Below are positions 1-64,000 of a stretch of 64,000 bases of DNA, one piece after another. A program made the position numbers and the translations under genes. The notes below the pieces were generated by a model, which was not told where the DNA came from, did not search any database, and worked only from the letters and a program-made list of their open reading frames with translations. Position 1 is the stretch's first letter, and the number at the start of each line of letters is the position of its first letter. Source of the stretch: Bilabrum cf. latius. Its lineage: Eukaryota. The DNA lies in contig OZ237748.1 in assembly GCA_965178125.1 (NCBI GenBank), forward strand, positions 806,001-870,000. The letters are read 5' to 3'.

Positions 1-1592
1 AAGGCGAGCACTTGTATATGATTGTTCTATTGGAGTTTCGAAACTTCTTCAGCCCTACTGCTGCTCGTATTCATGAAATGATGTGTCGAATTGCACTGTC
101 GATGCGTATTGCTAGATTCTGCACACTGTGTTGCATGTCACGTATCTTGTTGGTACAAGTACACTGTATCGCAGTCCGGGTGGACGTGCTACGACTCTGC
201 TCTTGTCATGAGCAAACCAACAATGGCATAGCTCATGTCAGGCTCTGGTGTATATGGTCTGCAGAAAGGCCCTTACGAAGTGAGGTCGTGTGCGTATATT
301 TCGTTGTCACACAGTCGGCCTGTGCACCATACTTGAAGGATCACTAGCCAGAATAAGACGTCATTGCCTCGCCTCTTTGGATGCAGCTGCCGTCCTCCAT
401 AGCAAGAATCAAAGCAGCAGCAATCGACTGTCCAGGATAGTGTTTTGACTCATTTGTTGCGTCTGCCAACGGTACGAAGCAAGACGGGGTAAGAACTGAC
501 AACCATATTGCATCCATTCGTTCTTCTGTATGCCATGCAGACTAGTCTTGCAACGTTACATCAAGTATAACCATTGTCACTTTTCCTCACAGGAATTGCT
601 TTCGCCAGTCTAGCGTGCTACCATGAGCAAGCACAGCCGCTGCGTCAAGGCGCTTCTGGAGTATGGCGTCCCAGGCGACGAGACGACCGATGTAAGGCAT
701 GGCTCAACTACTAATCGTTGCCTGTCTGAACCACCGGGGTTGGTGGACATCAAGCACTGTACGTCCTTCAATTTTGGATAGTGGCCCTAACACCAGCTTC
801 ATAAGTGTCGGGATTTCACCCGTGGCGCTTTCCCCCCGCAGTACGGTCAGAGTTTAGTGCATCTTGCGACTGGGAGTGTCGGTACGATCCAGGAGCTCAT
901 CAAGGCTGGATGTTCAGTGCATGGGAATGACAGGGTATGGCATGGTCAATGTGCAAGACGAGTTATGCTAGATGTGCGCACACTAGATTTCTCGTATATG
1001 TTAGCTGCTTTTCCATTGTGGTGCAGGGCGGGAGCACACCTCTCCATGATGCAGCCGGCAAGGGCTGCATGGCATCATGTGCTCTACTAGTAGAGGCAGG
1101 ATGCGATCGATGCGCGACAGACAACGTGAGCACAATATGTGCAAGAGTTCCAGTGATTTCGGGACAGCAAGTCGTATGCATTGCATTGCTCGATACCGTG
1201 TGCCCATAGCAATGTGAACGGTTGTAGCCATTGCGAACATTCTGCATTTGCAGGACGGTCTACGGCCTGACCAGATAGCATCGAGGCGGGGATACCACTT
1301 TGTGGCACGTCGTATTTGGACCGTCCCCTCGCCGAGGTAGGTGGCCGTCATGCGGTGGAAAGTGGCGCAGCAGGCCAAGGTCGATTCCAAGCTCTTGTTC
1401 ATTTCGGCAGCATATGGAAGACCCATGGAGCTGCGCAAGAGGATGCACCACGGCAAGCTGGCCGGTGGGCTGACTGCTCGTCGGCCACTCTAGACAGGGG
1501 AAGGTGTGAGGATGGTAACTCCGTTGGAGGCAGCCAGACTTGGAGGGCATGACGAGTGTGTGAAACTGCTAGAGGATGCAATGGGGCGGTGA
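1..1592 (+). CDS. Multi-exon ankyrin-repeat protein with the shared C-terminal 'GRPMEL..GKLAGGL..PLEAARLGGHDECV' domain; 5' end probably upstream of the window
   Basis: GT-AG-bounded ankyrin exons, e.g. 593-691 (ELLSPV*RATMSKHSRCVKALLEYG) and 1027-1125 (GGSTPLHDAAGKGCMASCALLVEAG). The last exon (~1254-1592) reads through TAG at 1338 and 1491 to TGA at 1590-1592 and matches five paralogues. Confidence 0.8.
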
Positions 1593-1858
1593 TCGGCTAA
1601 AGCCTAGGATAGGCGGGGCTGCTGGAGAATGTCAAGGTTATATATCCTGGAATATTGACTATTGTGGCAACTTGTAATAGATTTACGTTAAATCGGATCC
1701 TATAGGCTGTATAGCCACTATGGATATCCTTAGTACGCGACTGCGCCACTTGAGTGAAATGCCCAATACTTACGGGTTACAGACAGGCGTAGATTCTACG
1801 GGGGGGGGGGTAGCTACCCTGTGCGTCGGCGACCAAAGCAGCGATCCGACTATAAATA

Positions 1859-2697
1859 TCACCTATTGGCATGAAAAGCCATCGCCAGTATTTCCACACA
1901 CCTCCCGTGACCGTTGATGAATGCAGCCTCCATCGGGTAAATTGGCGTCTTGCTCCCAGGAAGCGTGTCCAGCCTTCGCAGGCCGCCTGCCAACCGGCCT
2001 AGCCTCATCCGCTTAGAGAGCTCCATTGACCTGCCTGAGCTAGCTGCGGTAAACATTGCTCGGGCGTCACGATGCGCATCGCCAGCGCGGCGCCACTTCA
2101 TCAGCGCAGCTCGCCGGCAACTGCACCTGTATTTCTCCTACTCTCCGGCCCCTGCAACTGCGCTCGTGAACCATGGCATGGTGAACACACAGGCGAAGGA
2201 AACCCCCCAATTTCATCCTGTGGTCCATGCACGTCACCCTGCTGGTCGCTTGGTAGCTGCGGGTAGGGGAGAATAGGGTGCAGGATGGGATACGTGACAA
2301 CGGCTGCCGCTGCTGCTGTAAGAGCTGTGTAAGAGTGAGGGCTACGGGCGCTTCAAGCGTGCCCAAGAGAGACAAAATACGGCATGAACAACACAGTACA
2401 TACAGTGTGCGTTCTGCTGGATGCAATGCTGCTCGCGGCAGCAACCTGGAATGCGCTTAGCCTTTTGCCGGATTGAACACCGCTACCAGCGCCTAGATCT
2501 AGCCAGAATACTGGCAGAGAGCAAGTTGCGCTGCAGGTGCTCACGACTGTTTCGCGTTGTTCCTCAGGCGTGCTTAGTTCCGTGAGTTCTCTGCATTTCT
2601 CAGTGTCACCGTGACCGGCCGAATCGAACCCGGGCCCACTGCCAGAGGAGGGCAGCAGCATGCGGTCTGGTGTCCCAACGGGCACGCCGTCCTGCAT
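1859..2697 (-). CDS. Gene carrying the same ankyrin-like C-terminal domain, in opposite orientation; 5' exon structure tentative
   Basis: MKWRRAGDAHRDARAMFTAASSGRSMELSKRMRLGRLAGGL...PMEAAFINGHGRCVEIL ends at TGA 1859-1861 and is clearly paralogous to the other five copies. Upstream exons are inferred only from splice-like signals. Confidence 0.6.
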
Positions 2698-3145
2698 GCG
2701 AAGGGAGGGCTACGTAGTTGAATGAGTTCACAGTTTGACTGCGACACGAGTATAATCTATCCATTTTTTGCTTGCAGTCGATATGTTATCGTTCGAGATT
2801 GCTGTGACCTCTCCGAGGAGTCCAGCAGATCGCACAAGCTTACCTGTACTGGCACGGTGCATGGGGAAACGGGATGTGACTTCGAGTCTGAGTACGCTTG
2901 CTCCATCCCGTGACTATATAACGGAAGATTACCTCAGGAAAGATCGATGTAGATGTAAATGTAGTCAGCTTACAAAGTGCTACACGTATAGCACAGTAGC
3001 TGCAGCTGACGCGATAAGCTGGGGTTGTAGCAACCGCGGTAGTGATGTAGAGCAATGAACAACCAGTGAGGGTGCCTGAAAAAGATACAAGATGAACAAG
3101 ACTGGAGAGCAGTAAGGGTGACCAGAGTCGCACGCACAGTCCCTT

Positions 3146-3190
3146 CCATGTGACGAGTGCCCATGTGACGAGTGCCCATGTGACGAGTGC
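3146..3190. repeat. Three tandem copies of 15-bp CCATGTGACGAGTGC, which contains the dispersed GTGACGAGTG motif, just 3' of the cullin gene
   Basis: Read directly from the sequence. Confidence 0.95.
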
Positions 3191-3284
3191 ACATACAGCG
3201 AGCATATGGATATGCCCGAGCCTAGATCTAGTCGGCTGCTACAAGCACTCATACATACCCCCTCCCCTCCCGCAATCCTTTGGA

Positions 3285-6200
3285 TCATGCCACGTACCGC
3301 AGCACCTTGGAATCGCCCTCGTCCCTCTCGAGATAGTCCTGGTCGATCAAGCCGTCGATCCTGGTCCGGATCTGTCTCACGTCTGCGTCAAACAGCCGGA
3401 TCTGCCTCGAGACCTCAGGAATGAGTCCCTGCATGTCCAGCTGTTTCCTTGCCTTCATCACCCTCACGATGGCTGCGTCGATCACGCTCCTCCTGTCCAG
3501 CTTGTAGTCCTCCTTTGCGGATTTCTTGGCGGACAGGGCGAGGAACGGCACGCTGATGGCACGGCGGGGCGAGGCGAATCCAGCGCGCGGCATGATCCTG
3601 TCCTTCTCCTCCAGCTTGCCCTTCCGCAGCCGCATGGTCGCTGCCTTGTGCTCCGGACTGCCCTTGGTGAGAGCCTCCGCGGGCTGCACCTCCAGGATGC
3701 AGCAGTGCTTCGCGAAGGCCATCGGGTGGATGCAGCGGATCGCTTGTTCCCTGGGCAGCTGCAGGGCACCGGCAAGGTCGGACACCGTCGCACTCGTCAC
3801 ACCTGGGCTGGCCCTCCAGAGGGCGTCCAGGGTCAGCAGCGCCACGGCCTGCACGGGCTTGACCGTCAGCGACAGGGTCTTTCCCTTGGGCGTGCAGTAC
3901 CCCACCTCAGCACTGCCTTCCACCAGAGACAGCTGCAGCTTGCGCTGGTCCTGCGTGCTGCTGTATGCCTCGCTCCAGAATGCCCTTGCGATTGACATGG
4001 CCGGGGGCAGGGGGATCTTGTCCAGGCCCTTGGGACCTGGGGGCCAGTAGGCGTTGCACAGGATCCGGGCTTCCAGGTCGAAGGCGCGGGCCGACGCCAT
4101 GGCTGTGCTTGAGCCGGAAGAGGGGTCAAGCCCCGACTGCCGCAGGGCGTCGCCGTCCCTCCAGATGGACCCCGTCCCACTCGTCACACCGCGAGACAGC
4201 CGGGCCACTCCTTCTGCCCCCCACTGCTTCTGCCACTCCGCCATGAGCACCCTCGAGTTCACGAAATCGCCGATCATGTTCTCCAGCGAGTTGGTGAACT
4301 GGGCCCCTTCCGCTTCTTTGAGTCTGCTGATCATCTGCTTCTCGGCATCTTGTGACGTGCTCGTCCCCGCCAAAAGGCGAGTTCCCAGGCCGCTCTTGTA
4401 GGCCTGCTTGAAAAGGTCCTTGTCGGACAGCTGGTCAAACAGCCCCCTGATGTCCTCGATGGCCTCACCCAGCTCCTGGGCCGTGAGACGGTCCGTACCG
4501 CCACCGGTGGCACTGCCGTGCAGTGCACCCGCCGCGCTGGCCCCACCAGCGCCGCCCCTCCCCCCAGGTCCAGCACCGCTGCCCCCGTCCGCGGCCGCGA
4601 GCAGCTCCCCCAGCCCGGCTGGTCTCCTCCCCTTGAGCACCATGTCGGCGAACGAGGCCAGCTGGGAGAACGTGGGGTGCGGGTCCGAAGGCCCCAGAGC
4701 CTTCATGTTGACGGCTATCTTGAGCGCCTCTGTGGCGGCCCTCTGCACGGTCGTGTCCCCGCCGCAGATGACCATGCACACGTGGTTGTACCTCCGGCGG
4801 AGGGCTACAAGTGCACCGACGAAATCCGGGTCGTGTGTTAGGGCGGCCTTGGCGGCCTTGACCTCTTTTGCCCTGGCAGCGGCTGCCTTCTTCTCCTCGT
4901 CCGTCTTGGGTGGGCCTCTCTTGCCACCAGCAGCACCGCCGCCGCTTTGACCACCCCCAGCGGTGGTGGCAGCCTTGACTCGCGCCCTCCTGTCCTTGCA
5001 GATCTAAAAGCCCTCTCTGACCACCCTGTCCCTCACCGCCTCGGCAAACCGGACCCTGCCCTTCTGCTTGGTCACCAGTGTGACGAGTCCCCACAGGTTC
5101 CGCAGCTCCTGGTCCCTCTCGCCCCCCGCTGCGAACAGCTTCTCCACACCCCCTAGGCCGGCGGTCTCCTCTTCACCACGGCCAGCCGCCCCCTCCGAAG
5201 AGGATAAAGATGAAGATGAAGATCCCTTCGTGCTGCTGGACCTAGACAGAGCCTCGGGCGATCCAAGCAGCCAGTCCAGCTGGTCCTGCACGAGCACCCG
5301 CACAAGGCCCCTCCTCAATTTCGGCTCCGTGCTCCGGTTGAGGAACAGTCGGGCTCGCTCGATCTCGTTCTCGATGGATTTGTGCACCGCATCGCAGTAC
5401 TCGAGTGCATTCATGGTCTGCGTCCACACCCGGGACTCGGCCCCGTAGGACTCGTTGGTGAGCCTGAGGAAGGGCGCCTCAAAGTCCATCTCGTAGGTCC
5501 TATTTCTGTGCGCCGTCTCTTCATTGTCCGCCACCCGTAGGACGTCCTTCCTGTTCTTGAAGTCGATCCTGGTCCTTGCCACCCCCATGATGAGGAAGAG
5601 CCGCACGATGGACCGCAGGAGGGAGTGGTCCACGGCCTCCCCTTTCCGGTCCCTCTTCACCAGCTGCTGCACGGTCTGGACCAGGCCGCCTTTGAGCACG
5701 TCGAATACCAGCTGCGGGAATTGAATACACGAATGGGGAGAGTAGAGAAGAGTAGAGAAGAGTGCATGCAAGCCGTGGATCGTGTAGAATCACAGGCACT
5801 AGAGGAGGACGCAATGGCAACGGCATGGGGATGGGAGCAGGGGCACAATGGGAGGGGGTCAGGGCGAGAGGGGGGGAGAACTGCGCTCGTCACACCAGAC
5901 GCATTCATCTCTATTGCCCCCCACAAGCACTCGCTACACACACCTCCGCACTCGTCACACGCATGCTCATGCTCACGTCTTGGAAGATCAGCACGGCCTC
6001 GGACATGAGCGTGGGCTGCTGCCTGGAGGACTGCATGCCCGCGTCTTGCCTGTCGAGATACACGAAGAGCCTCCGCATCCAGTCGGAGAACAAGAGGTGT
6101 TCCTCCCACTTCTCTCTGAACATGACAAGGAAGGCCTCTTGGGACTCCTGGGAGGTGCCTCGGGCGGAGGCCTCCACCAGGGGGACCACGGCGTGCTCGT

Positions 6201-6837
6201 ACAGGTACATCTGGACTTCCCTGCGGTAGATGGTGTGGATGTCCGAAGTGTTCATGTCCGGGTCACGGCCGTATTCTCGCGATCCGATCGAGTACAGCAC
6301 GCTGTGCACCTTGCTGGAGATGAGCTTCTGACGAGTGGCCGCACCACCGGGGCGGACACTGCCGGATGAGGATGCTGCCGCTGCCGCTGCCGCTGCCGCT
6401 CCGCCCGTCGCTGCACCGCTGCTGCTGCTGCTGCTGCTGCTACCGCCCTTGCCCTTGCCTTTGCCTTTGCGCCACCCGCCCCCCCCAGCCCCACCCCCCC
6501 GTAGAATCCCGTCATCGAGACGCCTGCGGATGGGGTAGATCCCGTACCGCATGATGGCAGCCTCGTTCTATCCCCCCGCGCCGCCGCTCAAGAAATCAGT
6601 GGCCCCTCCTAGCCCGCCCGTTGCCCCGGACGAAGAGCTGATCTGCTCGTGGATCTCCGCCACGAACTTGTCCTCCTGCTCGTCCGTTGGCATGATGTAT
6701 TCTTCGCTGAGCGGGGAGGGTCCGTGCCTTGAAACTAGATCGTCTGCCTTCTTGCGGACGTTTCGGTACTCTGGGCGCGTCTCCCTGGGCCCGCGCCCGG
6801 GAAGCTCGGATATCGGTGCACCGAATGCTGCTGCCAT
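3285..6837 (-). CDS. Cullin (cullin-1-like E3 ligase scaffold); exons 6837-5977 and 5711-3285; two in-frame TAG
   Basis: Cullin motifs MRRLFVYLDR, FQD|LVF..DRKGEAVDHSLL, DFEAPFL, SDKDLF...LGTRLL...DAEKQMISRLK, and the neddylation domain DAAIVRVMKARK...IDQDYLERD. One GT-AG intron at 5976-5712. TAG at 6568-6570 and 5004-5006 have the same frame open on both sides. Ends in TGA. Confidence 0.93.
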
Positions 6838-7713
6838 ACGGATTCAGATGCGATTCAAGCTGCTTTCCAGAGAGACTGCGAGATCATACACGGCATTTAT
6901 CTGTACATGGTATCGATTCCCTGCTTAAAATGGGAGCGGCACGCCGCAATGGTATGCGAGCAGGACGATCTCATTTGAGTGACCAAGCTCGACCAAGTGC
7001 GAATCCACTGCATGGGTGCGGTACGATTCCCTAGAACGGAACAAAGCTATCAATATAAACACGAGATAGTATGCCATGTCTTTTTAACCAGACCTAAGAA
7101 GGCGTGCATCGGATACAGGAGCAATATACCATTGCGCTTGATGACCATCACGCAGGTCCAAGCTTGCAGCGCACTTTGGAAGGCTACCTTCGTCTTCAAC
7201 AACTGATATAGTATACGGAAACAACTTACGGGTTCAAGTCCTAGCGAGTCAACAGTAGGGTCGCAGTGGTCCGGCCATTCTCGAGAATATCATGATTCGG
7301 ATGTAAAGTACACTGCATTAATAAACTCCTGGTTACAACCGCGCCCAACCCGCAGAATACAGCTTGACGAGGATAGTAACAGTATGATGGGCGCATTGGC
7401 ATTGATGGGGGTACAGTGCGATCAAGCGTTCCGTGTTGGATATTTCAACAACGTGACTATCACATATCTGTATTGCCCGTGGTGCCTGCTTCAGCGCCCC
7501 CGAATAGCAGCAGTGCCTGCTTATGAATCCGATGGTAATCCTTCTCCATTGATTATCTAAATAAGTTGTTGTCACAACCGAGGAAAATCAATGTTGCTTG
7601 GCACAGCAAACGGATCGCATGGCCCGCCCTCGACTGCCACCGCAAAATGATGGTAGCCTAGGGGGGGGCACCCCCTGTCCCTCCCTCCCACACTCGATGC
7701 AACCCCTTCCCGA

Positions 7714-9334
7714 TCACGTGAGCATGAAAGGCAGCTTGTCCCCCGCCACGAACCCCCTCTCCGCCCCCTCCTTCCCGATCACAACCGTCCGGATCACACC
7801 CCCAGAACTCCCATCCCTGGCCATCGCATGCGCAAGTGCACCCCTCACGAAGTCCAGGCACTCGTCCTTGGACATGCCCTCCCGGTAATGAGCGTCGCAG
7901 TAGCCGTACAGGTAGGTCGACCCGGAGCCTCCGATCGAATAGCTCTGCCTCACGAGGGTCCCCCCGAGCGGCACGGCGTACACCTGCCCCCCCTCTACCT
8001 TGTCATACCCGGCCACGATGATGCCAGCCATGAGCCTGTCCTTGTTCTCGTAGCAGATGGCCCGGAAAAGGTTGCTCACCGCTTTGACAGTGGGGGGGGA
8101 GCCCTTCGTCAGGGCGTGTTCCTCGGCGTACCGGCGCACGGAATCGGACACGGCCTGCGTGTCGGCGGCTGATCCGGAGCGGCAGCAGTAGACGCTGTCC
8201 GTGATGGCCGTCAGCTTGTCGCTTACCCTGTTCGCCACGTACACGCCCGTGGAGGTGCGAGAATCGGCTCCGAGTACAACGCCCCCTTCGAATGCCACGG
8301 CAATGATTGTGGTCTGCGTGGGTGGAGCAAGAGAGCAAGAGGGCATGAGGTAGGTGATGAGTGGGAGAAGAAGATTAAGATGGGGGTATGGGTATGGGTG
8401 TGGTTGTGGTTGGGGGCAGGTGCAACTCTAGTCACGCATGGTAGGGCGATGGCGAAGGGGACAGCCCCCGCACCAGCACCGCACGCTGGGCCAAATCATC
8501 GGCGCTGGCAGCAGCACCTCCTGTGCACTGTGCACTGTGCACTGTGCACAGCTTGCTTGCTTGCTTGCCCGCTTGCTTGCTTGCCCGCTTGAAGGATAGC
8601 TGCCGGCCAGCCTCGTCGGTGCAGCATTCTCAACTAATTGATACAAGCACAATAACACTGGGAGGGAGGTTCATGCCCCCCTTCTTCCTCTCGGCCTCTT
8701 CCTCTAACACCACGTTGGGAATGAGAGGACTGGCGATGCAGCGCTATCAAGAGCACGGCTTCCGTCGGTCGCAGCAATCTCGAACATGCCAGATCGTATC
8801 AATAATGCATAATACAATCATTTCTCTATGGCCAATACGAAGATTACAAGGCGCAGCCACGGCCTTGTCTCGATAATCAACCGATTGAACCAAGTCCACC
8901 AGGGATCGCTCATTCGCACACCCATCACCAAACGACAAACACCAAGCAGCAAAGCACCTACCAACATGCATGCAATACAGCTGCTATGTTAATTCACTTC
9001 ACCGCATATGACTACCATCGTGGTCCGCCATCCGATTCTATCGCGATACCGAGGTCCAAGCTTTGATGCTCGTCCAACCAAACTCAGCAACACAAACGTC
9101 AAAAAGCACACAGTGCCGTACATATTCAGTCATATACATTGAATCAGTTCTATGGCTCGTGGTAGCAGTAGTTTGCACACTTACTCCTGTGGAAACCTCC
9201 TTGTCAGCAGGAGCACCTACGGCAGCATCGGAAGGTCTCGCTACGGCCAGCTCTTTCGGATCCTCGGGAGTCGCAGCAGCATGAGAATGCCGCTCAAACA
9301 ACGCAGCAGAAGAAGAAGAAGCTAAAGCCGCCAT
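7714..9334 (-). CDS. PSMB6: 20S proteasome subunit beta-1 (PSMB6/PRE3 orthologue); exon 1 9334-9185 (propeptide), exon 2 8313-7714
   Basis: Propeptide ends ...EVSTG at donor GTAAGT. After acceptor CGCAG the frame reads [35 protein letters not shown]...RSGSAADTQ...[10 protein letters not shown]...[10 protein letters not shown]. Ends in TGA; no TAG. Confidence 0.95.
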
Positions 9335-9539
9335 TACTGGTTATAGTATGTCTCCACCTGTGATTCTTGTTCGAACGGCGGAACCGCAATGCGCGGCGGC
9401 AAACTAGGCCATGCACTTTTTTCAGGACCACACTATCACAGAACAGTTCAAAAAAAAATTGACTCATTTAGTTATATTATGTAGAGTACGGTGCAATGTC
9501 GTGAGTATCCGAGCACGACCTATACATACTATTCAGTGC

Positions 9540-9544
9540 AAAAA
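9540..9544 (-). terminator. RNA polymerase III oligo-T terminator of tRNA-Val
   Basis: Five T immediately after the tRNA 3' end on the minus strand. Confidence 0.75.
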
Positions 9545-9617
9545 TATCAGTGGTGGGCTTCGATCCCACTACCTCTCGCGTGTGAAGCGAGCGCTCTACC
9601 AACTGAGCTACACTGAC
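9545..9617 (-). tRNA. tRNA-Val(CAC)
   Basis: Cloverleaf: acceptor GTCAGTG/CACTGAT, D-arm GCTC-AGTTGGTA-GAGC, anticodon arm CTCGC-TTCACAC-GCGAG, T-arm GTGGG-ATCGAAG-CCCAC, discriminator A, followed by TTTTT. Confidence 0.93.
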
Positions 9618-10249
9618 AGATAGATGTGGCTCGATTTGAAATAATACAGACCATATCTTCATTAGTTTTGATATCCTTTGACGAATGAAAGTATAGTCGG
9701 GCCAAGTCGTTTTACAATGTATACCGACTACTGTTATGGGAACATGAGTACTTCATATTTTTCTCAATGTTGGACCTACAATTCACGTGCTTCGAGTCTT
9801 TTTTGCACCGCGATCCTTCAACTTTTATAGTATCGAACTTTCATCAAAAAGCAGAGAACCTGGCACACACAGCCCGAGAATCGCAGGTCTGAAGTCTCAT
9901 TACAACGCTATCCGAATAGTAACTACGGCTCTATTTGTAAGATATGTTAAAATGCGTGTCTTAAATGAGTAGCTGTGTGCATCTAAGCTTCGTTGCTGGG
10001 GATTCGGCAGGCCAAACTCTTTGGAGGATGCGCGGTATCCCGCCCGAGTCTGTCAAGCTGTTCGGGAATACGTTACTTCCAACTTGCCATTTAGATTTAA
10101 CTCGCATTCATGTCTCTTTCGTATCGATTGTAGCCGTACCCATCCCTTCGCAGCGCGCCTCGAGCAGAACCAGCTTTGTAGCTCGCCACTTCTTACTCCA
10201 ACAGAGACGACTTCAGCACGTATCGTTACACAGAACTCTATTCGTTGAT

Positions 10250-12620
10250 ATGTCAGGCTCATCTTCATCGACTTCGAAACCTACTACCGTGGCAGACTCC
10301 GCAGCGGCACCAGCCCCAGCTACTGCTCCCGCTGCCTCTAGCACTGCTTCTGCTTCCCACCCGCATCCGCACAAGAGCCCAGCTGCTCTCGGGCACCCCC
10401 CGAGGCAGAGGGCTATTTCCAGCGGGACAGGTGGCAGGGCATCGGCCTCGGAGGCATCGGCATCGGCCACAGAGGCCGCCGTTGCCGGGGGGGGGAGTGG
10501 CAGCAGCGCCGTGGCCGATGGAGCCTTCGCCGCCGGCTCCCCTCGCGGCGACGATTCCGATTCCGAGTCCGCGGCGCTGTACCCCGGATGCCCCAGGCTG
10601 CAGGCGGCCCGCGCCGCCGGCGAGCCGACCGAGGCCGCCGAGGCCCTGGTGCATCGCATTGCAGCGGCCATGGCCGAGGGGGCGGGTCCCTCCTCCTTCG
10701 GCACGCAGGCGTTCGCCGCCGCCATGGACGCGTCGGATCCTCTGCAGCCAGTGAGGGAACAGTTCCGGTTTCCGTCCACCGAGGCGGGGGCGGCGCACCG
10801 CTCGTCAAGGGTGGGTAAACCGGCGGTGTACCTGTGCGGGAACAGCCTGGGCCTGCAGAGCAAGCAGTCGGCCGACGAGGTGGGCATGGAGATGGCCAAA
10901 TGGGCCAGGCTGGGGGTGGAGGGGCACTTCAAAACCGACACCCCGTGGGTGGCAGCGGACGAGAGTGTCCGGGGGGGGATGGCCAAAGTTGTCGGCGCGC
11001 TGCCAGAGGAGGTGGTGTGCATGGGCACGCTGACCGGCAACCTGCACGCCTTCATGGTGCCTTTCTACAGACCGGAAGTAGGAACAGCCGCCGAGGGCGC
11101 CGCGGGTGGCGCTGATGGGTCAGCGGAACCGGCCCCGGCGCCGCGCACGAAGATCCTGATCGAGGGCAAGGCCTTCCCCTCGGACTATCACGCGGTCGCC
11201 TCGCAGGTGCAGGCCCGGGGCCTCGATCCCGCCGTGCACGTTGTCAGGGCAAGAGCGGGGGACGCGGAGCGGTACGGAACCGGGAGCGGCGCCGCGCCCT
11301 CGAGCAAGGGTTCCGCTGCGGCCACGGACGAGACAGCCGAAGAGTCGGGCAGTTCCGGTTTCAGCGCGGAGTCGGGGTTACCGCCGAGCACGGAAGATGT
11401 AATCGCGTGTATCAAGCACCACGGCAATACGCTAAGCTTGGTGCTGCTGGGCGGCCTCCAGTACTACACCGGGAGATTCTACGACGCCCCCCGTGTGATC
11501 CAGGCGGCCAGGGAGGCGGGGGCCAATGTGGGTCTGGATCTAGCGCACGCTGTGGGGAACGTTCCTCTGGTGAGTCACACGCAAATGGCAGGTGGTTCCG
11601 GGTATATAGACCAGCTGTCACACTGGCACGGACTTGCATTGCGCGGCCCTGCCGCGTGAGGTGCATTGCACTGCTGCGCATGTCCTACCTGCTTCTGTCG
11701 CCGCCGGGCAAGTCCTTATTACAGGATCCCCTTCGCCCGTTTTGGCTCCGAGTCGGTCCAACTGCTGCTTGCTGTACCCCGCGCATACCCCCGTCATAGC
11801 CTCGCCACATTCGTCACATCCTATTCGCACTCGTCACACCCCGCAGAGGCTCCACGACTGGGCGCCGGACTTCGCCTGCTGGTGCTCGTACAAGTACCTC
11901 AACTCGGGCCCGGGGGGCATCGCCGGAGCCTTCCTGCACTCGTCACACTTCAAGGACTCGGAATCGCTCGAGTCGATGCCCAGGCACGCGGGGTGGTGGG
12001 GCCACCGGAAGAGCGACCGATTCGGCATGGCGCACCACTTCAAGCCGACCCCCGGCCCGCAGGGATTCCAGTAGTCCAACCCCTGCGTGCTTGCGGTGGC
12101 GTCCCTGAGAGGTTCGCTAGGAACCTTCGCTGACGCGGGGAAGCTGGGGCTGTCTCCAGCCGAGATGGAGGCGGACGCAGCTGCGGTTGCATCCGGTAAG
12201 CCGGCGCCCCATGGTCCTATGCGCGCGATCCGCCGGAAATCGCTGGCTCTGACGTGCTACCTCGAGGTGCTGATCCGCACCCGTCTCCCCGGGGTCACTA
12301 TTCTGACCCCCATGGCCATGGAGAGGCGGGGCGCACAGCTGTCCCTCGAGTTCCCAAGGGGGGTCCGGCTGGGACGGGTGTATAAGCTGCTTTAGAGGGA
12401 ATCCGTGATCGTGGACGTGCGCGAACCTTCGGCGATGAGGGTGGCACCGGCCCCGCTCTACTGCTCCTACCGCGACTGTGCGGAGTTCGTGAAGGTTCTG
12501 GGGAGGTGCCTGGCCGAGGACGAGGAGCATCGGGCGAAGGAGGAGGAGGCGGGTGAGGTGCAGGAGGATGGGGCCGGTGTGAGCGGGGCGGCGGCGTCGG
12601 TGGAGACCAAGGGGAGCTGA
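10250..12620 (+). CDS. KYNU: Kynureninase (PLP-dependent); exons 10250-11569 and 11847-12620; two in-frame TAG
   Basis: YLCGNSLGLQ, KILIEGKAFPSDY, DLAHAVGNVPL|RLHDW..DFACWCSYKYLNSGPG (PLP lysine), GWWGH, GFQ*SNP (TAG 12072-12074), RGAQLSL, LL*RESVIVDVREP..RVAPAPLYCSY (TAG 12393-12395), TGA 12618-12620. The start is inferred; the long Ser/Ala-rich N-terminal extension makes it uncertain. Confidence 0.93.
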
Positions 12621-13275
12621 TCCGTGGATGGATGGATTGATAAATTGGCCAATTACTCAATTCGGAATGCGTCACATTGTAGTTTTCTACTCACGAACCG
12701 CTGCGTCTAGTGCAGTGCTTGGCTCACTCGTCACACTGCCGCTGACCCCATCCCCATCGCTGGCCTCAAGCAGCTCCCCGGCCATGGTCTGCCAGCGAAT
12801 CTCCATCCGTGGCAGCCTTGAGCAGGGGAAAACGGGGGGGAGGGGGGGCGCCCTCCCCCCAGGCTGCCGCCTGCAGCGCGCTGCCGAATCGGCTCCGGGT
12901 TGCAGCGACCCCAAGTGGATCGAAATATACTAAAAGTACACTATTCAAAAACTAGCCAGGCGCCGAATTGGGTTGCGTGCAGATAAAATGAGAATTCTTA
13001 TTTTAGGTGGATCCTTGCCTCGGCCATATATTCCAACCTGCTTGGAACACACCAGGCTTGTTGTGGTATAAGTTTAAGATGTAAGTTGTTAAAATCTAGT
13101 TGATCGCATGATCTGATCATCGTTATGTGTTGATATTGATGCCGATGCATATAGGGCCTATTTGGATGCTACATCCTGGCTGTCCGTGGCGCGTGGGATG
13201 TACTGGTCGATTGAATCCACATAGATCTTTTTGAAATGAGAACGGTACATATTAGCCTATCTATAATATGTACAG

Positions 13276-15336
13276 GGGTCATGCACTACGAGCCGCTGCC
13301 CAAAATGGCAAGATGGCCGTCATGAGGGCTTGCCTGGATTCGGGAGCGGACATCGAATCTAAAGATGGAGTGAGATTGAGCATGACAAGCCGCGCTTTAT
13401 GGATGCATCATGAGCTTTTGGCAATGTGAAGACAAGTAGGTCCGTGACGCGGTAATCAAATAGCTTGCCAGTGATCATGAAGTATACCCCCACAATTGGA
13501 GCAAGGCCGAGTGAATCTCGCTGCATGCTTTGTTTCCCTAAGTCCATGCCGGTCGCTGTTCTCATATCAAGCTGATTGTGTGACGTTCATGCAAGTCATT
13601 GGAGGCGTCTGCCTCTACTAGTAGCCAGCCAACGTTCGTGAAACCGGCAGCTGCCAATCGAATCCACCAAAGCTCGATGCACGCCATCGATTCTTCGGCA
13701 AGCCAGAGTGGGGGGCAACTCGTGGAAGCTGATTTGATTCAGTTGCACTGCTGATTTGCGTACATGTCAGTGCATTGAACCTTTGTATGGCTTGCTTTCC
13801 GAGCCGGGCCACCAGTGGATCCTCGGACGCGGCCCGGTCTGGCATAGGAACGACCAAAGGGACTAGAAACTTGGATAAGTTGACAAGAATGACATACATG
13901 CTAGTCCATGAAGCTGGTCCTGCATGGTCCCCAGCATGGGATGCCTCTCTCTGCGTCTGTCGTTCTAACCCGCCACCAGGTTGGTCCTTTCACTTGGGAT
14001 CTTTCCTCCATGGCTACCTTCCAACGGTCATTTATTGCCCGGATGCGTCGCAGCTTGGTTGGACAGCTTCGTTTTGTGCCGCGCTGTGTGGCAGGACTGA
14101 CTGCCTGAAGCTGCTCATCGAAAGGGGCGCCAACGTGAACGCTGCCGACAGGGTAAGAAAAATAGATAGATAGGTGCCGTTTTCTTGTTCCCCCCAAGCC
14201 CTCAGCACCCGCCCAATACACGCACTCCAAAATCCATGCACGACCACCGCAAGCACACCTCGTACTACCCCAAGCCCCTGCTGCTCGTCCCCCGCCGCAG
14301 TCTGGCGACACACCCCTCCATGCGGCATGCATGAGTGGGCACAAGGACTGCCTGTAGATGCTGATCTAGAATGGTGGGGACGTAAATGCGGTAGCCAAGG
14401 TGAGAGGCATGTACCGAGTAATGTGTGCGTGTCTGATCGGCTTTGGATTGGTTACTCATGGGTCCGTTACCGGCTGAAGGGCCCCTTCGCGGTGCTTCCG
14501 CCGCGTTGATGGATTGAAGCTAAACCCTTGCGCATGCACCTCGCGTTCTAAATACGTTGTTGAACCATGGTTCTGACATAATGGCATGGTCTCCAGTGTG
14601 GAATTCTGCGAAAGGAGATACTGTATACACTCAGGTTCCCGAACACTTTGATCGATCGATTGATTGTTTGAAGTAATTATGCTGCTCCATGGCCTATCCA
14701 TACCCTTTGATTCATCCGCAGAATGGTTACACTCCCCTTCACTATGCAGCCTGCAAAGGCAAGACCGCTTGCGCCACTATCCTCATGGAGGCAGGGGCTC
14801 GCAGGGACATCAAGGACAACGTGAGCTTCCGTAGCTGTATTGCAACAGAACTTGATACACATCTGTCCGTGCTATTGCTAGCTACATTAAAGAACCCTCC
14901 TCCACAAGTCCATTCCCTTTGCATCCCACCACACCATGCGCCCCTCGCCTTTTGCCTCTGTTCCTCGCTTCTTTTGATCGAGCAGAGTGGTATGACACCC
15001 GCAGAGGAAGCCGACTATTAGATCGCTTCGTTCGGTTGCACAGAGGTTGCTGCCGCCATTCGGTCTTTCAAGCCAAGACTCATACTCAGAGCCGTTCGCT
15101 GGAGGAGGGCAGTGGAGGCCAAGAGGGACGCTGCGATGGTGTTTCGTGCCGCGAGCGAGGGCAGGCCCATGGAGCTGAAAAGGAGGCTGAGGCTAGGCAA
15201 GCTAGCTGGTGGGTTGGAGATGAAGGGGATGGCGACAATTGAAGATGGAAGCTCTAGGCTGGTGCTTCCACTGGAGGCAGCCAGGCTGGGTGGGCACGAC
15301 GATTGCGTGAAGCTGCTGCAGGATGCCTAGGGATGA
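13276..15336 (+). CDS. Ankyrin-repeat protein (tandem paralogue 1 of 3); start not resolved
   Basis: Exons of about one repeat each at ~13276-13369, 14054-14152, 14301-14399 (SGDTPLHAACMSGHKDCL*MLI*NGGDVNA) and 14722-14820. The final exon from ~14985 carries the shared domain and ends LLQDA*G-TGA (15334-15336). Confidence 0.8.
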
Positions 15337-15886
15337 GCTCTAGGCTGGTGCTTCCACTGGAGGGAGCCCCGAAGCGGCAGCAAGCCAGGCCTTGACACTA
15401 TCAAAGCACGATACCTTCACCGGCTCCTAGCTGTGGGAGGGGGAGAGGCTTACATGCGGGTGGTTTAGTACATATGCCCGTGGTGCATGCTTACGCATAG
15501 GGGCAACAGTAGGGGGCTACGCACCCGTTGGCAGGAAATATATGCAGGTTAAAAGCCATTTATATGCATGCACAATTGCCATGCCAACGACATGCTAAAG
15601 TCTGTAATTTGTAATTGAAAGGTGTTATTAGATCTACCCATTTTTTTAGGCCATCGGGTATCCTGCTTGGACAGCACCGGGGTAGTTTTTAAAAATAGTT
15701 TGCGATGTTAGTTGAACAACTTGAGTGATTTTGAGTACAACGTCTTAAGTCTGACAACGATGCATAGCCGGTTGCTATTGCACCCTGGCTGTCCGTGGCT
15801 CGTTGAGATCTCCTGGTCAATTATATACGCATGGGTCTGCCTGACTCGATGAATTTAGTCTTCAAATTTGCATTATAATGTTACAG

Positions 15887-18437
15887 GGGAGACGCACTTC
15901 GAGCAGCAGCCGAGCATGGCAAGGTTGACGACCTGAGGGCTTGCCTGGATTCGGGAACGTACATCGAATCCAAAGATAGAGTGAGACTGAGTACAACTAG
16001 TCGGGCTTTGTGAATCCATCTTGAGTCATTGCTATTGTACGGCTGTCACAGTGCTTGTCAGTGTTCGGATTACGATCCACCATCGGAGCAAGGAAGACGT
16101 GATGCACGCTATCAATTGTTCTGCGAGCCAGGGTGGGGGGCGATCAGTGGAAGTTGAATTGAATCGCACGCATTCCTGCTACACGTACACAATAGTGTAC
16201 AACACCTTTTGCAATGCTTACTCTCAGCGCCTGGTCATCAGCGGATCCTGAGCCCGCTGCCACCCGCAATAGTGCAAAACTGCTGCTCGGGCACAGGAGA
16301 GACCAACTGGACTAGGAACTTCAATGTAGCTACCCCTGCCTAGTGCCAAGCACGGGGTGATCTTCTCTCGGAGTCTGCTACCGATGGCTACCTGCAAACG
16401 GTTCTATCTTTCTTTGGTGAATCGCAGTACGGTAAAACAGCTGCATGGTGGGCTGCACGCAATGGCAAGACAGACTGTCTGGAACTGCTCATCACGAGGG
16501 GCGCCAACATAAATACTGCAAGCAACGTGAGAAAGATAGGCTGTCTGCCCGAGAGGGTGGGGTAGAATTTCATGCTAATTTGCGAGTGTGGTGTGACTCT
16601 TGAATGGTAGGAAAAGTCATCGGTTGTTCTATGACTCGATCACTAGGGGGGGGGGGGGGCGGTGACGGGGTGTACTCTGGCAGCTCGAGATTCATTCTGG
16701 CGTGCGGTGGCATTGCAGGCGATTGGTTCTGCAATTCATGTTATTTTGCAGCGTATAGATTGCTGGCGGCACCTCAGAAGGGGTTCTGTCTAGCATCGTG
16801 ATGAGTGCTTCGTAAATGTGCTCCTTAGTGGCGTGCAGGTAGTATTGAGGATATTCGATTAGGTAATGAAGGAAACCATGCTGTTTGTATAAGCAATGTG
16901 GCTGACTTGGACGACAGCCTCTGTGTGATGATTGTTCAGCTCGATCCGCACGGCACGGCCTGTAGCTCCGGTACTGGTCATTTAAGATATACTGTGGTAT
17001 CGATGCGATCAATATGGTTGTTTTGTCTTGCATGACCTACACAGCCATCAAGGCGAAAGCTGACCGTCCCATCAGAGGGCCCCTCGGCTATCTCGGCCCA
17101 CAGGCCTATGCAGAGGCCGGGACCGGTTCCTGTCTGGATGAAATCGCGCAATTGGACTAGTGGATCTGTTTGTATGGGTTTTTATGTTGCTGACTGTGTC
17201 GGGAATCCACCGTGGGAGGGCGCCCCTAGGGCCCAGAGCGACTCTCACCGGTCCGTTGCTACCCCCTCCCCCCCCCCCTACCCCACACACATCCACACAC
17301 CCCCAGCCCCTGCTTTATGCCCACATCCACAACCACACCCTATCGAAGCACATCCTTTGCTACTGTTACTCATTGTCTCCCATCCCCCCACCGCAGAATG
17401 GTGAAACACCTGCTCATTGGGCCGCCAGGAACGGGCAGAAGGACTGTCTGCGTATATTGATTGAAAATGGGGGAGACGTAAATGCGGTGGACAAGGTGAG
17501 ATAAATATGTATTTATTGAGTCAAGGGTTGATAATTGGTGTTTATATTGTCTGATCAGCTTGGGATGGCCCGCTCCCAGGTCTGAAACCGTGGGGGGGTC
17601 CCTTCGTGGTGCTCTCCTTGCATCGATGGATTGGGAAGCTGGACACTTGCGTGTGTATCTCGTGTTGTAGGTGTGGTAATTACGTAACCAAATTGCGTTG
17701 CACCATGATTCACGGCATTGAATCGTACTTATTTCGCTCGGTGGGCCTTGGGCCGCGCTGCTGCACGGATCTGACCTCTAGGAATTGTTTAGATATATCT
17801 AATATATTCACGGTGGCCCATGGTCTATGGCCTCCCAGTACCCTCCCATTCAACCGCAGTGGGGATGGACCCCCCTCCACATGGCAGCATACAATGGCCA
17901 CACTGCCTGCGCCACCATCCTCATGCAGTCAGGGGCCAGCAGGGACATCAAGAACAACGTGAGCATCTACACTTACATCGCAGCTTGTCTTGATTATCAA
18001 ATATCCATGATGCTGCCGAGTAAATTAAAGGTCCCCCCCCAACCAACGAATCCACCCGTGCATCACCGATACGGTAGGCCCTCGCTTCTTTGATCGAGCA
18101 GAGTGGCAAGACGCCCGCGGAGCATGCAGACGCGAAGGGCAACACCAAAACCGCTGCCGCGATCAGGAAATTACTTTCCGCTCAAGTCCGAGCGATTCAC
18201 TGGAGGAGGGCAGTAGAGGCCAAGAGGGATGCTGGGATGGTGTTCCGGGCAGCCAGCGAAGGCAGGCCCATGGAATTGGAAAGAAGGCTGAGGCTCGGCA
18301 AGCTGGCCGGCGGGCTATAGATCAAAGGAATAGCGACAGTTGAAGGTGGAAGCTCTAGGCTGGTGCTTCCACTGGAGGCAGCAAGGCTGGGTGGGCACGA
18401 CGATTGCGTGAAGCTGCTGCGGGAGGCCATGGAATGA
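15887..18437 (+). CDS. Ankyrin-repeat protein (tandem paralogue 2 of 3); start not resolved
   Basis: Exons at ~15887-15980, 16428-16526, 17397-17495, 17860-17958 and 18102-18437. In-frame TAG 18318-18320 in GKLAGGL*IKG. Ends EAME-TGA. Confidence 0.8.
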
Positions 18438-18744
18438 AGCACAGGCTGGGTGGGGACGATGATTGCGTGAAGCTGCTGCGGGAGGCCATGGAATGAAGCA
18501 CAGGCTGGGTGGGCACGATGATTGCGTGAAGCTGCTGCGGGAGGCCATGGAATGAAGCACAGGCTGGGTGGGCACGACGATTGCGTGAAGCTGCTGCGGG
18601 AGGCCATGGAATGAAGCACAGGCTGGGTGGGCACGGTGATTGCGTGAAGCTACTGCGGGAGGCCATGGAATGAAGCACAGGCTGGGTGGGCACGATGATT
18701 GCGTGAAGCTACTGCGGGAGGCCATGGAATGAAGCACAGGCTGG
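18384..18744. repeat. Six tandem copies of a 59-bp unit containing the last codons and stop of the ankyrin gene
   Basis: Unit AGGCTGGGTGGGCACGAYGATTGCGTGAAGCTGCTGCGGGAGGCCATGGAATGAAGCAC starting at 18384, 18443, 18502, 18561, 18620 and 18679. Confidence 0.95.
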
Positions 18745-19394
18745 TACTTCCGCCGCCGCCGCCCACCAGAGCGGGCCCCGTTGGCTGGAGGCAGCCCCAA
18801 AGCAGCAGCAAGCCATACCGTGTCACTATTATTGGTCGGGATTGTTTCAGATGTCAATCAAGATACCTTCACCGGCATTCAGACACGCGGCGATTGGGCC
18901 CGCCGGTGCTCGGCCTCTCACAGCCACAGCCGCTGCTTTTCCGCTCCATTATCACCACGCTGCCTACAGGTCCGGCTACCGCGAGATCCTGAAGATTGTC
19001 CTCTTTCGCACCGCATTTAGGCATAACTTACTTTGTTTCTATTGCACTAGATTGGAGTGGAGCGAGTGCCCTGAGGTCAACAGCGCTGCCACTTGGGCTT
19101 GGGCTTGGATCCTTGTTCCGGTTTCGTGCACTTGCAGCCGTGCCGACGGTCCACCATTCCCCATTGCATGACTTTTTGTGGTTGATTTGGTGACCTAATT
19201 GAAATGTGAGAGTAGCTGATTCATACCTAGCCAGGTTTTTCGTATCAGTAGATTTCGGCACTGGGTCTGCCTTTCAATTATTGCTACTGTGTTCTGATCG
19301 GCCGCAATGCTACAATAGTATACATTCGACTTGGTCATCGCGAGCTTTTCGCCTGCCATATCTTAGAATATTTGCTGAAAATCTCGTTTCATAG

Positions 19395-21743
19395 GGCATC
19401 TTCGCTGCTGCAAGCTGCTAAATTGGGCAAGGTGAACGACCTGAGGGCTAGCCTGGATGCCGGAACCGAAATCAAATCAAAGGATAGCGTGAGTTTTGGT
19501 ATGCCAACATTTGTATTAACGCAATGGCGTTTTAAAAAACCCGCTTGGACAATACATTAAAAAGGTTGGTAGGTCGGTCCTGACATCGACGGTGGGTGCT
19601 GATGCATGCATTGTGTCTTGAAGTAATATCCCGTCACCCACCACAGAATGATCGCACAGCGTTATGGTGGGCTGCATATAGCGGCAACGTCGATTGCCTG
19701 AAGCTACTCATCGAGGGGGGCGCCGACGTGAACGCTGCAGACAAAGTGAGAGACGAACAGGCTTCCTGACCGCAAGCCAGAGGCCAATGTCTTTACGCAA
19801 TATGAATTGATATGATATGCATATATGCAGCTATTATAAAATTACCATGATGTCATGCTTGGCTCATTGCTTGGTATTTCTTGGGACAACCCGGCGGCGC
19901 CTTGACGGACGAGCGAGCACGAGCATCCTATGCTGTGAGGCTTGAGCAAGTTAGCTGTGCATGCGCTTCATTTTGAGAACTATGCATTAAACTGATGAAT
20001 TAGATCTACAAGTGTGCTTATATTGTGCTTGTTTGAGCGGGTGATGGCGCTCCTCGCATCCGGATGTGATGAGTGATAACCCATTTTGCCGCGCATGCAG
20101 CCCGGGTGTGGTACTTGTTAATCTATTCTGGGTGGCTGAACAAGTGCTCCCCTTTCCGAGTCTGATTTGTTGTTAAGGCCAAATAATATTTCACAAAAGA
20201 ATGTGTTTGAGGAAGATGGCTCTGCGATGAGGGGACACGTTGCAGCGGCTGGTCCGTACATGTGCATAGAAATTGTTACGTTTGACATCATTTACTGATT
20301 ATTGGAGAAAGGCAGGCCATGCAGAGCGGATGTAGTTATTCGGCCGGTCAACTACTTCCGTTCAAGGTGGAAGAGCTCAAGACTGGCTAGTACACTTGAT
20401 TTATTGCATGCATTGTCTCCACCGCAGAATGGGCTCACTCCAGTGCACAAGGCCTCCTAGAGTGGCAATGCAGATGCCCTTGGCGTTATCATCAAGGCCG
20501 GTGGGGTCGTACATGCGATATCCAAGGTGAGGTTGGAGTAGGAGAGTGCGGTTGGACATTTACCTCTATGGGTCTTTGGGCGTGTGGGTTGGATGAGAAG
20601 AGTGCGTGCTCTATCTCCGCATTGGCTGGTTGCGACGTATCAAACTGCGATTCGAATGAGGCACATCATTATTTTGCATCATGATGTATGTTTGCCTCCC
20701 GACGTTGCTGCAGTATGGAGAAAACCCCCTTCATTGGGCAGCTGCAACCGGCAAGACCGCCTGTGCCACCGTCCTCATGGAGGCAGGGGCCCGCAGGGAC
20801 ATCAAGAACAAAGTAAGTGCTTTCAGGTATAAAAATCCCACCCATGCATACGTCATACAACACTTTATTATCCTAAATACCTCTCTATTCCCTGCCATGA
20901 TTTTGTCTTATCTATCAGGATGGCAAGACCGCTGCGTAGTTGGCAGACACGCAGCACAAAACCGAGACTGCTGCTGCGATTCGAGCTTTCAAGCTCAAAG
21001 TAAATCCCCGATTGCAGAGAGCTATGTAGTGGAGGAGGGCAATGGAGGCCAAACGGGATGCTGGGATGGTGTTCCAGGCAGCCAGCGAAGGCAGGCCCCT
21101 GGAGCTTGCCAAGCGACTGAGGCTGGGCAGGCTAGCGGGCGCAATGAATACCAAGGGAATGACACCTGCCATGCCTTTTCCTGTGCTACCGATAGAGGCT
21201 GCCACCATAAACGGGCACGATGAGTGCGTGCAGATACTCACAGAGCGCGGATCTCCAGTCCCCAGTGCGCCATTCTGGCAGTTCTGGCTGGGGCTAACCG
21301 TTTTCTCACATTCGCGAGACGGTCAAATACAGGAGCTCAATAAGTTTCTGTTCAGTCGAAATGTGCCAGGGATCGTGCTTTCCACCCGGCAAAGCTTGGA
21401 AACGGGCCAATATGTTCTTCCTATCGAGGCAGCTGCACTGATGGGACACCGTGAATGCGTCGCTGCTCTTCGCTACGCGGGCTCGCCAGACATCGGGCCT
21501 GGCTACAACCAGCTACTCGAGCAATTCAAGAGGTTGGATGCAGCCGGGTCCAAGGGAATGATTAGGGAAGGAGAGGGTCTGGGGGGAAGTTCTGCATACG
21601 GGGCAGCGACCAGGGCGCGGCCATGCATGGCGTGGTCGGAGCACGTCTAGCTGCCCGACGGGTGGGGTGAGGGGTCCATGGGCGGCCGTGTGATATACGT
21701 GCATCCCGCATCTGGGAGGATGCAGTTCGATCGGCCCACATGA
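19395..21743 (+). CDS. Ankyrin-repeat protein (tandem paralogue 3 of 3) with a partly duplicated C-terminal module and a terminal WW domain
   Basis: Ankyrin exons at ~19395-19488, 19647-19745, 20428-20526, 20714-20812 and final exon 20919-21743. TAG at 20458, 20937, 21027 and 21648. After the last TAG: LPDGWGEGSMGGRVIYVHPASGRMQFDRPT-TGA, a WW-domain pattern. Confidence 0.8.
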
Positions 21744-22060
21744 GGATGGTTCCATTAAAGAACAGCCTTAGCCATATCATATTTAGCCAACTCAATACAT
21801 CATTTATTTTTCTTCAACCACACTCATCCGCCCACCTTATGTGATAGGCTTTGTCGCAGCGTGCCATTCACGACTGCCAACCGAACGTTTTGAGACAATC
21901 TAGCGCTCCCACTCTGGCATCAAACCCGGCCCCCAACTGGCGTTAGGATCCTCAGATTGAGACTATCTGAGCTAGTACTTTGACATCCCTATCCTATGGA
22001 TTGGGTCAACATCGGACCCAATCTGCGGGGTCCAGTTTATCTACGGCGCTAGCCCTCGAG

Positions 22061-25000
22061 TTAATTCCTGGCTCTCACTGGGCGCACATTATGGGCTGCC
22101 GTGTCATCAACTCTCGCACGCTTGGATCCAAGCGGTATGGATGCCGCACCCACAGACTTAGGCATTCCCCTTGGACGGGACCTTTGGCCACTTCGATCTG
22201 ATATCAATGTCATGGACTGTTCGCTTGTCCTCGCTTTCGACAGATCACCTTTGCGCTATTGCGACCCCTTTTCACTCGACGCTGCAGCCGCCTAGGGCAG
22301 GGATCTTGAGGACACATACGATGGGAAATACGCAGATGACTTGTTTGGCATCTGAACCAGCCTTTGCGGCTACCTTGCTGCCAGCACGGTACCACTAGAC
22401 GCCCGCTGGATCACTCGTTCGCTCCTGCCCCATTCCCCCGCTGCCAGTGCCGCGAGCCTACCTTCGATTCTCTGCGCACTCGTCACACCTGACATAGCGT
22501 CGTCGTGCAGCTCGCTGTAGGGTCCACGTTCCGACGTGCTGCCTCCATCAGCATCGCCCCGGCCAGCCGTGGCAGCAGCGCTAGGCACGCTGGGGCTTGA
22601 ACCTTTTCCGTCGCTGGCGTGCGTAATAGCTCCTGTTGAGTGTTCGCGCCTACTGACGGCTCGCTGGGCAAATGGCACCGACGAAGAGCCTCCGGGAGAC
22701 AGGAGAGAACCACCACCCGCACTGGTGGCACTGCTCGCTGCTGCTGCAGGTGCTGATGCTTCCTTGCCTGTCTTCTCGTCTGGCTCCGGGGGGCCGTTGC
22801 GAGAGGATGGCCGGCTCATGTACAGATCTGCGGCGGCGCTGCCCATGGACGTGCCAGACTCTGCGGATCGGATGGACCGCATGGAAGCCATCCAGGCGTT
22901 GGTCGCGCGGCCTAGCATTTGCACCACTCCGTCAGCGCCAATTCCAGCCGTGAAACCCTAGTACGACCCATCGCCGCGCTCTTGTCCAAGCGCGCTAGTT
23001 GGAGCTGGTGCGGATTCCATCCATCCGGAATCAGGGCCAGCTTGGTTCCGATCGCCAGCGCGCGATGCCGCGTGAGACGATTTTGCCGCGGCATGCATCT
23101 CCATTCGTACGCTCGCATCCTCTGTCCGTAGGCCTTCACTGCTGCTGCTGCTATCGACAGTTTCAACACGGCTGCTACCATGCGGCTCCTCGACAATCGG
23201 TGCAACGATCATCGTGCCGTTGGTGTCGCGGCCTAGTTCACGAAGCGGCGGATTCATGGCCTTTGATGAGCTTGCGACGACGATGTCGTGCCGGGATTCG
23301 GAATCGGTTGCCTTGTCGGCGGCAGGGGGCTCGGCAAAGGACGTCTCCGTCTCCGGCTGCTCTGCTCCCATAGCTCCAGACTGGCTCTTAGCATTTGGCC
23401 CCCCTCCATCGTCAGAATCGATCGTAGCTTCTAGCGATGCCAGCCGGAGAGGTCCCTCACGGCCAGACCTCGGGGCAGATCGCACGCTGTCCATACTGGA
23501 TAGCCGAGGAATCCCGTCACCGTCTGTACCCAGGATCTCGGACTCGACCCCCGCTGGAAACTCATGGCCGGTGGCAGCATCGTGCTATCTCGCTTCTGAC
23601 CAATGATTATCGTGTGATGAGTGCCGTTCGTGTGACGAGTGCAGCAGGTCCACGGATTCGCCCGAGTAGGAGTTCATTCGGGCCAGGATGCCTTCGCCTG
23701 CGCCGCCAACGATACCAGCGACTTCATTCCGATGCGGGCCAGCATTCGCTTCTGCTTGCTCTCGGTCATCCCCCGCAGGTGTTCGTTTTCTGGCTGCCAA
23801 GCTGGACGGTCCTGCCCGTGCATTTGTGCTCGGTCCAGCTTGCGCCCCGAGTCCTGGCTGTCCCCAGTGTGACGTCCTCTTGTTGGCACTGCGAGTGCTG
23901 CCGTCACTTCCACCACTGGAGGGGAGGAGCTCCATGATACAGTCCTCGACTTCGTCTTCGTCTTCATCCACGTCGTCGTCCTCGTCATCAGATACGACTG
24001 GTAATAGCGGTAGGCCTTTCCAACCGAACACCGTGGCCGGCGAAGCAATTCCGTTGGCTTCAGTCTAGCGGGCATATGTTGGCCTGCGGCTTGGCCCCAC
24101 ACCGGGTCGGACCCTGGCACTGGCACTGGCACTTGCATCATAGCTAGGCTTGCCGCTGAAACTGACACTCCGCGAGCCAATGCTGACCTTAGTATTTCCC
24201 TCTCCAGCTGATACCGTTGATTGCGCGCCTTCGTGCTGGCTCCCCTCGCTAGTCTAATGCTGTTCAAGCCAAGCAATGGCGATGGAGAAATCTGGTTTGT
24301 CTTGGAGCAGGGGTTTTCCCACAGGAAAGGTTGCACTATCGTGAGATGCACCTGAAGCAGATGCCGAGGAAGAGGATGATGGTGTCCCAGCCGCACTAGC
24401 GTGCGATGCACCCGCACGCTCATCAACGTATCCGAGCATCTATCGAATCACTCCAGGCACCTCCGCCCCCGTCAAGAAACACGCAATCAGCACAGACGTG
24501 ACATCCGCGCTGAAGTTGAACACCCGCGCCCTGCCGGCATTGAGCAGCAGACGAGCGCAGTCCAGGCTCAGCGCAGCCATCAGCGGCTGCCTGTGTCTCA
24601 TCATGAGGGACAGGCCAACGACGTTATCTTCCACCCGATACGCGCCTGTCTTCTTGAAGCGGTCCCCTGCAGTGCAACTGACCCCAATGAACTTCTTGTC
24701 CTCGGTTTTCTAGCCCGCGGATGTTCCTGCAGTTCCGGCTTGCTGAACGAAATCGCTTGCTCTGGGCGCTCTCGCGTTCTTTTGCCTCTGTTTTACCAGA
24801 TGGGCTGCTGTTCCGACCTACTGTAAAGCAGACATATTTTCTGGTGCGCTTCTGCGGCTTACCAGGTCCCTATGCTTGTAGCCAACCGGCTTCCTTCTCT
24901 TTGCAACCTTGGGCCTCGACGGCTCGTCCGGAACCATTCCGAGAAGAATGTCGAAGCACTTCTTGGGTGTTTTCCCGGATGATCCAGTAGTAAGCAAAAT

Positions 25001-25262
25001 ACAAAGGGCGGCGTAAAGATACAGGTTGTCCTTCACCGCAATCGCTGAACGGGTGAGACTGTCGTCGCCGCCGCACAAATCGGCGATGGAACCGCTCCAC
25101 GAAGCGGGGGGATACATGTGAGCCACAGGACCAAATGCATGCGAAAAGAACGGTGTAAGCGGAACTGCTGGCTCGGGCAGCACAAGCTCGCTATCGCGAG
25201 TGTCCAGTTGTTTGCTCAGCAGCAGGAGTCGCTGGCGCAACACACGGAACCTTGCCTCTCTC
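22061..25262 (-). CDS. Hypothetical protein, tandem family copy A (terminal exon, 1067 codons including stop, 10 in-frame TAG); upstream exons unresolved
   Basis: One frame from acceptor CGCAG (25263) to TAA 22061-22063, interrupted only by TAG. Shares the conserved core (YPP..DLCGGD..NLYLYAALCIL; LMAALSLDCARLLLNAGRARVFNFSADV) and C-terminal blocks (VQMLGR.TNAWMASMRS.RSA; GSKRAR) with copies B and C. Confidence 0.8.
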
Positions 25263-25872
25263 CTGCGATTGTAAGGAATTGTTCATCATTCATTCGTAAA
25301 CATGTAAATTATGTACGGTTATGGCGCAATCGTAGCCCGGGGCATGTTTGACTCACGACTGGACAGGATCGACCAAAGCGGATGATATTGACGACTTGCT
25401 GAGCATACAACTGATGCGAGATCGCACCTGAATTACACAACTTTTTATATGATAACTGCTGGTCACTAGATAAGGCCCTCCAGATGGTTTCGGTTTGTGC
25501 TATTGGGCCAGTCTAGCTGATAGGCGAGATTTGGGTGATAGAATTTTGTGGCTCCGATTCATCTTCCAGCGGTCCAGACCTTATCGAGGCCTAGTCCGTG
25601 GTGCTGTTCGACATGGCTTTCCGTGGATAATTGACACACAAATATGGCTCCATTTAAATCCAGTGCCCACTCAGTTACGAGCTACGGTAGCAAGCAAAAT
25701 AATCAAACCCGTTGCATGTTGGGCCACCACTATGGTGTATAAATCCAGTGTGCAGTAAAGCTGTCATTCTACACAGCTGCAGCTCAGATGTGCGACTACC
25801 AACTACCATCCGATGGTTCTCGTTGAATTCTGCAGCACGGCCTCCGCACCATCCGGTCCCGGTCTCGGTCTC

Positions 25873-25966
25873 GATCTTTTCAGATCTTTTCAGCCGATCC
25901 TGATCTTTTCAGATCTTTTCAGCCGATCCTGATCTTTGCAGATCTTTTCAGCCGATCCTGATCTTT
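25873..25966. repeat. GATC-rich 29-bp tandem repeat (GATCTTTTCAGATCTTTTCAGCCGATCCT, about 3 copies)
   Basis: Read directly; lies between family copies A and B, just past the TAA of copy B. Confidence 0.85.
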
Positions 25967-26012
25967 CGGCCAAATACGATACTTGGATCCAGTCTTGATC
26001 GCGGATCTGACT

Positions 26013-29000
26013 TTACTCACCTTCACGCCTGGCATGTTTTGTGCGTTCCTGTCCCGCCTGGTGCGTGCCATCTGCTGCCAGTTCCTCCGGCCGCCTGCGC
26101 TTGGATCCAAGGGCCATTGCTTTCTCTGGGTCCTCCGTCGATGGTGGAGCTCCACGGCCCCCACCAGTGGTCGCACCGTTGGCCGGGCGAGACGGAAGGT
26201 GTGCGGGCGAGTGGTTGGACACTCCAGAAGACACGCTCCACCTGCTGCCTCCCCTGTCAACTGCCCTCCCGGTCTCTCCGTCGACTGCCCTGCCTGTTCT
26301 GATGCCATCCGTCTGCGGCGATTGGTGCTCCATCGCGTCCCAATCCGTTGTGCTACCAGTCAGGCGGGAGATTCCAACAGTTGTCCTAACCTAAAGCTTT
26401 GAGTTCGATGCCACAGATGACCCGGACGGAACCTCCAGTGCTGTTGGCGAAGTTCCAGGCATGCTTCCGGTGCTGTTGATGCTGCTTGAAGCTCCGAGGA
26501 TTGAGGATGCCAGCGGCGATCCAGTGACAGTGTCAGCGACTGTTTGTTGCTGCTGTTCCTGTGCAGCACGCCCAGCAGTAGCGGATCCACTGAAACTGCC
26601 TTGTTGAACCCGATGGCTCCGCGTGATCGAGTCAGGCTGTGCAGAACCCCGGTCTGCAGCTGGCCGACGACTAGTCGCTCGGTCTGCTTGTCCATCGAGC
26701 GCACTGTCGCCGTACGTGGCATCGATGAGGGCATAGAGCGCCTACCCACGTGGGTGATCATCGCCGCGTGATCCACGGCCGGATCGCCTGGCGCTACGGA
26801 GCTGAATTCCAGTGGTTGCTTGGCGCTCTCTGACCTTGCTACCAACCGTGGCAGCAGCACGAGTGCCATCATTCGTCGGCTGGGCGTGTACCCTGTCAGG
26901 GTCCGGACTTTCATTCGATTGCCCGCCTGCACTTGGACCTACATGTGCTTCTGATCCTCCCCTGGCAACTGACATGCGCCGGACTCTTGCTACGGCCGCG
27001 TTCGACAGCACGGCAGCGCTGCCCCCTTGCAATGCTCGGTGGTCACGGTGGTCCCCCATCCCCCGCTTTCCCGCTGTCGATGCCGGAATCCCGACATCGA
27101 TCCGATGCGCACTCGTCACACCGGCCATTGCGTCATCGCCCAGCTCGCTGTTGGTGCCTCCTGCTGGCGTGTTCTCCAACTCCGTGTCCACCGGTCCGCC
27201 GATTGCCGCCAACCCAGGGATCCGACTGCTGGCAGACTCGGCTGCTCTTCCGGCGGCCTCCATTTCACGGACCCTATTCTGATTGTTCGATGGTAGTGAT
27301 GATGATGACGAGGACAAATCGGATGCCAATAGGCCGGCGTGTGACGAGTGCCCCCCGCGATGTTCCTACGTCAGCCCAATGCCACCTGCAGCGGAATCGC
27401 CGGCACCGTCAGTACCAGAGTCAAGCACCTCCGCTCCATCGCCAATCCCAAGCATTCCAGACGGGGAGGATGGGCGACTCGTGTACAGATCCGCTGCACC
27501 GCTGGCCAGAGATTTGCCTGATGCAGCGGATCGTACGGACCGCATGGATGCCATCCAGGCGTTGGTTGATCGCCCCAGCATTTGCACCGTTCCTGCTGCA
27601 GTGCGCATTGCCCCATGTCCATGCTGGCCAAGGCTAGGGGGTGGTTCAGATCCCGATGCATGGCCGCGACGAGAAGCTGCCGATGACGCGTGGGATGTTG
27701 CTGCGTTCGTCACACCCAGAGACGTATTTGTTGCACTCGTCACACTGTCTCCCACCTCTACCGAATCCTGGCGGACCTGCGCCGTGCCTGGTGCAAGCAG
27801 GCCTACACCACCATTCTGGGCATCCTCGACTCGAGGCCGCAAAGGGGCAGGCTGCAAGCCTCTCGGTAGATGCACGATGCCGGACGGCTCTTGCTCTTGC
27901 CCTCGTCTGCTCCGGTCCGCAGCTGACAGTGTGGAAGCCGTCTCTCCAACTGGTGGGCTAATGGCCACCTGAGATTCAGCTTCGCCTTGCACCGACCCCG
28001 AGCCTATGCCTGTCACTAGACCCATACTTGCTGGTAAGCCTGACATCCGGGTCAAGCCGCTTTGGCCACCATCGCTAATCACACTTGCTGCAAGCTCGCT
28101 GGCAGGTGCTGATAGGTCACCTGCAGATAGAACATGTTGTCCCGGCTGCCTGAAGGGGACCATCTGGGCGTTGCGGGGCAGTTCTTCGGAAGAGGACGAC
28201 GAGGACGAATGGCCACACGATGGGGGTTGCGATGAGGGCCCACACTCGCTTGCACTCGTCACACTGCCGTTGACCGGCTATGCGATGCTGTGCTTGGTGA
28301 TCTCGCGGTCCGCAGCACCGGATCCAATGTCGTTGGTTAGACCCGCAATGGCTCGAGTGCCCTAATTGCCTTGACTGGCTCGAGTCTCCTGGTCCAGGTC
28401 TCGCAGTGCCCCCCCAAGAAACTCATCGGCTGACCCGTCCTACACCTGCAGGTAGGAAGCGGATCTCGCACGTCCGCCACGAGCGTCCTAGGTGGGCCCG
28501 TAGAACCCTGACATGGTGCTGCTGCGACCGACCGGATCGGTTCGCCCAGCCAGGACGTGCAAACCGCTGGCCGAACCATGAAATCCACCCGTAGCTTGCA
28601 TGGCATGTGCGCCATTCTGAGCATCCTCCATGAAATCGACATGATCGGCCCCAAATTCGATGCCCTATGCGATTCCACTGCCACTACCACTGCCACTGCC
28701 CCTGCCCCTGCCACTGCCACTGCCACTGCCACTGCCATCTCCCAGGCCTTGTAATTCAGATGACTGATAGTCATGTGACGAGTGCATCAGGTCGGTCGAT
28801 CGCTCCTCCTAGTACGACTGCACCCCGCCCTATGCTACTTCGTCTGCGCCCTATCCTGGTCCGAAGCGGCCCCTGCCCCTGCCTCTGCCTCTGCCCCTGC
28901 CCTCTGAGGCTAGGCCTAGAGTTGCGCCTGCATTCGTCGATGCGATTGGTTGCCCCCACATGCCATTCGCTGGCGCCTCCGGCATCGCTTCATCAGTCGC

Positions 29001-31329
29001 AGGCATGTCTTCTTTGGCTTGACGAGTGCCGTGTACCAAGCTGGACGCTGGCGTCCCGTACGCGACAGCTTCAGTCTCTATGACAGGTGCGAGTCCCACA
29101 CCGCTCGCAAGCCGCATCAACTCCGCGTCACCCGAGGCAGAAAGTGCGCCCCTGCTCCGGCTGCTTCCCCAGCCGATTCCACCATTCGTGCTGCCCTCTC
29201 CGCCGCCTCTATCGTGATTCACATGCTGGTCCGTAGGGCTGTTGCCGCGGCTCCCAACAGGGGTGCTTAGCTGGCTAGACGGGTTGGTCATCTCAGCGTG
29301 TGACGAGTATGCCACCGATGGATACGCCGCTAAGAAGGGGGCCTCCCCAGATGCCGCGATGCTGCGTTCACTGACCTGCCACCGCTGCTGCTGCTGCTGC
29401 TGCTCCTGCTGCTGCTGCTGCTCCTAGAGCGCGCTACTGGACTGCTCAGCTTGCGAACGTGCGCTTCCATTAGACTGCAGCAGCGTTGGGAATGAGGGCA
29501 GACCAGCAGAACGCAAAGAAGCCACACGGGTCCCACTGGATGCTGACGCGGAGGAAGGGAGTGTGGATACTTGCAGAGCACCCGATGGAGAGGAGATGTT
29601 TTTGCTGTCATTATACCCATCGTTTTCAGCCTGGCCGGATCCAGGCACGCTGCCGATGCTCTATGATCTGCGGCGGGACTCCCAATCGAATGAAGGAGGC
29701 ACTGCGGGCGCCCCGCTGCGCAGCTCAATATCGCCCAACACGCTTGCTGAATAGGTCCTGTCTTGTAGCGCATCTGCACTTGACTATGGGACACGTTCGC
29801 TACCATGTAATGCGCCTGCTCTTGTGCCCTGCCGGCGTGGTCGTTTCGAAGCGCCGCTCCAGTGTTGGTCATTGGATTCCGTTTCTTCATTCGTCGTACC
29901 CGCCGTGTCACCGCTTTCATCAATTGCGGTAGCCTCGTGCTAGGAGATACTGCCCCTGCCTCTGCCCCTGCCTCTGCCTCTGCCTCTGCCCCTGCCTCTG
30001 CCCCTGCCCCTGCCCCTGCCCCTGCCCCTGCCCCTGCCCCTGCCCCTGCCTCTGCCCCTGCCCCTGACACTGCCACTACCTGCCCCTGTGTCCGTATTAT
30101 CACTAGCAATGTCAACGTTTGCAGTGGTGATCGATCGTCTGATTCGGCGCCTTCTTGACTTGCGTAGTCCCCCGCGGGAGCTCACTACATCCTCCCCCTC
30201 CTCCTCGTCCTCCTCGTCCTCCCCATCCTAGCTCCCGTCTTGCTGCTTCAGCCAGGCGATGGCAACGGCCAGGTCCGGCCTGTCCTGTAGAAGCCTTCTA
30301 GAGGATGGACAGGGCACGTTATCTTGCAATGCTCCTGACGCAGATGCAGAGATACGTGATGCCGACGAAGACGATGATGACGAGGTATTTGACGAGGAGG
30401 AGGCTCCTTCGTGAGTATCACCCGCACTCTCCTCACCGTATCCGAGCATCTATTGAATCACTCCAGGCACCTCCGCCCCCGTCAAGAAACACGTGATCAG
30501 CACAGACATGACATCCGCGCTGAAGTTGAACACCCGCGCCCTGCCGGCATTGAGCAGCAGACGAGCGCAGTCCAGGCTCAGTGCAGCCATCAGAGGCAAC
30601 GGGTGTCTCATCAGAGGCCTATCGAAGGACACGCTATCCTCAACGCGGTACGAGACAACTTTCTCAAATCGTTCTTTTGCAGCGCATGAAACGCCGATGA
30701 ACTTCTTGCCCTCGTTCCTGTGCGCGTCCGAGAAATCGGTGCTATGGGCCTCTGGTGGGCCACCACCGTCACCCTCTTCGTCGCTCCGGTTTTCGGAAGG
30801 AGGGCCAGCGCCTGCAGGCTCGCTGGATTCGCCCGCCTACCGACGTGTCAAACTTGCAGATTTTCCCGACATCGATCGTCGTGCCGAGCCCGGTGACTTC
30901 CCCCCCTTTCTGGCTTCCCTTGGCTCCCTGGTCTTGTCGTGCTTGAATCCAACGGGCCTCTTCCGGCAAGCAATTTTGGGCCTGTCAGGCTCGTCTGGGA
31001 CCAGGCCCAGGAGAATATGTCGGCACTTTTCCGGTGTTTTCCCAGACCTTGTGGATGTCAGCAGGAGACAGAGAGCGGCGTACAGGAATAGATTGCCGCG
31101 CACTGCCGTTGCTGACCGAATGAGCCCTTCGTTACCGTCGCACAAGTCGGCAATAGCATCACTGACAGTAGGTGGGGGGTACTGATGGGCTATTGGACCG
31201 AACATGTTTCCAAAGAATGGCTACAGAGGACTGTCTGGCACGGGCAGGGCTCGATGGTCGTCGCGATTGTCCAGTTGGTTGCAAAGAAGAACAAGATGCT
31301 AACGAAGAACTCTGAACCTTTGCTCTCTC
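26013..31329 (-). CDS. Hypothetical protein, tandem family copy B (terminal exon, 1772 codons including stop, about 20 in-frame TAG); RG repeats and poly-Q
   Basis: Continuous frame from acceptor at 31330 to TAA 26013-26015 with no internal TGA or TAA. It joins nine fragments of the ORF track in one frame and is homologous to copies A and C. Confidence 0.8.
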
Positions 31330-32370
31330 CTGCGATTCAAGCCCTATCAATGAATATAACAACAATAAACAAATAATTGTCAAGGTAGACCGGTAAATCG
31401 TATGGCTACGTGCCTTCTTGACTCACTATTCCCGTTGATCGTCCAACTTTGGATGGTGCGCAGCTTTACGCGGCATGCTTCCGACGATTTAGATCGGCAT
31501 ATAAATGAATAACAAGTATCTTTATTCCAAAGAGAAACGATGCAGCCACGTGAACCTGATGTATCACCAGATGCTGGAGGCGCCAATAGACCGGTCTACG
31601 AGCTTGGGTGGAGAATGAATGGCTCCGGATTGTCTGAAGACGCTTCTCGCGAAACGCCCTTGCGTACAAATAAGTAGCAGATTTGCATAGACCTCTGGGT
31701 CCAAATAACAATTAAAATATCCGCTATCGCTGAGCAGTACGATTTCTCTAAAACACTGTGTAAACAGCGCGTTATACTCCGAAATGGCAACGTGACCCAT
31801 CTGTAGGGTGTACTGCAAGAGGGAGCCAGAACAAACTGCAGGAAAGAATGTCCACTGTTTGAAGTGTTGCATGTATCATTGGTGGCATCTACTGCTTGAA
31901 GGCCGGTCACACATCCTTTCTTTGCAGCATTTATTGGGTATTCTGTGTATGGGTGAAGATAGCGTGTATGCCAAGAATTGCCCACAAGAAAATATCAGCT
32001 TGTGCAGTTTGCGAACCAGTTACCCCTAACGTGGTCAGATTGAGTTTTAATCATTCAGTGAGCCAATCGATGGAAGCGGCTAGGTCCTTGGCTCTAAGTG
32101 CACCGCCGCGTAACTCAGTCTCCGCTGTGGAGGGCAGGAATAGCATTGACATGTCCGTGTGAATCAGGGCCGCACAGGGTGACCCGGTGTCCCCCCAAGA
32201 TACGGGTACTACACAACTTAGTTAGGCTACTGGACAGCACGGCTCGGTTGATGGTGTTTACCCGTGTCACGCAGCAATCTGAATTTCTGGTCGATGGTTG
32301 ATCACCTCTGCTCATGTGTGGACTGGTCGTCGAACAGCTACATGGTTCTGCATCAGTGTTCAAGATTTTA

Positions 32371-35300
32371 TTAATCGACAGCACGTCTCAAAACCCTGGC
32401 CCGGACTCGACGACTACCACTTGTCCTCGCATCATCTAGCCTCGCGCGCTTGGACCCGACCTCCGCCAAAGCCCCAGCTTGTGAGTACTTGCCAGCGACC
32501 ACAGGTGGTTGAGCCCCAGCTGCACTACCATCAATTGGGCCTCCAGCTGAACGAGACGGATCGTGTGCGGGCGAGTGGCTGGACACTCCAGAAGACACGC
32601 TCCACCTGCTGCCTCCCCTGTCAACTGCCCTCCCGGTCTCTCCGTCGCCAGCCCTGCCGGTCTCAATTTCATCAGCATGCGACTGCTGCTGCTTAAAAGT
32701 GTCCCAAATCGATGCGCCCTAGGGCTCGCTCCGCACCCTCGACTTGTCAACCGACTTGTCAACCGACTTGTCAACCGACTTGTCAACCGATGGATGTTCC
32801 TTCTCGTGTGGAGAACTGCGGGGCCCGCTGCCATTGAAACCAGCGCCCGTGCTCGTGTTGCTGCTGCTTGAAGCTACCACCACGGCTGGTGATGGCGAAA
32901 ATGATAGTACATTGGTGCCCGAAGCTACTTGCTGCTGCTGATGACGGTGCGGCGGATGTGCTTCCTGCCTCTCTGAGCTTGTATTGTTACTGGCTGCTGC
33001 TGCATCTCGCTGCATACGGCTAGTGCCAGTACCATTTTCGCCGGGACTTGTCGATGATAGAAGACCCGGCTGCTCTACTAGACCATCGACCGCTCCATCG
33101 CCGTACTTTCTTTCAAGTAGATCAGATAGCCGCGAGCTACCGGCCCGCTGCCCAGCCCTCAATCCGGATCGGCTGGCTGATCTCAGGGTACCCGTGGATG
33201 GGCTCCGAGTTGAGCCCGCAATGTCCTCGGCTCTGTTCTCCTGATCTTGATCCGCACTCTATCCACGGACTGCTCTTGCTCCTGCGCTCGCACCTGCTCC
33301 TGTTCCTGTTCCTGTTCTTGCCTCTGCCGCGCCACCTGTGCTTGAATGGCCTCCCACAGGGCCATGGGTTTGCTCCTATTCAGAAGCGTCCGCATCCAGG
33401 CCAGTCGCCTCGTCAATAACAGGATCGCCAGGAGCGTCCACCGCCACTGCCCTCGGGCCGTTTGGCCTGCGGAACCTGGCCGCGCCCGGCGTTTTGCCAT
33501 CACCCGTTGCCTTGCGCTGAATCTTGCGGTCGCTCCTTCCCCATTCGCCCGCGGCGAGCGCCGCGAGCCTGACGTCAATCCGCTGCGCACTCGTCACACC
33601 CGACATCGCGTCGTCATGCACGTCGCTGTATGGGCCGCGTTCCGATGTGCTCTCCAGCTCCGTGTCACCCACACCTGCAGTTGCCGCTGCGCTCCTGATG
33701 TGCTTACTTCCAGTGCTGGCAGCGCCAGCACCTGTACTGTTGTTGGCTGCAAATGATAAAGAGGAGGAAGAAGAAGATTGCTATTCGTTCTCGTTGCGGG
33801 GTGCGACGCCGCTGCCCCCATCGGGTCCTGTTGCGCCAGTCCGCGACGAGGATCGGCTCATATACAGCTCTGCCGCGGCGCTGCCTATGGACGTGCCAGA
33901 CTCTGCGGATCGGATGGACCGCATCGATGCCATCCAGGCATTGGTTGATCGCCCCAGCATTTGCACATTTCCTGCTGCAGTGCGCATAGGCCCATGTCCA
34001 TGCTGGCCTGGGCTAGGGGCTGATCCTGATCCTGATCCTGCTCCTGATCCTGCTCCCGGTCCTGGGACTGCTCCCGGTCGTGGTCCTGCTCCTGCTCCTG
34101 GTCCTGCTCCTGGTCCCGGTCCCCACTCGTGCTGGGATGCGGCTGCGCGGCCTGCCGTCATGGGGTTCCTCTTCGTTGTCGATGCTCCTGACCCTGGTCC
34201 TGGTGCTGGTGCTGGTGCATGCCCTGGCGCTGGCCCAGGGCCTGATTCACTCGTCACACCGTCTTGCAGGTCTCCCGTGATTGGGTTGCTTGGGACCTTG
34301 CGGCCGGCGAGAGAGATGGCACTGCCGTGCAATGCAGCCTGACCAGGGGGAGGCTTCAGGCCGCGCGGTGGATTCTGCACTCCCACCGGCGCATGCGTCG
34401 ACCCTGGCGCGGCCTTTGCTTCTGCTCCTTCCCCTGCTCCAGCTCCTGCCCCTGCTCCTGCTCCAGCTCCAGCTCCAGCTCCAGCTCCAGCTCCAGCGCT
34501 GTCTTTGGAGCCTTCGCCCTCCTCACGCGAAGCTGATAGGGTCCCTTGAGCAAAGCACTCTTGCGCGCTGCTGCGCCTCTCAACCTGGGGTGGCTAGCCC
34601 ACCGCCATCCCGGTAATCCCGGTGATTCCGGTGATGCCGGTCATCCTGGTCAGTCCGCTGAGGCCGCCGGCACTCATCACACTAGCGGCAATTTCGCTCG
34701 GCGGCACAGACATGTCACCCGCTACTCGTACTTCTTCGTGCCGTGGTTGGTGCTATCGGTTGGGGAAGACGAGGTTTTGGGGCAGACCGCCGGATGATGA
34801 CGACGATGAAGATGACGATGATGATGACGACGACCCGTGCTTGGAAGAACCGGAGTCGCTCGCACTCGTCACACTGCCGCTGAGTTGGCTCCCCGCCGCT
34901 GCTTCGAAACCACGGGGGGGTGCATCTCCAACTCCGCGCCTGCCGCCTGCGCCCTCCCCCGCCTCGGCGTTTTCCATCTGCGCCAGCCTCTGCAATCCAC
35001 TCGTCACACTCATTTCCGATCCACCGGTGGATCGAACGCTCTCCGCGCTTCCCATGCGAGGCACTGGCTGCCCTTCCGAGCCGGCGTCGTCATAGTTCGC
35101 GGCTCCGAATGATGCGGGGAACTCACTGCCTAGATCAAGGTTGTGTGACGAGTGAACGCCGTATGACGAGTGCAGCAGGTCCACAGATTCGCCCGAGTAG
35201 GACTCCATGCGGGCCAGGATGCCTTCGCTGCCCCCGCCCACCTCAATCTCGATCCCCGCTGCACCTGCACCTGCACCTGCACCTGCACCTGCACCTGTCC

Positions 35301-37339
35301 TGGCCAGCAACGCGCCACCAGCACCAGCAGTTTCTCTCCCGCCCGCGTTCGCTCCCCACTCGTCACACTACCCGCCGCTGCTGATCTCTGTCGCATCATC
35401 AACTACCATGGAACCAGTAGCGCCTGTGTGACGAGTGCGCGCTGAGTGCCCTCTGCTTCTCCTCCTCGCAGACGGAAACCCGCGCCCAATTCCGCTGCCC
35501 GTGCCCGTGCCCAGACTCCCAACGCCAGGACTGCCACTTTCACCAAAGGTCAGTTCCATCGCGCTTCCACCCCCGGCCGACTGAAAGCTGCCGCTGCTGC
35601 TGCTGCTGCCGCTTCGGCCCCGGCCCAGGCCCCCCATTTCCTCCTCACCTCCCATGCTGAATGATCGGTTTGCGCTGTAGGCACGGCTCCTGCCGTGGCT
35701 GCTGGGCACGCTGGACGGGGGCATGTGAATGCCGTGTGACGAGTGAACGATCGGGTGTGACGAGTGCGGTGTGCCGGCAGTGGTCTCGACCCACACGACC
35801 TTCCCCTTCTTCTTCTCATTCTCCATAATGGCCTGGCTGGACTGCTGCTGGTGCTGCTGCTGCTGCTGATGCCGTAGAATCTGATGGAGCCTCCGAGAGC
35901 GTCTGGTTGACATGTGATGAGTGGATCCAATGTCGTGTCCCTGCCCCTGCCTCATGCCTGGGAGGGGACCGGGCCGCAAGCTGCCGCACTCGTCACGATC
36001 GGGATCCAGGTCCCCTTCCCCGCGGCTTCCCATTTCCCAGGTCGGCATGCCGACGCGGGCTGCATCGCCATGCAATGCATCCCCCGCCTCGGCTGCCGGC
36101 CCAGGTTCGCCATCGTTCGCCATGCCTTGCGCACTCGTCACGCCTGCTGGCACACCCGGTGCACTCGTCACATCCCCTGTGCGCGGCGCGGCGCTTCCCC
36201 TCGGCCTTCCCCTCGGCCTTCCCCTTCCCCTGCCCCTGCCCCTGCCCCTGCCCCTGCCCCTGCCCCGGCCTCGGCCGCTGCCTGTGCCCCTGCCACGCCT
36301 GGCACTTGCACCGCCATCCGCTTCACCTTCCCCTCCTTCTCCCAACCCATCCGGGCCACCGGGTTCCTGGGTCTCCAGCCAGGCAATGGCCAAGGCCAGA
36401 TCAGGGCGCTCCTGCAGCAGCGGGGACGACAGGCCCTGGCCTGCACCACCGTGCGATGCACCGCTGTAGCCCATCATGCCGCGGAGGGCATCAGGCACCT
36501 CCGCCCCCGTCAAGAAACACGTGATCAGCACAGACATGACATCCGCGCTGAAGTTGAACACCCGCGCCCTGCCGGCATTGAGCAGCAGACGAGCGCAGTC
36601 CAGGCTCAGTGCAGCCATCAGCGGCTGCCTGTGTCTCATCATGGGAGACAGGCCAGCGACGTTATCTTCCACCCGATACGCGCCGGTCTTCAGGAACCGC
36701 TTTTCCGCTGTGCACGTGACACCTATGAATTTCTTGCCCTCTACTTGTAGCGCCAGAGCATAGGCTTCCCCTGCCCCTGCCCCTGCCCCTGCCCCTGCCC
36801 CTGCCCCTGCCCCTGCCCCTGCCCCTGCCCCTGCCCCTCTTCGGCTCTTGGTCGCGCTTGATCCAGCCGCCGCACGGGCATGCTTTCCGCGAGTCGTTTC
36901 TCTTGTGGCTGGATCATCGCTTTCTTTTCCGGCGATCTTCACCCTGTCGTGCTTGAATCCCACGGGCCTCTTCCGGCGAGCAATTTTGGGTCTGTCCGGC
37001 TCGTCTGGGACCATGCCAAGGAGGATCTGGTGGCATTTTCCCGGTGTTTTCCCGGATACTCCAGTGGTCACCAAAATACAAAGGGCGGCGTAAAGATACA
37101 GGTTGTCCTTCACCGCAATCGCTGAACGGGTGAGACTGGCGTCGCCGCCGCACAAATCGGTTATGGACCCGCTCCACGAAACGGGGGGATACACGTGCGA
37201 CACAGGGCCATATTCATGCAGAAAATATGGTTGAAGCGGGTTCGCTGGTACTAGTAGAACTTGAATGTCACCGCGATTCTACAATTGATGGCAGAGGAGC
37301 AGGACGTGATGGCGAATCCCACGGAACCTTTGCTCCCTC
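32371..37339 (-). CDS. Hypothetical protein, tandem family copy C (terminal exon, 1656 codons including stop, 8 in-frame TAG)
   Basis: Frame from acceptor at 37340 through the 611-aa ORF and five further in-frame fragments to TAA-TAA (32373-32368). Confidence 0.8.
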
Positions 37340-38678
37340 CTGCGATCGGCTATATGAAGCAATATGTGAGCTGACCATTCGAATTGCGCACTACCGCAAA
37401 TTCATGTCTCGACTTGATCAGTTGATTGGACTTACTGCACTTGTCGCTCGTCCATTTTGGGATCGGCAATGGCACTGTGCCTCGCGACACCGTCAGGCTA
37501 CACTTCCAGGCAGCAAAATAATTGTAAACTCGCAATCAGACGCGTGAACAATTAAATCGCTTGTAGTCGCCAGTTGTTGACGACCGTTGAGTCGTTGTAC
37601 TGAGAATTTGTAGCTACCCCTGGACTATTTGGGTGGAGACTTTATTGCGGCTCCGGATATACACTGCTCGGCGCACCAACATGTTGGTGGCACCAACAAG
37701 AACAGCCGAAGCAACTTCACAATTTTGTACGATCTCCATGCGCGTGTTCGTGGAGCTGAACGCGGGATCGGCTGTTCTCCGAGAGGACAGGATGCCTAGC
37801 GCGACATGTAGCGAACTGGGATGGGGATACTAGCGAAGGCTCCTTGTACAGTACGTACTAGTACCATGGCCATTAAGAGGCAGCATAGCTTCATAGTGGC
37901 TTGGCATAAACACAATAGTGACTGCATTCCCTGCTGACAGGCCGCGCCGTAAGGGAACGCTACCCTTCGCTGGCATTTCCGTTCCCTTCGCATATTTTGG
38001 GTGGAGACTCCGGCAATGACAGGAAAGCATGATTGTCGTTGCTGAAACTCCAGAGCATACATGGTGTGACACTATACGTGCTTGTGCATATTGGTGCTAA
38101 TATTTCGTCCCAGAAAATCATAGATTCGCAGCAGTACAGTGGCAGGTAGCAGCAGCCTTGTTGGGGAGGAGAGCCTGCAGTGATGGTAGGTAGTTTGGCC
38201 TCTGGTGGCGGGTAGCTTTGGCGCCAATCAAGAGTCGACGCCAATACAATTGACCTGGGCATACCAGCTTGGCAGATATACTGCCGCATTTAATACGCGA
38301 TCAGATCGCGTGTTGAAGCTGTGGCACCGGCACGATAGGACCGGGCAGGGCCTTGATTCTAGGCCAGCACGCGGGGCGACAGACGCGGCAGCCGCTTGAG
38401 ACTGCATTTTGCTGGCATGATCTTGCCGTGAGTGCGTGTGGGCTATACCTCGTATCAGAGGGCGGCGTTCGCGACTCATCAATAGGAAGTCGGAGCCTGT
38501 GTGGTTCTTTGCTTCGAAGTGGCGAGAGTCTCTACCTGCAGGCTGCAGCGAATCGCTGGTCGGGTTCGTGAACGTTCGATACATGCCAAGAGCCGAATTT
38601 CGGCTGCCGAAAAAGTATAGACTAATTGAAAAGAAACCCATCCTTCAATAGCACCTATATTCCGGAATTTGTTATACA

Positions 38679-40548
38679 ATGGGAGATATCGCAGATTTTC
38701 TGCACATCGCGAGCACAAACGATGCTCCTGGACTTGCAAATTTGCTAGCGAGCGGGGCAGATCCGAACACGGTATGAGCTCACACTTGGAGATGATTGTA
38801 TGAATGGCTGCTCTTGATTTGCAGATCTATATATATATTCCCTACATTTCCGTTGGTATGCAGGTTCCAAACTTGGTGTGCTGGCTTGCATCTACCGGAC
38901 GAAGTCAGCTTCTGGAAATTGTTGTTGCGCACGGAGCCGATATTGAGGTTGAGCTCGAAAATATAGAGCTTCACATCAAAACATTGGATTGGACACACAC
39001 CACCAAAGAATCCCTTGTTGTAAGGAAGCGCGAATAGGGCAGTCTGTCACTTGTTCCTGGGAGTGACGATCAGCCTTTAAGTTGCCACGCCGCGCCACAG
39101 CAGAGCTACTCCAAGTTGATGTGGGGGTGCATTGGCCGTGATATATTTGTTTTAATTACGCATGTGTTAGCGAACTCTGCCGCAGAAGCGCACGTTTCCA
39201 CTTGCGGTCGCGGCCAACGAAGGACACGCGGATTGCTGCCGAGTGCTGCTGCGCTATGGTGCTCACGTTGACCAGCGAAACTCCGTGAGATCACGCATTC
39301 CCGCAAGCAGTTGAGCGATTATACAAGGGCATTATCGTTGAGCCGCGCGCCTATGTCACCACAGTCGTTCGGATACACCCCGTTGATCCGGGCTTGCGTG
39401 AACGGCCGCATGGAGTGCGCGTCTGTGCTGCTGGATGCAGGCGCCAATATTGAAGGGAAAAATACGGTGAGCGTTCTTAACTAGATTCTACGTGCTGTTC
39501 TGCTCCTGTGTCATACCAGGCAGTGCACACCTTCGCTACCAGGCAGTGCGCGGTGCGATTCAATGAGCGAGCAAATGACCAGCGCTGTGTCGAACCGGTG
39601 CCAAATCGCCTCGTCCTGTTGCGCTGACGCACTTCCAAAAGGCTAAATATAGTCTTACCGAGCATTATCACACATGTTTCGTGTATATCCTCGTTTATCG
39701 TAGGCAGGACGCACGCCCCTAATTAAGGCAGCGCACTACGATCGTCCGGAACTGTGCTAGTATCTAATTCAAAGGGGCGCAAAACTGGAGACGTGCGATA
39801 ACAACGGGAAAACTCCGCTGGTGTACGCCAGTAATGGTCGCTCTTTGGCGTCAGCGGTGGTACTTCTGGGTTCGGGAGCAGATGCTCGGGCAGGGGAATG
39901 GGTTTGGTTTCAAAACTACAATCGGGGCACCGTAAGTTTCCAAACAGATTCAAACGCTGATTGGCTCGCGGAACATTGCAGTGATCACTATGATTCAATC
40001 ATATAAATGCCTACCGCTGTACGATGCGCGCGTCCACCAGCCGCCAATCAAGGTATTAATGCTTGTGCTCCACCGACTTCATACCGATGCAGACTCGTGA
40101 GGTGTGGATAACTAGCTTGTAGCGACTCGCTCGAAGCTCGCCCGAGGTAGAGCCTGACCAAGTACAAGTCCTAGAAGATGCGCACAAGAGGGGTGGCAAT
40201 CGAGCGCTTATTCGCCTCATCTTGAGCTGGCTGGCAGCATCGGACCCAGGCAAGCTGGCAGTGGTGCAGCACTGGCACCCAGAAAGGAGCGACGCAGTCA
40301 TTCGCTGGAGGCAGGCAGTCGAGGCAAATAGGGACGCGCGGAGGGTGTTCAAAGCCGCAAGTGAAGGTAGACCCATGGAGCTGGCTAAGCGGCTGAGGCT
40401 GGGCAAACTTGCTGGCGGGCTGGAAATCAAGGGTGCTGTTGCTGGAGGCCCGAAAGGTCTCATGAGCCCCTTGGAAGCGGCCCGATTGGGAAGGCATGAT
40501 GAGTGCGCGAGGGTACTTGAGGAAGTGTTGGCAGGCAACAAGGGGTGA
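38679..40548 (+). CDS. Ankyrin-repeat protein with the shared C-terminal domain
   Basis: MGDIADFLHIASTNDAPGLANLLASGADPNT|, KRTFPLAVAANEGHADCCRVLLRYGA, GYTPLIRACVNGRMECASVLLDAGA, GRTPLIKAAHYDRPELC*YLIQRGA (TAG 39758-39760). Final exon ...GRPMELAKRLRLGKLAGGL...SPLEAARLGRHDEC ends in TGA. Confidence 0.8.
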
Positions 40549-42622
40549 GTTCAAGTGTGGGCACGATAGTTTACTTCCAATGTACACCCGTACCAGGCTA
40601 AGCCAAGATGGTCTGGCCTGACGAAGGCAATGCCGTATCCTCGGATCTGGGGTCAACCTTTCGTAATGAGCCGTACGTGAGACCCAACCGATCATGCTGG
40701 ACTAGTCCTCTATCGCTTTCGAGTAGACACATTTGTATAAAGCTACAAATGCGCGTATCCGGAATCCGGATCAATTCCACGAACAGCGAGAAGATCGACA
40801 AAAGATCCATATGGATATGGCTAGTGGGCTATACAGTCGGTCCCGTGCTCCACACCTTCCTAATCGTCCTATTCCGCGTCGTCATCCTCGTCTTTGTCGT
40901 TGCTAGGATCAGTCATTGAGCCATTATCGCATTCTGCCCAAGTCTTGGCGGTCCGCTCCAGCGCACGTTCATCACTGTCACCAAACCTGCTCACGCCCAC
41001 CCCGCCCACGGGGTTGAAACCCGAGCTACAAATTAATGACCTTGCCCCGCGAGGAGAAAGCCAAGCTGGTCGCATGACCTGGCTAGACGTGCGCTTACGG
41101 GTAACTACTTTACTTTCCCTCACTTATGACATGCTCCCGCACACTCTCGTTTGAACCCTTTGTGACACGGGCCATGGCCCTGTCCAACCCCTCCTACTAG
41201 AAGGCCTAGTGCGACAGTGCAACACTCACAGGTGCTCCGCTGCGCAGGAATCGCCCAGCTCTCTCAGTAGCTCATGTTCTCGCAGGTACCCAGTGAGCCC
41301 AGAACCAGGACATCCTCTTCTATGAACAGGTCCACCGGAGAAGGCAGCCGCGTGCATGGACCAGCCATCATCGAGGCACCCGGGCTTGTCGCCGGATCCA
41401 GCCCTGCTCTCTTTTTTCGGGTGCCTCGATGATGACACACGGGTACTGTGGCATGTACCACCCCATCTCACTGCCTGGATTGAAAATGCCTGCCCCCGGC
41501 CCCGCGGACCCACTGGGCTTCACCCCGAACGACTGGTTCTTCACCAGCCCACCTGAATGCGTTATTCATCTGACACTACGAATGTACACGCCACTTTCCC
41601 AATGCACCCGACTGGCCTCGTCACTACATGGCTTCTTGTTCCTGTTCCCCGCCCAAGGGACCGTGTGCTTTGCTCCCTGTATTGCCACCTTGGCCCTATC
41701 CTTTCAGCTTGCACGCGCCGGTCCTGGCCGACCTGCCGTGCGCCACATCTGTCCACCCACCTGTTGGCCTTCTGCGTGCTGCTGGCCATGCAGCCCGCTG
41801 CTACCCACGTCTCTCTCGTGCCTTGCACCTGGAGCCCCCTTCCTCCCGTTGTGCTCTCCCTGTTGACACCGCACTATCGTCGCCTGTGCCGGTGCCCCTC
41901 TCTTCTTCTCCGCCTCTTGTCCTCCTGCGCCCACCTCGTCTTCCGGCTCACCTATGCTCCCCATCGCTCTGATTCTAATGTCCGAGTAGAGTCTACATAC
42001 ATAACAGAAGTACAACTCGTGGTCCACGTAGAACACGCCACACCAGGCCCAAGTGCCTCACTGCTGATGCCGCGAATCGTCACCGTACCGCTCGCTGTCA
42101 CGACCAAGTAAGTTTAGTCCACCGAATTGTAAACCAGGAGGTATTGCCATCATTTCCTTGACGTACGGACGTCCAGGCCGTGGCTTTGCTCTCACTTAGG
42201 GCCTAGGCCAGTCGGCCCTGGCCGCCTCGTCGCTGCAACCGCCTCACTTTCGACGTAGAAATATTGAGGACCGCCATGTGCAGAGAGCTTTTGTCTTGCG
42301 ATATGTAACGAAAGCAAAAGCACGCAATCTGTCATAGAAATCTTGGGTATCCGTTCGCGCTGGGCAGCACAGACGTGATATGTGCACTCTTTGGGTGAAA
42401 CTAGAGAATAACGTGCGGTCGCACATGAGACCCAGAAGACAAACCACAATTAGGTTCAAGATCAAAAGCAGCCTGCATCGAGCCAGAGCCTTGGGGGGAA
42501 GCGCCCTGGGTGCATCGTCGTTTGGCCCGAGCCGTCGGGGGTGGCGGTATATTTACCTAACAATGCATTTCTGTATTTCTGTATTTTTCTCAGCCGCTCC
42601 ATACAGGACGCGCTCAGGCACA

Positions 42623-45600
42623 ATGCGAACGATGACGGCATGGAATGAGAGATCGCAAAGCAACATCTCCACGTTGGCGCCTGGCTGCGCGGTTCCTGGC
42701 AGCAAGGCAACTTGCGCGAGTCTGCTTTCCACGGCTTCGAGCGCTTCGACTGACTCTCCCCATGCCCCGCCCGTTCGCGGCTACAGGCTTCTTTCAGGTG
42801 TCAGTATTGCCTCATGTTTGTGTTTTCTGTAGCTGCGTGTTGCTGCAGCGAGTGCTGGCCACGTCAGAAACCTGACGGTGATTGAGACTCTTGGCGTTAA
42901 ATCACACCCAGACCTCAAAACAGAAGAGAGACTATTTGGGTGGCTGCGAGCCACCGTTGGGGATATCAATGGCGACGGGATCCCAGAATATGCCTTCGGA
43001 TCCAGGTTTAGTGAATCGAACAGAGGGAAGGTGTACATCGCGGCCAGGAACGCCCACATGCAGACGAGCTACGTCCGGGTGCTACGAGGCTCCAGCATTA
43101 GCGGGTGCGGTTCGTACTTCGGTTCCCCCAGCTATGCAGGAGACATTGATAATGACGGTGTGCCAGACCTACTAGCCAGCTGCAGCAGCAGCCTGCTGGT
43201 CCTCCTGATGAACAGAGACCTTTCCATAAAGAGTGCTCCACGCACGTCATTCTCTGGGACCTACTGCGGCCACTGGACAAGGTCAGCCGGAGATGTCAAC
43301 GGGGACGGGGTGCCAGACGCCATGATCGGCTGTGTCGGCAGCTACTATTTCTATGTTGCCCTGCTGCGCAGCACGGGCACCGTGTCATCCAGCACGAGGA
43401 TCACCACGACAAGTCTTGGCCTTTCATCATCGACCAGATTCTCCGAGGTTGTGCATCGTCTTGGCTCATACGGCGATAGCAGTGCTCAGTGGATTGCGAT
43501 TTCGGAACGTGGCAGGAGCGCCGTTCGAATTGTCAGGCTTTCAACAGACGGCACGCCAGATCGAACTTCACTTGTGACGCTCACCGCACCAGAGACACAC
43601 ACAGGGACCCCGCGGGATTTCGCAGAGAGAATGCAGCCAATCGGGGATGTCGATGGCGACGGCAATACCGATATACTATGCCACAAGACACTTTTCTTGC
43701 TCCGCGCCGACGGCAGCCCCAAGGATACCATAGGGCCGATCGCAGTCCACGCAGGAGATAGCGACCTCCCCCAGGATGTGGACGGTAACGGGCTCAACGA
43801 CATCTTCTTCCGTACCTCCGTGTCGCTACTAGGGTATCAGAAGGGTGGGTTCAATGATGTGGGCGGCGTGCGGCACGGCAGCATGGATCTGGTGAACAGC
43901 ACCGCGCAATGGACGACACTGGTACGTGCCAACACGACGTCGGACATTTCTGCAGCTGCAGTCGTCAACCGCACGATAACGCTGCGGCAGGCCGGTTGCG
44001 ACGAGTCTCTCGCATATGTGTCGCTCGGCAGGCTCCTAGGCAACGTGAGTTTCTCCTTCGACTACACTCTCACGACCACAGCGGGATACACGGGCGACTT
44101 CGATATCGCGCTGGTCTCCGGCGAAGGGTTAAACAGCTCGAGCAGGCTCGCCGGTGCGACGCTCAGCAGCACCGACGGCCAGACTCACGGAAATACGCAT
44201 GTTCTAGTCGCAGAGAGTGTAGGCGGCGAAGCAGAGGTGCGCTTGCTGGTGCGATCATGGACTGTGCAGGGGAATCCGTACGGGTGCCGGCCGCGACACC
44301 ACGTGTACTGGGGCGGCAGCCAGGACGCCTCCGAAGCTGGAGCGAGGTGCAGCACCGTGCCTACCTGTGGACCGGATGCAGGCTCGAAGACTGCCACGCT
44401 CGAGCTGTCATTCCCGTGGTGGGCGATGCAGTACAAACACCCCGTGCCAAGCTCCAGCCCAACCCCGTCACCAACTAGTTCAAGCTCCGTGACGCCAAGC
44501 ACATCGCCCTCTATAACGGCTACCCCGAGCTCCAGCGTCTCGGCCAGCCCCAGCAACAGCGTCTCGGCCAGCCCCAGTAACAGCCCCAGCAGCAGCCCCA
44601 CGCCCAGCGTCTCGGCCAGCCCCAGCTCCAGCGTCTCGGCCAGCCCCAGCAACAGCGTCTCGGCCAGCCCCAGCAACAGCGTCTCGGCCAGCCCCACGCC
44701 CAGCGTCTCGGCCAGCCCCAGCAACAGCCCCAGCAACAGCCCCACGCCCAGCGTCTCGGCCAGCCCCAGCAAGAGCGTCTCGGCCAGCCCCAGCAACAGC
44801 GTCTCGGCCAGCCCCAGCAACAGCCCCAGCAACAGCCCCACGCCCAGCGTCTCGGCCAGCCCCAGCAACAGCACCACGCCAAGCATCACGGCCAGCCCCA
44901 CGCCCAGCGTCTCGGCCAGCCCCAGCAACAGCACCACGGCCAGCCCCAGCAACAGCCCCACGACCAGCGTGTCTGCCTCCACGACGGCTACGCCAAGTCC
45001 TAGCACGTCGGGTGCTGTCATGAGTGAGCCAACGACCAATTGTCGGAGTGACCCGTGTGGTAGGGGAGTGTGCTTTGATGTCCCAGGGACGATGCCGCCG
45101 TACGTGTGCCACTGTGATGCTGGTTGGACCCGCGACGGCGCGGGGACGTGCTCGCAGCAGCTGCCGCTGAATCCATGCAAGGAGCAGGCATGCGGGAACG
45201 GTGAGTGCGTCGAGAACACGTGGGCGCCCGATGGATGGTACTGCAGATGTGGGAGCGGCTGGATGGTGGATGCCGAGACCGGCGAGTGCTCCGAACGGAC
45301 AACGCAATGCGAGAGAAATCGGTGCAGGAATGGAGGCCGGTGCGTCCCCGGAGCCACGACTGCTTGGGAGGATGTGTCGTGTGTGTGCCCCAAGGGGTTT
45401 TCGGGGGAGTGGTGCGAAGTCGTGGAGGCTACAGGACCGTGTCAGGAGTCGCCATGCGGAAGGGGTGTGTGTGTGGACGACTAGCGGGTAGCTCAGGGCT
45501 TCGAGTGCATCTGTGACGAAGGCTACATGCACGATGAGCAAGGTGCATGCAGCTACTTAGTCCCTGAGGAGGCGCCTGCATCCTGCCTCGACGGGACGAA

Positions 45601-46693
45601 GAACGGACTCGAGTCGGGTCTCGACTGCGGTGTGCCGGATGCTTCCAACCAGGATGAATGCGGCCTGTGCGGGGCAGGTTTCGGGTGCTACTCTGGGACA
45701 AACTGCTAGGAGGGGCTGGTGTGCCGGAAGCGGTTCATGACGTGCGGCCCGGACACGCGCCACGCCGGGCTGTACGTGGAGGTGCCGGGCATGTCCATAT
45801 CTGGCATTTCCCCGCACCAGTTCTGGGGGACTCTGCATGAAGTCTTCGTCGCGGGGCTGATGGAGAGCTCCGGCTGCGAAGAGGTGATCATCAACAGCGT
45901 GCATGACTTGACCTTGCCGGAGCAGAGGGCGAGCCGCCGGCTGTTCCGGTCTCTGCAGAGCGGTACAGACGGCACCTCCGGGGTAGGCATCAACTTCAGC
46001 CTTCGATTCCCGCCCACAGCGCAGCCTCTCGATGTGCAACAAGCCGTGGACGGGTACCTTCAAGGGGCGCCCGTGGACGGAGGCAACGGCTTGCTGCAGG
46101 ACATGCAGGCCGGGGTGCCCTTCCTCGCCTCGAGCATCGATGTGGAGGTAACCTCTGAGGGCATCGTGCTCCAGGTGCAGGCACGCGACGAGGAACTGGA
46201 ACTGGGAGAGGAGGCCCAGCCGTCGTCCGAGGTACCCATGGGCTAGGGGGAGGTGGACGATGACAGCGAGCGAGACGTGCCGCTCGCTGCTGCTGTAGCT
46301 GCGGGTGCCGCGGGTACCATATGCATAATTGCCATCGTTGCAGGGATCATCTGGCTCCAGGGTCAAGCACCGTCTCTGCAAAGCAACGAAAAGTCTGCCA
46401 GCGGTACGACTGACGTATTCACGGTGCCGCGGAATCCCCTGCGTTCCGCTGCTCTTGCTGATGGTACTGGTGCTGCAATGGGACCAAGTAGTGGTCCCGC
46501 ATTGGTCCACAAACAGTTAAGCGAGGAGAGTCCACGTGTGCTTGACAGGCTTGGCTTGTCCCCGGGAAAGGTGAGGATAGTCATCAACAGCAGTCGGCAT
46601 GCCTCCGACGACTAGGTTAGGTTGGCCGTTGGTGGTCAGAAGAAGGTTCGAAGACACAAGAACAAGCGCGGGCGAGGATCCAGGGCAGTGTGA
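42623..46693 (+). CDS. Type-I membrane protein: FG-GAP-like Ca-binding repeats, Ser/Pro/Thr mucin-like stalk, EGF-like repeats, transmembrane helix and basic cytoplasmic tail
   Basis: GDINGDG, GDIDNDG, GDVNGDG, GDVDGDG and DVDGNG motifs; (SVSASPSN)n; four EGF-like modules, the fourth split by TAG 45482 (CVDD*RVAQGFECICDEGY). Further TAG at 45707, 46244 and 46613. TM AAAVAAGAAGTICIIAIVAGIIWL; TGA 46691-46693. The start is tentative (it needs read-through of TAG 42830 or an intron). Confidence 0.82.
44521..44970 (+). repeat. Coding minisatellite (12/24-bp units) encoding the Ser/Pro-rich stalk
   Basis: Reiterated AGCGTCTCGGCCAGCCCCAGCAAC units, in frame. Confidence 0.9.
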
Positions 46694-47346
46694 GCCTCTG
46701 TTGCATGCCTACACGTGCAGACTAAGCGATCCTGCTCTATCGCGGGATTGCCTCAGGTCGTTCCTCATCATGGTCGTCTTTGTAATTCTCAGTAGACCCT
46801 ACTGATTTTGAGACCAAGTGACACGACAGGCGACTAGTAAAAAACGAGGGGGCTAGAGTGGAAGCACTGGGTGAGGGAGAGGGGTTGGTGGTATAGTCTG
46901 ATCCATCATTGTTATTACGAAACTGCTGCAATATGCGCGTGGTGGGCGTTGGAGGGGCACAGCTTCGGCCATTGCGTGCTTTAGAAACATAATCAGACCC
47001 CCCTAACAGGGCTTCTCCTCTAGCCCCTCCTCTGTCTCGTAACGTCTCCTTGTCCTCAGGATTGGTACCACCGATCAAGCTACATCACATCCGGATGGAA
47101 TGGAGGGCCCTCTCTGGAATCAAAAGCGGCTTTGGTTTGGTTCACAGCACGTAACATTATTTGCAGTCTATCTGTGAACAACGGCGGAACTTCACTCTTG
47201 GTGGGATCTATCACTGCGAGATTGTTTCGTCATGGTCTACAGTCCTCGCTACGATGCTTGGCTCTCAGGGCGGTGGCGTATTGCCACCTTTGTAGACACG
47301 CGTGTGTCTAGTGACCGACCTGGCTCTATCTCCAGGTCATGTGCTA

Positions 47347-49740
47347 GCAAATTCGAAGCCCCTACGTGGGCAGGAATTAGCTCGGGCGAATGCGACCATG
47401 CCCAGGCCAAGTCAGCGATGGCGGCCCAGAGCAAGAGCCGAAGCACACCACGGACGGCGCTGCCGTGAGCAACTACTGCGAAGCCCATATGCGGGCGAGG
47501 AGCAGCTCTAGCAAGTGCGAGCACGACCGGGCCAACTCACAGAGGGCGGCCCAGAGCAAGTGCCGAAGCACACCACGGACGGCGCTGCCGTGAGCAACTG
47601 CAAATTCGAAGCCCCTACGTGGGCAGGGATCAGCTCGGGCGAATGCGACCATGTCCAGGCCAAGTCAGCGATGGCGGCCCAGAGCAAGAGCCGAAGCACA
47701 CCACGGACGGCGCTGCCGTGAGCAACTACTGCGAAGCCCATATGCGGGCGTGGAGCAGCTCTAGCAAGTGCGAGCACGACCGGGCCAACTCACAGAGGGC
47801 GGCCCAAATCAAGTGCCGAAGCACACCGAAGACATCGCTGCCACGAGCAAATGTATATCCGAAGCCCAGACGTGGGCAGGGATCAGCTCGGGCAAATGCG
47901 ACCATGCCCAGGCCAAGTCAGCGATGGCGGCCCAGAGCAAGAGCCGAAGCACACCACGGACGGCGCTGCCGTGAGCAACTACTGCGAAGCCCATATGCGG
48001 GCGAGGAGCAGCTCTAGCAAGTGCGAGCACGACAGGGCCAACTCACAGAGGGTGGCGCAGAGCAAGAGCCGAAGCATACCATTGACGGCGCTGCCGTGAG
48101 CAACTACTGCGAAGCCCATATGCGGGCGTGGAGCAGCTCTAGCAAGTGCGAGCACGACCGGGCCAACTCACAGAGGGCGGCCCAGAGCAAGAGCCGAAGC
48201 ACACCACGAACGGCGCTGCCGTGAGCAACTACTGCGAAGCCCATATGCGGGCGTGGAGCAGCTCGAGCAAGTGCGAGCACGACCGGGCCAACTCACAGAG
48301 GGCGGCCCAGAGCAAGTGCCGAAGCACACCACGAACGGCGCTACCGTGGGCAACTGCTGCGAAGCCCATATGCGGGCGTGGAGCAGCTCTAGCAAGTGCG
48401 AGCACGACCGGGCCAACTCACAGAGGGCGGCCCAGAGCAAGTGCCGAAGCACACCGAAGACATCGCTGCCACGAGCAAATGTATATCCGAAGCCCAGACG
48501 TGGGCAGGGATCAGCTCGGGCAAATGCGACCATGCCCAGGCCAAGTCAGCGATGGCGGCACAGAGCAAGAGCCGAAGCACACCACGGACGGCGCTGCCGT
48601 GAGTAACTACTGCGAAGCCCATATGCGGGCGAAGAGCAGCTAGAGCAAGTGCGAGCACGACCGGGCCAACTCACAGAGGGCGGCCCAGAGCAAGTGCCGA
48701 AGCACACCACGAACGGCGCTACCGTGGGCAACTGCTGCGAAGCCCATATGCGGGCGTGGAGCAGCTCTAGCAAGTGCGAGCACGACCGGGCCAACTCACA
48801 GAGGGTGGCGCAGAGCAAGTGCCGAAGCACACCGAAGACATCGCTGCCACGAGCAAATGTATATTTGAAGCCCAGACGTGGGCAGGGATCAGCTCGGGCA
48901 AATGCGACCATGCCCAGGCCAAGTCAGCGATGGCGGCACAGAGCAAGAGCCGAAGCACACCACGGACGGCGCTGCCGTGAGTAACTACTGCGAAGCCCAT
49001 ATGCGGGCGAAGAGCAGCTAGAGCAAGTGCGAGCACGACCGGGCCAACTCACAGAGGGCGGCCCAGAGCAAGTGCCGAAGCACACCACGAACGGCGCTAC
49101 CGTGGGCAACTGCTGCGAAGCCCATATGCGGGCGTGGAGCAGCTCTAGCAAGTGCGAGCACGACCGGGCCAAATCACAGAGGGTGGCGCAGAGCAAGTGC
49201 CGAAGCACACCGAAGACATCGCTGCCACGAGCAAATTATCTGAAGCCCCTACGTGGGCAGGGATCAGCTCGGGCAATTGCGAATATTTTCGGGCCAAGTC
49301 AGCGATGGCGGACAAGAGGAAGCGGTTAAGCAAACCCCGGACGGCGCTGCCACGAGCAACTGCATCTCCGAAGCCCCTTCGTGGGCAGGGATCAGATCGG
49401 GCAAATGCGACCATGGCCAGGCCAACTGAGCGACGGCAGCCTAGAGCAAGTGGTTTAGTACACCACGGACGGCGCTTCCACGAGCAACTGCAACTTCGAA
49501 GCCCCTACGTGGGCAGGAATTAGCTCGGGCAATTGCGAATATTTTCGGGCCAAGTCAGCGATGGCGCACAAGAGGAAGCGGTTAAGCACACCACGGACGG
49601 CGCTGCCATGAGCAACTACATCTCCGTAGCCCAGACGTGGGCAGGGATCAGCTCGGGCAAATGCGATCATGGCCAGGCCAACTGAGCCATAGCGGACAAG
49701 AGCAAGTGCCGAAGCACACCGAAGACGGCGCTGCCACGAG
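47347..49740. repeat. Satellite array 1: ~19 units of 125-128 bp with 253- and 378-bp higher-order periodicity
   Basis: Recurrent GCCGAAGCACACC..GGCGCTGCC. Equivalent positions at 47515/47768/48021 (253 bp) and 48396/48774/49152 (378 bp). Confidence 0.95.
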
Positions 49741-49967
49741 GATCTTTTGAGCGATGCTTCTTCATCCGCTTCACCAGAGATGATGATAATTTAGCGGCAG
49801 TATCGGGGAATGAGCATAGGCAAAACTCAACAGCCCCAACGAATTCGGGATCAACCATGTCGACCTGAGTCAGTGACGTCGCGACCGTGACGTCGCGACC
49901 ACAGATATGCTCTGATTTAGCTTGTAGTGAGTACTTTTAACATTGTGACGAAAGTACGATGACAAGG

Positions 49968-52900
49968 TGCTGGCAGCGACGACGATAGCCGCCCTAAAGT
50001 CCACCCAGCAAACACTATCCAGCATGGAATTATTTATATCACGTCATGCAAATTGTGCATCAAGACAGCGAAGGCACCGCAGAGGTGGCAACGCCAGTCT
50101 TGGCTGGAAATCTCCCCAGCGCCACAAGCGAAGATGCTTGGACACATGGAGAGAGCAGAACACATCAAGAGTACCTGCAACTCCAAGCAAATGTAAAACA
50201 ATCATGCAATCCGTGCAACAGGTGTGAACAGCCCGACCTAGAGTCGAGGTGATCAACCTCCTGCCGCGTGCCGCTTGAGACAGCCAAGAACAACAGTCCC
50301 GGCAGCGACTACAATAGCCGCACAGTCCACCAAGCAAACACTATCCAGCATGGAATTATTTATATCACGTCATGCAAAATGTGCATCAAGATAGCGAAGG
50401 CACCGCAGAGGTGGCAACGCCAGTCTTGGCTGGAAATCTCCCCAGCGCCACAAGCGAAGATGCTTGAGCACATGGAGAGAGCAGAACACATCAAGTGTAC
50501 CTGCAACTCCAAGCAAATGCAAAACAATCATGCAATCCGTGCAACAGGTGTGAACAGCCCGACCTAGAGTCGAGGTGATCAACCTCCTGCCGCGTGCCGC
50601 TTGAGACAGCCAAGAACAACAGTCCCGGCAGCGACTACAATAGCCGCACAGTCCACCTTGCAAACACTATCCAGCATGGAATTATTTATATCACGTCATG
50701 CAAAATGTGCATCAAGACAGCGAAGGCACCGGAGTGGGTGCAACGCTAGACTTGGCTTGAAATCTCCCCAGAGCTCAAGCGAAGGTGCCTGAACACATGG
50801 AGAGAGCAGAACACATCAAGTGCACCGGCAACTCCAAGCAAATGCAAAACAATCATGCAATCCGTGCAACAGGTGTGAACAGCCCGACCTGGAGTCGAGG
50901 TGATCGCGCTCCTGCTGCATGCTGCTACTTGCATGGCAAAACCCGAAACGAAATGTCCGGTGGGCAGGGCGCTAAGTTTGTCGAGACGACAACAAGCACA
51001 ACTGCCCGGCCAAAGTAGCAAGCACTATCCAGCATGGAATTATTTATATCACGTCATGCAAATCGTGCATCAAGACAGCGAAGGCACCGCAGAGGTGGCA
51101 ACGCCAGTCTTGGCTGGAAATCTCCCCAGCGCCACAAGCGAAGATGCTTGAGCACATGGAGAGAGCAGAACACATCAAGTGTACCTGCAACTCCAAGCAA
51201 ATGCAAAACAATCAAGCAATCCGTGCAACAGGTGTGAACAGCCCGACCTGGAGTCGAGGTGATCGCGCTCCTGCTGCATGCTGCTACTTGCATGGCAAAA
51301 CCCGAAACGAAATGTCCGGTGGGCAGGGCGCTAAGTTTGTCGAGACGACAACAAGCACGACTGCCCGTCCAAAGTAGCAAGCACTATCCAGCATGGAATA
51401 TTCCGTGCAACATGTGTGAACAGCCCGACCTAGAGTCGAGGTGAGCAACCTCCCGCCGCGTGCCGCTTGAGACAGCCAAGAACAACAGTCCCGGCAGCGA
51501 CTACAATAGCCGCACAGTCCACCAAGCAAACACTATCCAGCATGGAATTATTTATATCACGTCATGCAAATTGTGCATCAAGACAGCGAAGGCACCGCAG
51601 AGGTGGCAACGCCAGTCTTGGCTGGAAATCTCCCCAGCGCCACAAGCGAAGATGCTTGAGCACATGGAGAGAGCAGAACACATCAAGTGTACCTGCAACT
51701 CCAAGCAAATGCAAAACAATCAAGCAATCCGTGCAACAGGTGTGAGCAGCCCGACCTAGAGTCGAGGTGAGCAACCTCCTGCCGCGTGCCGCTTGAGACA
51801 GCCAAGAACAACAGTCCCGGCAGCGACTACAATAGCCGCACAGTCCACCAAGCAAACACTATCCAGCATGGAATTATTTATATCACGTCATGCAAAATGT
51901 GCATCAAGACAGCGAAGGCACCGCAGAGGTGGCAACGCCAGTCTTGGCTGGAAATCTCCCCAGCGCCACAAGCGAAGATGCTTGGACACATGGAGAGAGC
52001 AGAACACATCAAGTGTACCTGCAACTCCAAGCAAATGCAAAACAAACATGCAATCCGTGCAACAGGTGTGAACAGCCCGACCTAGAGTCGAGGTGAGCAA
52101 CCTCCTGCCGCGTGCCGCTTGAGACAGCCAAGAACAACAGTCCCGGCAGCGACTACAATAGCCGCACAGTCCACCAAGCAAACACTATCCAGCATGGAAT
52201 TATTTATATCACGTCATGCAAAATGTGCATCAAGACAGCGAAGGCACCGCAGAGGTGGCAACGCCAGTCTTGGCTGGAAATCTCCCCGGCGTCACAAGCG
52301 AAGATGCTTGAGCACATGGAGAGAGCAGAACACATCAAGTGTACCTGCAACTCCAAGCAAATGCAAAACAATCATGCAATCCGTGCAACAGGTGTGAACA
52401 GCCCGACCTAGAGTCGAGGTGATCAACCTCCTGCCGCGTGCCGCTTGAGACAGCCAAGAACAACAGTCCCGGCAGCGACTACAATAGCCGCACAGTCCAC
52501 CAAGCAAACACTATCCAGCATGGAATTATTTATATCACGTCATGCAAAATGTGCATCAAGACAGCGAAGGCACCGCAGAGGTGGCAACGCCAGTCTTGGC
52601 TGGAAATCTCCCCAGCGCCACAAGCGAAGATGCTTGAGCACATGGAGAGAGCAGAACACATCAAGTGTACCTGCAACTCCAAGCAAATGCAAAACAATCA
52701 TGCAATCCGTGCAACAGGTGTGAACAGCCCGACCTAGAGTCGAGGTGATCAACCTCCTGCCGCGTGCCGCTTGAGACAGCCAAGAACAACAGTCCCGGCA
52801 GCGACTACAATAGCCGCACAGTCCACCAAGCAAACACTATCCAGCATGGAATTATTTATATCACGTCATGCAAATTGTGCATCAAGACAGCGAAGGCACC

Positions 52901-53080
52901 GCAGAGGTGGCAACGCCAGTCTTGGCTGGAAATCTCCCCAGCGCCACAAGCGAAGATGCTTGAGCACATGGAGAGAGCAGAACACATCAAGTGTACCTGC
53001 AACTCCAAGCAAATGCAAAACAATCATGCAATCCGTGCAACGGGTGTGAACAGCCCGACCTAGAGTCGAGGTGATCATCC
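49968..53080. repeat. Satellite array 2: ~9.5 units of 326 bp, including two 359-bp variants and one truncated unit
   Basis: CACTATCCAGCATGGAAT recurs at ~50013, 50339, 50665, 51024, 51383, 51531, 51857, 52183, 52509 and 52835. Confidence 0.95.
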
Positions 53081-53093
53081 TCCCGCTGGACCA

Positions 53094-54186
53094 GTTCAAA
53101 ACAACAAGCAGCGGGAATCACCTCCTCTGGAGTTGCCCCTGCCTGTCTTCCCAGTGTGTATTGCCACATAGTGACAATTATTACTGAGAATATCGGGGCA
53201 CAGCTGTAGAACACAGGTGCCACCGAAATTCCGAACAAGTGAGAGCCTCACATCTGCGCTCGGACTTGCGACCAATACTACACAATCTCTCCGATCTAAA
53301 TCACTTCGTAACGTGCCTCCGTACCTACGGCACACAACTGACGGTGGCAGCTGGCAACGCCGTACTGGACGCGAACCGGCGAGAGCAGGGTCCGGGTGAA
53401 GGTAGGGCAGGGGGGATGGCCGCAGTTGACGCAAACCTCGGTATATGATGCCTTACTTGAATTCACAGTAGAGCAAGAGGTTAATAAAGCAAAAACTGGT
53501 GAGCGCTGCCCCTCAGCGCCCGAATAGCACGTGGCTTGATTGCCGCTCGAGTCTAATTGTGACCTCTCAACTTCCACATCCGCATGTGGTCGGGTGATCC
53601 GATCCCCGTGATTCAAGTCACTTGTCACACACATGCCCAAACCCCCACCTGCCCGGCCTGTGCCTCCCCCTTGCAGTTCGCCGCATCAGCCCGATGACCC
53701 CACCAATCATCTTCTCCTCCACTACTTCCTCCCCCTTTCCGGTGAACCGTAGCCCCTCTCCCTCTGCTCCGCCCTCCCCAACCCCTTCCACTCGCCCACC
53801 CCATCCCAGTACTTCCCTACCTAGCCGCTCTCTCTCTCTCTCTCTCACTCCTCCGCATCGCTACGTCACATCTGAGCCTGCACCTCTAGCGGGTCCTGCG
53901 CCCACCGCACAACCTCGATCTCAGAGACCTTGTTGCCGTCAGTTGTGTGCCGTAGGTACGGAGGCACGTTACGAAGTGATTTAGATCGGAGAGATTGTGT
54001 AGTATTGGTCGCAAGTCCGAGCGCAGATGTGAGGCTCTCACTTGTTCGGAATTTCGGTGGCACCTGTGTTCTACAGCTGTGCCGCGATATTCTCAGTAAT
54101 AATTGTCATTATGTGGCAATACACACTGGGAAGACAGGCAGGGGCAACTCCAGAGGAGGTGATTCCCGCTGCTTGTTGTTTTGAAC
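53094..54186. repeat. 251-bp inverted repeat pair (53094-53344 and 53936-54186) around a 591-bp spacer
   Basis: Arms are reverse complements with two mismatches seen. The spacer has a pyrimidine-rich tract with (CT)n at ~53828-53846. Confidence 0.93.
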
Positions 54187-54977
54187 CCACCCACCATCCC
54201 CGCAGTTATTACCACTGCCGCGCTACTGCAGCAGTGCCCACTATCGCATCCCATCGCCAGTCTTTTCATTCGTAACTCATCACATTTTACCCGCCCACCT
54301 TCCCCCTCGGGCAAGCACTGACTGGCAGTGAATCGATACAGGGCTGTTGCTCCGCGCTGTTAGCGGTTGTAACCGCTTCGCCAAGACAATCCAAGTCTTG
54401 GCAGAGCCGTGAGGCATGGTGACTCGGCAGCCCATACCAGGGCTGCCCGACCACTAGCACATGACCTGGAGATAGAGCCAGGTCGGTCACTAGACACACG
54501 CGTGTCTACAAAGGTGGCAATACGCCACCGCCCTGAGAGCCAAGCATCGTAGGCTACGTAGCGAGGACTGTAGACCATGACGAAACAATCTCGCAGTGAT
54601 AGATCGCCTCACCAACGAGCATGAGTGAAGGGCGTCATGGCTTCTTGTGGCTATCCGGCTAGCACCACAGCCTGGATAACTCCAAGAATGTATTGATTAG
54701 TTGTATACTAAGATGTTGTTTATAGTACGTGGCCTGTATACCATATATAACTCCAAAGATGGGGACTAAATGAACAAGATCCAAGGACCCGATCTTAATA
54801 GCGTGGATTATTTTGAAAATCTTCTTAATCACCGGCTTAACCCCTAATCACGGATCTTGGGTCTCTGTATTAAGGTTTTGGCCCTAATAGCGCACAGCCC
54901 TGGTAAGCATGTCAATTTACAGTACAGCAAAATCATAAAAATCTACAAATACGGGCAAGCGGAGTGATTCCGAGAAC

Positions 54978-56984
54978 TCACTCATCCTACCGCTCTTCGC
55001 CTTCATCCTTCTTCTCTTCATGGTCGTCATCAGCATGCTTCGAGGCAGCAATTTGCAGCGGGGCTACCTCTCTTGCCTCTATCCACTCCCTGCCCCCTTT
55101 CTCCACCACTCGCCCATGACTTGGCATCGGCAAGCTCATGCACTCACACGCCCCGGCATGCCCGTCGATTTCACCGGTGATCATCATCCTCTCTGTGGCT
55201 TCACCTAGCAGCTCCGCGCGAACGTCATTGTACTTTAGGCTGGCATACCGGTGGAATAGCGTTGTGGCCGCCCTGTCCGAGCAACTGCACTTGGTGCTTA
55301 TCCTTGCGACCTTCCACGGTCCTTGCCTGGCTCCCCTTCGGCGACTTGAACCAGAACGCTCGTCCTCGTCCTCATCTTCTGTACTCCCCCCAAGGTCTTG
55401 CCCATCGCCAACGTGCTCTTGGCAGTACCGACACGACTCGCCCAGATACAGGAGGGGTCCTTTGCACGCAAAGCAGCCGTCTATGGCGGGCCTGATAATC
55501 CTGGTCTGCCGTCCCACAACCCGCTTGCACGACAAGCAACCCCACCGATGACGAAACACGGGCGTGTAGGCGTGCTTGATGCGCACTGGGTACTCTGGCT
55601 CGGTCAGTGCTGCGTGGCACCTCCAATCATGGAATAGAGGTCCGTGTCCGCGCTCCCGCACGCGGTTCACAACGCAAACGGCGACGTGGCACATTTCGTG
55701 CAGCAAGGAGCAGGCCATCTGCTGATGCGTGGATAGAACGTTCGTGCTGAGTTCGATTCTTATCGACTGAACCACGGCATCTTCCGGCCAGTGGACGCGA
55801 GTTTTTCCGGCGATCGCAGCGAGACGGGTATTCCAGCTGATCTCAATGTGGGGGCTGCCACTACCACTGCCACTACCCGATGATGCAGGTCCAGACCGTG
55901 TACCACGGGATTTCCAGTACATGGCCGGTGGCAGCTGACCGCTGAACACTGTCCTGTTGAACCTGCGGTACAGCTGCATTGCGATCATGGCACGCTTGCT
56001 CCTGCATGCAGGCAGTAGCGTGGGCGATACTTCGACACCTTTTTCTGCACTAGATCTTCTGCCGGGTGAAGAACCAGCCGAAGCAGCAGTCGCAGCGACG
56101 GTTGCATCCTTGGGACCGGCTTGGCTTGCCTTACGCTTCGTTTGGCCGGTGCCAGATTGGCGCGTGGTGCGGGTCTTTTTTCTGCCCTTGTCATCGCCAT
56201 CCTCGTCGTCGTCCTCGTCCTCGTACGCGTCCTCTATATCGCAACTAGGGCTGTGCCCGGCTCCAGTGGAAGCACCGGAGCCGCCCCAGCGGCTGCCCGT
56301 ATCGCTGCCCGTGCCCCTGTGCCTGTCGATGTATCTGCCGCTGGGCCTGCCAACGCCGAAGCCAGCGTTAGCACCAACATCGCCCAGTTGCTACCTCGTC
56401 CTCCTCCACCTTTTGGGCCCAAGGGCTAGAGGCCTGTTTCGATTGACGCGACCCCACTGGCATGGAGGAGGAGTCCGCACGTCCCCTGCGCCCCGGGAGG
56501 AGTTCTCTGCAGTCTTCACCTCCCGTGCGCGCGAGTGCCCAGCTCTGGCCTTGGCCCTAGATTCGGCTCTAGATCTGGCGCGAGCACGTGCCCTCAGTCT
56601 GACCGTTCTGATGATACCAGTGGTGCCGCTCGTTCCAGTTGGCCCGTCTGCCCCGCGCACCGACTGGACGGTGTCTCCGTTGCCTCCGACAGTGCCAGTG
56701 TCCCCGTTCTAGTCGTCCGAGGGATCACGAGGCTCCACGCTGGTCGCTGCGGCACCAGCTTGGAGACCTTCTCGGCTGTATCCCGCCTCTCCTGGGACAC
56801 GCATACTGCCGTCCGAATCGGACTCGGTGTCGGGCGGTATCTCGATCGGGCTCTGGCTCCTGTCCGTGGCGCCCGCATGCGCGCTAATCATGTACTGCGT
56901 ATTAGCTTCAGTATATGAAAAGCTCGGGCAGGGACTGTCATGCGTTTGGCTTTGGCCACTCAGTTGTTCCGATGGAGAAGACAT
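54978..56984 (-). CDS. GCNA/ACRC-like SprT (Spartan-family) metalloprotease, copy 1 (668 aa, 3 in-frame TAG)
   Basis: Disordered acidic/basic N-terminus read through TAG 56709 and 56391, then LYRRFNRTVF..LP, IEISWNTRL..AG, IELS..VL, LLHEMCH (HExxH), HGPLF, a CxxC..CxxC zinc ribbon and a degenerate HMG-like segment. Ends ER*DE-TGA 54978-54980. Confidence 0.85.
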
Positions 56985-57842
56985 GGCGAGCACCGAATAC
57001 ACCAGACGCTGTCTGCACTACCTCTCAGGCTAAAAATCGCGACACCGCTTCGTTAATTCGGGCGGTAGATTGGTATCAGGGTCCTTATTGCGATATTATA
57101 AGCACGTGAGTACAGGTTGCACCCCGGTGTACAATTTCCTGGTACCGCTACCAATTCAGACCGCGAACGGAGCTCTGACTACGCTAGGTGTACAGTAGCA
57201 GCAATTAACAATCGGACCATATATAGTTGCATCGACAACTTACGACTGTCGATTACAAGTTCCGATTTCTTCTTATTTGGTGATATTGTGTGTCCAGTTG
57301 CACTTCTGCCAACTGGTGCGAAGTCGTATCGCTTCTCAGATTATTACTGATAGCATTAGCAGTAAAATTGATACGGTTGTTGAGAGTGCCATCAATCTTT
57401 GCAGATGCAGTCAGGATGAGCGACGGATATAGGCGAAAGCTCATTTCGGAGTTCAGGACGGCTGGTTCAGGCGATGTTGTATCCTGTAGATATTTTCTGC
57501 TATACAAGGCTTTATTTCAGTCCACATTATCTCTCCTAATATTACACATGTGTTGAATTGAACCATTTGCTAGAGAAAGGTCGCTTTGGCACCAGGTGCA
57601 GGGCTGACCAGGCAGATAGGACTTCCATACGCGATCCACTACAACTAACTTGCGTCAGGTTAGTTGAATCTTGACAATACTGATACTTTTGAACAAAACT
57701 AAAACAAGCTTAGATTCATATTGCATCGTGTCAGATAAAGCTTCCGTTACGTAGGACGCTTGAAGCCTTGCCATTCCCCCTCCAAGCCGCAGTCGGGAAG
57801 CAGCACCCTTCACCGATGAGTGCGCGTCTGTGCCGATTTCGT

Positions 57843-60143
57843 TCACTCGATCCCGTTCTCTTTGCTTCCGTCCTTATCGGTCGGCTGAATTGGCTTCTCG
57901 TCCCAGACGGCACCTGCACCTGCACCTGCACCTGTTCCTGCACCTGCACCCGCACCTGCACCTACACCTGCACCTGCACCTGTTGTACCTGCACCTGCAC
58001 CTGCACCTGCACCTGCACCTGCGCCTGCACCTGCGCCTGCGCTTGCTGCACCACGCGAACGCCGCCGCTGCTCCGCCTCCCGAGTTTCCATCCACTTCTT
58101 TCCGCCACGGTGGAAAAACCTCATTTGCAGCTCCTCGATGACGGCGCTGTGGCCTGGAACAGGGAGGCACCGACAGCGGCGGCGCGGCAGGGGATGGCGG
58201 GTGCTGCACGCCGCTTCGGTGCCACTTTGGCCAGCACCCGCCATGCAACTTTGGCCAGCACCCAGCTCTCTCTCAATGGCAGCATTCGTCAGCTCCTTGC
58301 GCACATCGGTATACTTGAGGCAAACGTACCGGTGAAGCAGAGAAGGGGCATGGCGAAACGACCTGCTGCACCGCGTCGTGACCCTAGCACTCTGCGGAGG
58401 CCCGTGCTTGGACCGACCTCCGCGTTTCCCGTGATACTGCCCACCTCCGGATTGCCCCTCACAGGACCGACAGGCCTCGCCGATGTACACGAGTGCCCGT
58501 TTGCAGCTCCTGCATCCATCCACGGCCGGGTCAATGCTCTTGCTTTGCCGGCCAACGACCTGCTTGCAGAACACGCATCCCCACATGTGCTTGTGCACGG
58601 TGACGTACCTGTGCCTGACGGAAACGGGGTACTCGGGCTCTTCAGTGCCCGCGCGATCCTTCCAGTGATGGAACCGATGGCCGTGACTTCTCTCCCGGGT
58701 ACTGTCGATCATGCTAACGGCCATGTGACACATCTCATGCAGGAGGGTACACCCCAGCTGGTATTCCGTTGACAGGATCTTCGTGCTGAGCTCGATCCCG
58801 GCCCATTGTACCGGTCCTAGGGGAGCGGTCCTAGGGGGCTCTCGAGCCGCAGGATCGGATGACGAAGGGTTGAGCTCGCCTGCGGATGCAACCTGGGACA
58901 TCCTCATCCTGATTGCCCTCCCCGCAGCAGATCGTAGCCGTGGGTTCCAGCTCAATTCCACCCGTGCACATGCCGTGGTCCCGCTGGAGCTGCTGGCGCT
59001 TCTGGTGCTGCTCTTGATATCAGAGTGCACGGCCGGTGGCAGCTGACCGCTGAACACTGTCCTGTTGAACCTGTGGTACAGCTGCAGTGCGATCATGGCA
59101 CGCTGGCTCTGGCATGCAGGCAGTAGTTGGCCATCAGCACTCGGACCCGGAGCCCAGACCGAGTCCTTGTGTCCTCCATCCACGTCGTCCTGGAGCATGG
59201 GGGGGCATTTCCCCCCGCATGGGGGGGTTCTTATGGGGGTTCCCTTGTGCGATGGGGTCTCCAGAGACGCTCCTGTCGAGGTCCACCTGACCCGGGGGTC
59301 ACCGTGCGCACTACCATGCGATGCATCGTCGCGCTCTACCCGCGCCTTCTTCGCCCCTCGAGTTGTGCCGTCCATATCGTCAGTGTCGCTGTCAGTGTCG
59401 CTGTCAGTGTCGTTGTCGCTGTCGCTTTCATCCGCGTCAGGGTCGGCGCCCCACCTCGCCTTGATGCGCCCATCGGCCTCCTTGGTTGCGTCGGCGCCAG
59501 AGCCGTGCCCAGCCACGAGCCCCATTGCCCCTACCACCTCCCCCACGGGCTCTACTCTCCGCCTCTTGTCGCCCAACGCAGCCTTGGGCGCGTATATTGA
59601 AGGCCCCTTTCCATGGATGGGTACAGCGGCGGCTGGGCCTCCACGGCTCGGGGCAGCGGTTTGGGCAGCGCCGCTGTCGTTTCCGTGGCCTGATCGCGCT
59701 GACCCATCGCCGTCTCCAACCCCGCTGCCGGGTGCTGAGGAGGCAGCGCTGGCGGGGAATGCGTCTTCACCGACCGGGCTGCCTGACGGTTCTGCGCTTC
59801 TCTTGACGAGTGCGGGATTGTATGACTCGGTGCCCCCCGTGTCGATGATTCCGCTGATGCGGATTCTTCCACTGGCAGTCCACCGGATGGCGCGTACCTC
59901 TCCTGGGCCTGCTGGTAGGTCTCGTTCATCGGCATTGTCGGCGTCCTCGGTACTCCACCTCCTCCCTCTTGACCTCCTCACCCTTCTCCTGGCGGGGGCT
60001 GGGGCCATCATGTGCGAGTCCGAATCAGAGTTCTAGTCAGGGTCCGAATCCCAGATCAGGGCGGAGCCAGATATGCCTTGGCTTGAGCTCGTATTCGCTT
60101 CGTCTTCACTGGCGCCGTCAAGTTTGCCGGACTAAGATGACAT
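57843..60143 (-). CDS. GCNA/ACRC-like SprT metalloprotease, copy 2
   Basis: The 722-aa ORF has LLHEMCH, HGHRF, CVFC..CRSC and an HMG-like segment. It extends 44 codons upstream through two TAG to ATG 60143 (MSS*SG, matching the MSSPSE start of copy 1). Ends in TGA. Confidence 0.85.
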
Positions 60144-61057
60144 CGCCAGGGCTCCAAGGACTCTGTTCGCACCAGTCTGCAATCGAGTAGCTTAGCTGGA
60201 TGCTTCGTTCGGCACCCAGGCTTAAGTTTGAGGGTATTTAATACTGCGATAACGAATTGGGGGTGTCAATACTGTAATTTAAGAATTATTTGGGTGCAAA
60301 CGAGCTGCTTCGAATGCTACGGCACTGCTACCGGCGCACAATGCTGTCGAGAACTGTGTGTAGCCCAACCACAACCACGCTTCAAAGAAATCATGCATGC
60401 CATCCGTAGCAGATACAGTGGTACAGTATCAGTATGTAACACTTATATATCACCTTACGTCTAAAATAATGTGTAAGATTCTCCTGGACGGCTTCTTTTT
60501 TGTGATTACATGCACCTGTTTGCAGGTGGGGATTGTTCCAGGCAACACCGAAGGTTCTACGAATGTTCTGCGCTCACGCATTTTATGTTATTAGCTCTCT
60601 CTCCACGTATGGCTTCACCAATACAACTTAGAGCAGGCCATGTAGTATAATGAGGTGAGTTGTTTGCACGGAGGCTTCGGTGTAGCAAAATACGTGTGCT
60701 TTTATGCCATGCATTGGCTGCAGATGTTGATGCAATCTCTAGTGTCTTCACTGTCTTATCATGGCCGCGAACCTGAGGATCATCGGTACGCAGTACATGT
60801 TTATTGGTATTTTTCATTTGCTAGGTATGGGTTGGGGCTATTCATTGCATTGGTAGGACTGCCATCTGCCTGGCACTGTTGGCAAAATCAATCTCGACCT
60901 TTCGGTCCACACACGGCACCAAGCAATCAAGTTAAGCACATTGAGTCGGTTTAGTAGTGTATATATCACAATGTTGCACTTTCAAAGTGGCTCTCGGCCC
61001 AAACTGCTGATAATTCCTGAAACATGTTGCTCGCTCTCTTGGCAAGGTGTTGCTCGC

Positions 61058-61760
61058 TCATCGCCGCCGCCCCCGCTTCGCCCCGATTGCCCCGCCGTCC
61101 GCGTACCCTCCGGCGCTCCCATCCTCTTCATCATCGATGTCTCCGTCATAGCTGTGATCGAATCCGCCCTCTGGATCAAAATCCCACCGGAACGTGGCCT
61201 GCTCAGCACCTTCGGTCCTCCTCCTCCTCCTCCTATAGGCCGGCCTGCCACCTCGGCGAATGCTGCCACCACTGGCATGCTCCAGCCGGGCCGCATCAGT
61301 GCGCGCCCCTGTGGCACCGGCCCACCCGCGGCCCACCCGCGCACTCGTCACCACAACGTCCTCTTCGTCATCGTGCACCTCGCTCCATCCGTCTGCCTCC
61401 ACATCCACGGGGTCAGCCAACAGCGATTCGCTGCTGGAGTCGTCCTCGTCGTCGCCGTATTGATGTTCCCCCTCTTCGTCTGCTATACATTTGCCTGCTA
61501 GAGCAACAGCCCCGACGGCAGATATCCAGTGCCGTGATTGCCCAGGAACGCTGGTGCTGGTGCTGGTGCTGGTGCTGGTGCTGCTGCTTCTGCTGCTGCT
61601 GGTAATCGCCTGCGCCATCGCCATTTTGCCATTACTGCAGCACGATCCGATGTTTTCAGTTCGGCCGTTCGGCTCAATGGCGCGCTTGTCCTCATTGGCC
61701 GAATCGGTCCCCTGAGCTGTGGCGAGCTCCGTGGTCTCGGGGGCGGCTCCTCCACGCGCC
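61058..61760 (-). CDS. Acidic low-complexity hypothetical protein (paralogue of the next gene); 5' end unresolved
   Basis: C-terminus DGSAGGYADGGAIGAKRGRRR-TGA matches DGGAGGYADDGTIGAKRGRH-TAA of the 62754 gene. Confidence 0.55.
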
Positions 61761-61852
61761 TATTTAAGTGATGAAGCTTGAAATGCACTGCAACATGTTT
61801 GAGTGTAGATTTGCAGTTAGAGGCTCAAGTGCTGTGTGGAGCGCAGGTGAAG

Positions 61853-62135
61853 TAGTTTTAATCTTCTTCTTCCACAAGTCAGCGCAACGAAGCTGCCAGT
61901 GGCTGGATTTCGTGCTCTCGGTCAATTGTAACCAATTGAATGTAAACTCGACTGTCTGCATTTTCTAAATTATATTATATCACGATGCCATACTATAGAT
62001 ACAGTTGTTGAATTATTTCTGTCAGAAGTGATGCTGTAACATCATTGACGAATGCAGTTCACAAGTGCCGGCAACCAGCTCCATCCACAAGTTGCAACCG
62101 GCCCAGAAAAACTTTCAAGAAGAAGATTAAAACTA
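61853..62135. mobile_element. Candidate MITE: 17-bp TIRs flanked by TA
   Basis: TA|GTTTTAATCTTCTTCTT (61853-61871) ... AAGAAGAAGATTAAAAC|TA (62117-62135), a perfect inverted pair with an AT-rich non-coding interior. Confidence 0.5.
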
Positions 62136-62753
62136 TGAGATCCGGAGTCCGGACTCGGCGGTCCGCGCTGCGCCGCTGTCTGGCCGCTGGCAGGCGGCGC
62201 CGCGGCCGCGCCGAATGTCGATTTGCCGGCTAGGCGCTGGTGCCTGGTTTGGGCTGCTGCGGATAGATATCCAGCAGCTTTCCTACGTATTGCAATTTTA
62301 GTGTGTTTTAAATCCCACTCAGTGCTGAAATTTGTTCTTGCGCCTGGTCTTATTGCTGGTCTGTGTTGATGCAGCTACATCGAGCTTTTGGCAGCACAAT
62401 CAAAAATTTGAACTGTCACACGGTTTCCAGCATACTATACCGGCAGTCGTATATACTCGAATCGAATTGCGATACTAATTGTAAACATGCATTAAATGCT
62501 CGTTTTGTCAAGATCCTGAGCATCAGGTACCACACGAGACAGGCTTACAATATGACCTGTACTACTACTAGTCCACACTTATGAATCCATTAAACTATAA
62601 ATATTGTAATGGTTGACTACGTTACCGAGACCGCTCTGTAGCTAGACTTTTCGTCCGACCTCTCTGGACAAAATGTGAGGCAGGGAACTTGCGTGATACA
62701 TTGCGCTGAATACGTGACAAATTGTAGATTTAATAAACATTCCCCGTGGTCGC

Positions 62754-64000
62754 TTAGTGCCGACCCCTCTTCGCCCCGATGGTCCCGTCGTCAGCGTACC
62801 CACCGGCGCCCCCGTCATGATGGTCGTCATCGTCGTCCTCATGATTGCGTTCGTGCCAAGGGCCTCCAACATCACATGCAAATTCCACCCTGATACATGT
62901 ACCACACGTCCTGCTCCTCGTCCTCCTCCTCATTCGACCCCTGCTCCTCATCCCGCCGCCCGGCAGCAACACACACATCGCAACGCACACAGTGTGTCCT
63001 TCGTCGTCATCCTCATCCTCATCGTCATCGTCGTCATCGTCATCATCGTCACTAGAATCCGAATCCACGTCAACGTCTTCAACGAATTGGAACTCCTCGT
63101 CCTGCACAGCACCGCCGGGCACTGCCTGCGCCTCGTCCTGCACAGCACCGCCGGGCACCTCCTGCTCCTCGTCCTGCACAGCACCGCCGGGCACCTCCTG
63201 CTCCTCGTCCTGCACAGCACCGCCGGGCACTGCCATCTCCTCGTCCTGCACAGCACCGCCCGGCACTGCCTGCTCCTCGTCCTGCACAGCACCGCCGGGC
63301 ACTGCCATCTCCTCGTCCTGCACAGCACCGCCGGGCACCTCCTGCCCCTCGTCCTGCGCAGCACCGCCGGGCACTACATGCTCCTCGTCCTGCACAGCAC
63401 CGCCGGGCACTGCCTGCTCCTCGTCCTGCACAGCACCGCCGGGCACTACATGCTCCTCGTCCTGCACAGCACCGCCGGGCACTGCCTGCTCCTCGTCCTG
63501 CACAGCACCGCCGGGCACTGCCATCTCCTCGTCCTGCACAGCACCGCCGGGCACTGCCTGCTCCTCGTCCTGCACAGCAACGCCGGGCACTGCCTGCTCC
63601 TCGTCCTGCATAGCACCGCCGGGCACTGCCTGCTCCTCGTCCTGCACAGCACCGCCGGGCACTGCCTGCTCCTCGTCCTGCACAGCACCGCCGGGCACTG
63701 CCATCTCCTCGTCCTGCACAGCACCGCCGGGCACTGCCTGCTCCTCGTCCTGCATAGCACCGCCGGGCACTGCCTGCTCCTCGTCCTGCGCTGCACCGCC
63801 GGGCACCTCCTGCTCCTCGTCCTGCACAGCACCGCCGGGCACCTCCTGCTCCTCGTCCTGCACAGCACCGCCGGGCACTGCCATCTCCTCGTCCTGCACA
63901 GCACCGCCGGGCACCGCCATCTCCTCGTCCTGCACAGCACCGCCGGGCACTGCCTGCTCCTCGTCCTGCACAGCACCGCCGGGCACTGCCTGCTCCTCGT
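62754..64000 (-). CDS. Acidic tandem-repeat protein (partial; runs off the window end)
   Basis: About 25 in-frame copies of AVPGGAVQDEEQ/M, then a poly-Asp tract, a basic patch and the shared C-terminus; stop TAA 62754-62756. Confidence 0.65.
   Translation of the reverse strand, partial: EEQAVPGGAVQDEEQAVPGGAVQDEEMAVPGGAVQDEEMAVPGGAVQDEEQEVPGGAVQDEEQEVPGGAAQDEEQAVPGGAMQDEEQAVPGGAVQDEEMAVPGGAVQDEEQAVPGGAVQDEEQAVPGGAMQDEEQAVPGVAVQDEEQAVPGGAVQDEEMAVPGGAVQDEEQAVPGGAVQDEEHVVPGGAVQDEEQAVPGGAVQDEEHVVPGGAAQDEGQEVPGGAVQDEEMAVPGGAVQDEEQAVPGGAVQDEEMAVPGGAVQDEEQEVPGGAVQDEEQEVPGGAVQDEAQAVPGGAVQDEEFQFVEDVDVDSDSSDDDDDDDDDDEDEDDDEGHTVCVAMCVLLPGGGMRSRGRMRRRTRSRTCGTCIRVEFACDVGGPWHERNHEDDDDDHHDGGAGGYADDGTIGAKRGRH
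63094..64000. repeat. 36-bp coding minisatellite (~25 copies)
   Basis: Unit CTCCTCGTCCTGCACAGCACCGCCGGGCACTGCCTG with substitutions only and no frame-breaking indels seen. Confidence 0.97.

Follow-up and report, generated by a model that had tools for sequence, protein, structure and literature searches.

UAG as a probable glutamine codon, with UGA and UAA as stops, in a 64-kb window of the Bilabrum cf. latius genome

A probable variant nuclear code in a 64-kb window

The stretch of Bilabrum cf. latius DNA analysed here (64,000 nucleotides, hereafter the window) appears to be written in a variant nuclear code in which UAG functions as a normal sense codon, most probably for glutamine, and UGA and UAA still terminate, a reading to which we assign a probability of about 0.8. 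All the evidence on the code comes from this one 64-kb window. UAG-only stop-to-Gln nuclear codes are a known kind, found in Iotanema, Protocruzia and some phyllopharyngean ciliates, and annotation under the standard code would break most of the genes described below. A preliminary description of the sequence had already proposed that UAG is a sense codon; frame statistics, the unchanged TAG codons of spliced contigs and orthologue alignments that run through TAG all support this proposal.

Across the 9,548 codons of ten curated gene models, TAG occurs in frame 56 times, and the absence of internal TGA, internal TAA and frameshifts noted in the preliminary description is complete (zero of each). 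The two other frames of the same codons contain 66 (+1) and 65 (+2) TAG, 158 and 185 TGA, and 21 and 26 TAA, so that 65.5, 171.5 and 23.5, respectively, would be expected in frame. The in-frame density of TAG is therefore close to that of an unselected triplet, TGA and TAA having been purged from the same frames, and the probability that all 56 stop-like codons would be TAG, given its out-of-frame proportion of 0.25, is ~10^-33.6. With TAG as sense, the longest stop-to-stop ORFs reach 1777, 1676, 1541 and 1073 aa, compared with 883, 729 and 636 aa under the standard code; only this reading lengthens them, and treating TAA as sense gave no lengthening of stop-to-stop ORFs. TAG accounts for ~16% of TAG, CAG and CAA together and is 3.5-fold rarer in three conserved housekeeping genes (cullin, the PSMB6-type proteasome subunit and kynureninase; 4 of 2,043 codons) than in the other, fast-evolving genes (52 of 7,505; Fisher p = 0.008), a bias that fits a reassigned codon gathering under weak constraint.

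Genes carrying TAG and their spliced contigs

The cullin gene (CUL3/CUL4-like; 3285..6837, reverse strand; exons 5977-6837 and 3285-5711, intron 5712-5976) contains TAG at 5004 and 6568. A single Pfam Cullin match (E = 8.7e-69) covers residues 3-678, across the TAG at residue 237, and Cullin_Nedd8 is also matched. The kynureninase gene (10250..12620, forward strand; exons 10250-11568 and 11846-12620, intron 11569-11845; TGA stop) has TAG at 12072 and 12393; its alignment to PDB kynureninase (E = 2e-41) is continuous through both, and the Pfam KYNU_C match (residues 128-218) extends across the TAG at residue 184. Pfam matches and orthologue alignments thus run across TAG, as expected from the earlier statement that these codons lie inside conserved domains. 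Between these two genes lie a proteasome beta-1 gene of PSMB6 type (7714..9331, reverse strand; exons 9185-9331 and 7714-8313, intron 8314-9184; TGA stop; Pfam Proteasome E = 3.8e-47, PDB PSMB6 E = 2e-78), which contains no TAG, and a tRNA-Val(CAC) gene (9544..9618, reverse strand; ARAGORN; Rfam RF00005, 63.7 bits).

An ankyrin-repeat gene (14051..15336, forward strand; 3' exons 14300-14397, 14720-14820 and 14986-15336; TGA stop) carries TAG at 14355, 14367, 15019 and 15328, and its frame is open across the joined exons. Its paralogues, all on the forward strand, lie at 440..1592 (TAG 611, 1338 and 1491; predicted exon structure), at 16158..21743 (two genes, recognized by homology to the spliced ankyrin protein; TAG 18318, 20458, 20937, 21027 and 21648) and at 39272..40548 (Pfam Ank and Ank_2; TAG 39758, inside an Ank repeat). 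The second gene of the pair ends in a WW-like motif, with TAG 21648 directly before its LPDGW. The nine TAG of these paralogues bring the in-frame total to ~65, in ~14-15 genes, in agreement with the earlier count of more than 60 across about 14 genes.

Contigs from runs X5, X7 and X8 (organism labels B and D), which belong to at least two studies other than the one with the best-matching DNA, were compared with positions 2501-22500. The RNA nature of these runs is a guess, X5 being marked 'probably DNA', and the case for cDNA rests on splice joints: introns bounded by GT..AG or CT..AC are missing from the contigs at 5712-5976, 8314-9184 and 11569-11845, as are the three ankyrin introns. The cullin joint 5711/5977 is present in X5, X7 and X8, the PSMB6-type joint 8313/9185 in three runs, and the GT..AG joints 14151/14300, 14397/14720 and 14820/14986 of the ankyrin gene in X5 and X8. 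Confirming TAG in RNA had been suggested at the outset; in the spliced contigs of the cullin, kynureninase and ankyrin genes the codons are kept unchanged. TAG 5004, 12072, 12393 and 15019 all lie on contigs that contain a splice joint, with no other letter at any of them. One such contig (X7 record 20, joining 10154-11568 to 11846-12650) shows no other letter over the whole kynureninase gene, and the exon with TAG 14355 and 14367 has splice joints at both sides. TAG 6568 and 21648 are covered by further contigs, again with no other letters, the latter by X5 record 6 (21069-21785).

Further TAG codons lie in a type-I membrane protein gene (42623..46693, forward strand; TAG 42830, 45482, 45707, 46244 and 46613; TGA stop), whose product combines FG-GAP repeats (Pfam FG-GAP_3, 1.3e-14), a Ser/Pro-rich stalk, EGF modules (Pfam EGF, 9e-09) and a transmembrane segment, and in two paralogous genes for SprT-like metalloproteases on the reverse strand, at 54978..56987 (TAG 54987, 56391 and 56709; TGA three codons past the last TAG; Pfam SprT-like, 8.7e-15) and 57843..60143 (TAG 60033 and 60132; TGA stop; Pfam SprT-like, 4.2e-16). 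The ten TAG sites named in the preliminary description (5004 and 6568 in cullin, 12072 and 12393 in kynureninase, 611, 14355, 14367 and 39758 in ankyrin genes, 21648 at the WW motif and 45482 in the EGF region) all read TAG on the forward strand or CTA (TAG on the reverse strand), with their frames checked. The richest genes are three paralogues on the reverse strand, all ending in TAA: A (26013..31343; 1776 codons, 20 in-frame TAG), B (32371..37401; ORF of 1676 aa, 8 TAG) and C (22061..25282; ORF of 1073 aa, 10 TAG). They form one lineage-specific, low-complexity gene family; paralogue C has fragmentary relatives (P0008-P0014), and no Pfam family matched it.

Identity of the amino acid

The most constrained TAG sites, as judged by the closest orthologues, point to glutamine. 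Q stands at the 5004 site in the cullin relative P0005 (89% identical) and at both kynureninase sites in the orthologue P0015 (74-82% identical), and at 12393 it is found in six of the seven best-scoring kynureninase matches (P0015-P0019 and P0021; P0020 has I). The nearest outside homologue has Gln at four of seven TAG sites (cullin, both kynureninase sites and one paralogue site) and Leu, Trp and Ala at the remaining three. In a simple BLOSUM62 likelihood over 19 sites (7 outside and 12 paralogue sites), Gln ranks first, ~220-fold above Glu (-2.35 log10), with Ser at -4.2 and Leu below -5.7, outside the eight best residues. The original suggestion of 'probably Gln' is thus upheld by P0005, P0015 and the 19-site likelihood.

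It is nevertheless conceivable, if unlikely, that UAG specifies some other amino acid, Glu being the strongest alternative, followed by Leu, Ser, Lys or Tyr; UAG is read as other amino acids in peritrich ciliates and Blastocrithidia. Opposite TAG, the ankyrin paralogues most often have E, R or K, with E at 14367, 18318 and 20937, and at the paralogue sites alone Glu is level with Gln (-0.04 log10). Leu is the family consensus at kynureninase site 12072 (90 of 120 sequences, with Q only in the close orthologue and three others). In paralogue C, TAG residue 191 faces L both in P0009 (79% identical) and in paralogue B, residue 566 faces Q in P0008, residue 406 W in P0008, and residue 281 A, A and D in P0011-P0013. 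Both other paralogues have TCG (Ser) opposite residue 846 of paralogue A, and TAG 42830 falls within the hydrophobic stretch at the N-terminus of the FG-GAP protein. Against these mixed signals stand Q at the most constrained sites and the 19-site likelihood, both of which favour Gln.

Stop codons and gene ends

Every gene end open to judgement is TGA or TAA, with TGA as the common terminator, and TAG is not required to close any gene of the window. For cullin and kynureninase the ends agree with those of their orthologues, the C-termini ...RYVA and ...TKGS, each followed by TGA, being identical to the ends of P0005 and P0015. TAA closes paralogues A, B and C shortly 3' of a common GSKR(A/R)R motif in their homologous C-termini. 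Given these TAA ends and the lack of in-frame TAA where ~23.5 were expected, the earlier view that UAG alone is reassigned stands within the window.

Ambiguous stop codons are known from Condylostoma, karyorelicts, Blastocrithidia and Amoebophrya sp. ex K. veneficum, and UAG might likewise encode an amino acid inside genes and terminate in some contexts, for example near the mRNA 3' end, as in the context-dependent termination of other protists (PMC12005148). Two of the 56 in-frame TAG do precede the closing TGA by 2 and 3 codons (15328 in the ankyrin gene and 54987 in the SprT-like gene), where 0.18 would be expected (P = 0.014). Such cases are few (n = 2), however, and with no gene end requiring TAG and the TGA ends of cullin and kynureninase confirmed by orthologues, we regard this dual use as improbable.

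Decoding of UAG

By analogy with known UAG-only codes (PMC5304391), UAG would have a tRNA of its own, whose CUA anticodon is able to pair with UAG and not with UAA and most likely arose through a single change in the anticodon of tRNA-Gln(CUG); the affinity of eRF1 for UAG has probably been lost. ARAGORN and Rfam found no tRNA(CUA) within the 64-kb window, where tRNA-Val(CAC), not a UAG reader, is the sole tRNA gene. This result and the mixed residues opposite TAG would also suit a leaky UAG that lacks a dedicated decoder, with near-cognate tRNAs (Gln, Tyr, Lys) reading it through frequently with the help of a weakened eRF1. We consider such leakiness very unlikely: with 20 TAG in one gene, the 1,776-residue product of paralogue A would demand near-complete read-through at each, and the 56 in-frame TAG approach the unselected 65.5. 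Moreover, the base 3' of in-frame TAG (G 23, A 16, C 13, T 4; background G 41%, A 24%, C 21%, T 14%) follows the ordinary make-up of first codon bases, with no special read-through context.

That the TAG codons are untranslated (pseudogene lesions, assembly or sequencing errors, missed introns or sites edited in mRNA) is hardly credible, as TAG alone, never TGA or TAA, interrupts frames free of frameshifts, homology carries on past it and contigs from other studies' runs have identical letters; for the cullin, kynureninase and ankyrin genes this explanation is contradicted outright, because intron-free contigs that retain TAG rule out a pseudogene, editing or a hidden intron.

Comparison with known codes

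The pattern favoured here (TAG as Gln, TAA and TGA as stops) corresponds to NCBI table 15. UAG-only stop-to-Gln reassignment is described in the fornicate Iotanema spirale, the ciliate Protocruzia tuzeti and two phyllopharyngean ciliate lineages (PMC11687900, PMC5304391), with which the window shares a UAG that is sense, most likely for Gln, and a UAA kept as stop. The expected mechanism would also be theirs, namely a tRNA-Gln(CUA) unable to pair with UAA and an altered eRF1 (PMC5304391, PMC11687900). By contrast, UAA is the dominant stop reported for Iotanema and the rhizarian exLh (PMC5304391), whereas the main terminator here is UGA. UAG alone is likewise reassigned, with UAA as stop, in exLh and some phyllopharyngean ciliates (UAG=Leu) and in the green alga Scotinosphaera (UAG=Ser) (PMC11687900). 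The literature summary of the preliminary description was broadly right and incomplete, lacking Scotinosphaera, Protocruzia tuzeti and the phyllopharyngean ciliates, which PMC11687900 includes among UAG-only reassignments. Unlike in exLh and Scotinosphaera, Gln fits the constrained sites of the window, Ser and Leu falling to 10^-4.2 and below 10^-5.7 of its likelihood, and Leu is found in only one of the seven nearest outside homologues.

UAR=Gln codes (NCBI table 6) occur in many ciliates, Hexamitinae, Streblomastix, ulvophycean green algae and Amoeboaphelidium. They share with the window the reassignment of a stop to Gln, with TAG likely derived from CAG, and differ in their use of UAA, since TAA is not a sense codon here and ends three genes. 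Unedited in-frame stops in expressed essential genes also recall Amoebophrya sp. ex Karlodinium veneficum, Condylostoma and Blastocrithidia, where all three stops are ambiguous, but in-frame TGA and TAA are absent here. Traits of ciliate macronuclear DNA are lacking in the window, with its 57% GC and GT..AG introns of 148-871 nt; of the 'GC-rich genome with long introns' described initially, the GC content stands, whereas the confirmed introns are not especially long. The independent origin of the code that was also raised there is conjectural. The kynureninase tree gives a weak hint of possible kinship with Cafeteria-type stramenopiles.

UAG as a sense codon

The window consists of eukaryotic nuclear DNA (64 kb, GC content 53-62%) and carries genes for a CUL3/CUL4-like cullin and a PSMB6-type proteasome subunit (both on the - strand), a kynureninase (+ strand), about five ankyrin-repeat paralogues (+ strand), a large low-complexity protein encoded by three paralogues in tandem (- strand), a type-I membrane protein with FG-GAP and EGF domains (+ strand) and two SprT-like paralogues (- strand). 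We curated ten gene models, totaling 9,548 codons, with exon borders taken from splice joints in sequencing-run contigs where these were available. In frame, these models contain 56 TAG triplets and not a single TGA or TAA, against 171.5 TGA and 23.5 TAA expected, while their +1 and +2 frames hold, respectively, 66 and 65 TAG, 158 and 185 TGA, and 21 and 26 TAA. TAG is, therefore, about equally frequent in and out of frame, whereas TGA and TAA are wholly purged from the coding frame; the probability that 56 random stop-like codons would all be TAG is approximately 10^-33.6. The ankyrin paralogues add nine in-frame TAGs, for a total of about 65, and every TAG listed in the preliminary description proved to be one in the strand and frame assigned to it. 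Reading TAG as sense extends the longest stop-to-stop frames from 883, 729, and 636 aa under the standard code to 1777, 1676, 1541, and 1073 aa. The same treatment of TAA does not lengthen these frames, and that of TGA yields many mid-sized frames and nothing more, in keeping with its being the most frequent of the three stop triplets where DNA is GC-rich. In addition, in-frame TAGs lie inside the Pfam matches to Cullin and KYNU_C and inside the kynureninase alignments. The frame counts, the homology that continues across TAGs and the spliced contigs that contain them (see below) all support the initial proposal that UAG is a sense codon in the genes of the window; UAG is translated. The base immediately 3' of TAG (G 23, A 16, C 13, and T 4) is near background, and the reading of UAG requires no particular downstream base. 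TAG represents about 16% of the sum of TAG, CAG, and CAA codons and, compared with the fast-evolving genes, is 3.5-fold rarer in the three conserved ones with housekeeping functions (Fisher p = 0.008).

Spliced transcripts retain TAG

Contigs from four sequencing runs (X5, X6, X7, and X8), from studies other than that of the best DNA run, were compared with the window over positions 2501-22500. The types of these runs were guesses (X5 was guessed to be 'probably DNA') and none of them is on record as RNA; we relied on splice joints alone, and stretches without contig cover were not counted as evidence. Contigs from X5, X7, and X8 skip introns with CT..AC borders in the cullin gene (5712-5976, - strand) and the PSMB6 gene (8314-9184), and introns with GT..AG borders in the kynureninase gene (11569-11845) and in one ankyrin gene (14152-14299, 14398-14719, and 14821-14985). 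Such joints imply that spliced copies exist. Among the joint-bearing contigs, X5 record 1 and X7 record 16 contain the cullin TAG at 5004, X7 record 20 both kynureninase TAGs (12072 and 12393), and X5 record 5 the ankyrin TAG at 15019, in all cases without any other letter at these sites. The 98-nt exon that contains the TAGs at 14355 and 14367 has splice joints at both borders, and the TAGs at 6568 and 21648 are covered by other contigs. For the transcript-checked genes (2501-22500), spliced TAG-bearing contigs rule out that the TAGs mark unexpressed pseudogenes, lie in unrecognized introns, or stem from misassembly. They also contradict, for the genes within this interval, the removal of TAG from mRNA by editing or splicing, an outcome that the preliminary description had named as telling against its own reading.

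The contigs of X6 cross the introns unbroken and this run looks like DNA. In X5, the region of the PSMB6 intron (8284-9214) is represented by an unspliced contig at depth 14 and by the spliced form at depth 208; the unspliced contig is consistent with pre-mRNA or with some DNA in the run.

UAA and UGA as terminators

Seven of the ten curated models end in TGA and three in TAA; TGA also closes the four further frames of the ankyrin family that were examined. In two genes the position of the stop agrees with that of related proteins: the cullin TGA comes directly after ...RYVA, whose A is also the final residue of the cullin of a relative (P0005), and the kynureninase TGA follows ...TKGS, as in the orthologue P0015. 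The three large low-complexity paralogues (A, B, and C) end in TAA shortly after their common GSKR(A/R)R motif. Within the window, UAA and UGA both act as terminators and neither is read as sense. Together with the lack of in-frame TAA where 23.5 were expected, these gene ends bear out a change restricted to UAG in the window, as first proposed. As judged from reading frames, none of the gene ends in the window needs TAG. Two TAGs, at 15328 in an ankyrin gene and at 54987 in a SprT-like gene, are found two and three codons upstream of the closing TGA, respectively (expected 0.18, P = 0.014); they may reflect chance, tandem stops, or a residual role of UAG as a terminator near gene ends.

The amino acid encoded by UAG

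The nearest outside homologue carries Q at four of the seven TAG sites that could be compared, a small sample in which the remaining residues are L, W, and A. In the cullin, the TAG at 5004 corresponds to Q in P0005, which is 89% identical over 808 residues; alignments of PDB cullins do not reach this TAG and hold no residue information. Both kynureninase TAGs correspond to Q in the orthologue P0015, which has a lineage-specific insert and a C-terminus in common with the window protein (identity of 74% in BLASTP and of 82% in the alignment used for the tree). At 12393, within the conserved motif LQRESVIVD, Q is found in six of the seven best-scoring kynureninase matches, P0020 having I. At 12072, the consensus of the kynureninase family is L (90 of 120 sequences), so that this site is weakly informative. 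Opposite four of the TAGs of paralogue C, fragmentary relatives have Q (residue 566), L (191), W (406), and A/A/D (281).

Comparisons among paralogues inside the window came from an all-against-all BLAST of its ORFs, most of which was non-coding noise; only the coding-frame rows of the ankyrin genes and of paralogues A, B, and C were kept. The residues opposite TAG are mostly polar (E, R, K, H, and Q), with M, S, T, and D also present, and the TAG at 611 lies at the position of the usual His of the TPLH motif of ankyrin repeats. For nearly every residue found opposite TAG, a single-base change leads from TAG to one of its codons (CAG, GAG, AAG, TTG, TGG, or TCG), a pattern expected of a sense codon where constraint is weak. 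We combined the nearest homologue at the seven outside sites with 12 paralogue sites in a likelihood computed as a plain sum of BLOSUM62 conditional probabilities. Over these 19 sites Gln ranked first, followed by Glu (-2.35 log10 units), Arg (-3.1), and Ser (-4.2), with Leu outside the best eight residues; on the paralogue sites alone, Gln and Glu tied. The suggestion that UAG probably encodes Gln is thus supported by the Q found in the closest relatives at cullin 5004 and at both kynureninase TAGs, and by the first rank of Gln in the likelihood. Given that UAG is sense, we estimate the probability that it specifies Gln at about 0.8.

Comparison with known genetic codes and possible mechanism

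The passages of PMC11687900 considered here describe nuclear codes in which UAG differs from UAA in the rhizarian exLh (Leu), Iotanema spirale (Gln), and Scotinosphaera (Ser), in an oligohymenophorean ciliate (UAA=Lys, UAG=Glu), in Protocruzia tuzeti (Gln), and in several phyllopharyngean lineages (Gln and Leu among those named); in these passages, Iotanema, exLh, and Scotinosphaera are the three cases named outside ciliates. The code of Iotanema and Protocruzia, UAG-only and Gln, has the same form as that of the window, and four features of this type are found here: in-frame UAG in intact genes, UAG in spliced contigs, UAA and UGA stops, and a best match to Gln. The assignments to Leu (as in exLh) or Ser (as in Scotinosphaera) fit poorly, with Leu at one and Ser at none of the seven nearest outside homologues. 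A code in which both UAA and UAG specify Gln, of the ciliate, hexamitin, or ulvophyte type, is rejected by the lack of in-frame TAA in 9,548 codons and by the three genes that end in TAA. Codes in which all three stops are ambiguous (Amoebophrya Kv, Condylostoma, or Blastocrithidia type) are rejected by the lack of both TGA and TAA in frame, and Amoebophrya sp. ex K. veneficum itself, which is AT-rich with all three stops in frame according to the part of PMC12005148 considered, is rejected as the source of this DNA as well. The non-canonical code described in PMC6733595 is one of plastid UGA and has no bearing on nuclear UAG. The view that this DNA is not ciliate-like was also borne out: in contrast with ciliate macronuclear DNA, the window has a high GC content, its introns are ordinary spliceosomal ones, and it contains long tandem gene families.

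By analogy with what is established for such codes (in the relevant part of PMC5304391), UAG would be read by a tRNA with anticodon CUA, able to pair with UAG and not with UAA, for which the simplest origin would be a duplicated tRNA-Gln(CUG), and eRF1 would have lost its affinity for UAG, through changes expected in its domain 1 (GTS, NIKS, YxCxxxF). Neither gene lies in the window. In Iotanema and exLh, eRF1 is reported to carry a substitution (T32G and L69A, respectively, in human numbering) at a position in contact with the third base of the stop codon.

Phylogenetic affinity and significance

In the closest kynureninase clusters, a single sequence has a named source, Cafeteria roenbergensis/burkhardae (in the cluster of P0018, 55% identical). 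In a maximum likelihood tree of 56 C-terminal halves of kynureninase, the window sequence and P0015 form a pair with 100/100 support on a long stem, and the two are joined by P0021 and the Cafeteria clade with 99/79 support, a value under the starred threshold. This would be a hint of kinship with Cafeteria from a single short gene and not a placement, and the grouping may be due to horizontal transfer or long-branch effects. A full-text literature search, with supplements outside its scope, retrieved no further UAG-only nuclear code and none in stramenopiles; the literature searched records no change of the nuclear code for bicosoecid-type stramenopiles. The code is of a known kind, in what is probably a new lineage for it. 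We tentatively consider, at slightly less than even odds, that this is an independent, previously unreported origin of a UAG-only stop-to-Gln change in a protist that is not a ciliate, has a GC-rich genome with introns, may be related to bicosoecid-type stramenopiles, and may retain a residual UAG terminator at gene ends. The observation is confirmed and its interpretation supported, without any new principle.

Nuclear codes that split UAG from UAA are rare, and each new case tests the coupling between these two codons and the joint change of tRNA(CUA) and eRF1. When Iotanema and exLh were described, neither their suppressor tRNA nor their eRF1 could be studied directly, according to the portion of PMC5304391 considered. 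For Bilabrum, the genome has been assembled and several studies provide transcript data, which would open both molecules to direct study, and the sequenced relative with the 89% identical cullin could date the code change. The finding is consequential for annotation, and existing data allow a direct test. As anticipated, the standard code would truncate or split nine of the ten curated models (all but PSMB6) as well as the other ankyrin paralogues, thereby corrupting the annotation, proteome, and phylogenomic sets derived from this genome.

Other features of the window

The sole tRNA gene in the window, which otherwise has no Rfam match, is a tRNA-Val(CAC) (9544-9618, - strand) located between the PSMB6 and kynureninase genes, near the 5' ends of both. 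Paralogues A, B, and C (26013-31343, 32371-37401, and 22061-25282, respectively, all within 22061-37401 on the - strand) encode proteins of 1073-1777 aa whose common elements are a domain of about 350 aa at the N-terminus, a GILARM.SYSGESVDLLHSS motif in the center, and the C-terminal GSKR(A/R)R motif; the remainder is of low complexity, with runs of GR, AG, poly-S, and poly-Q. These proteins match no Pfam family and have only fragmentary relatives (P0008-P0014). A search for relatives with the 1,776-aa paralogue A retrieved one weak match (P0007, E 2.9e-4), the candidates probably being swamped by low-complexity words.

The ankyrin-repeat genes, dispersed or in tandem (440-1592, 13700-21743, and 39272-40548, + strand), encode a conserved C-terminal module, WRRAVEAKRDA...RLRLGKLAGGL...EAARLGGHDDCVKLL, and one copy runs on into a WW-like motif at its end. 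The very high contig depth at 15.2-15.8 kb and 20.5-21.2 kb, in the region of this family, suggests many more ankyrin copies elsewhere. The two SprT-like paralogues (54978-60143, - strand) are adjacent, of Spartan/Wss1 type with an HExxH motif, and have divergent, acidic, low-complexity N-terminal halves.

Three satellite or minisatellite arrays complete the window. The first (47347-49735) has periods of 125, 253, and 378 bp, its 125-bp unit being present in about 19 copies with 79-85% matches. The second (49972-53083) is a 326-bp satellite of about nine copies, with matches of up to 98% and a strong AT skew. The third (63093-64000) is a 36-bp minisatellite of at least 25 copies that extends past the window edge and, read on the - strand, has an open frame with a 12-residue EEQAVPGGAVQD repeat.

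Follow-up and report, generated by a model that had tools for sequence, protein, structure and literature searches.

To our knowledge, UAA and UAG nearly always switch meaning together, and every lineage in which they have come apart serves as a natural experiment on the discrimination between A and G in the third position by eRF1 and on the onset of reassignment. Codes in which UAA and UAG (UAR) both encode Gln (NCBI table 6) are listed in PMC11687900 for many ciliates, ulvophyte green algae, Hexamita, Streblomastix and Amoeboaphelidium. The nuclear code of the fornicate Iotanema spirale, as described by Panek et al. 2017 (PMC5304391), reads UAG as Gln and keeps UAA and UGA as stops, and UAG as Gln with UAA still a stop is also described for two phyllopharyngean ciliate lineages and Protocruzia tuzeti by McGowan et al. 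2024 (PMC11687900). In the rhizarian exLh, UAG is given as Leu, with UAA and UGA as stops (PMC5304391), and in Scotinosphaera UAG is Ser (as cited in PMC11687900). In crAss-like phages, genetic code 15 is described, in which TAG is Gln and TAA and TGA are stops (PMC9523058).

Here we analyse a stretch of 64 kb, referred to as the window, in which UAG and UAA are likewise separated. It is probable, judging from codon usage and alignments, that in this nuclear code UAG is a sense codon, most likely for Gln, and that UAA and UGA are the sole terminators, which corresponds to NCBI table 15.

Genes and coding segments of the window

The window has a GC content of 51-65% and contains one tRNA gene, Val-CAC; its contig, which measures 64 kb or more, carries satellites as well as tandem gene families. 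Codons were counted in 12 coding segments, namely those backed by Pfam, homologues or paralogues. The satellites at 47.3-53.1 kb, whose open frames have a stop in every unit, were left out of all counts. The features are the following:

931-1592 (plus strand), 1859-2212 (minus) and 38400-40548 (plus): further ankyrin-repeat copies
3285-5720, minus strand: cullin, last exon; TAG at 5004-5006; TGA at the canonical cullin C-terminus
7714-8355, minus strand: mature portion of the proteasome beta-1 subunit; free of TAG; ends with TGA
11847-12620, plus strand: kynureninase, last exon; TAG at 12072-12074 and 12393-12395; ends with TGA; preceded by a GT-AG intron at 11570-11846
13600-21743, plus strand: three multi-exon ankyrin-repeat paralogues; exonic in-frame TAG; TGA stops starting at 15334, 18435 and 21741
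22061-25262, minus strand: main exon of large paralogue 1, containing 10 in-frame TAG and ending with the TAA at 22061-22063
25357-25406, minus strand: putative first exon of large paralogue 1, with ATG; intron 25263-25356; splice sites predicted from sequence
26013-31329, minus strand: main exon of large paralogue 2, containing 20 in-frame TAG; the first TAA in frame is at 26013-26015
31427-31476, minus strand: putative first exon of large paralogue 2; the splice-junction codon would be TAG
32368-37339, minus strand: main exon of large paralogue 3, containing 8 in-frame TAG; TAA at 32371-32373, followed directly by TAA at 32368-32370
37436-37455, minus strand: putative first exon of large paralogue 3; junction codon CAG
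42623-46693, plus strand: FG-GAP/EGF membrane protein; 5 in-frame TAG; ends with TGA
54978-56987, minus strand: SprT-like paralogue 1; 3 in-frame TAG, one of them 3 codons ahead of the TGA stop
57843-60146, minus strand: SprT-like paralogue 2; 2 in-frame TAG; ends with TGA
61058-61627, minus strand: acidic paralogue 1; stop TGA at 61058-61060
62754-63998, minus strand: acidic paralogue 2; stop TAA at 62754-62756; 5' side beyond the window edge

TAG in frame, TAA and TGA at gene ends

Across 9,470 in-frame codons the 12 segments contain 51 TAG, no TAA and no TGA, the two zeros being partly circular because the segments were delimited by TAA and TGA. In a control with ORFs delimited by TGA alone, TAA on the coding strands was confined to the ORF edges. 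The 1,700 in-frame codons that lie past 17 stops (the next 100 after each) include 20 TAA, 35 TAG and 29 TGA, and the difference in TAA between the coding segments (0/9,470) and these downstream codons (20/1,700) is significant (Fisher P = 4e-17). The earlier note had read the paralogues as evidence for a table-15-like code and against UAR = Gln, and the wider count agrees with it, considering that 51 TAG stand against no TAA and that TAA ends 4 of the 17 genes.

The other 13 stop codons are TGA, which is thus the commoner terminator, and the TGA stops of the cullin and the proteasome subunit match the ends of their homologues. UGA is a terminator and not Trp, given its absence in frame and its position at the end of 13 genes, and UAA acts as a terminator and is never sense in the codons examined. 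All four TAA-terminated genes belong to lineage-specific families, in which the C-terminus is not fixed by any homologue from outside. Within the conserved single-copy cullin and kynureninase, too, UAG is a sense codon, and its density in coding segments is 0.54% per codon. It is rarer in conserved genes (3 in 1,567 codons) than in lineage-specific low-complexity genes (38 in 4,508 codons).

The large ORFs of the minus strand, at 22061-25282 (1,073 codons), 26013-31346 (1,777) and 32371-37401 (1,676), sum to 4,526 codons and contain, in this order, 10, 21 and 8 TAG (39) and 13, 30 and 20 CAA (63), with no TGA and with TAA as the last codon only. The middle ORF opens with one of the 39 TAG, which falls within the putative intron, and 38 remain in exons. 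The description from which we started, of about 4,500 codons with 38 TAG, frequent CAA and no internal TAA, is therefore borne out, as is the placement of the first TAA 16-25 codons past the common GSKR(A/R)R motif: the residues after the motif number 16, 25 and 22, and the tandem TAA-TAA at 32371 is real. The three ORFs were also considered as exons of one giant gene, in which case two of the TAA would be intronic, and this was rejected because all three have a short first exon of their own that carries an ATG, together with a GT-AG intron of 94-97 nt in the same position. The TAA of paralogue 2 overlaps a splice-donor-like GTGAGT (at 26020), the only GT[GA]AGT in the 5,317 nt of the exon, and it could be part of a terminal intron that escaped recognition.

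None of the three large paralogues matches a Pfam family. A profile of their N-terminal domain retrieved, from 1.84 billion representatives, seven proteins (five short relatives and two repeat proteins with weak matches), and the AlphaFold2 model of this domain has a mean pLDDT of 48 (8-row alignment). A 53%-identical family member, present on two metagenome contigs (L001 and L002), is open over about 380-400 codons, among which are 3 TAG, no TAA and no TGA, and the database protein predicted from it stops exactly at the first of these TAG. Otherwise, the family is matched by short database proteins only.

In the acidic pair, the equivalence of TAA 62754 and TGA 61058 that the earlier note had proposed holds in the DNA alignment, where TAA 62754-62756 and TGA 61058-61060 share a column and GCGA comes next in each. 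Past the aligned stop and GCGA the similarity fades. In acidic paralogue 2, a 36-bp repeat corresponds to a 12-residue repeat.

These observations bear on a table 6-like code in which UAA and UAG both encode Gln, TGA is the sole stop and TAA is just rare in a GC-rich genome. The GC content of 51-65%, the predominance of TGA among the stops and the in-frame TGA found 6 to 47 codons past the point where each of the three large genes meets its first TAA would all suit such a code, which we nevertheless regard as very improbable. In the counted codons, CAA makes up 29% of CAR, GAA 31% of GAR and AAA 25% of AAR; if TAA were decoded like TAG, about 21 would be expected, and none is observed. With a CAA share of 0.29, 51 TAG without any TAA have a probability of about 2e-8. 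Moreover, TAA occupies the place of the sister copy's TGA in the acidic pair, it stands in tandem at 32371, and its density climbs to 1.2% directly past the stops.

It could also be asked whether the TAG codons are translated as such at all, or whether they mark pseudogenes (for example through C-to-T changes in duplicates), assembly errors or UAG-to-CAG editing of RNA. On the one hand, most of the TAG belong to genes that are tandemly duplicated, evolve fast and are of low complexity. On the other hand, decay or C-to-T change would also yield TAA (from CAA) and TGA (from CGA or TGG), neither of which is seen in the 9,470 codons, the frames are open over up to 1,777 codons, and TAG is also present within the single-copy cullin and kynureninase. 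RIP-like mutation of duplicated genes was rejected because TAA and TGA are absent in frame. Contigs from the runs of two studies span 22853-24474 and 26254-28302 and differ there in 0 or 1 letters, never at a TAG; the sequence letters at these sites are real, as the matching contigs of other runs have them too. None of 7 listed runs is an RNA data set, and the contigs of four runs (X1, X5, X6 and X7) are DNA-like, showing neither spliced joints across introns nor ends of transcripts. Taken together, untranslated TAG are extremely improbable.

Translation of UAG could, however, be ambiguous, usually inserting Gln and terminating in some contexts near gene ends, as in codes of the Condylostoma or Blastocrithidia type. 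Two of the 17 genes, the ankyrin copy ending at 15336 and SprT-like paralogue 1, have a TAG 2-3 codons before TGA, at 15328-15330 and 54987-54989 respectively, which could reflect residual termination at TAG; for at least two such genes, our own binomial estimate at the coding TAG density is about 0.03. The same pattern would be produced by former TAG stops that are now read through. The other 15 genes have no TAG near the end, and the 20 TAG within one exon demand efficient read-through. We regard this kind of ambiguity as improbable. If the window represents an independent stramenopile reassignment, the TAG located 2-3 codons upstream of the current TGA stops would be relics of codons that once terminated these genes.

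The amino acid encoded by UAG

With UAG taken as a sense codon and UAA as a stop, the residue was judged from alignments. Opposite the cullin TAG, an orthologue in another assembly, 89% identical over 814 aligned positions, has Gln. The kynureninase TAG at 12393 faces Gln in 6 of the 6 closest homologues. The other kynureninase TAG, at 12072, faces Leu in 74 of 120 homologues (Gln in 7, His in 15, Glu in none), including 6 of the 6 closest. When the three large genes were compared with one another, and likewise the two SprT-like paralogues, the majority of TAG fell in poorly aligned low-complexity parts, and about 5 columns were usable. BLOSUM62 sums over 15 TAG sites are 22.9 for Gln, 16.8 for Glu, 7.8 for Lys and -28.8 for Leu. 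On about 15 sites, Gln is therefore the best fit and the most likely assignment, with Glu second, and TAG would make up about 13% of the presumed Gln codons (51/388).

That UAG encodes some other residue is unlikely. Glu would be the likeliest alternative, since several TAG of the ankyrin genes face Glu in paralogues and its BLOSUM62 sum is second to that of Gln, but it is found in none of the 120 homologues at the first kynureninase site. Lys and Leu are less likely; Leu has the kynureninase column at 12072 in its favour and the lowest of the four sums, over all sites, against it. Both the nearest orthologue, that of the cullin, and the six closest kynureninases at the second site give Gln. 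Codes with UAG as Leu and UAG as Glu are described for other protists (PMC5304391, PMC11687900).

From what is established for such codes, a tRNA-Gln whose anticodon has changed from CUG to CUA would decode UAG, and UAA would be left unread by this tRNA because C34 pairs only with G. The single eukaryotic eRF1, which is not encoded in the window, would have lost or weakened its recognition of G in the third position while still reading UAA and UGA.

The host lineage and the known codes

The tree of the proteasome subunit, which covers one gene, places the window's sequence with a bicosoecid and oomycetes at moderate support, and kynureninase together with this tree points toward a stramenopile. 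The host is a GC-rich protist, probably a heterotrophic stramenopile, and the window is part of its nuclear DNA. The window belongs neither to the Iotanema nor to the Protocruzia or phyllopharyngean lineages. A literature search for a stramenopile, or another new, case of UAG as Gln with UAA as a stop found none, and there is about an even chance that the window represents the first case of a reassigned stop codon in the nuclear genome of a stramenopile and an independent origin of UAG as Gln with UAA kept. A case beyond ciliates and metamonads, in a GC-rich genome, would be an independent data point. If this is true, the reassignment arose in a genome where TAG stops should be common and not rare, which would favour the ambiguous-intermediate route over codon disappearance. 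There is also a practical side: gene calling with the standard code splits the proteins of this lineage at every TAG, and the annotation, orthology and completeness estimates of such assemblies are wrong unless TAG is read as Gln.

Among the known codes, phage code 15 runs with bacterial RF1/RF2, a machinery unlike eukaryotic eRF1. The crAss-like phages described in PMC9523058 share the window's three assignments, but in a bacteriophage system. In the UAR = Gln codes, as they are presented in the sources cited above, a stop has become Gln as in the window, presumably via a mutated tRNA-Gln; TAA is sense in those codes, whereas in the window it is absent from the 9,470 counted codons and ends genes. 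In exLh and Scotinosphaera, going by the same sources, UAG alone is reassigned and UAA is kept, as here, but the amino acid differs; Leu, the residue of exLh, is the worst among the plausible ones for the window, though one kynureninase site faces it.

The closest likeness is to the codes in which UAG is Gln and UAA is a stop. The present case rests on one 64-kb window and that of Iotanema on hundreds of transcripts, according to the account in PMC5304391. There, as in the window, UAG alone occurs in frame and genes end with UAA or UGA, neither of which is reported from Iotanema frames outside retained introns. The same account describes Iotanema as a metamonad that is anaerobic and has UAA as its main stop, whereas the window is GC-rich, TGA predominates (13/17), and kynureninase and the proteasome tree point to a stramenopile. 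The phyllopharyngeans and Protocruzia, as described in PMC11687900, separate UAG from UAA in the same way and share the window's amino acid; they are ciliates, whereas no ciliate is present among the 120 best proteasome matches listed for the window. The satellites and tandem gene families of the window's contig, at least 64 kb long, are a further difference. Codes that keep UAG apart from UAA are thus already on record, for Iotanema, Protocruzia and phyllopharyngean ciliates, and the window adds no new kind of code; it probably represents a new lineage for an already known code variant.

Tandem gene families of the window

The window, in which GC content ranges from 51 to 65%, carries nuclear eukaryotic genes that Pfam identifies as encoding a cullin, a proteasome beta subunit, a kynureninase, an FG-GAP/EGF membrane protein, several ankyrin-repeat proteins and two SprT-like proteins. 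Canonical GT-AG splice sites can be recognised for at least one intron (11570-11846, in the kynureninase gene), and the sole RNA gene found in the 64 kb is one tRNA, Val-CAC. All statements made here apply to this 64-kb window and a few related sequences. Tandem gene families dominate it.

Repeated features of the window
931-2212, 13600-21743 and 38400-40548: tandem family of six ankyrin-repeat genes with a common C-terminal module
22061-37455: tandem family of three large low-complexity paralogues
54978-60191: tandem family of two SprT-like genes
61058-63998: tandem family of two acidic genes
47347-49735: satellite array 1, periods 125/253/378 bp, 79-85% matches
49972-53083: satellite array 2, period 326 bp, 88-98% matches
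22100-22130, 26080-26110 and 32430-32460: G-[SA]-K-R-x-R motif in the large paralogues
61060-61090 and 62757-62790: the same motif in the acidic pair

Both satellite arrays are non-coding, since stops interrupt the long frames of every unit. Directly behind one ankyrin gene lie 6.2 tandem copies (18380-18744, 97% identity) of a 59-bp unit that holds the last codons and TGA stop of that gene. Acidic paralogue 2 contains 25 copies of a 36-bp repeat (63093-64000, 93% matches) encoding a 12-residue acidic repeat, and the Gln codons of its whole 414-codon segment are 42 CAG and one CAA, with no TAG. The basic motif is found close to the C-terminal end of the large paralogues and of the two acidic proteins, and similar G-x-K-R-x-R stretches occur in the SprT-like genes; the motif looks like a putative nuclear localisation signal.

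The ORFs of large paralogues 1, 2 and 3 (minus strand; 22061-25282, 26013-31346 and 32371-37401) have stop-to-stop lengths of 1,073, 1,777 and 1,676 codons. The three are separate genes rather than exons of one, since a first exon with an ATG precedes every one of them. A first intron of 94-97 nt (GT..AG) is predicted at the equivalent position in all three, and its removal would leave the junction codon TCG in copy 1, TAG in copy 2 (31427-31329, assembled from two exons) and CAG in copy 3. Their conserved N-terminal domain (about 300 residues) has no Pfam match and a poor AlphaFold2 model (mean pLDDT 48); among 1.84 billion representative proteins it found seven matches, namely five short relatives and two weak matches to repeat proteins. 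A more distant family member is present on two short metagenome contigs, where the frame is open for about 380-400 codons with three TAG, no TAA and no TGA, and the database protein predicted from it ends exactly at the first TAG.

TAG as a sense codon

The three large ORFs contain 10, 21 and 8 in-frame TAG, 63 CAA in total and no TGA, and TAA occurs solely as the last codon, 16, 25 and 22 residues after the common GSKR(A/R)R motif; paralogue 3 terminates in tandem TAA-TAA. TAG is a sense codon beyond these fast-evolving paralogues too, with one in frame in the cullin (5004-5006) and two in the kynureninase (12072-12074 and 12393-12395). Across 12 coding segments whose extent is backed by Pfam, homologues or paralogues, the 9,470 in-frame codons include 51 TAG, no TGA and no TAA, counts that are partly circular because TAA and TGA delimit the segments. 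Read in its two remaining frames, this DNA yields 46 TAA, 124 TAG and 352 TGA. Among the in-frame codons CAA makes up 29% of CAR, GAA 31% of GAR and AAA 25% of AAR. If TAA were synonymous with TAG about 21 would be expected, and the probability of finding none is about 2e-8. In the 1,700 in-frame codons past 17 stops (100 each) there are 20 TAA, 35 TAG and 29 TGA (Fisher P = 4e-17 for TAA, coding against downstream). In a control in which ORFs were bounded by TGA only, TAA on the coding strands was confined to the ORF edges, behind C-termini or ahead of start codons.

The sequence letters are sound: 22853-24474 and 26254-28302 are also covered by run contigs of two studies, which differ from the window at one letter or none, and never at a TAG. 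Decay or C-to-T mutation of the duplicated genes was rejected, as it would also create TAA and TGA, and none is present.

The identity of the amino acid is the weakest link in the case. The best single datum on what TAG would mean is the cullin orthologue, in which a protein 89% identical over 814 positions has Q opposite the TAG. At kynureninase TAG 12393 all six closest of 120 homologues have Q in a variable column (T 26, E 19, S 17, A 14, Q 10, L 10), and at TAG 12072 all six closest have L (L 74, H 15, V 10, Q 7 among the 120). The codons opposite TAG in the large-paralogue N-terminal domain are CAG/CAT, ACA/CAA, GAC/GAC and GGC, to which the junction of paralogue 2 would add CAG (copy 3) and TCG (copy 1); in the ankyrin paralogues the residues are E, Q, K, R, H and a few others. 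Over 15 TAG sites the summed BLOSUM62 scores are Q 22.9, E 16.8, K 7.8, R 6.6 and L -28.8. TAG probably encodes Gln; Glu, second in these sums, is a much less likely reading, and the remaining probability goes to other residues.

Gene ends at TAA and TGA

Seventeen gene ends could be placed, 13 at TGA and four at TAA. The TGA ends of the cullin and proteasome genes match those of their homologues; all four TAA-ended genes are lineage-specific and vouched for by paralogues alone. In a DNA alignment of the 3' ends of the acidic pair, TAA 62754 falls in the same column as TGA 61058; GCGA follows both stops, and farther downstream the similarity disappears. This alignment vouches convincingly for the TAA end.

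The TAA at 26013 may instead lie within a short terminal intron of paralogue 2. The first in-frame TAA of this gene sits within GGTGAGTAA (26013-26025), which fits the consensus of local 5' splice sites. The overlapping hexamer, GTGAGT, is the sole GT[GA]AGT match in the 5,317-nt exon and also serves as donor in the introns inferred in the window. In that event, the case for TAA as a stop would be left with the other two large paralogues (1 and 3), the acidic pair and the zero count of in-frame TAA. Two genes carry TAG two to three codons upstream of their TGA stop (15328-15330, ankyrin; 54987-54989, SprT-like 1). Such codons may have been stops in the past that are now read through, or termination may still occur at them to some extent.

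The earlier note had described the codon use, tails and tandem stop of the large paralogues and the stops of the acidic pair, correctly in every particular checked. Its proposal that UAG is decoupled from a UAA that stays a stop is right in substance (51 TAG against no TAA in frame; 4/17 genes ending in TAA); the finding is real and rests on one window.

Mechanism, lineage and known codes

By analogy with established cases, a tRNA-Gln(CUA) most likely arose from a CUG tRNA via a single anticodon change; it would decode UAG and be unable to read UAA, while eRF1 would have lost effective competition at UAG and kept its reading of UAA and UGA. TAG makes up about 13% of the presumed Gln codons. 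The conserved genes use it about a quarter as often as the low-complexity paralogues do, a pattern to be expected of a codon that a minor tRNA decodes.

Among 120 proteasome matches listed, the named ones that rank highest come from Bicosoecida sp. CB-2014 (74% identity) and from oomycetes (about 66-72%), and none is a ciliate. In a 22-row single-gene proteasome tree, Bicosoecida sp. CB-2014 groups with the window and with a relative of 90% identity (support 92/91); oomycetes are the sister of this group (87/89), and the position of Cafeteria is unresolved. For the cullin, two long plant proteins rank above the best other named matches, which are oomycetes (about 29-32%). A heterotrophic stramenopile is suggested, as a lead rather than a placement. 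Full-text searches for a stramenopile or other new case, in a library with few subscription journals, listed no report of nuclear stop-codon reassignment in a stramenopile, as judged by titles and abstract openings.

The earlier note had favoured a code like NCBI table 15 over UAR=Gln (table 6); table 15 is reported to have been wrongly assigned to Blepharisma (PMC5304391). UAG = Gln with UAA retained is described as first shown in Iotanema spirale (PMC5304391) and later in Protocruzia tuzeti and two phyllopharyngean ciliate lineages (PMC11687900), and the code itself is therefore already known. Sister cases differ in the residue, with UAG reported as Leu in a rhizarian (PMC5304391) and as Ser in Scotinosphaera (PMC11687900).
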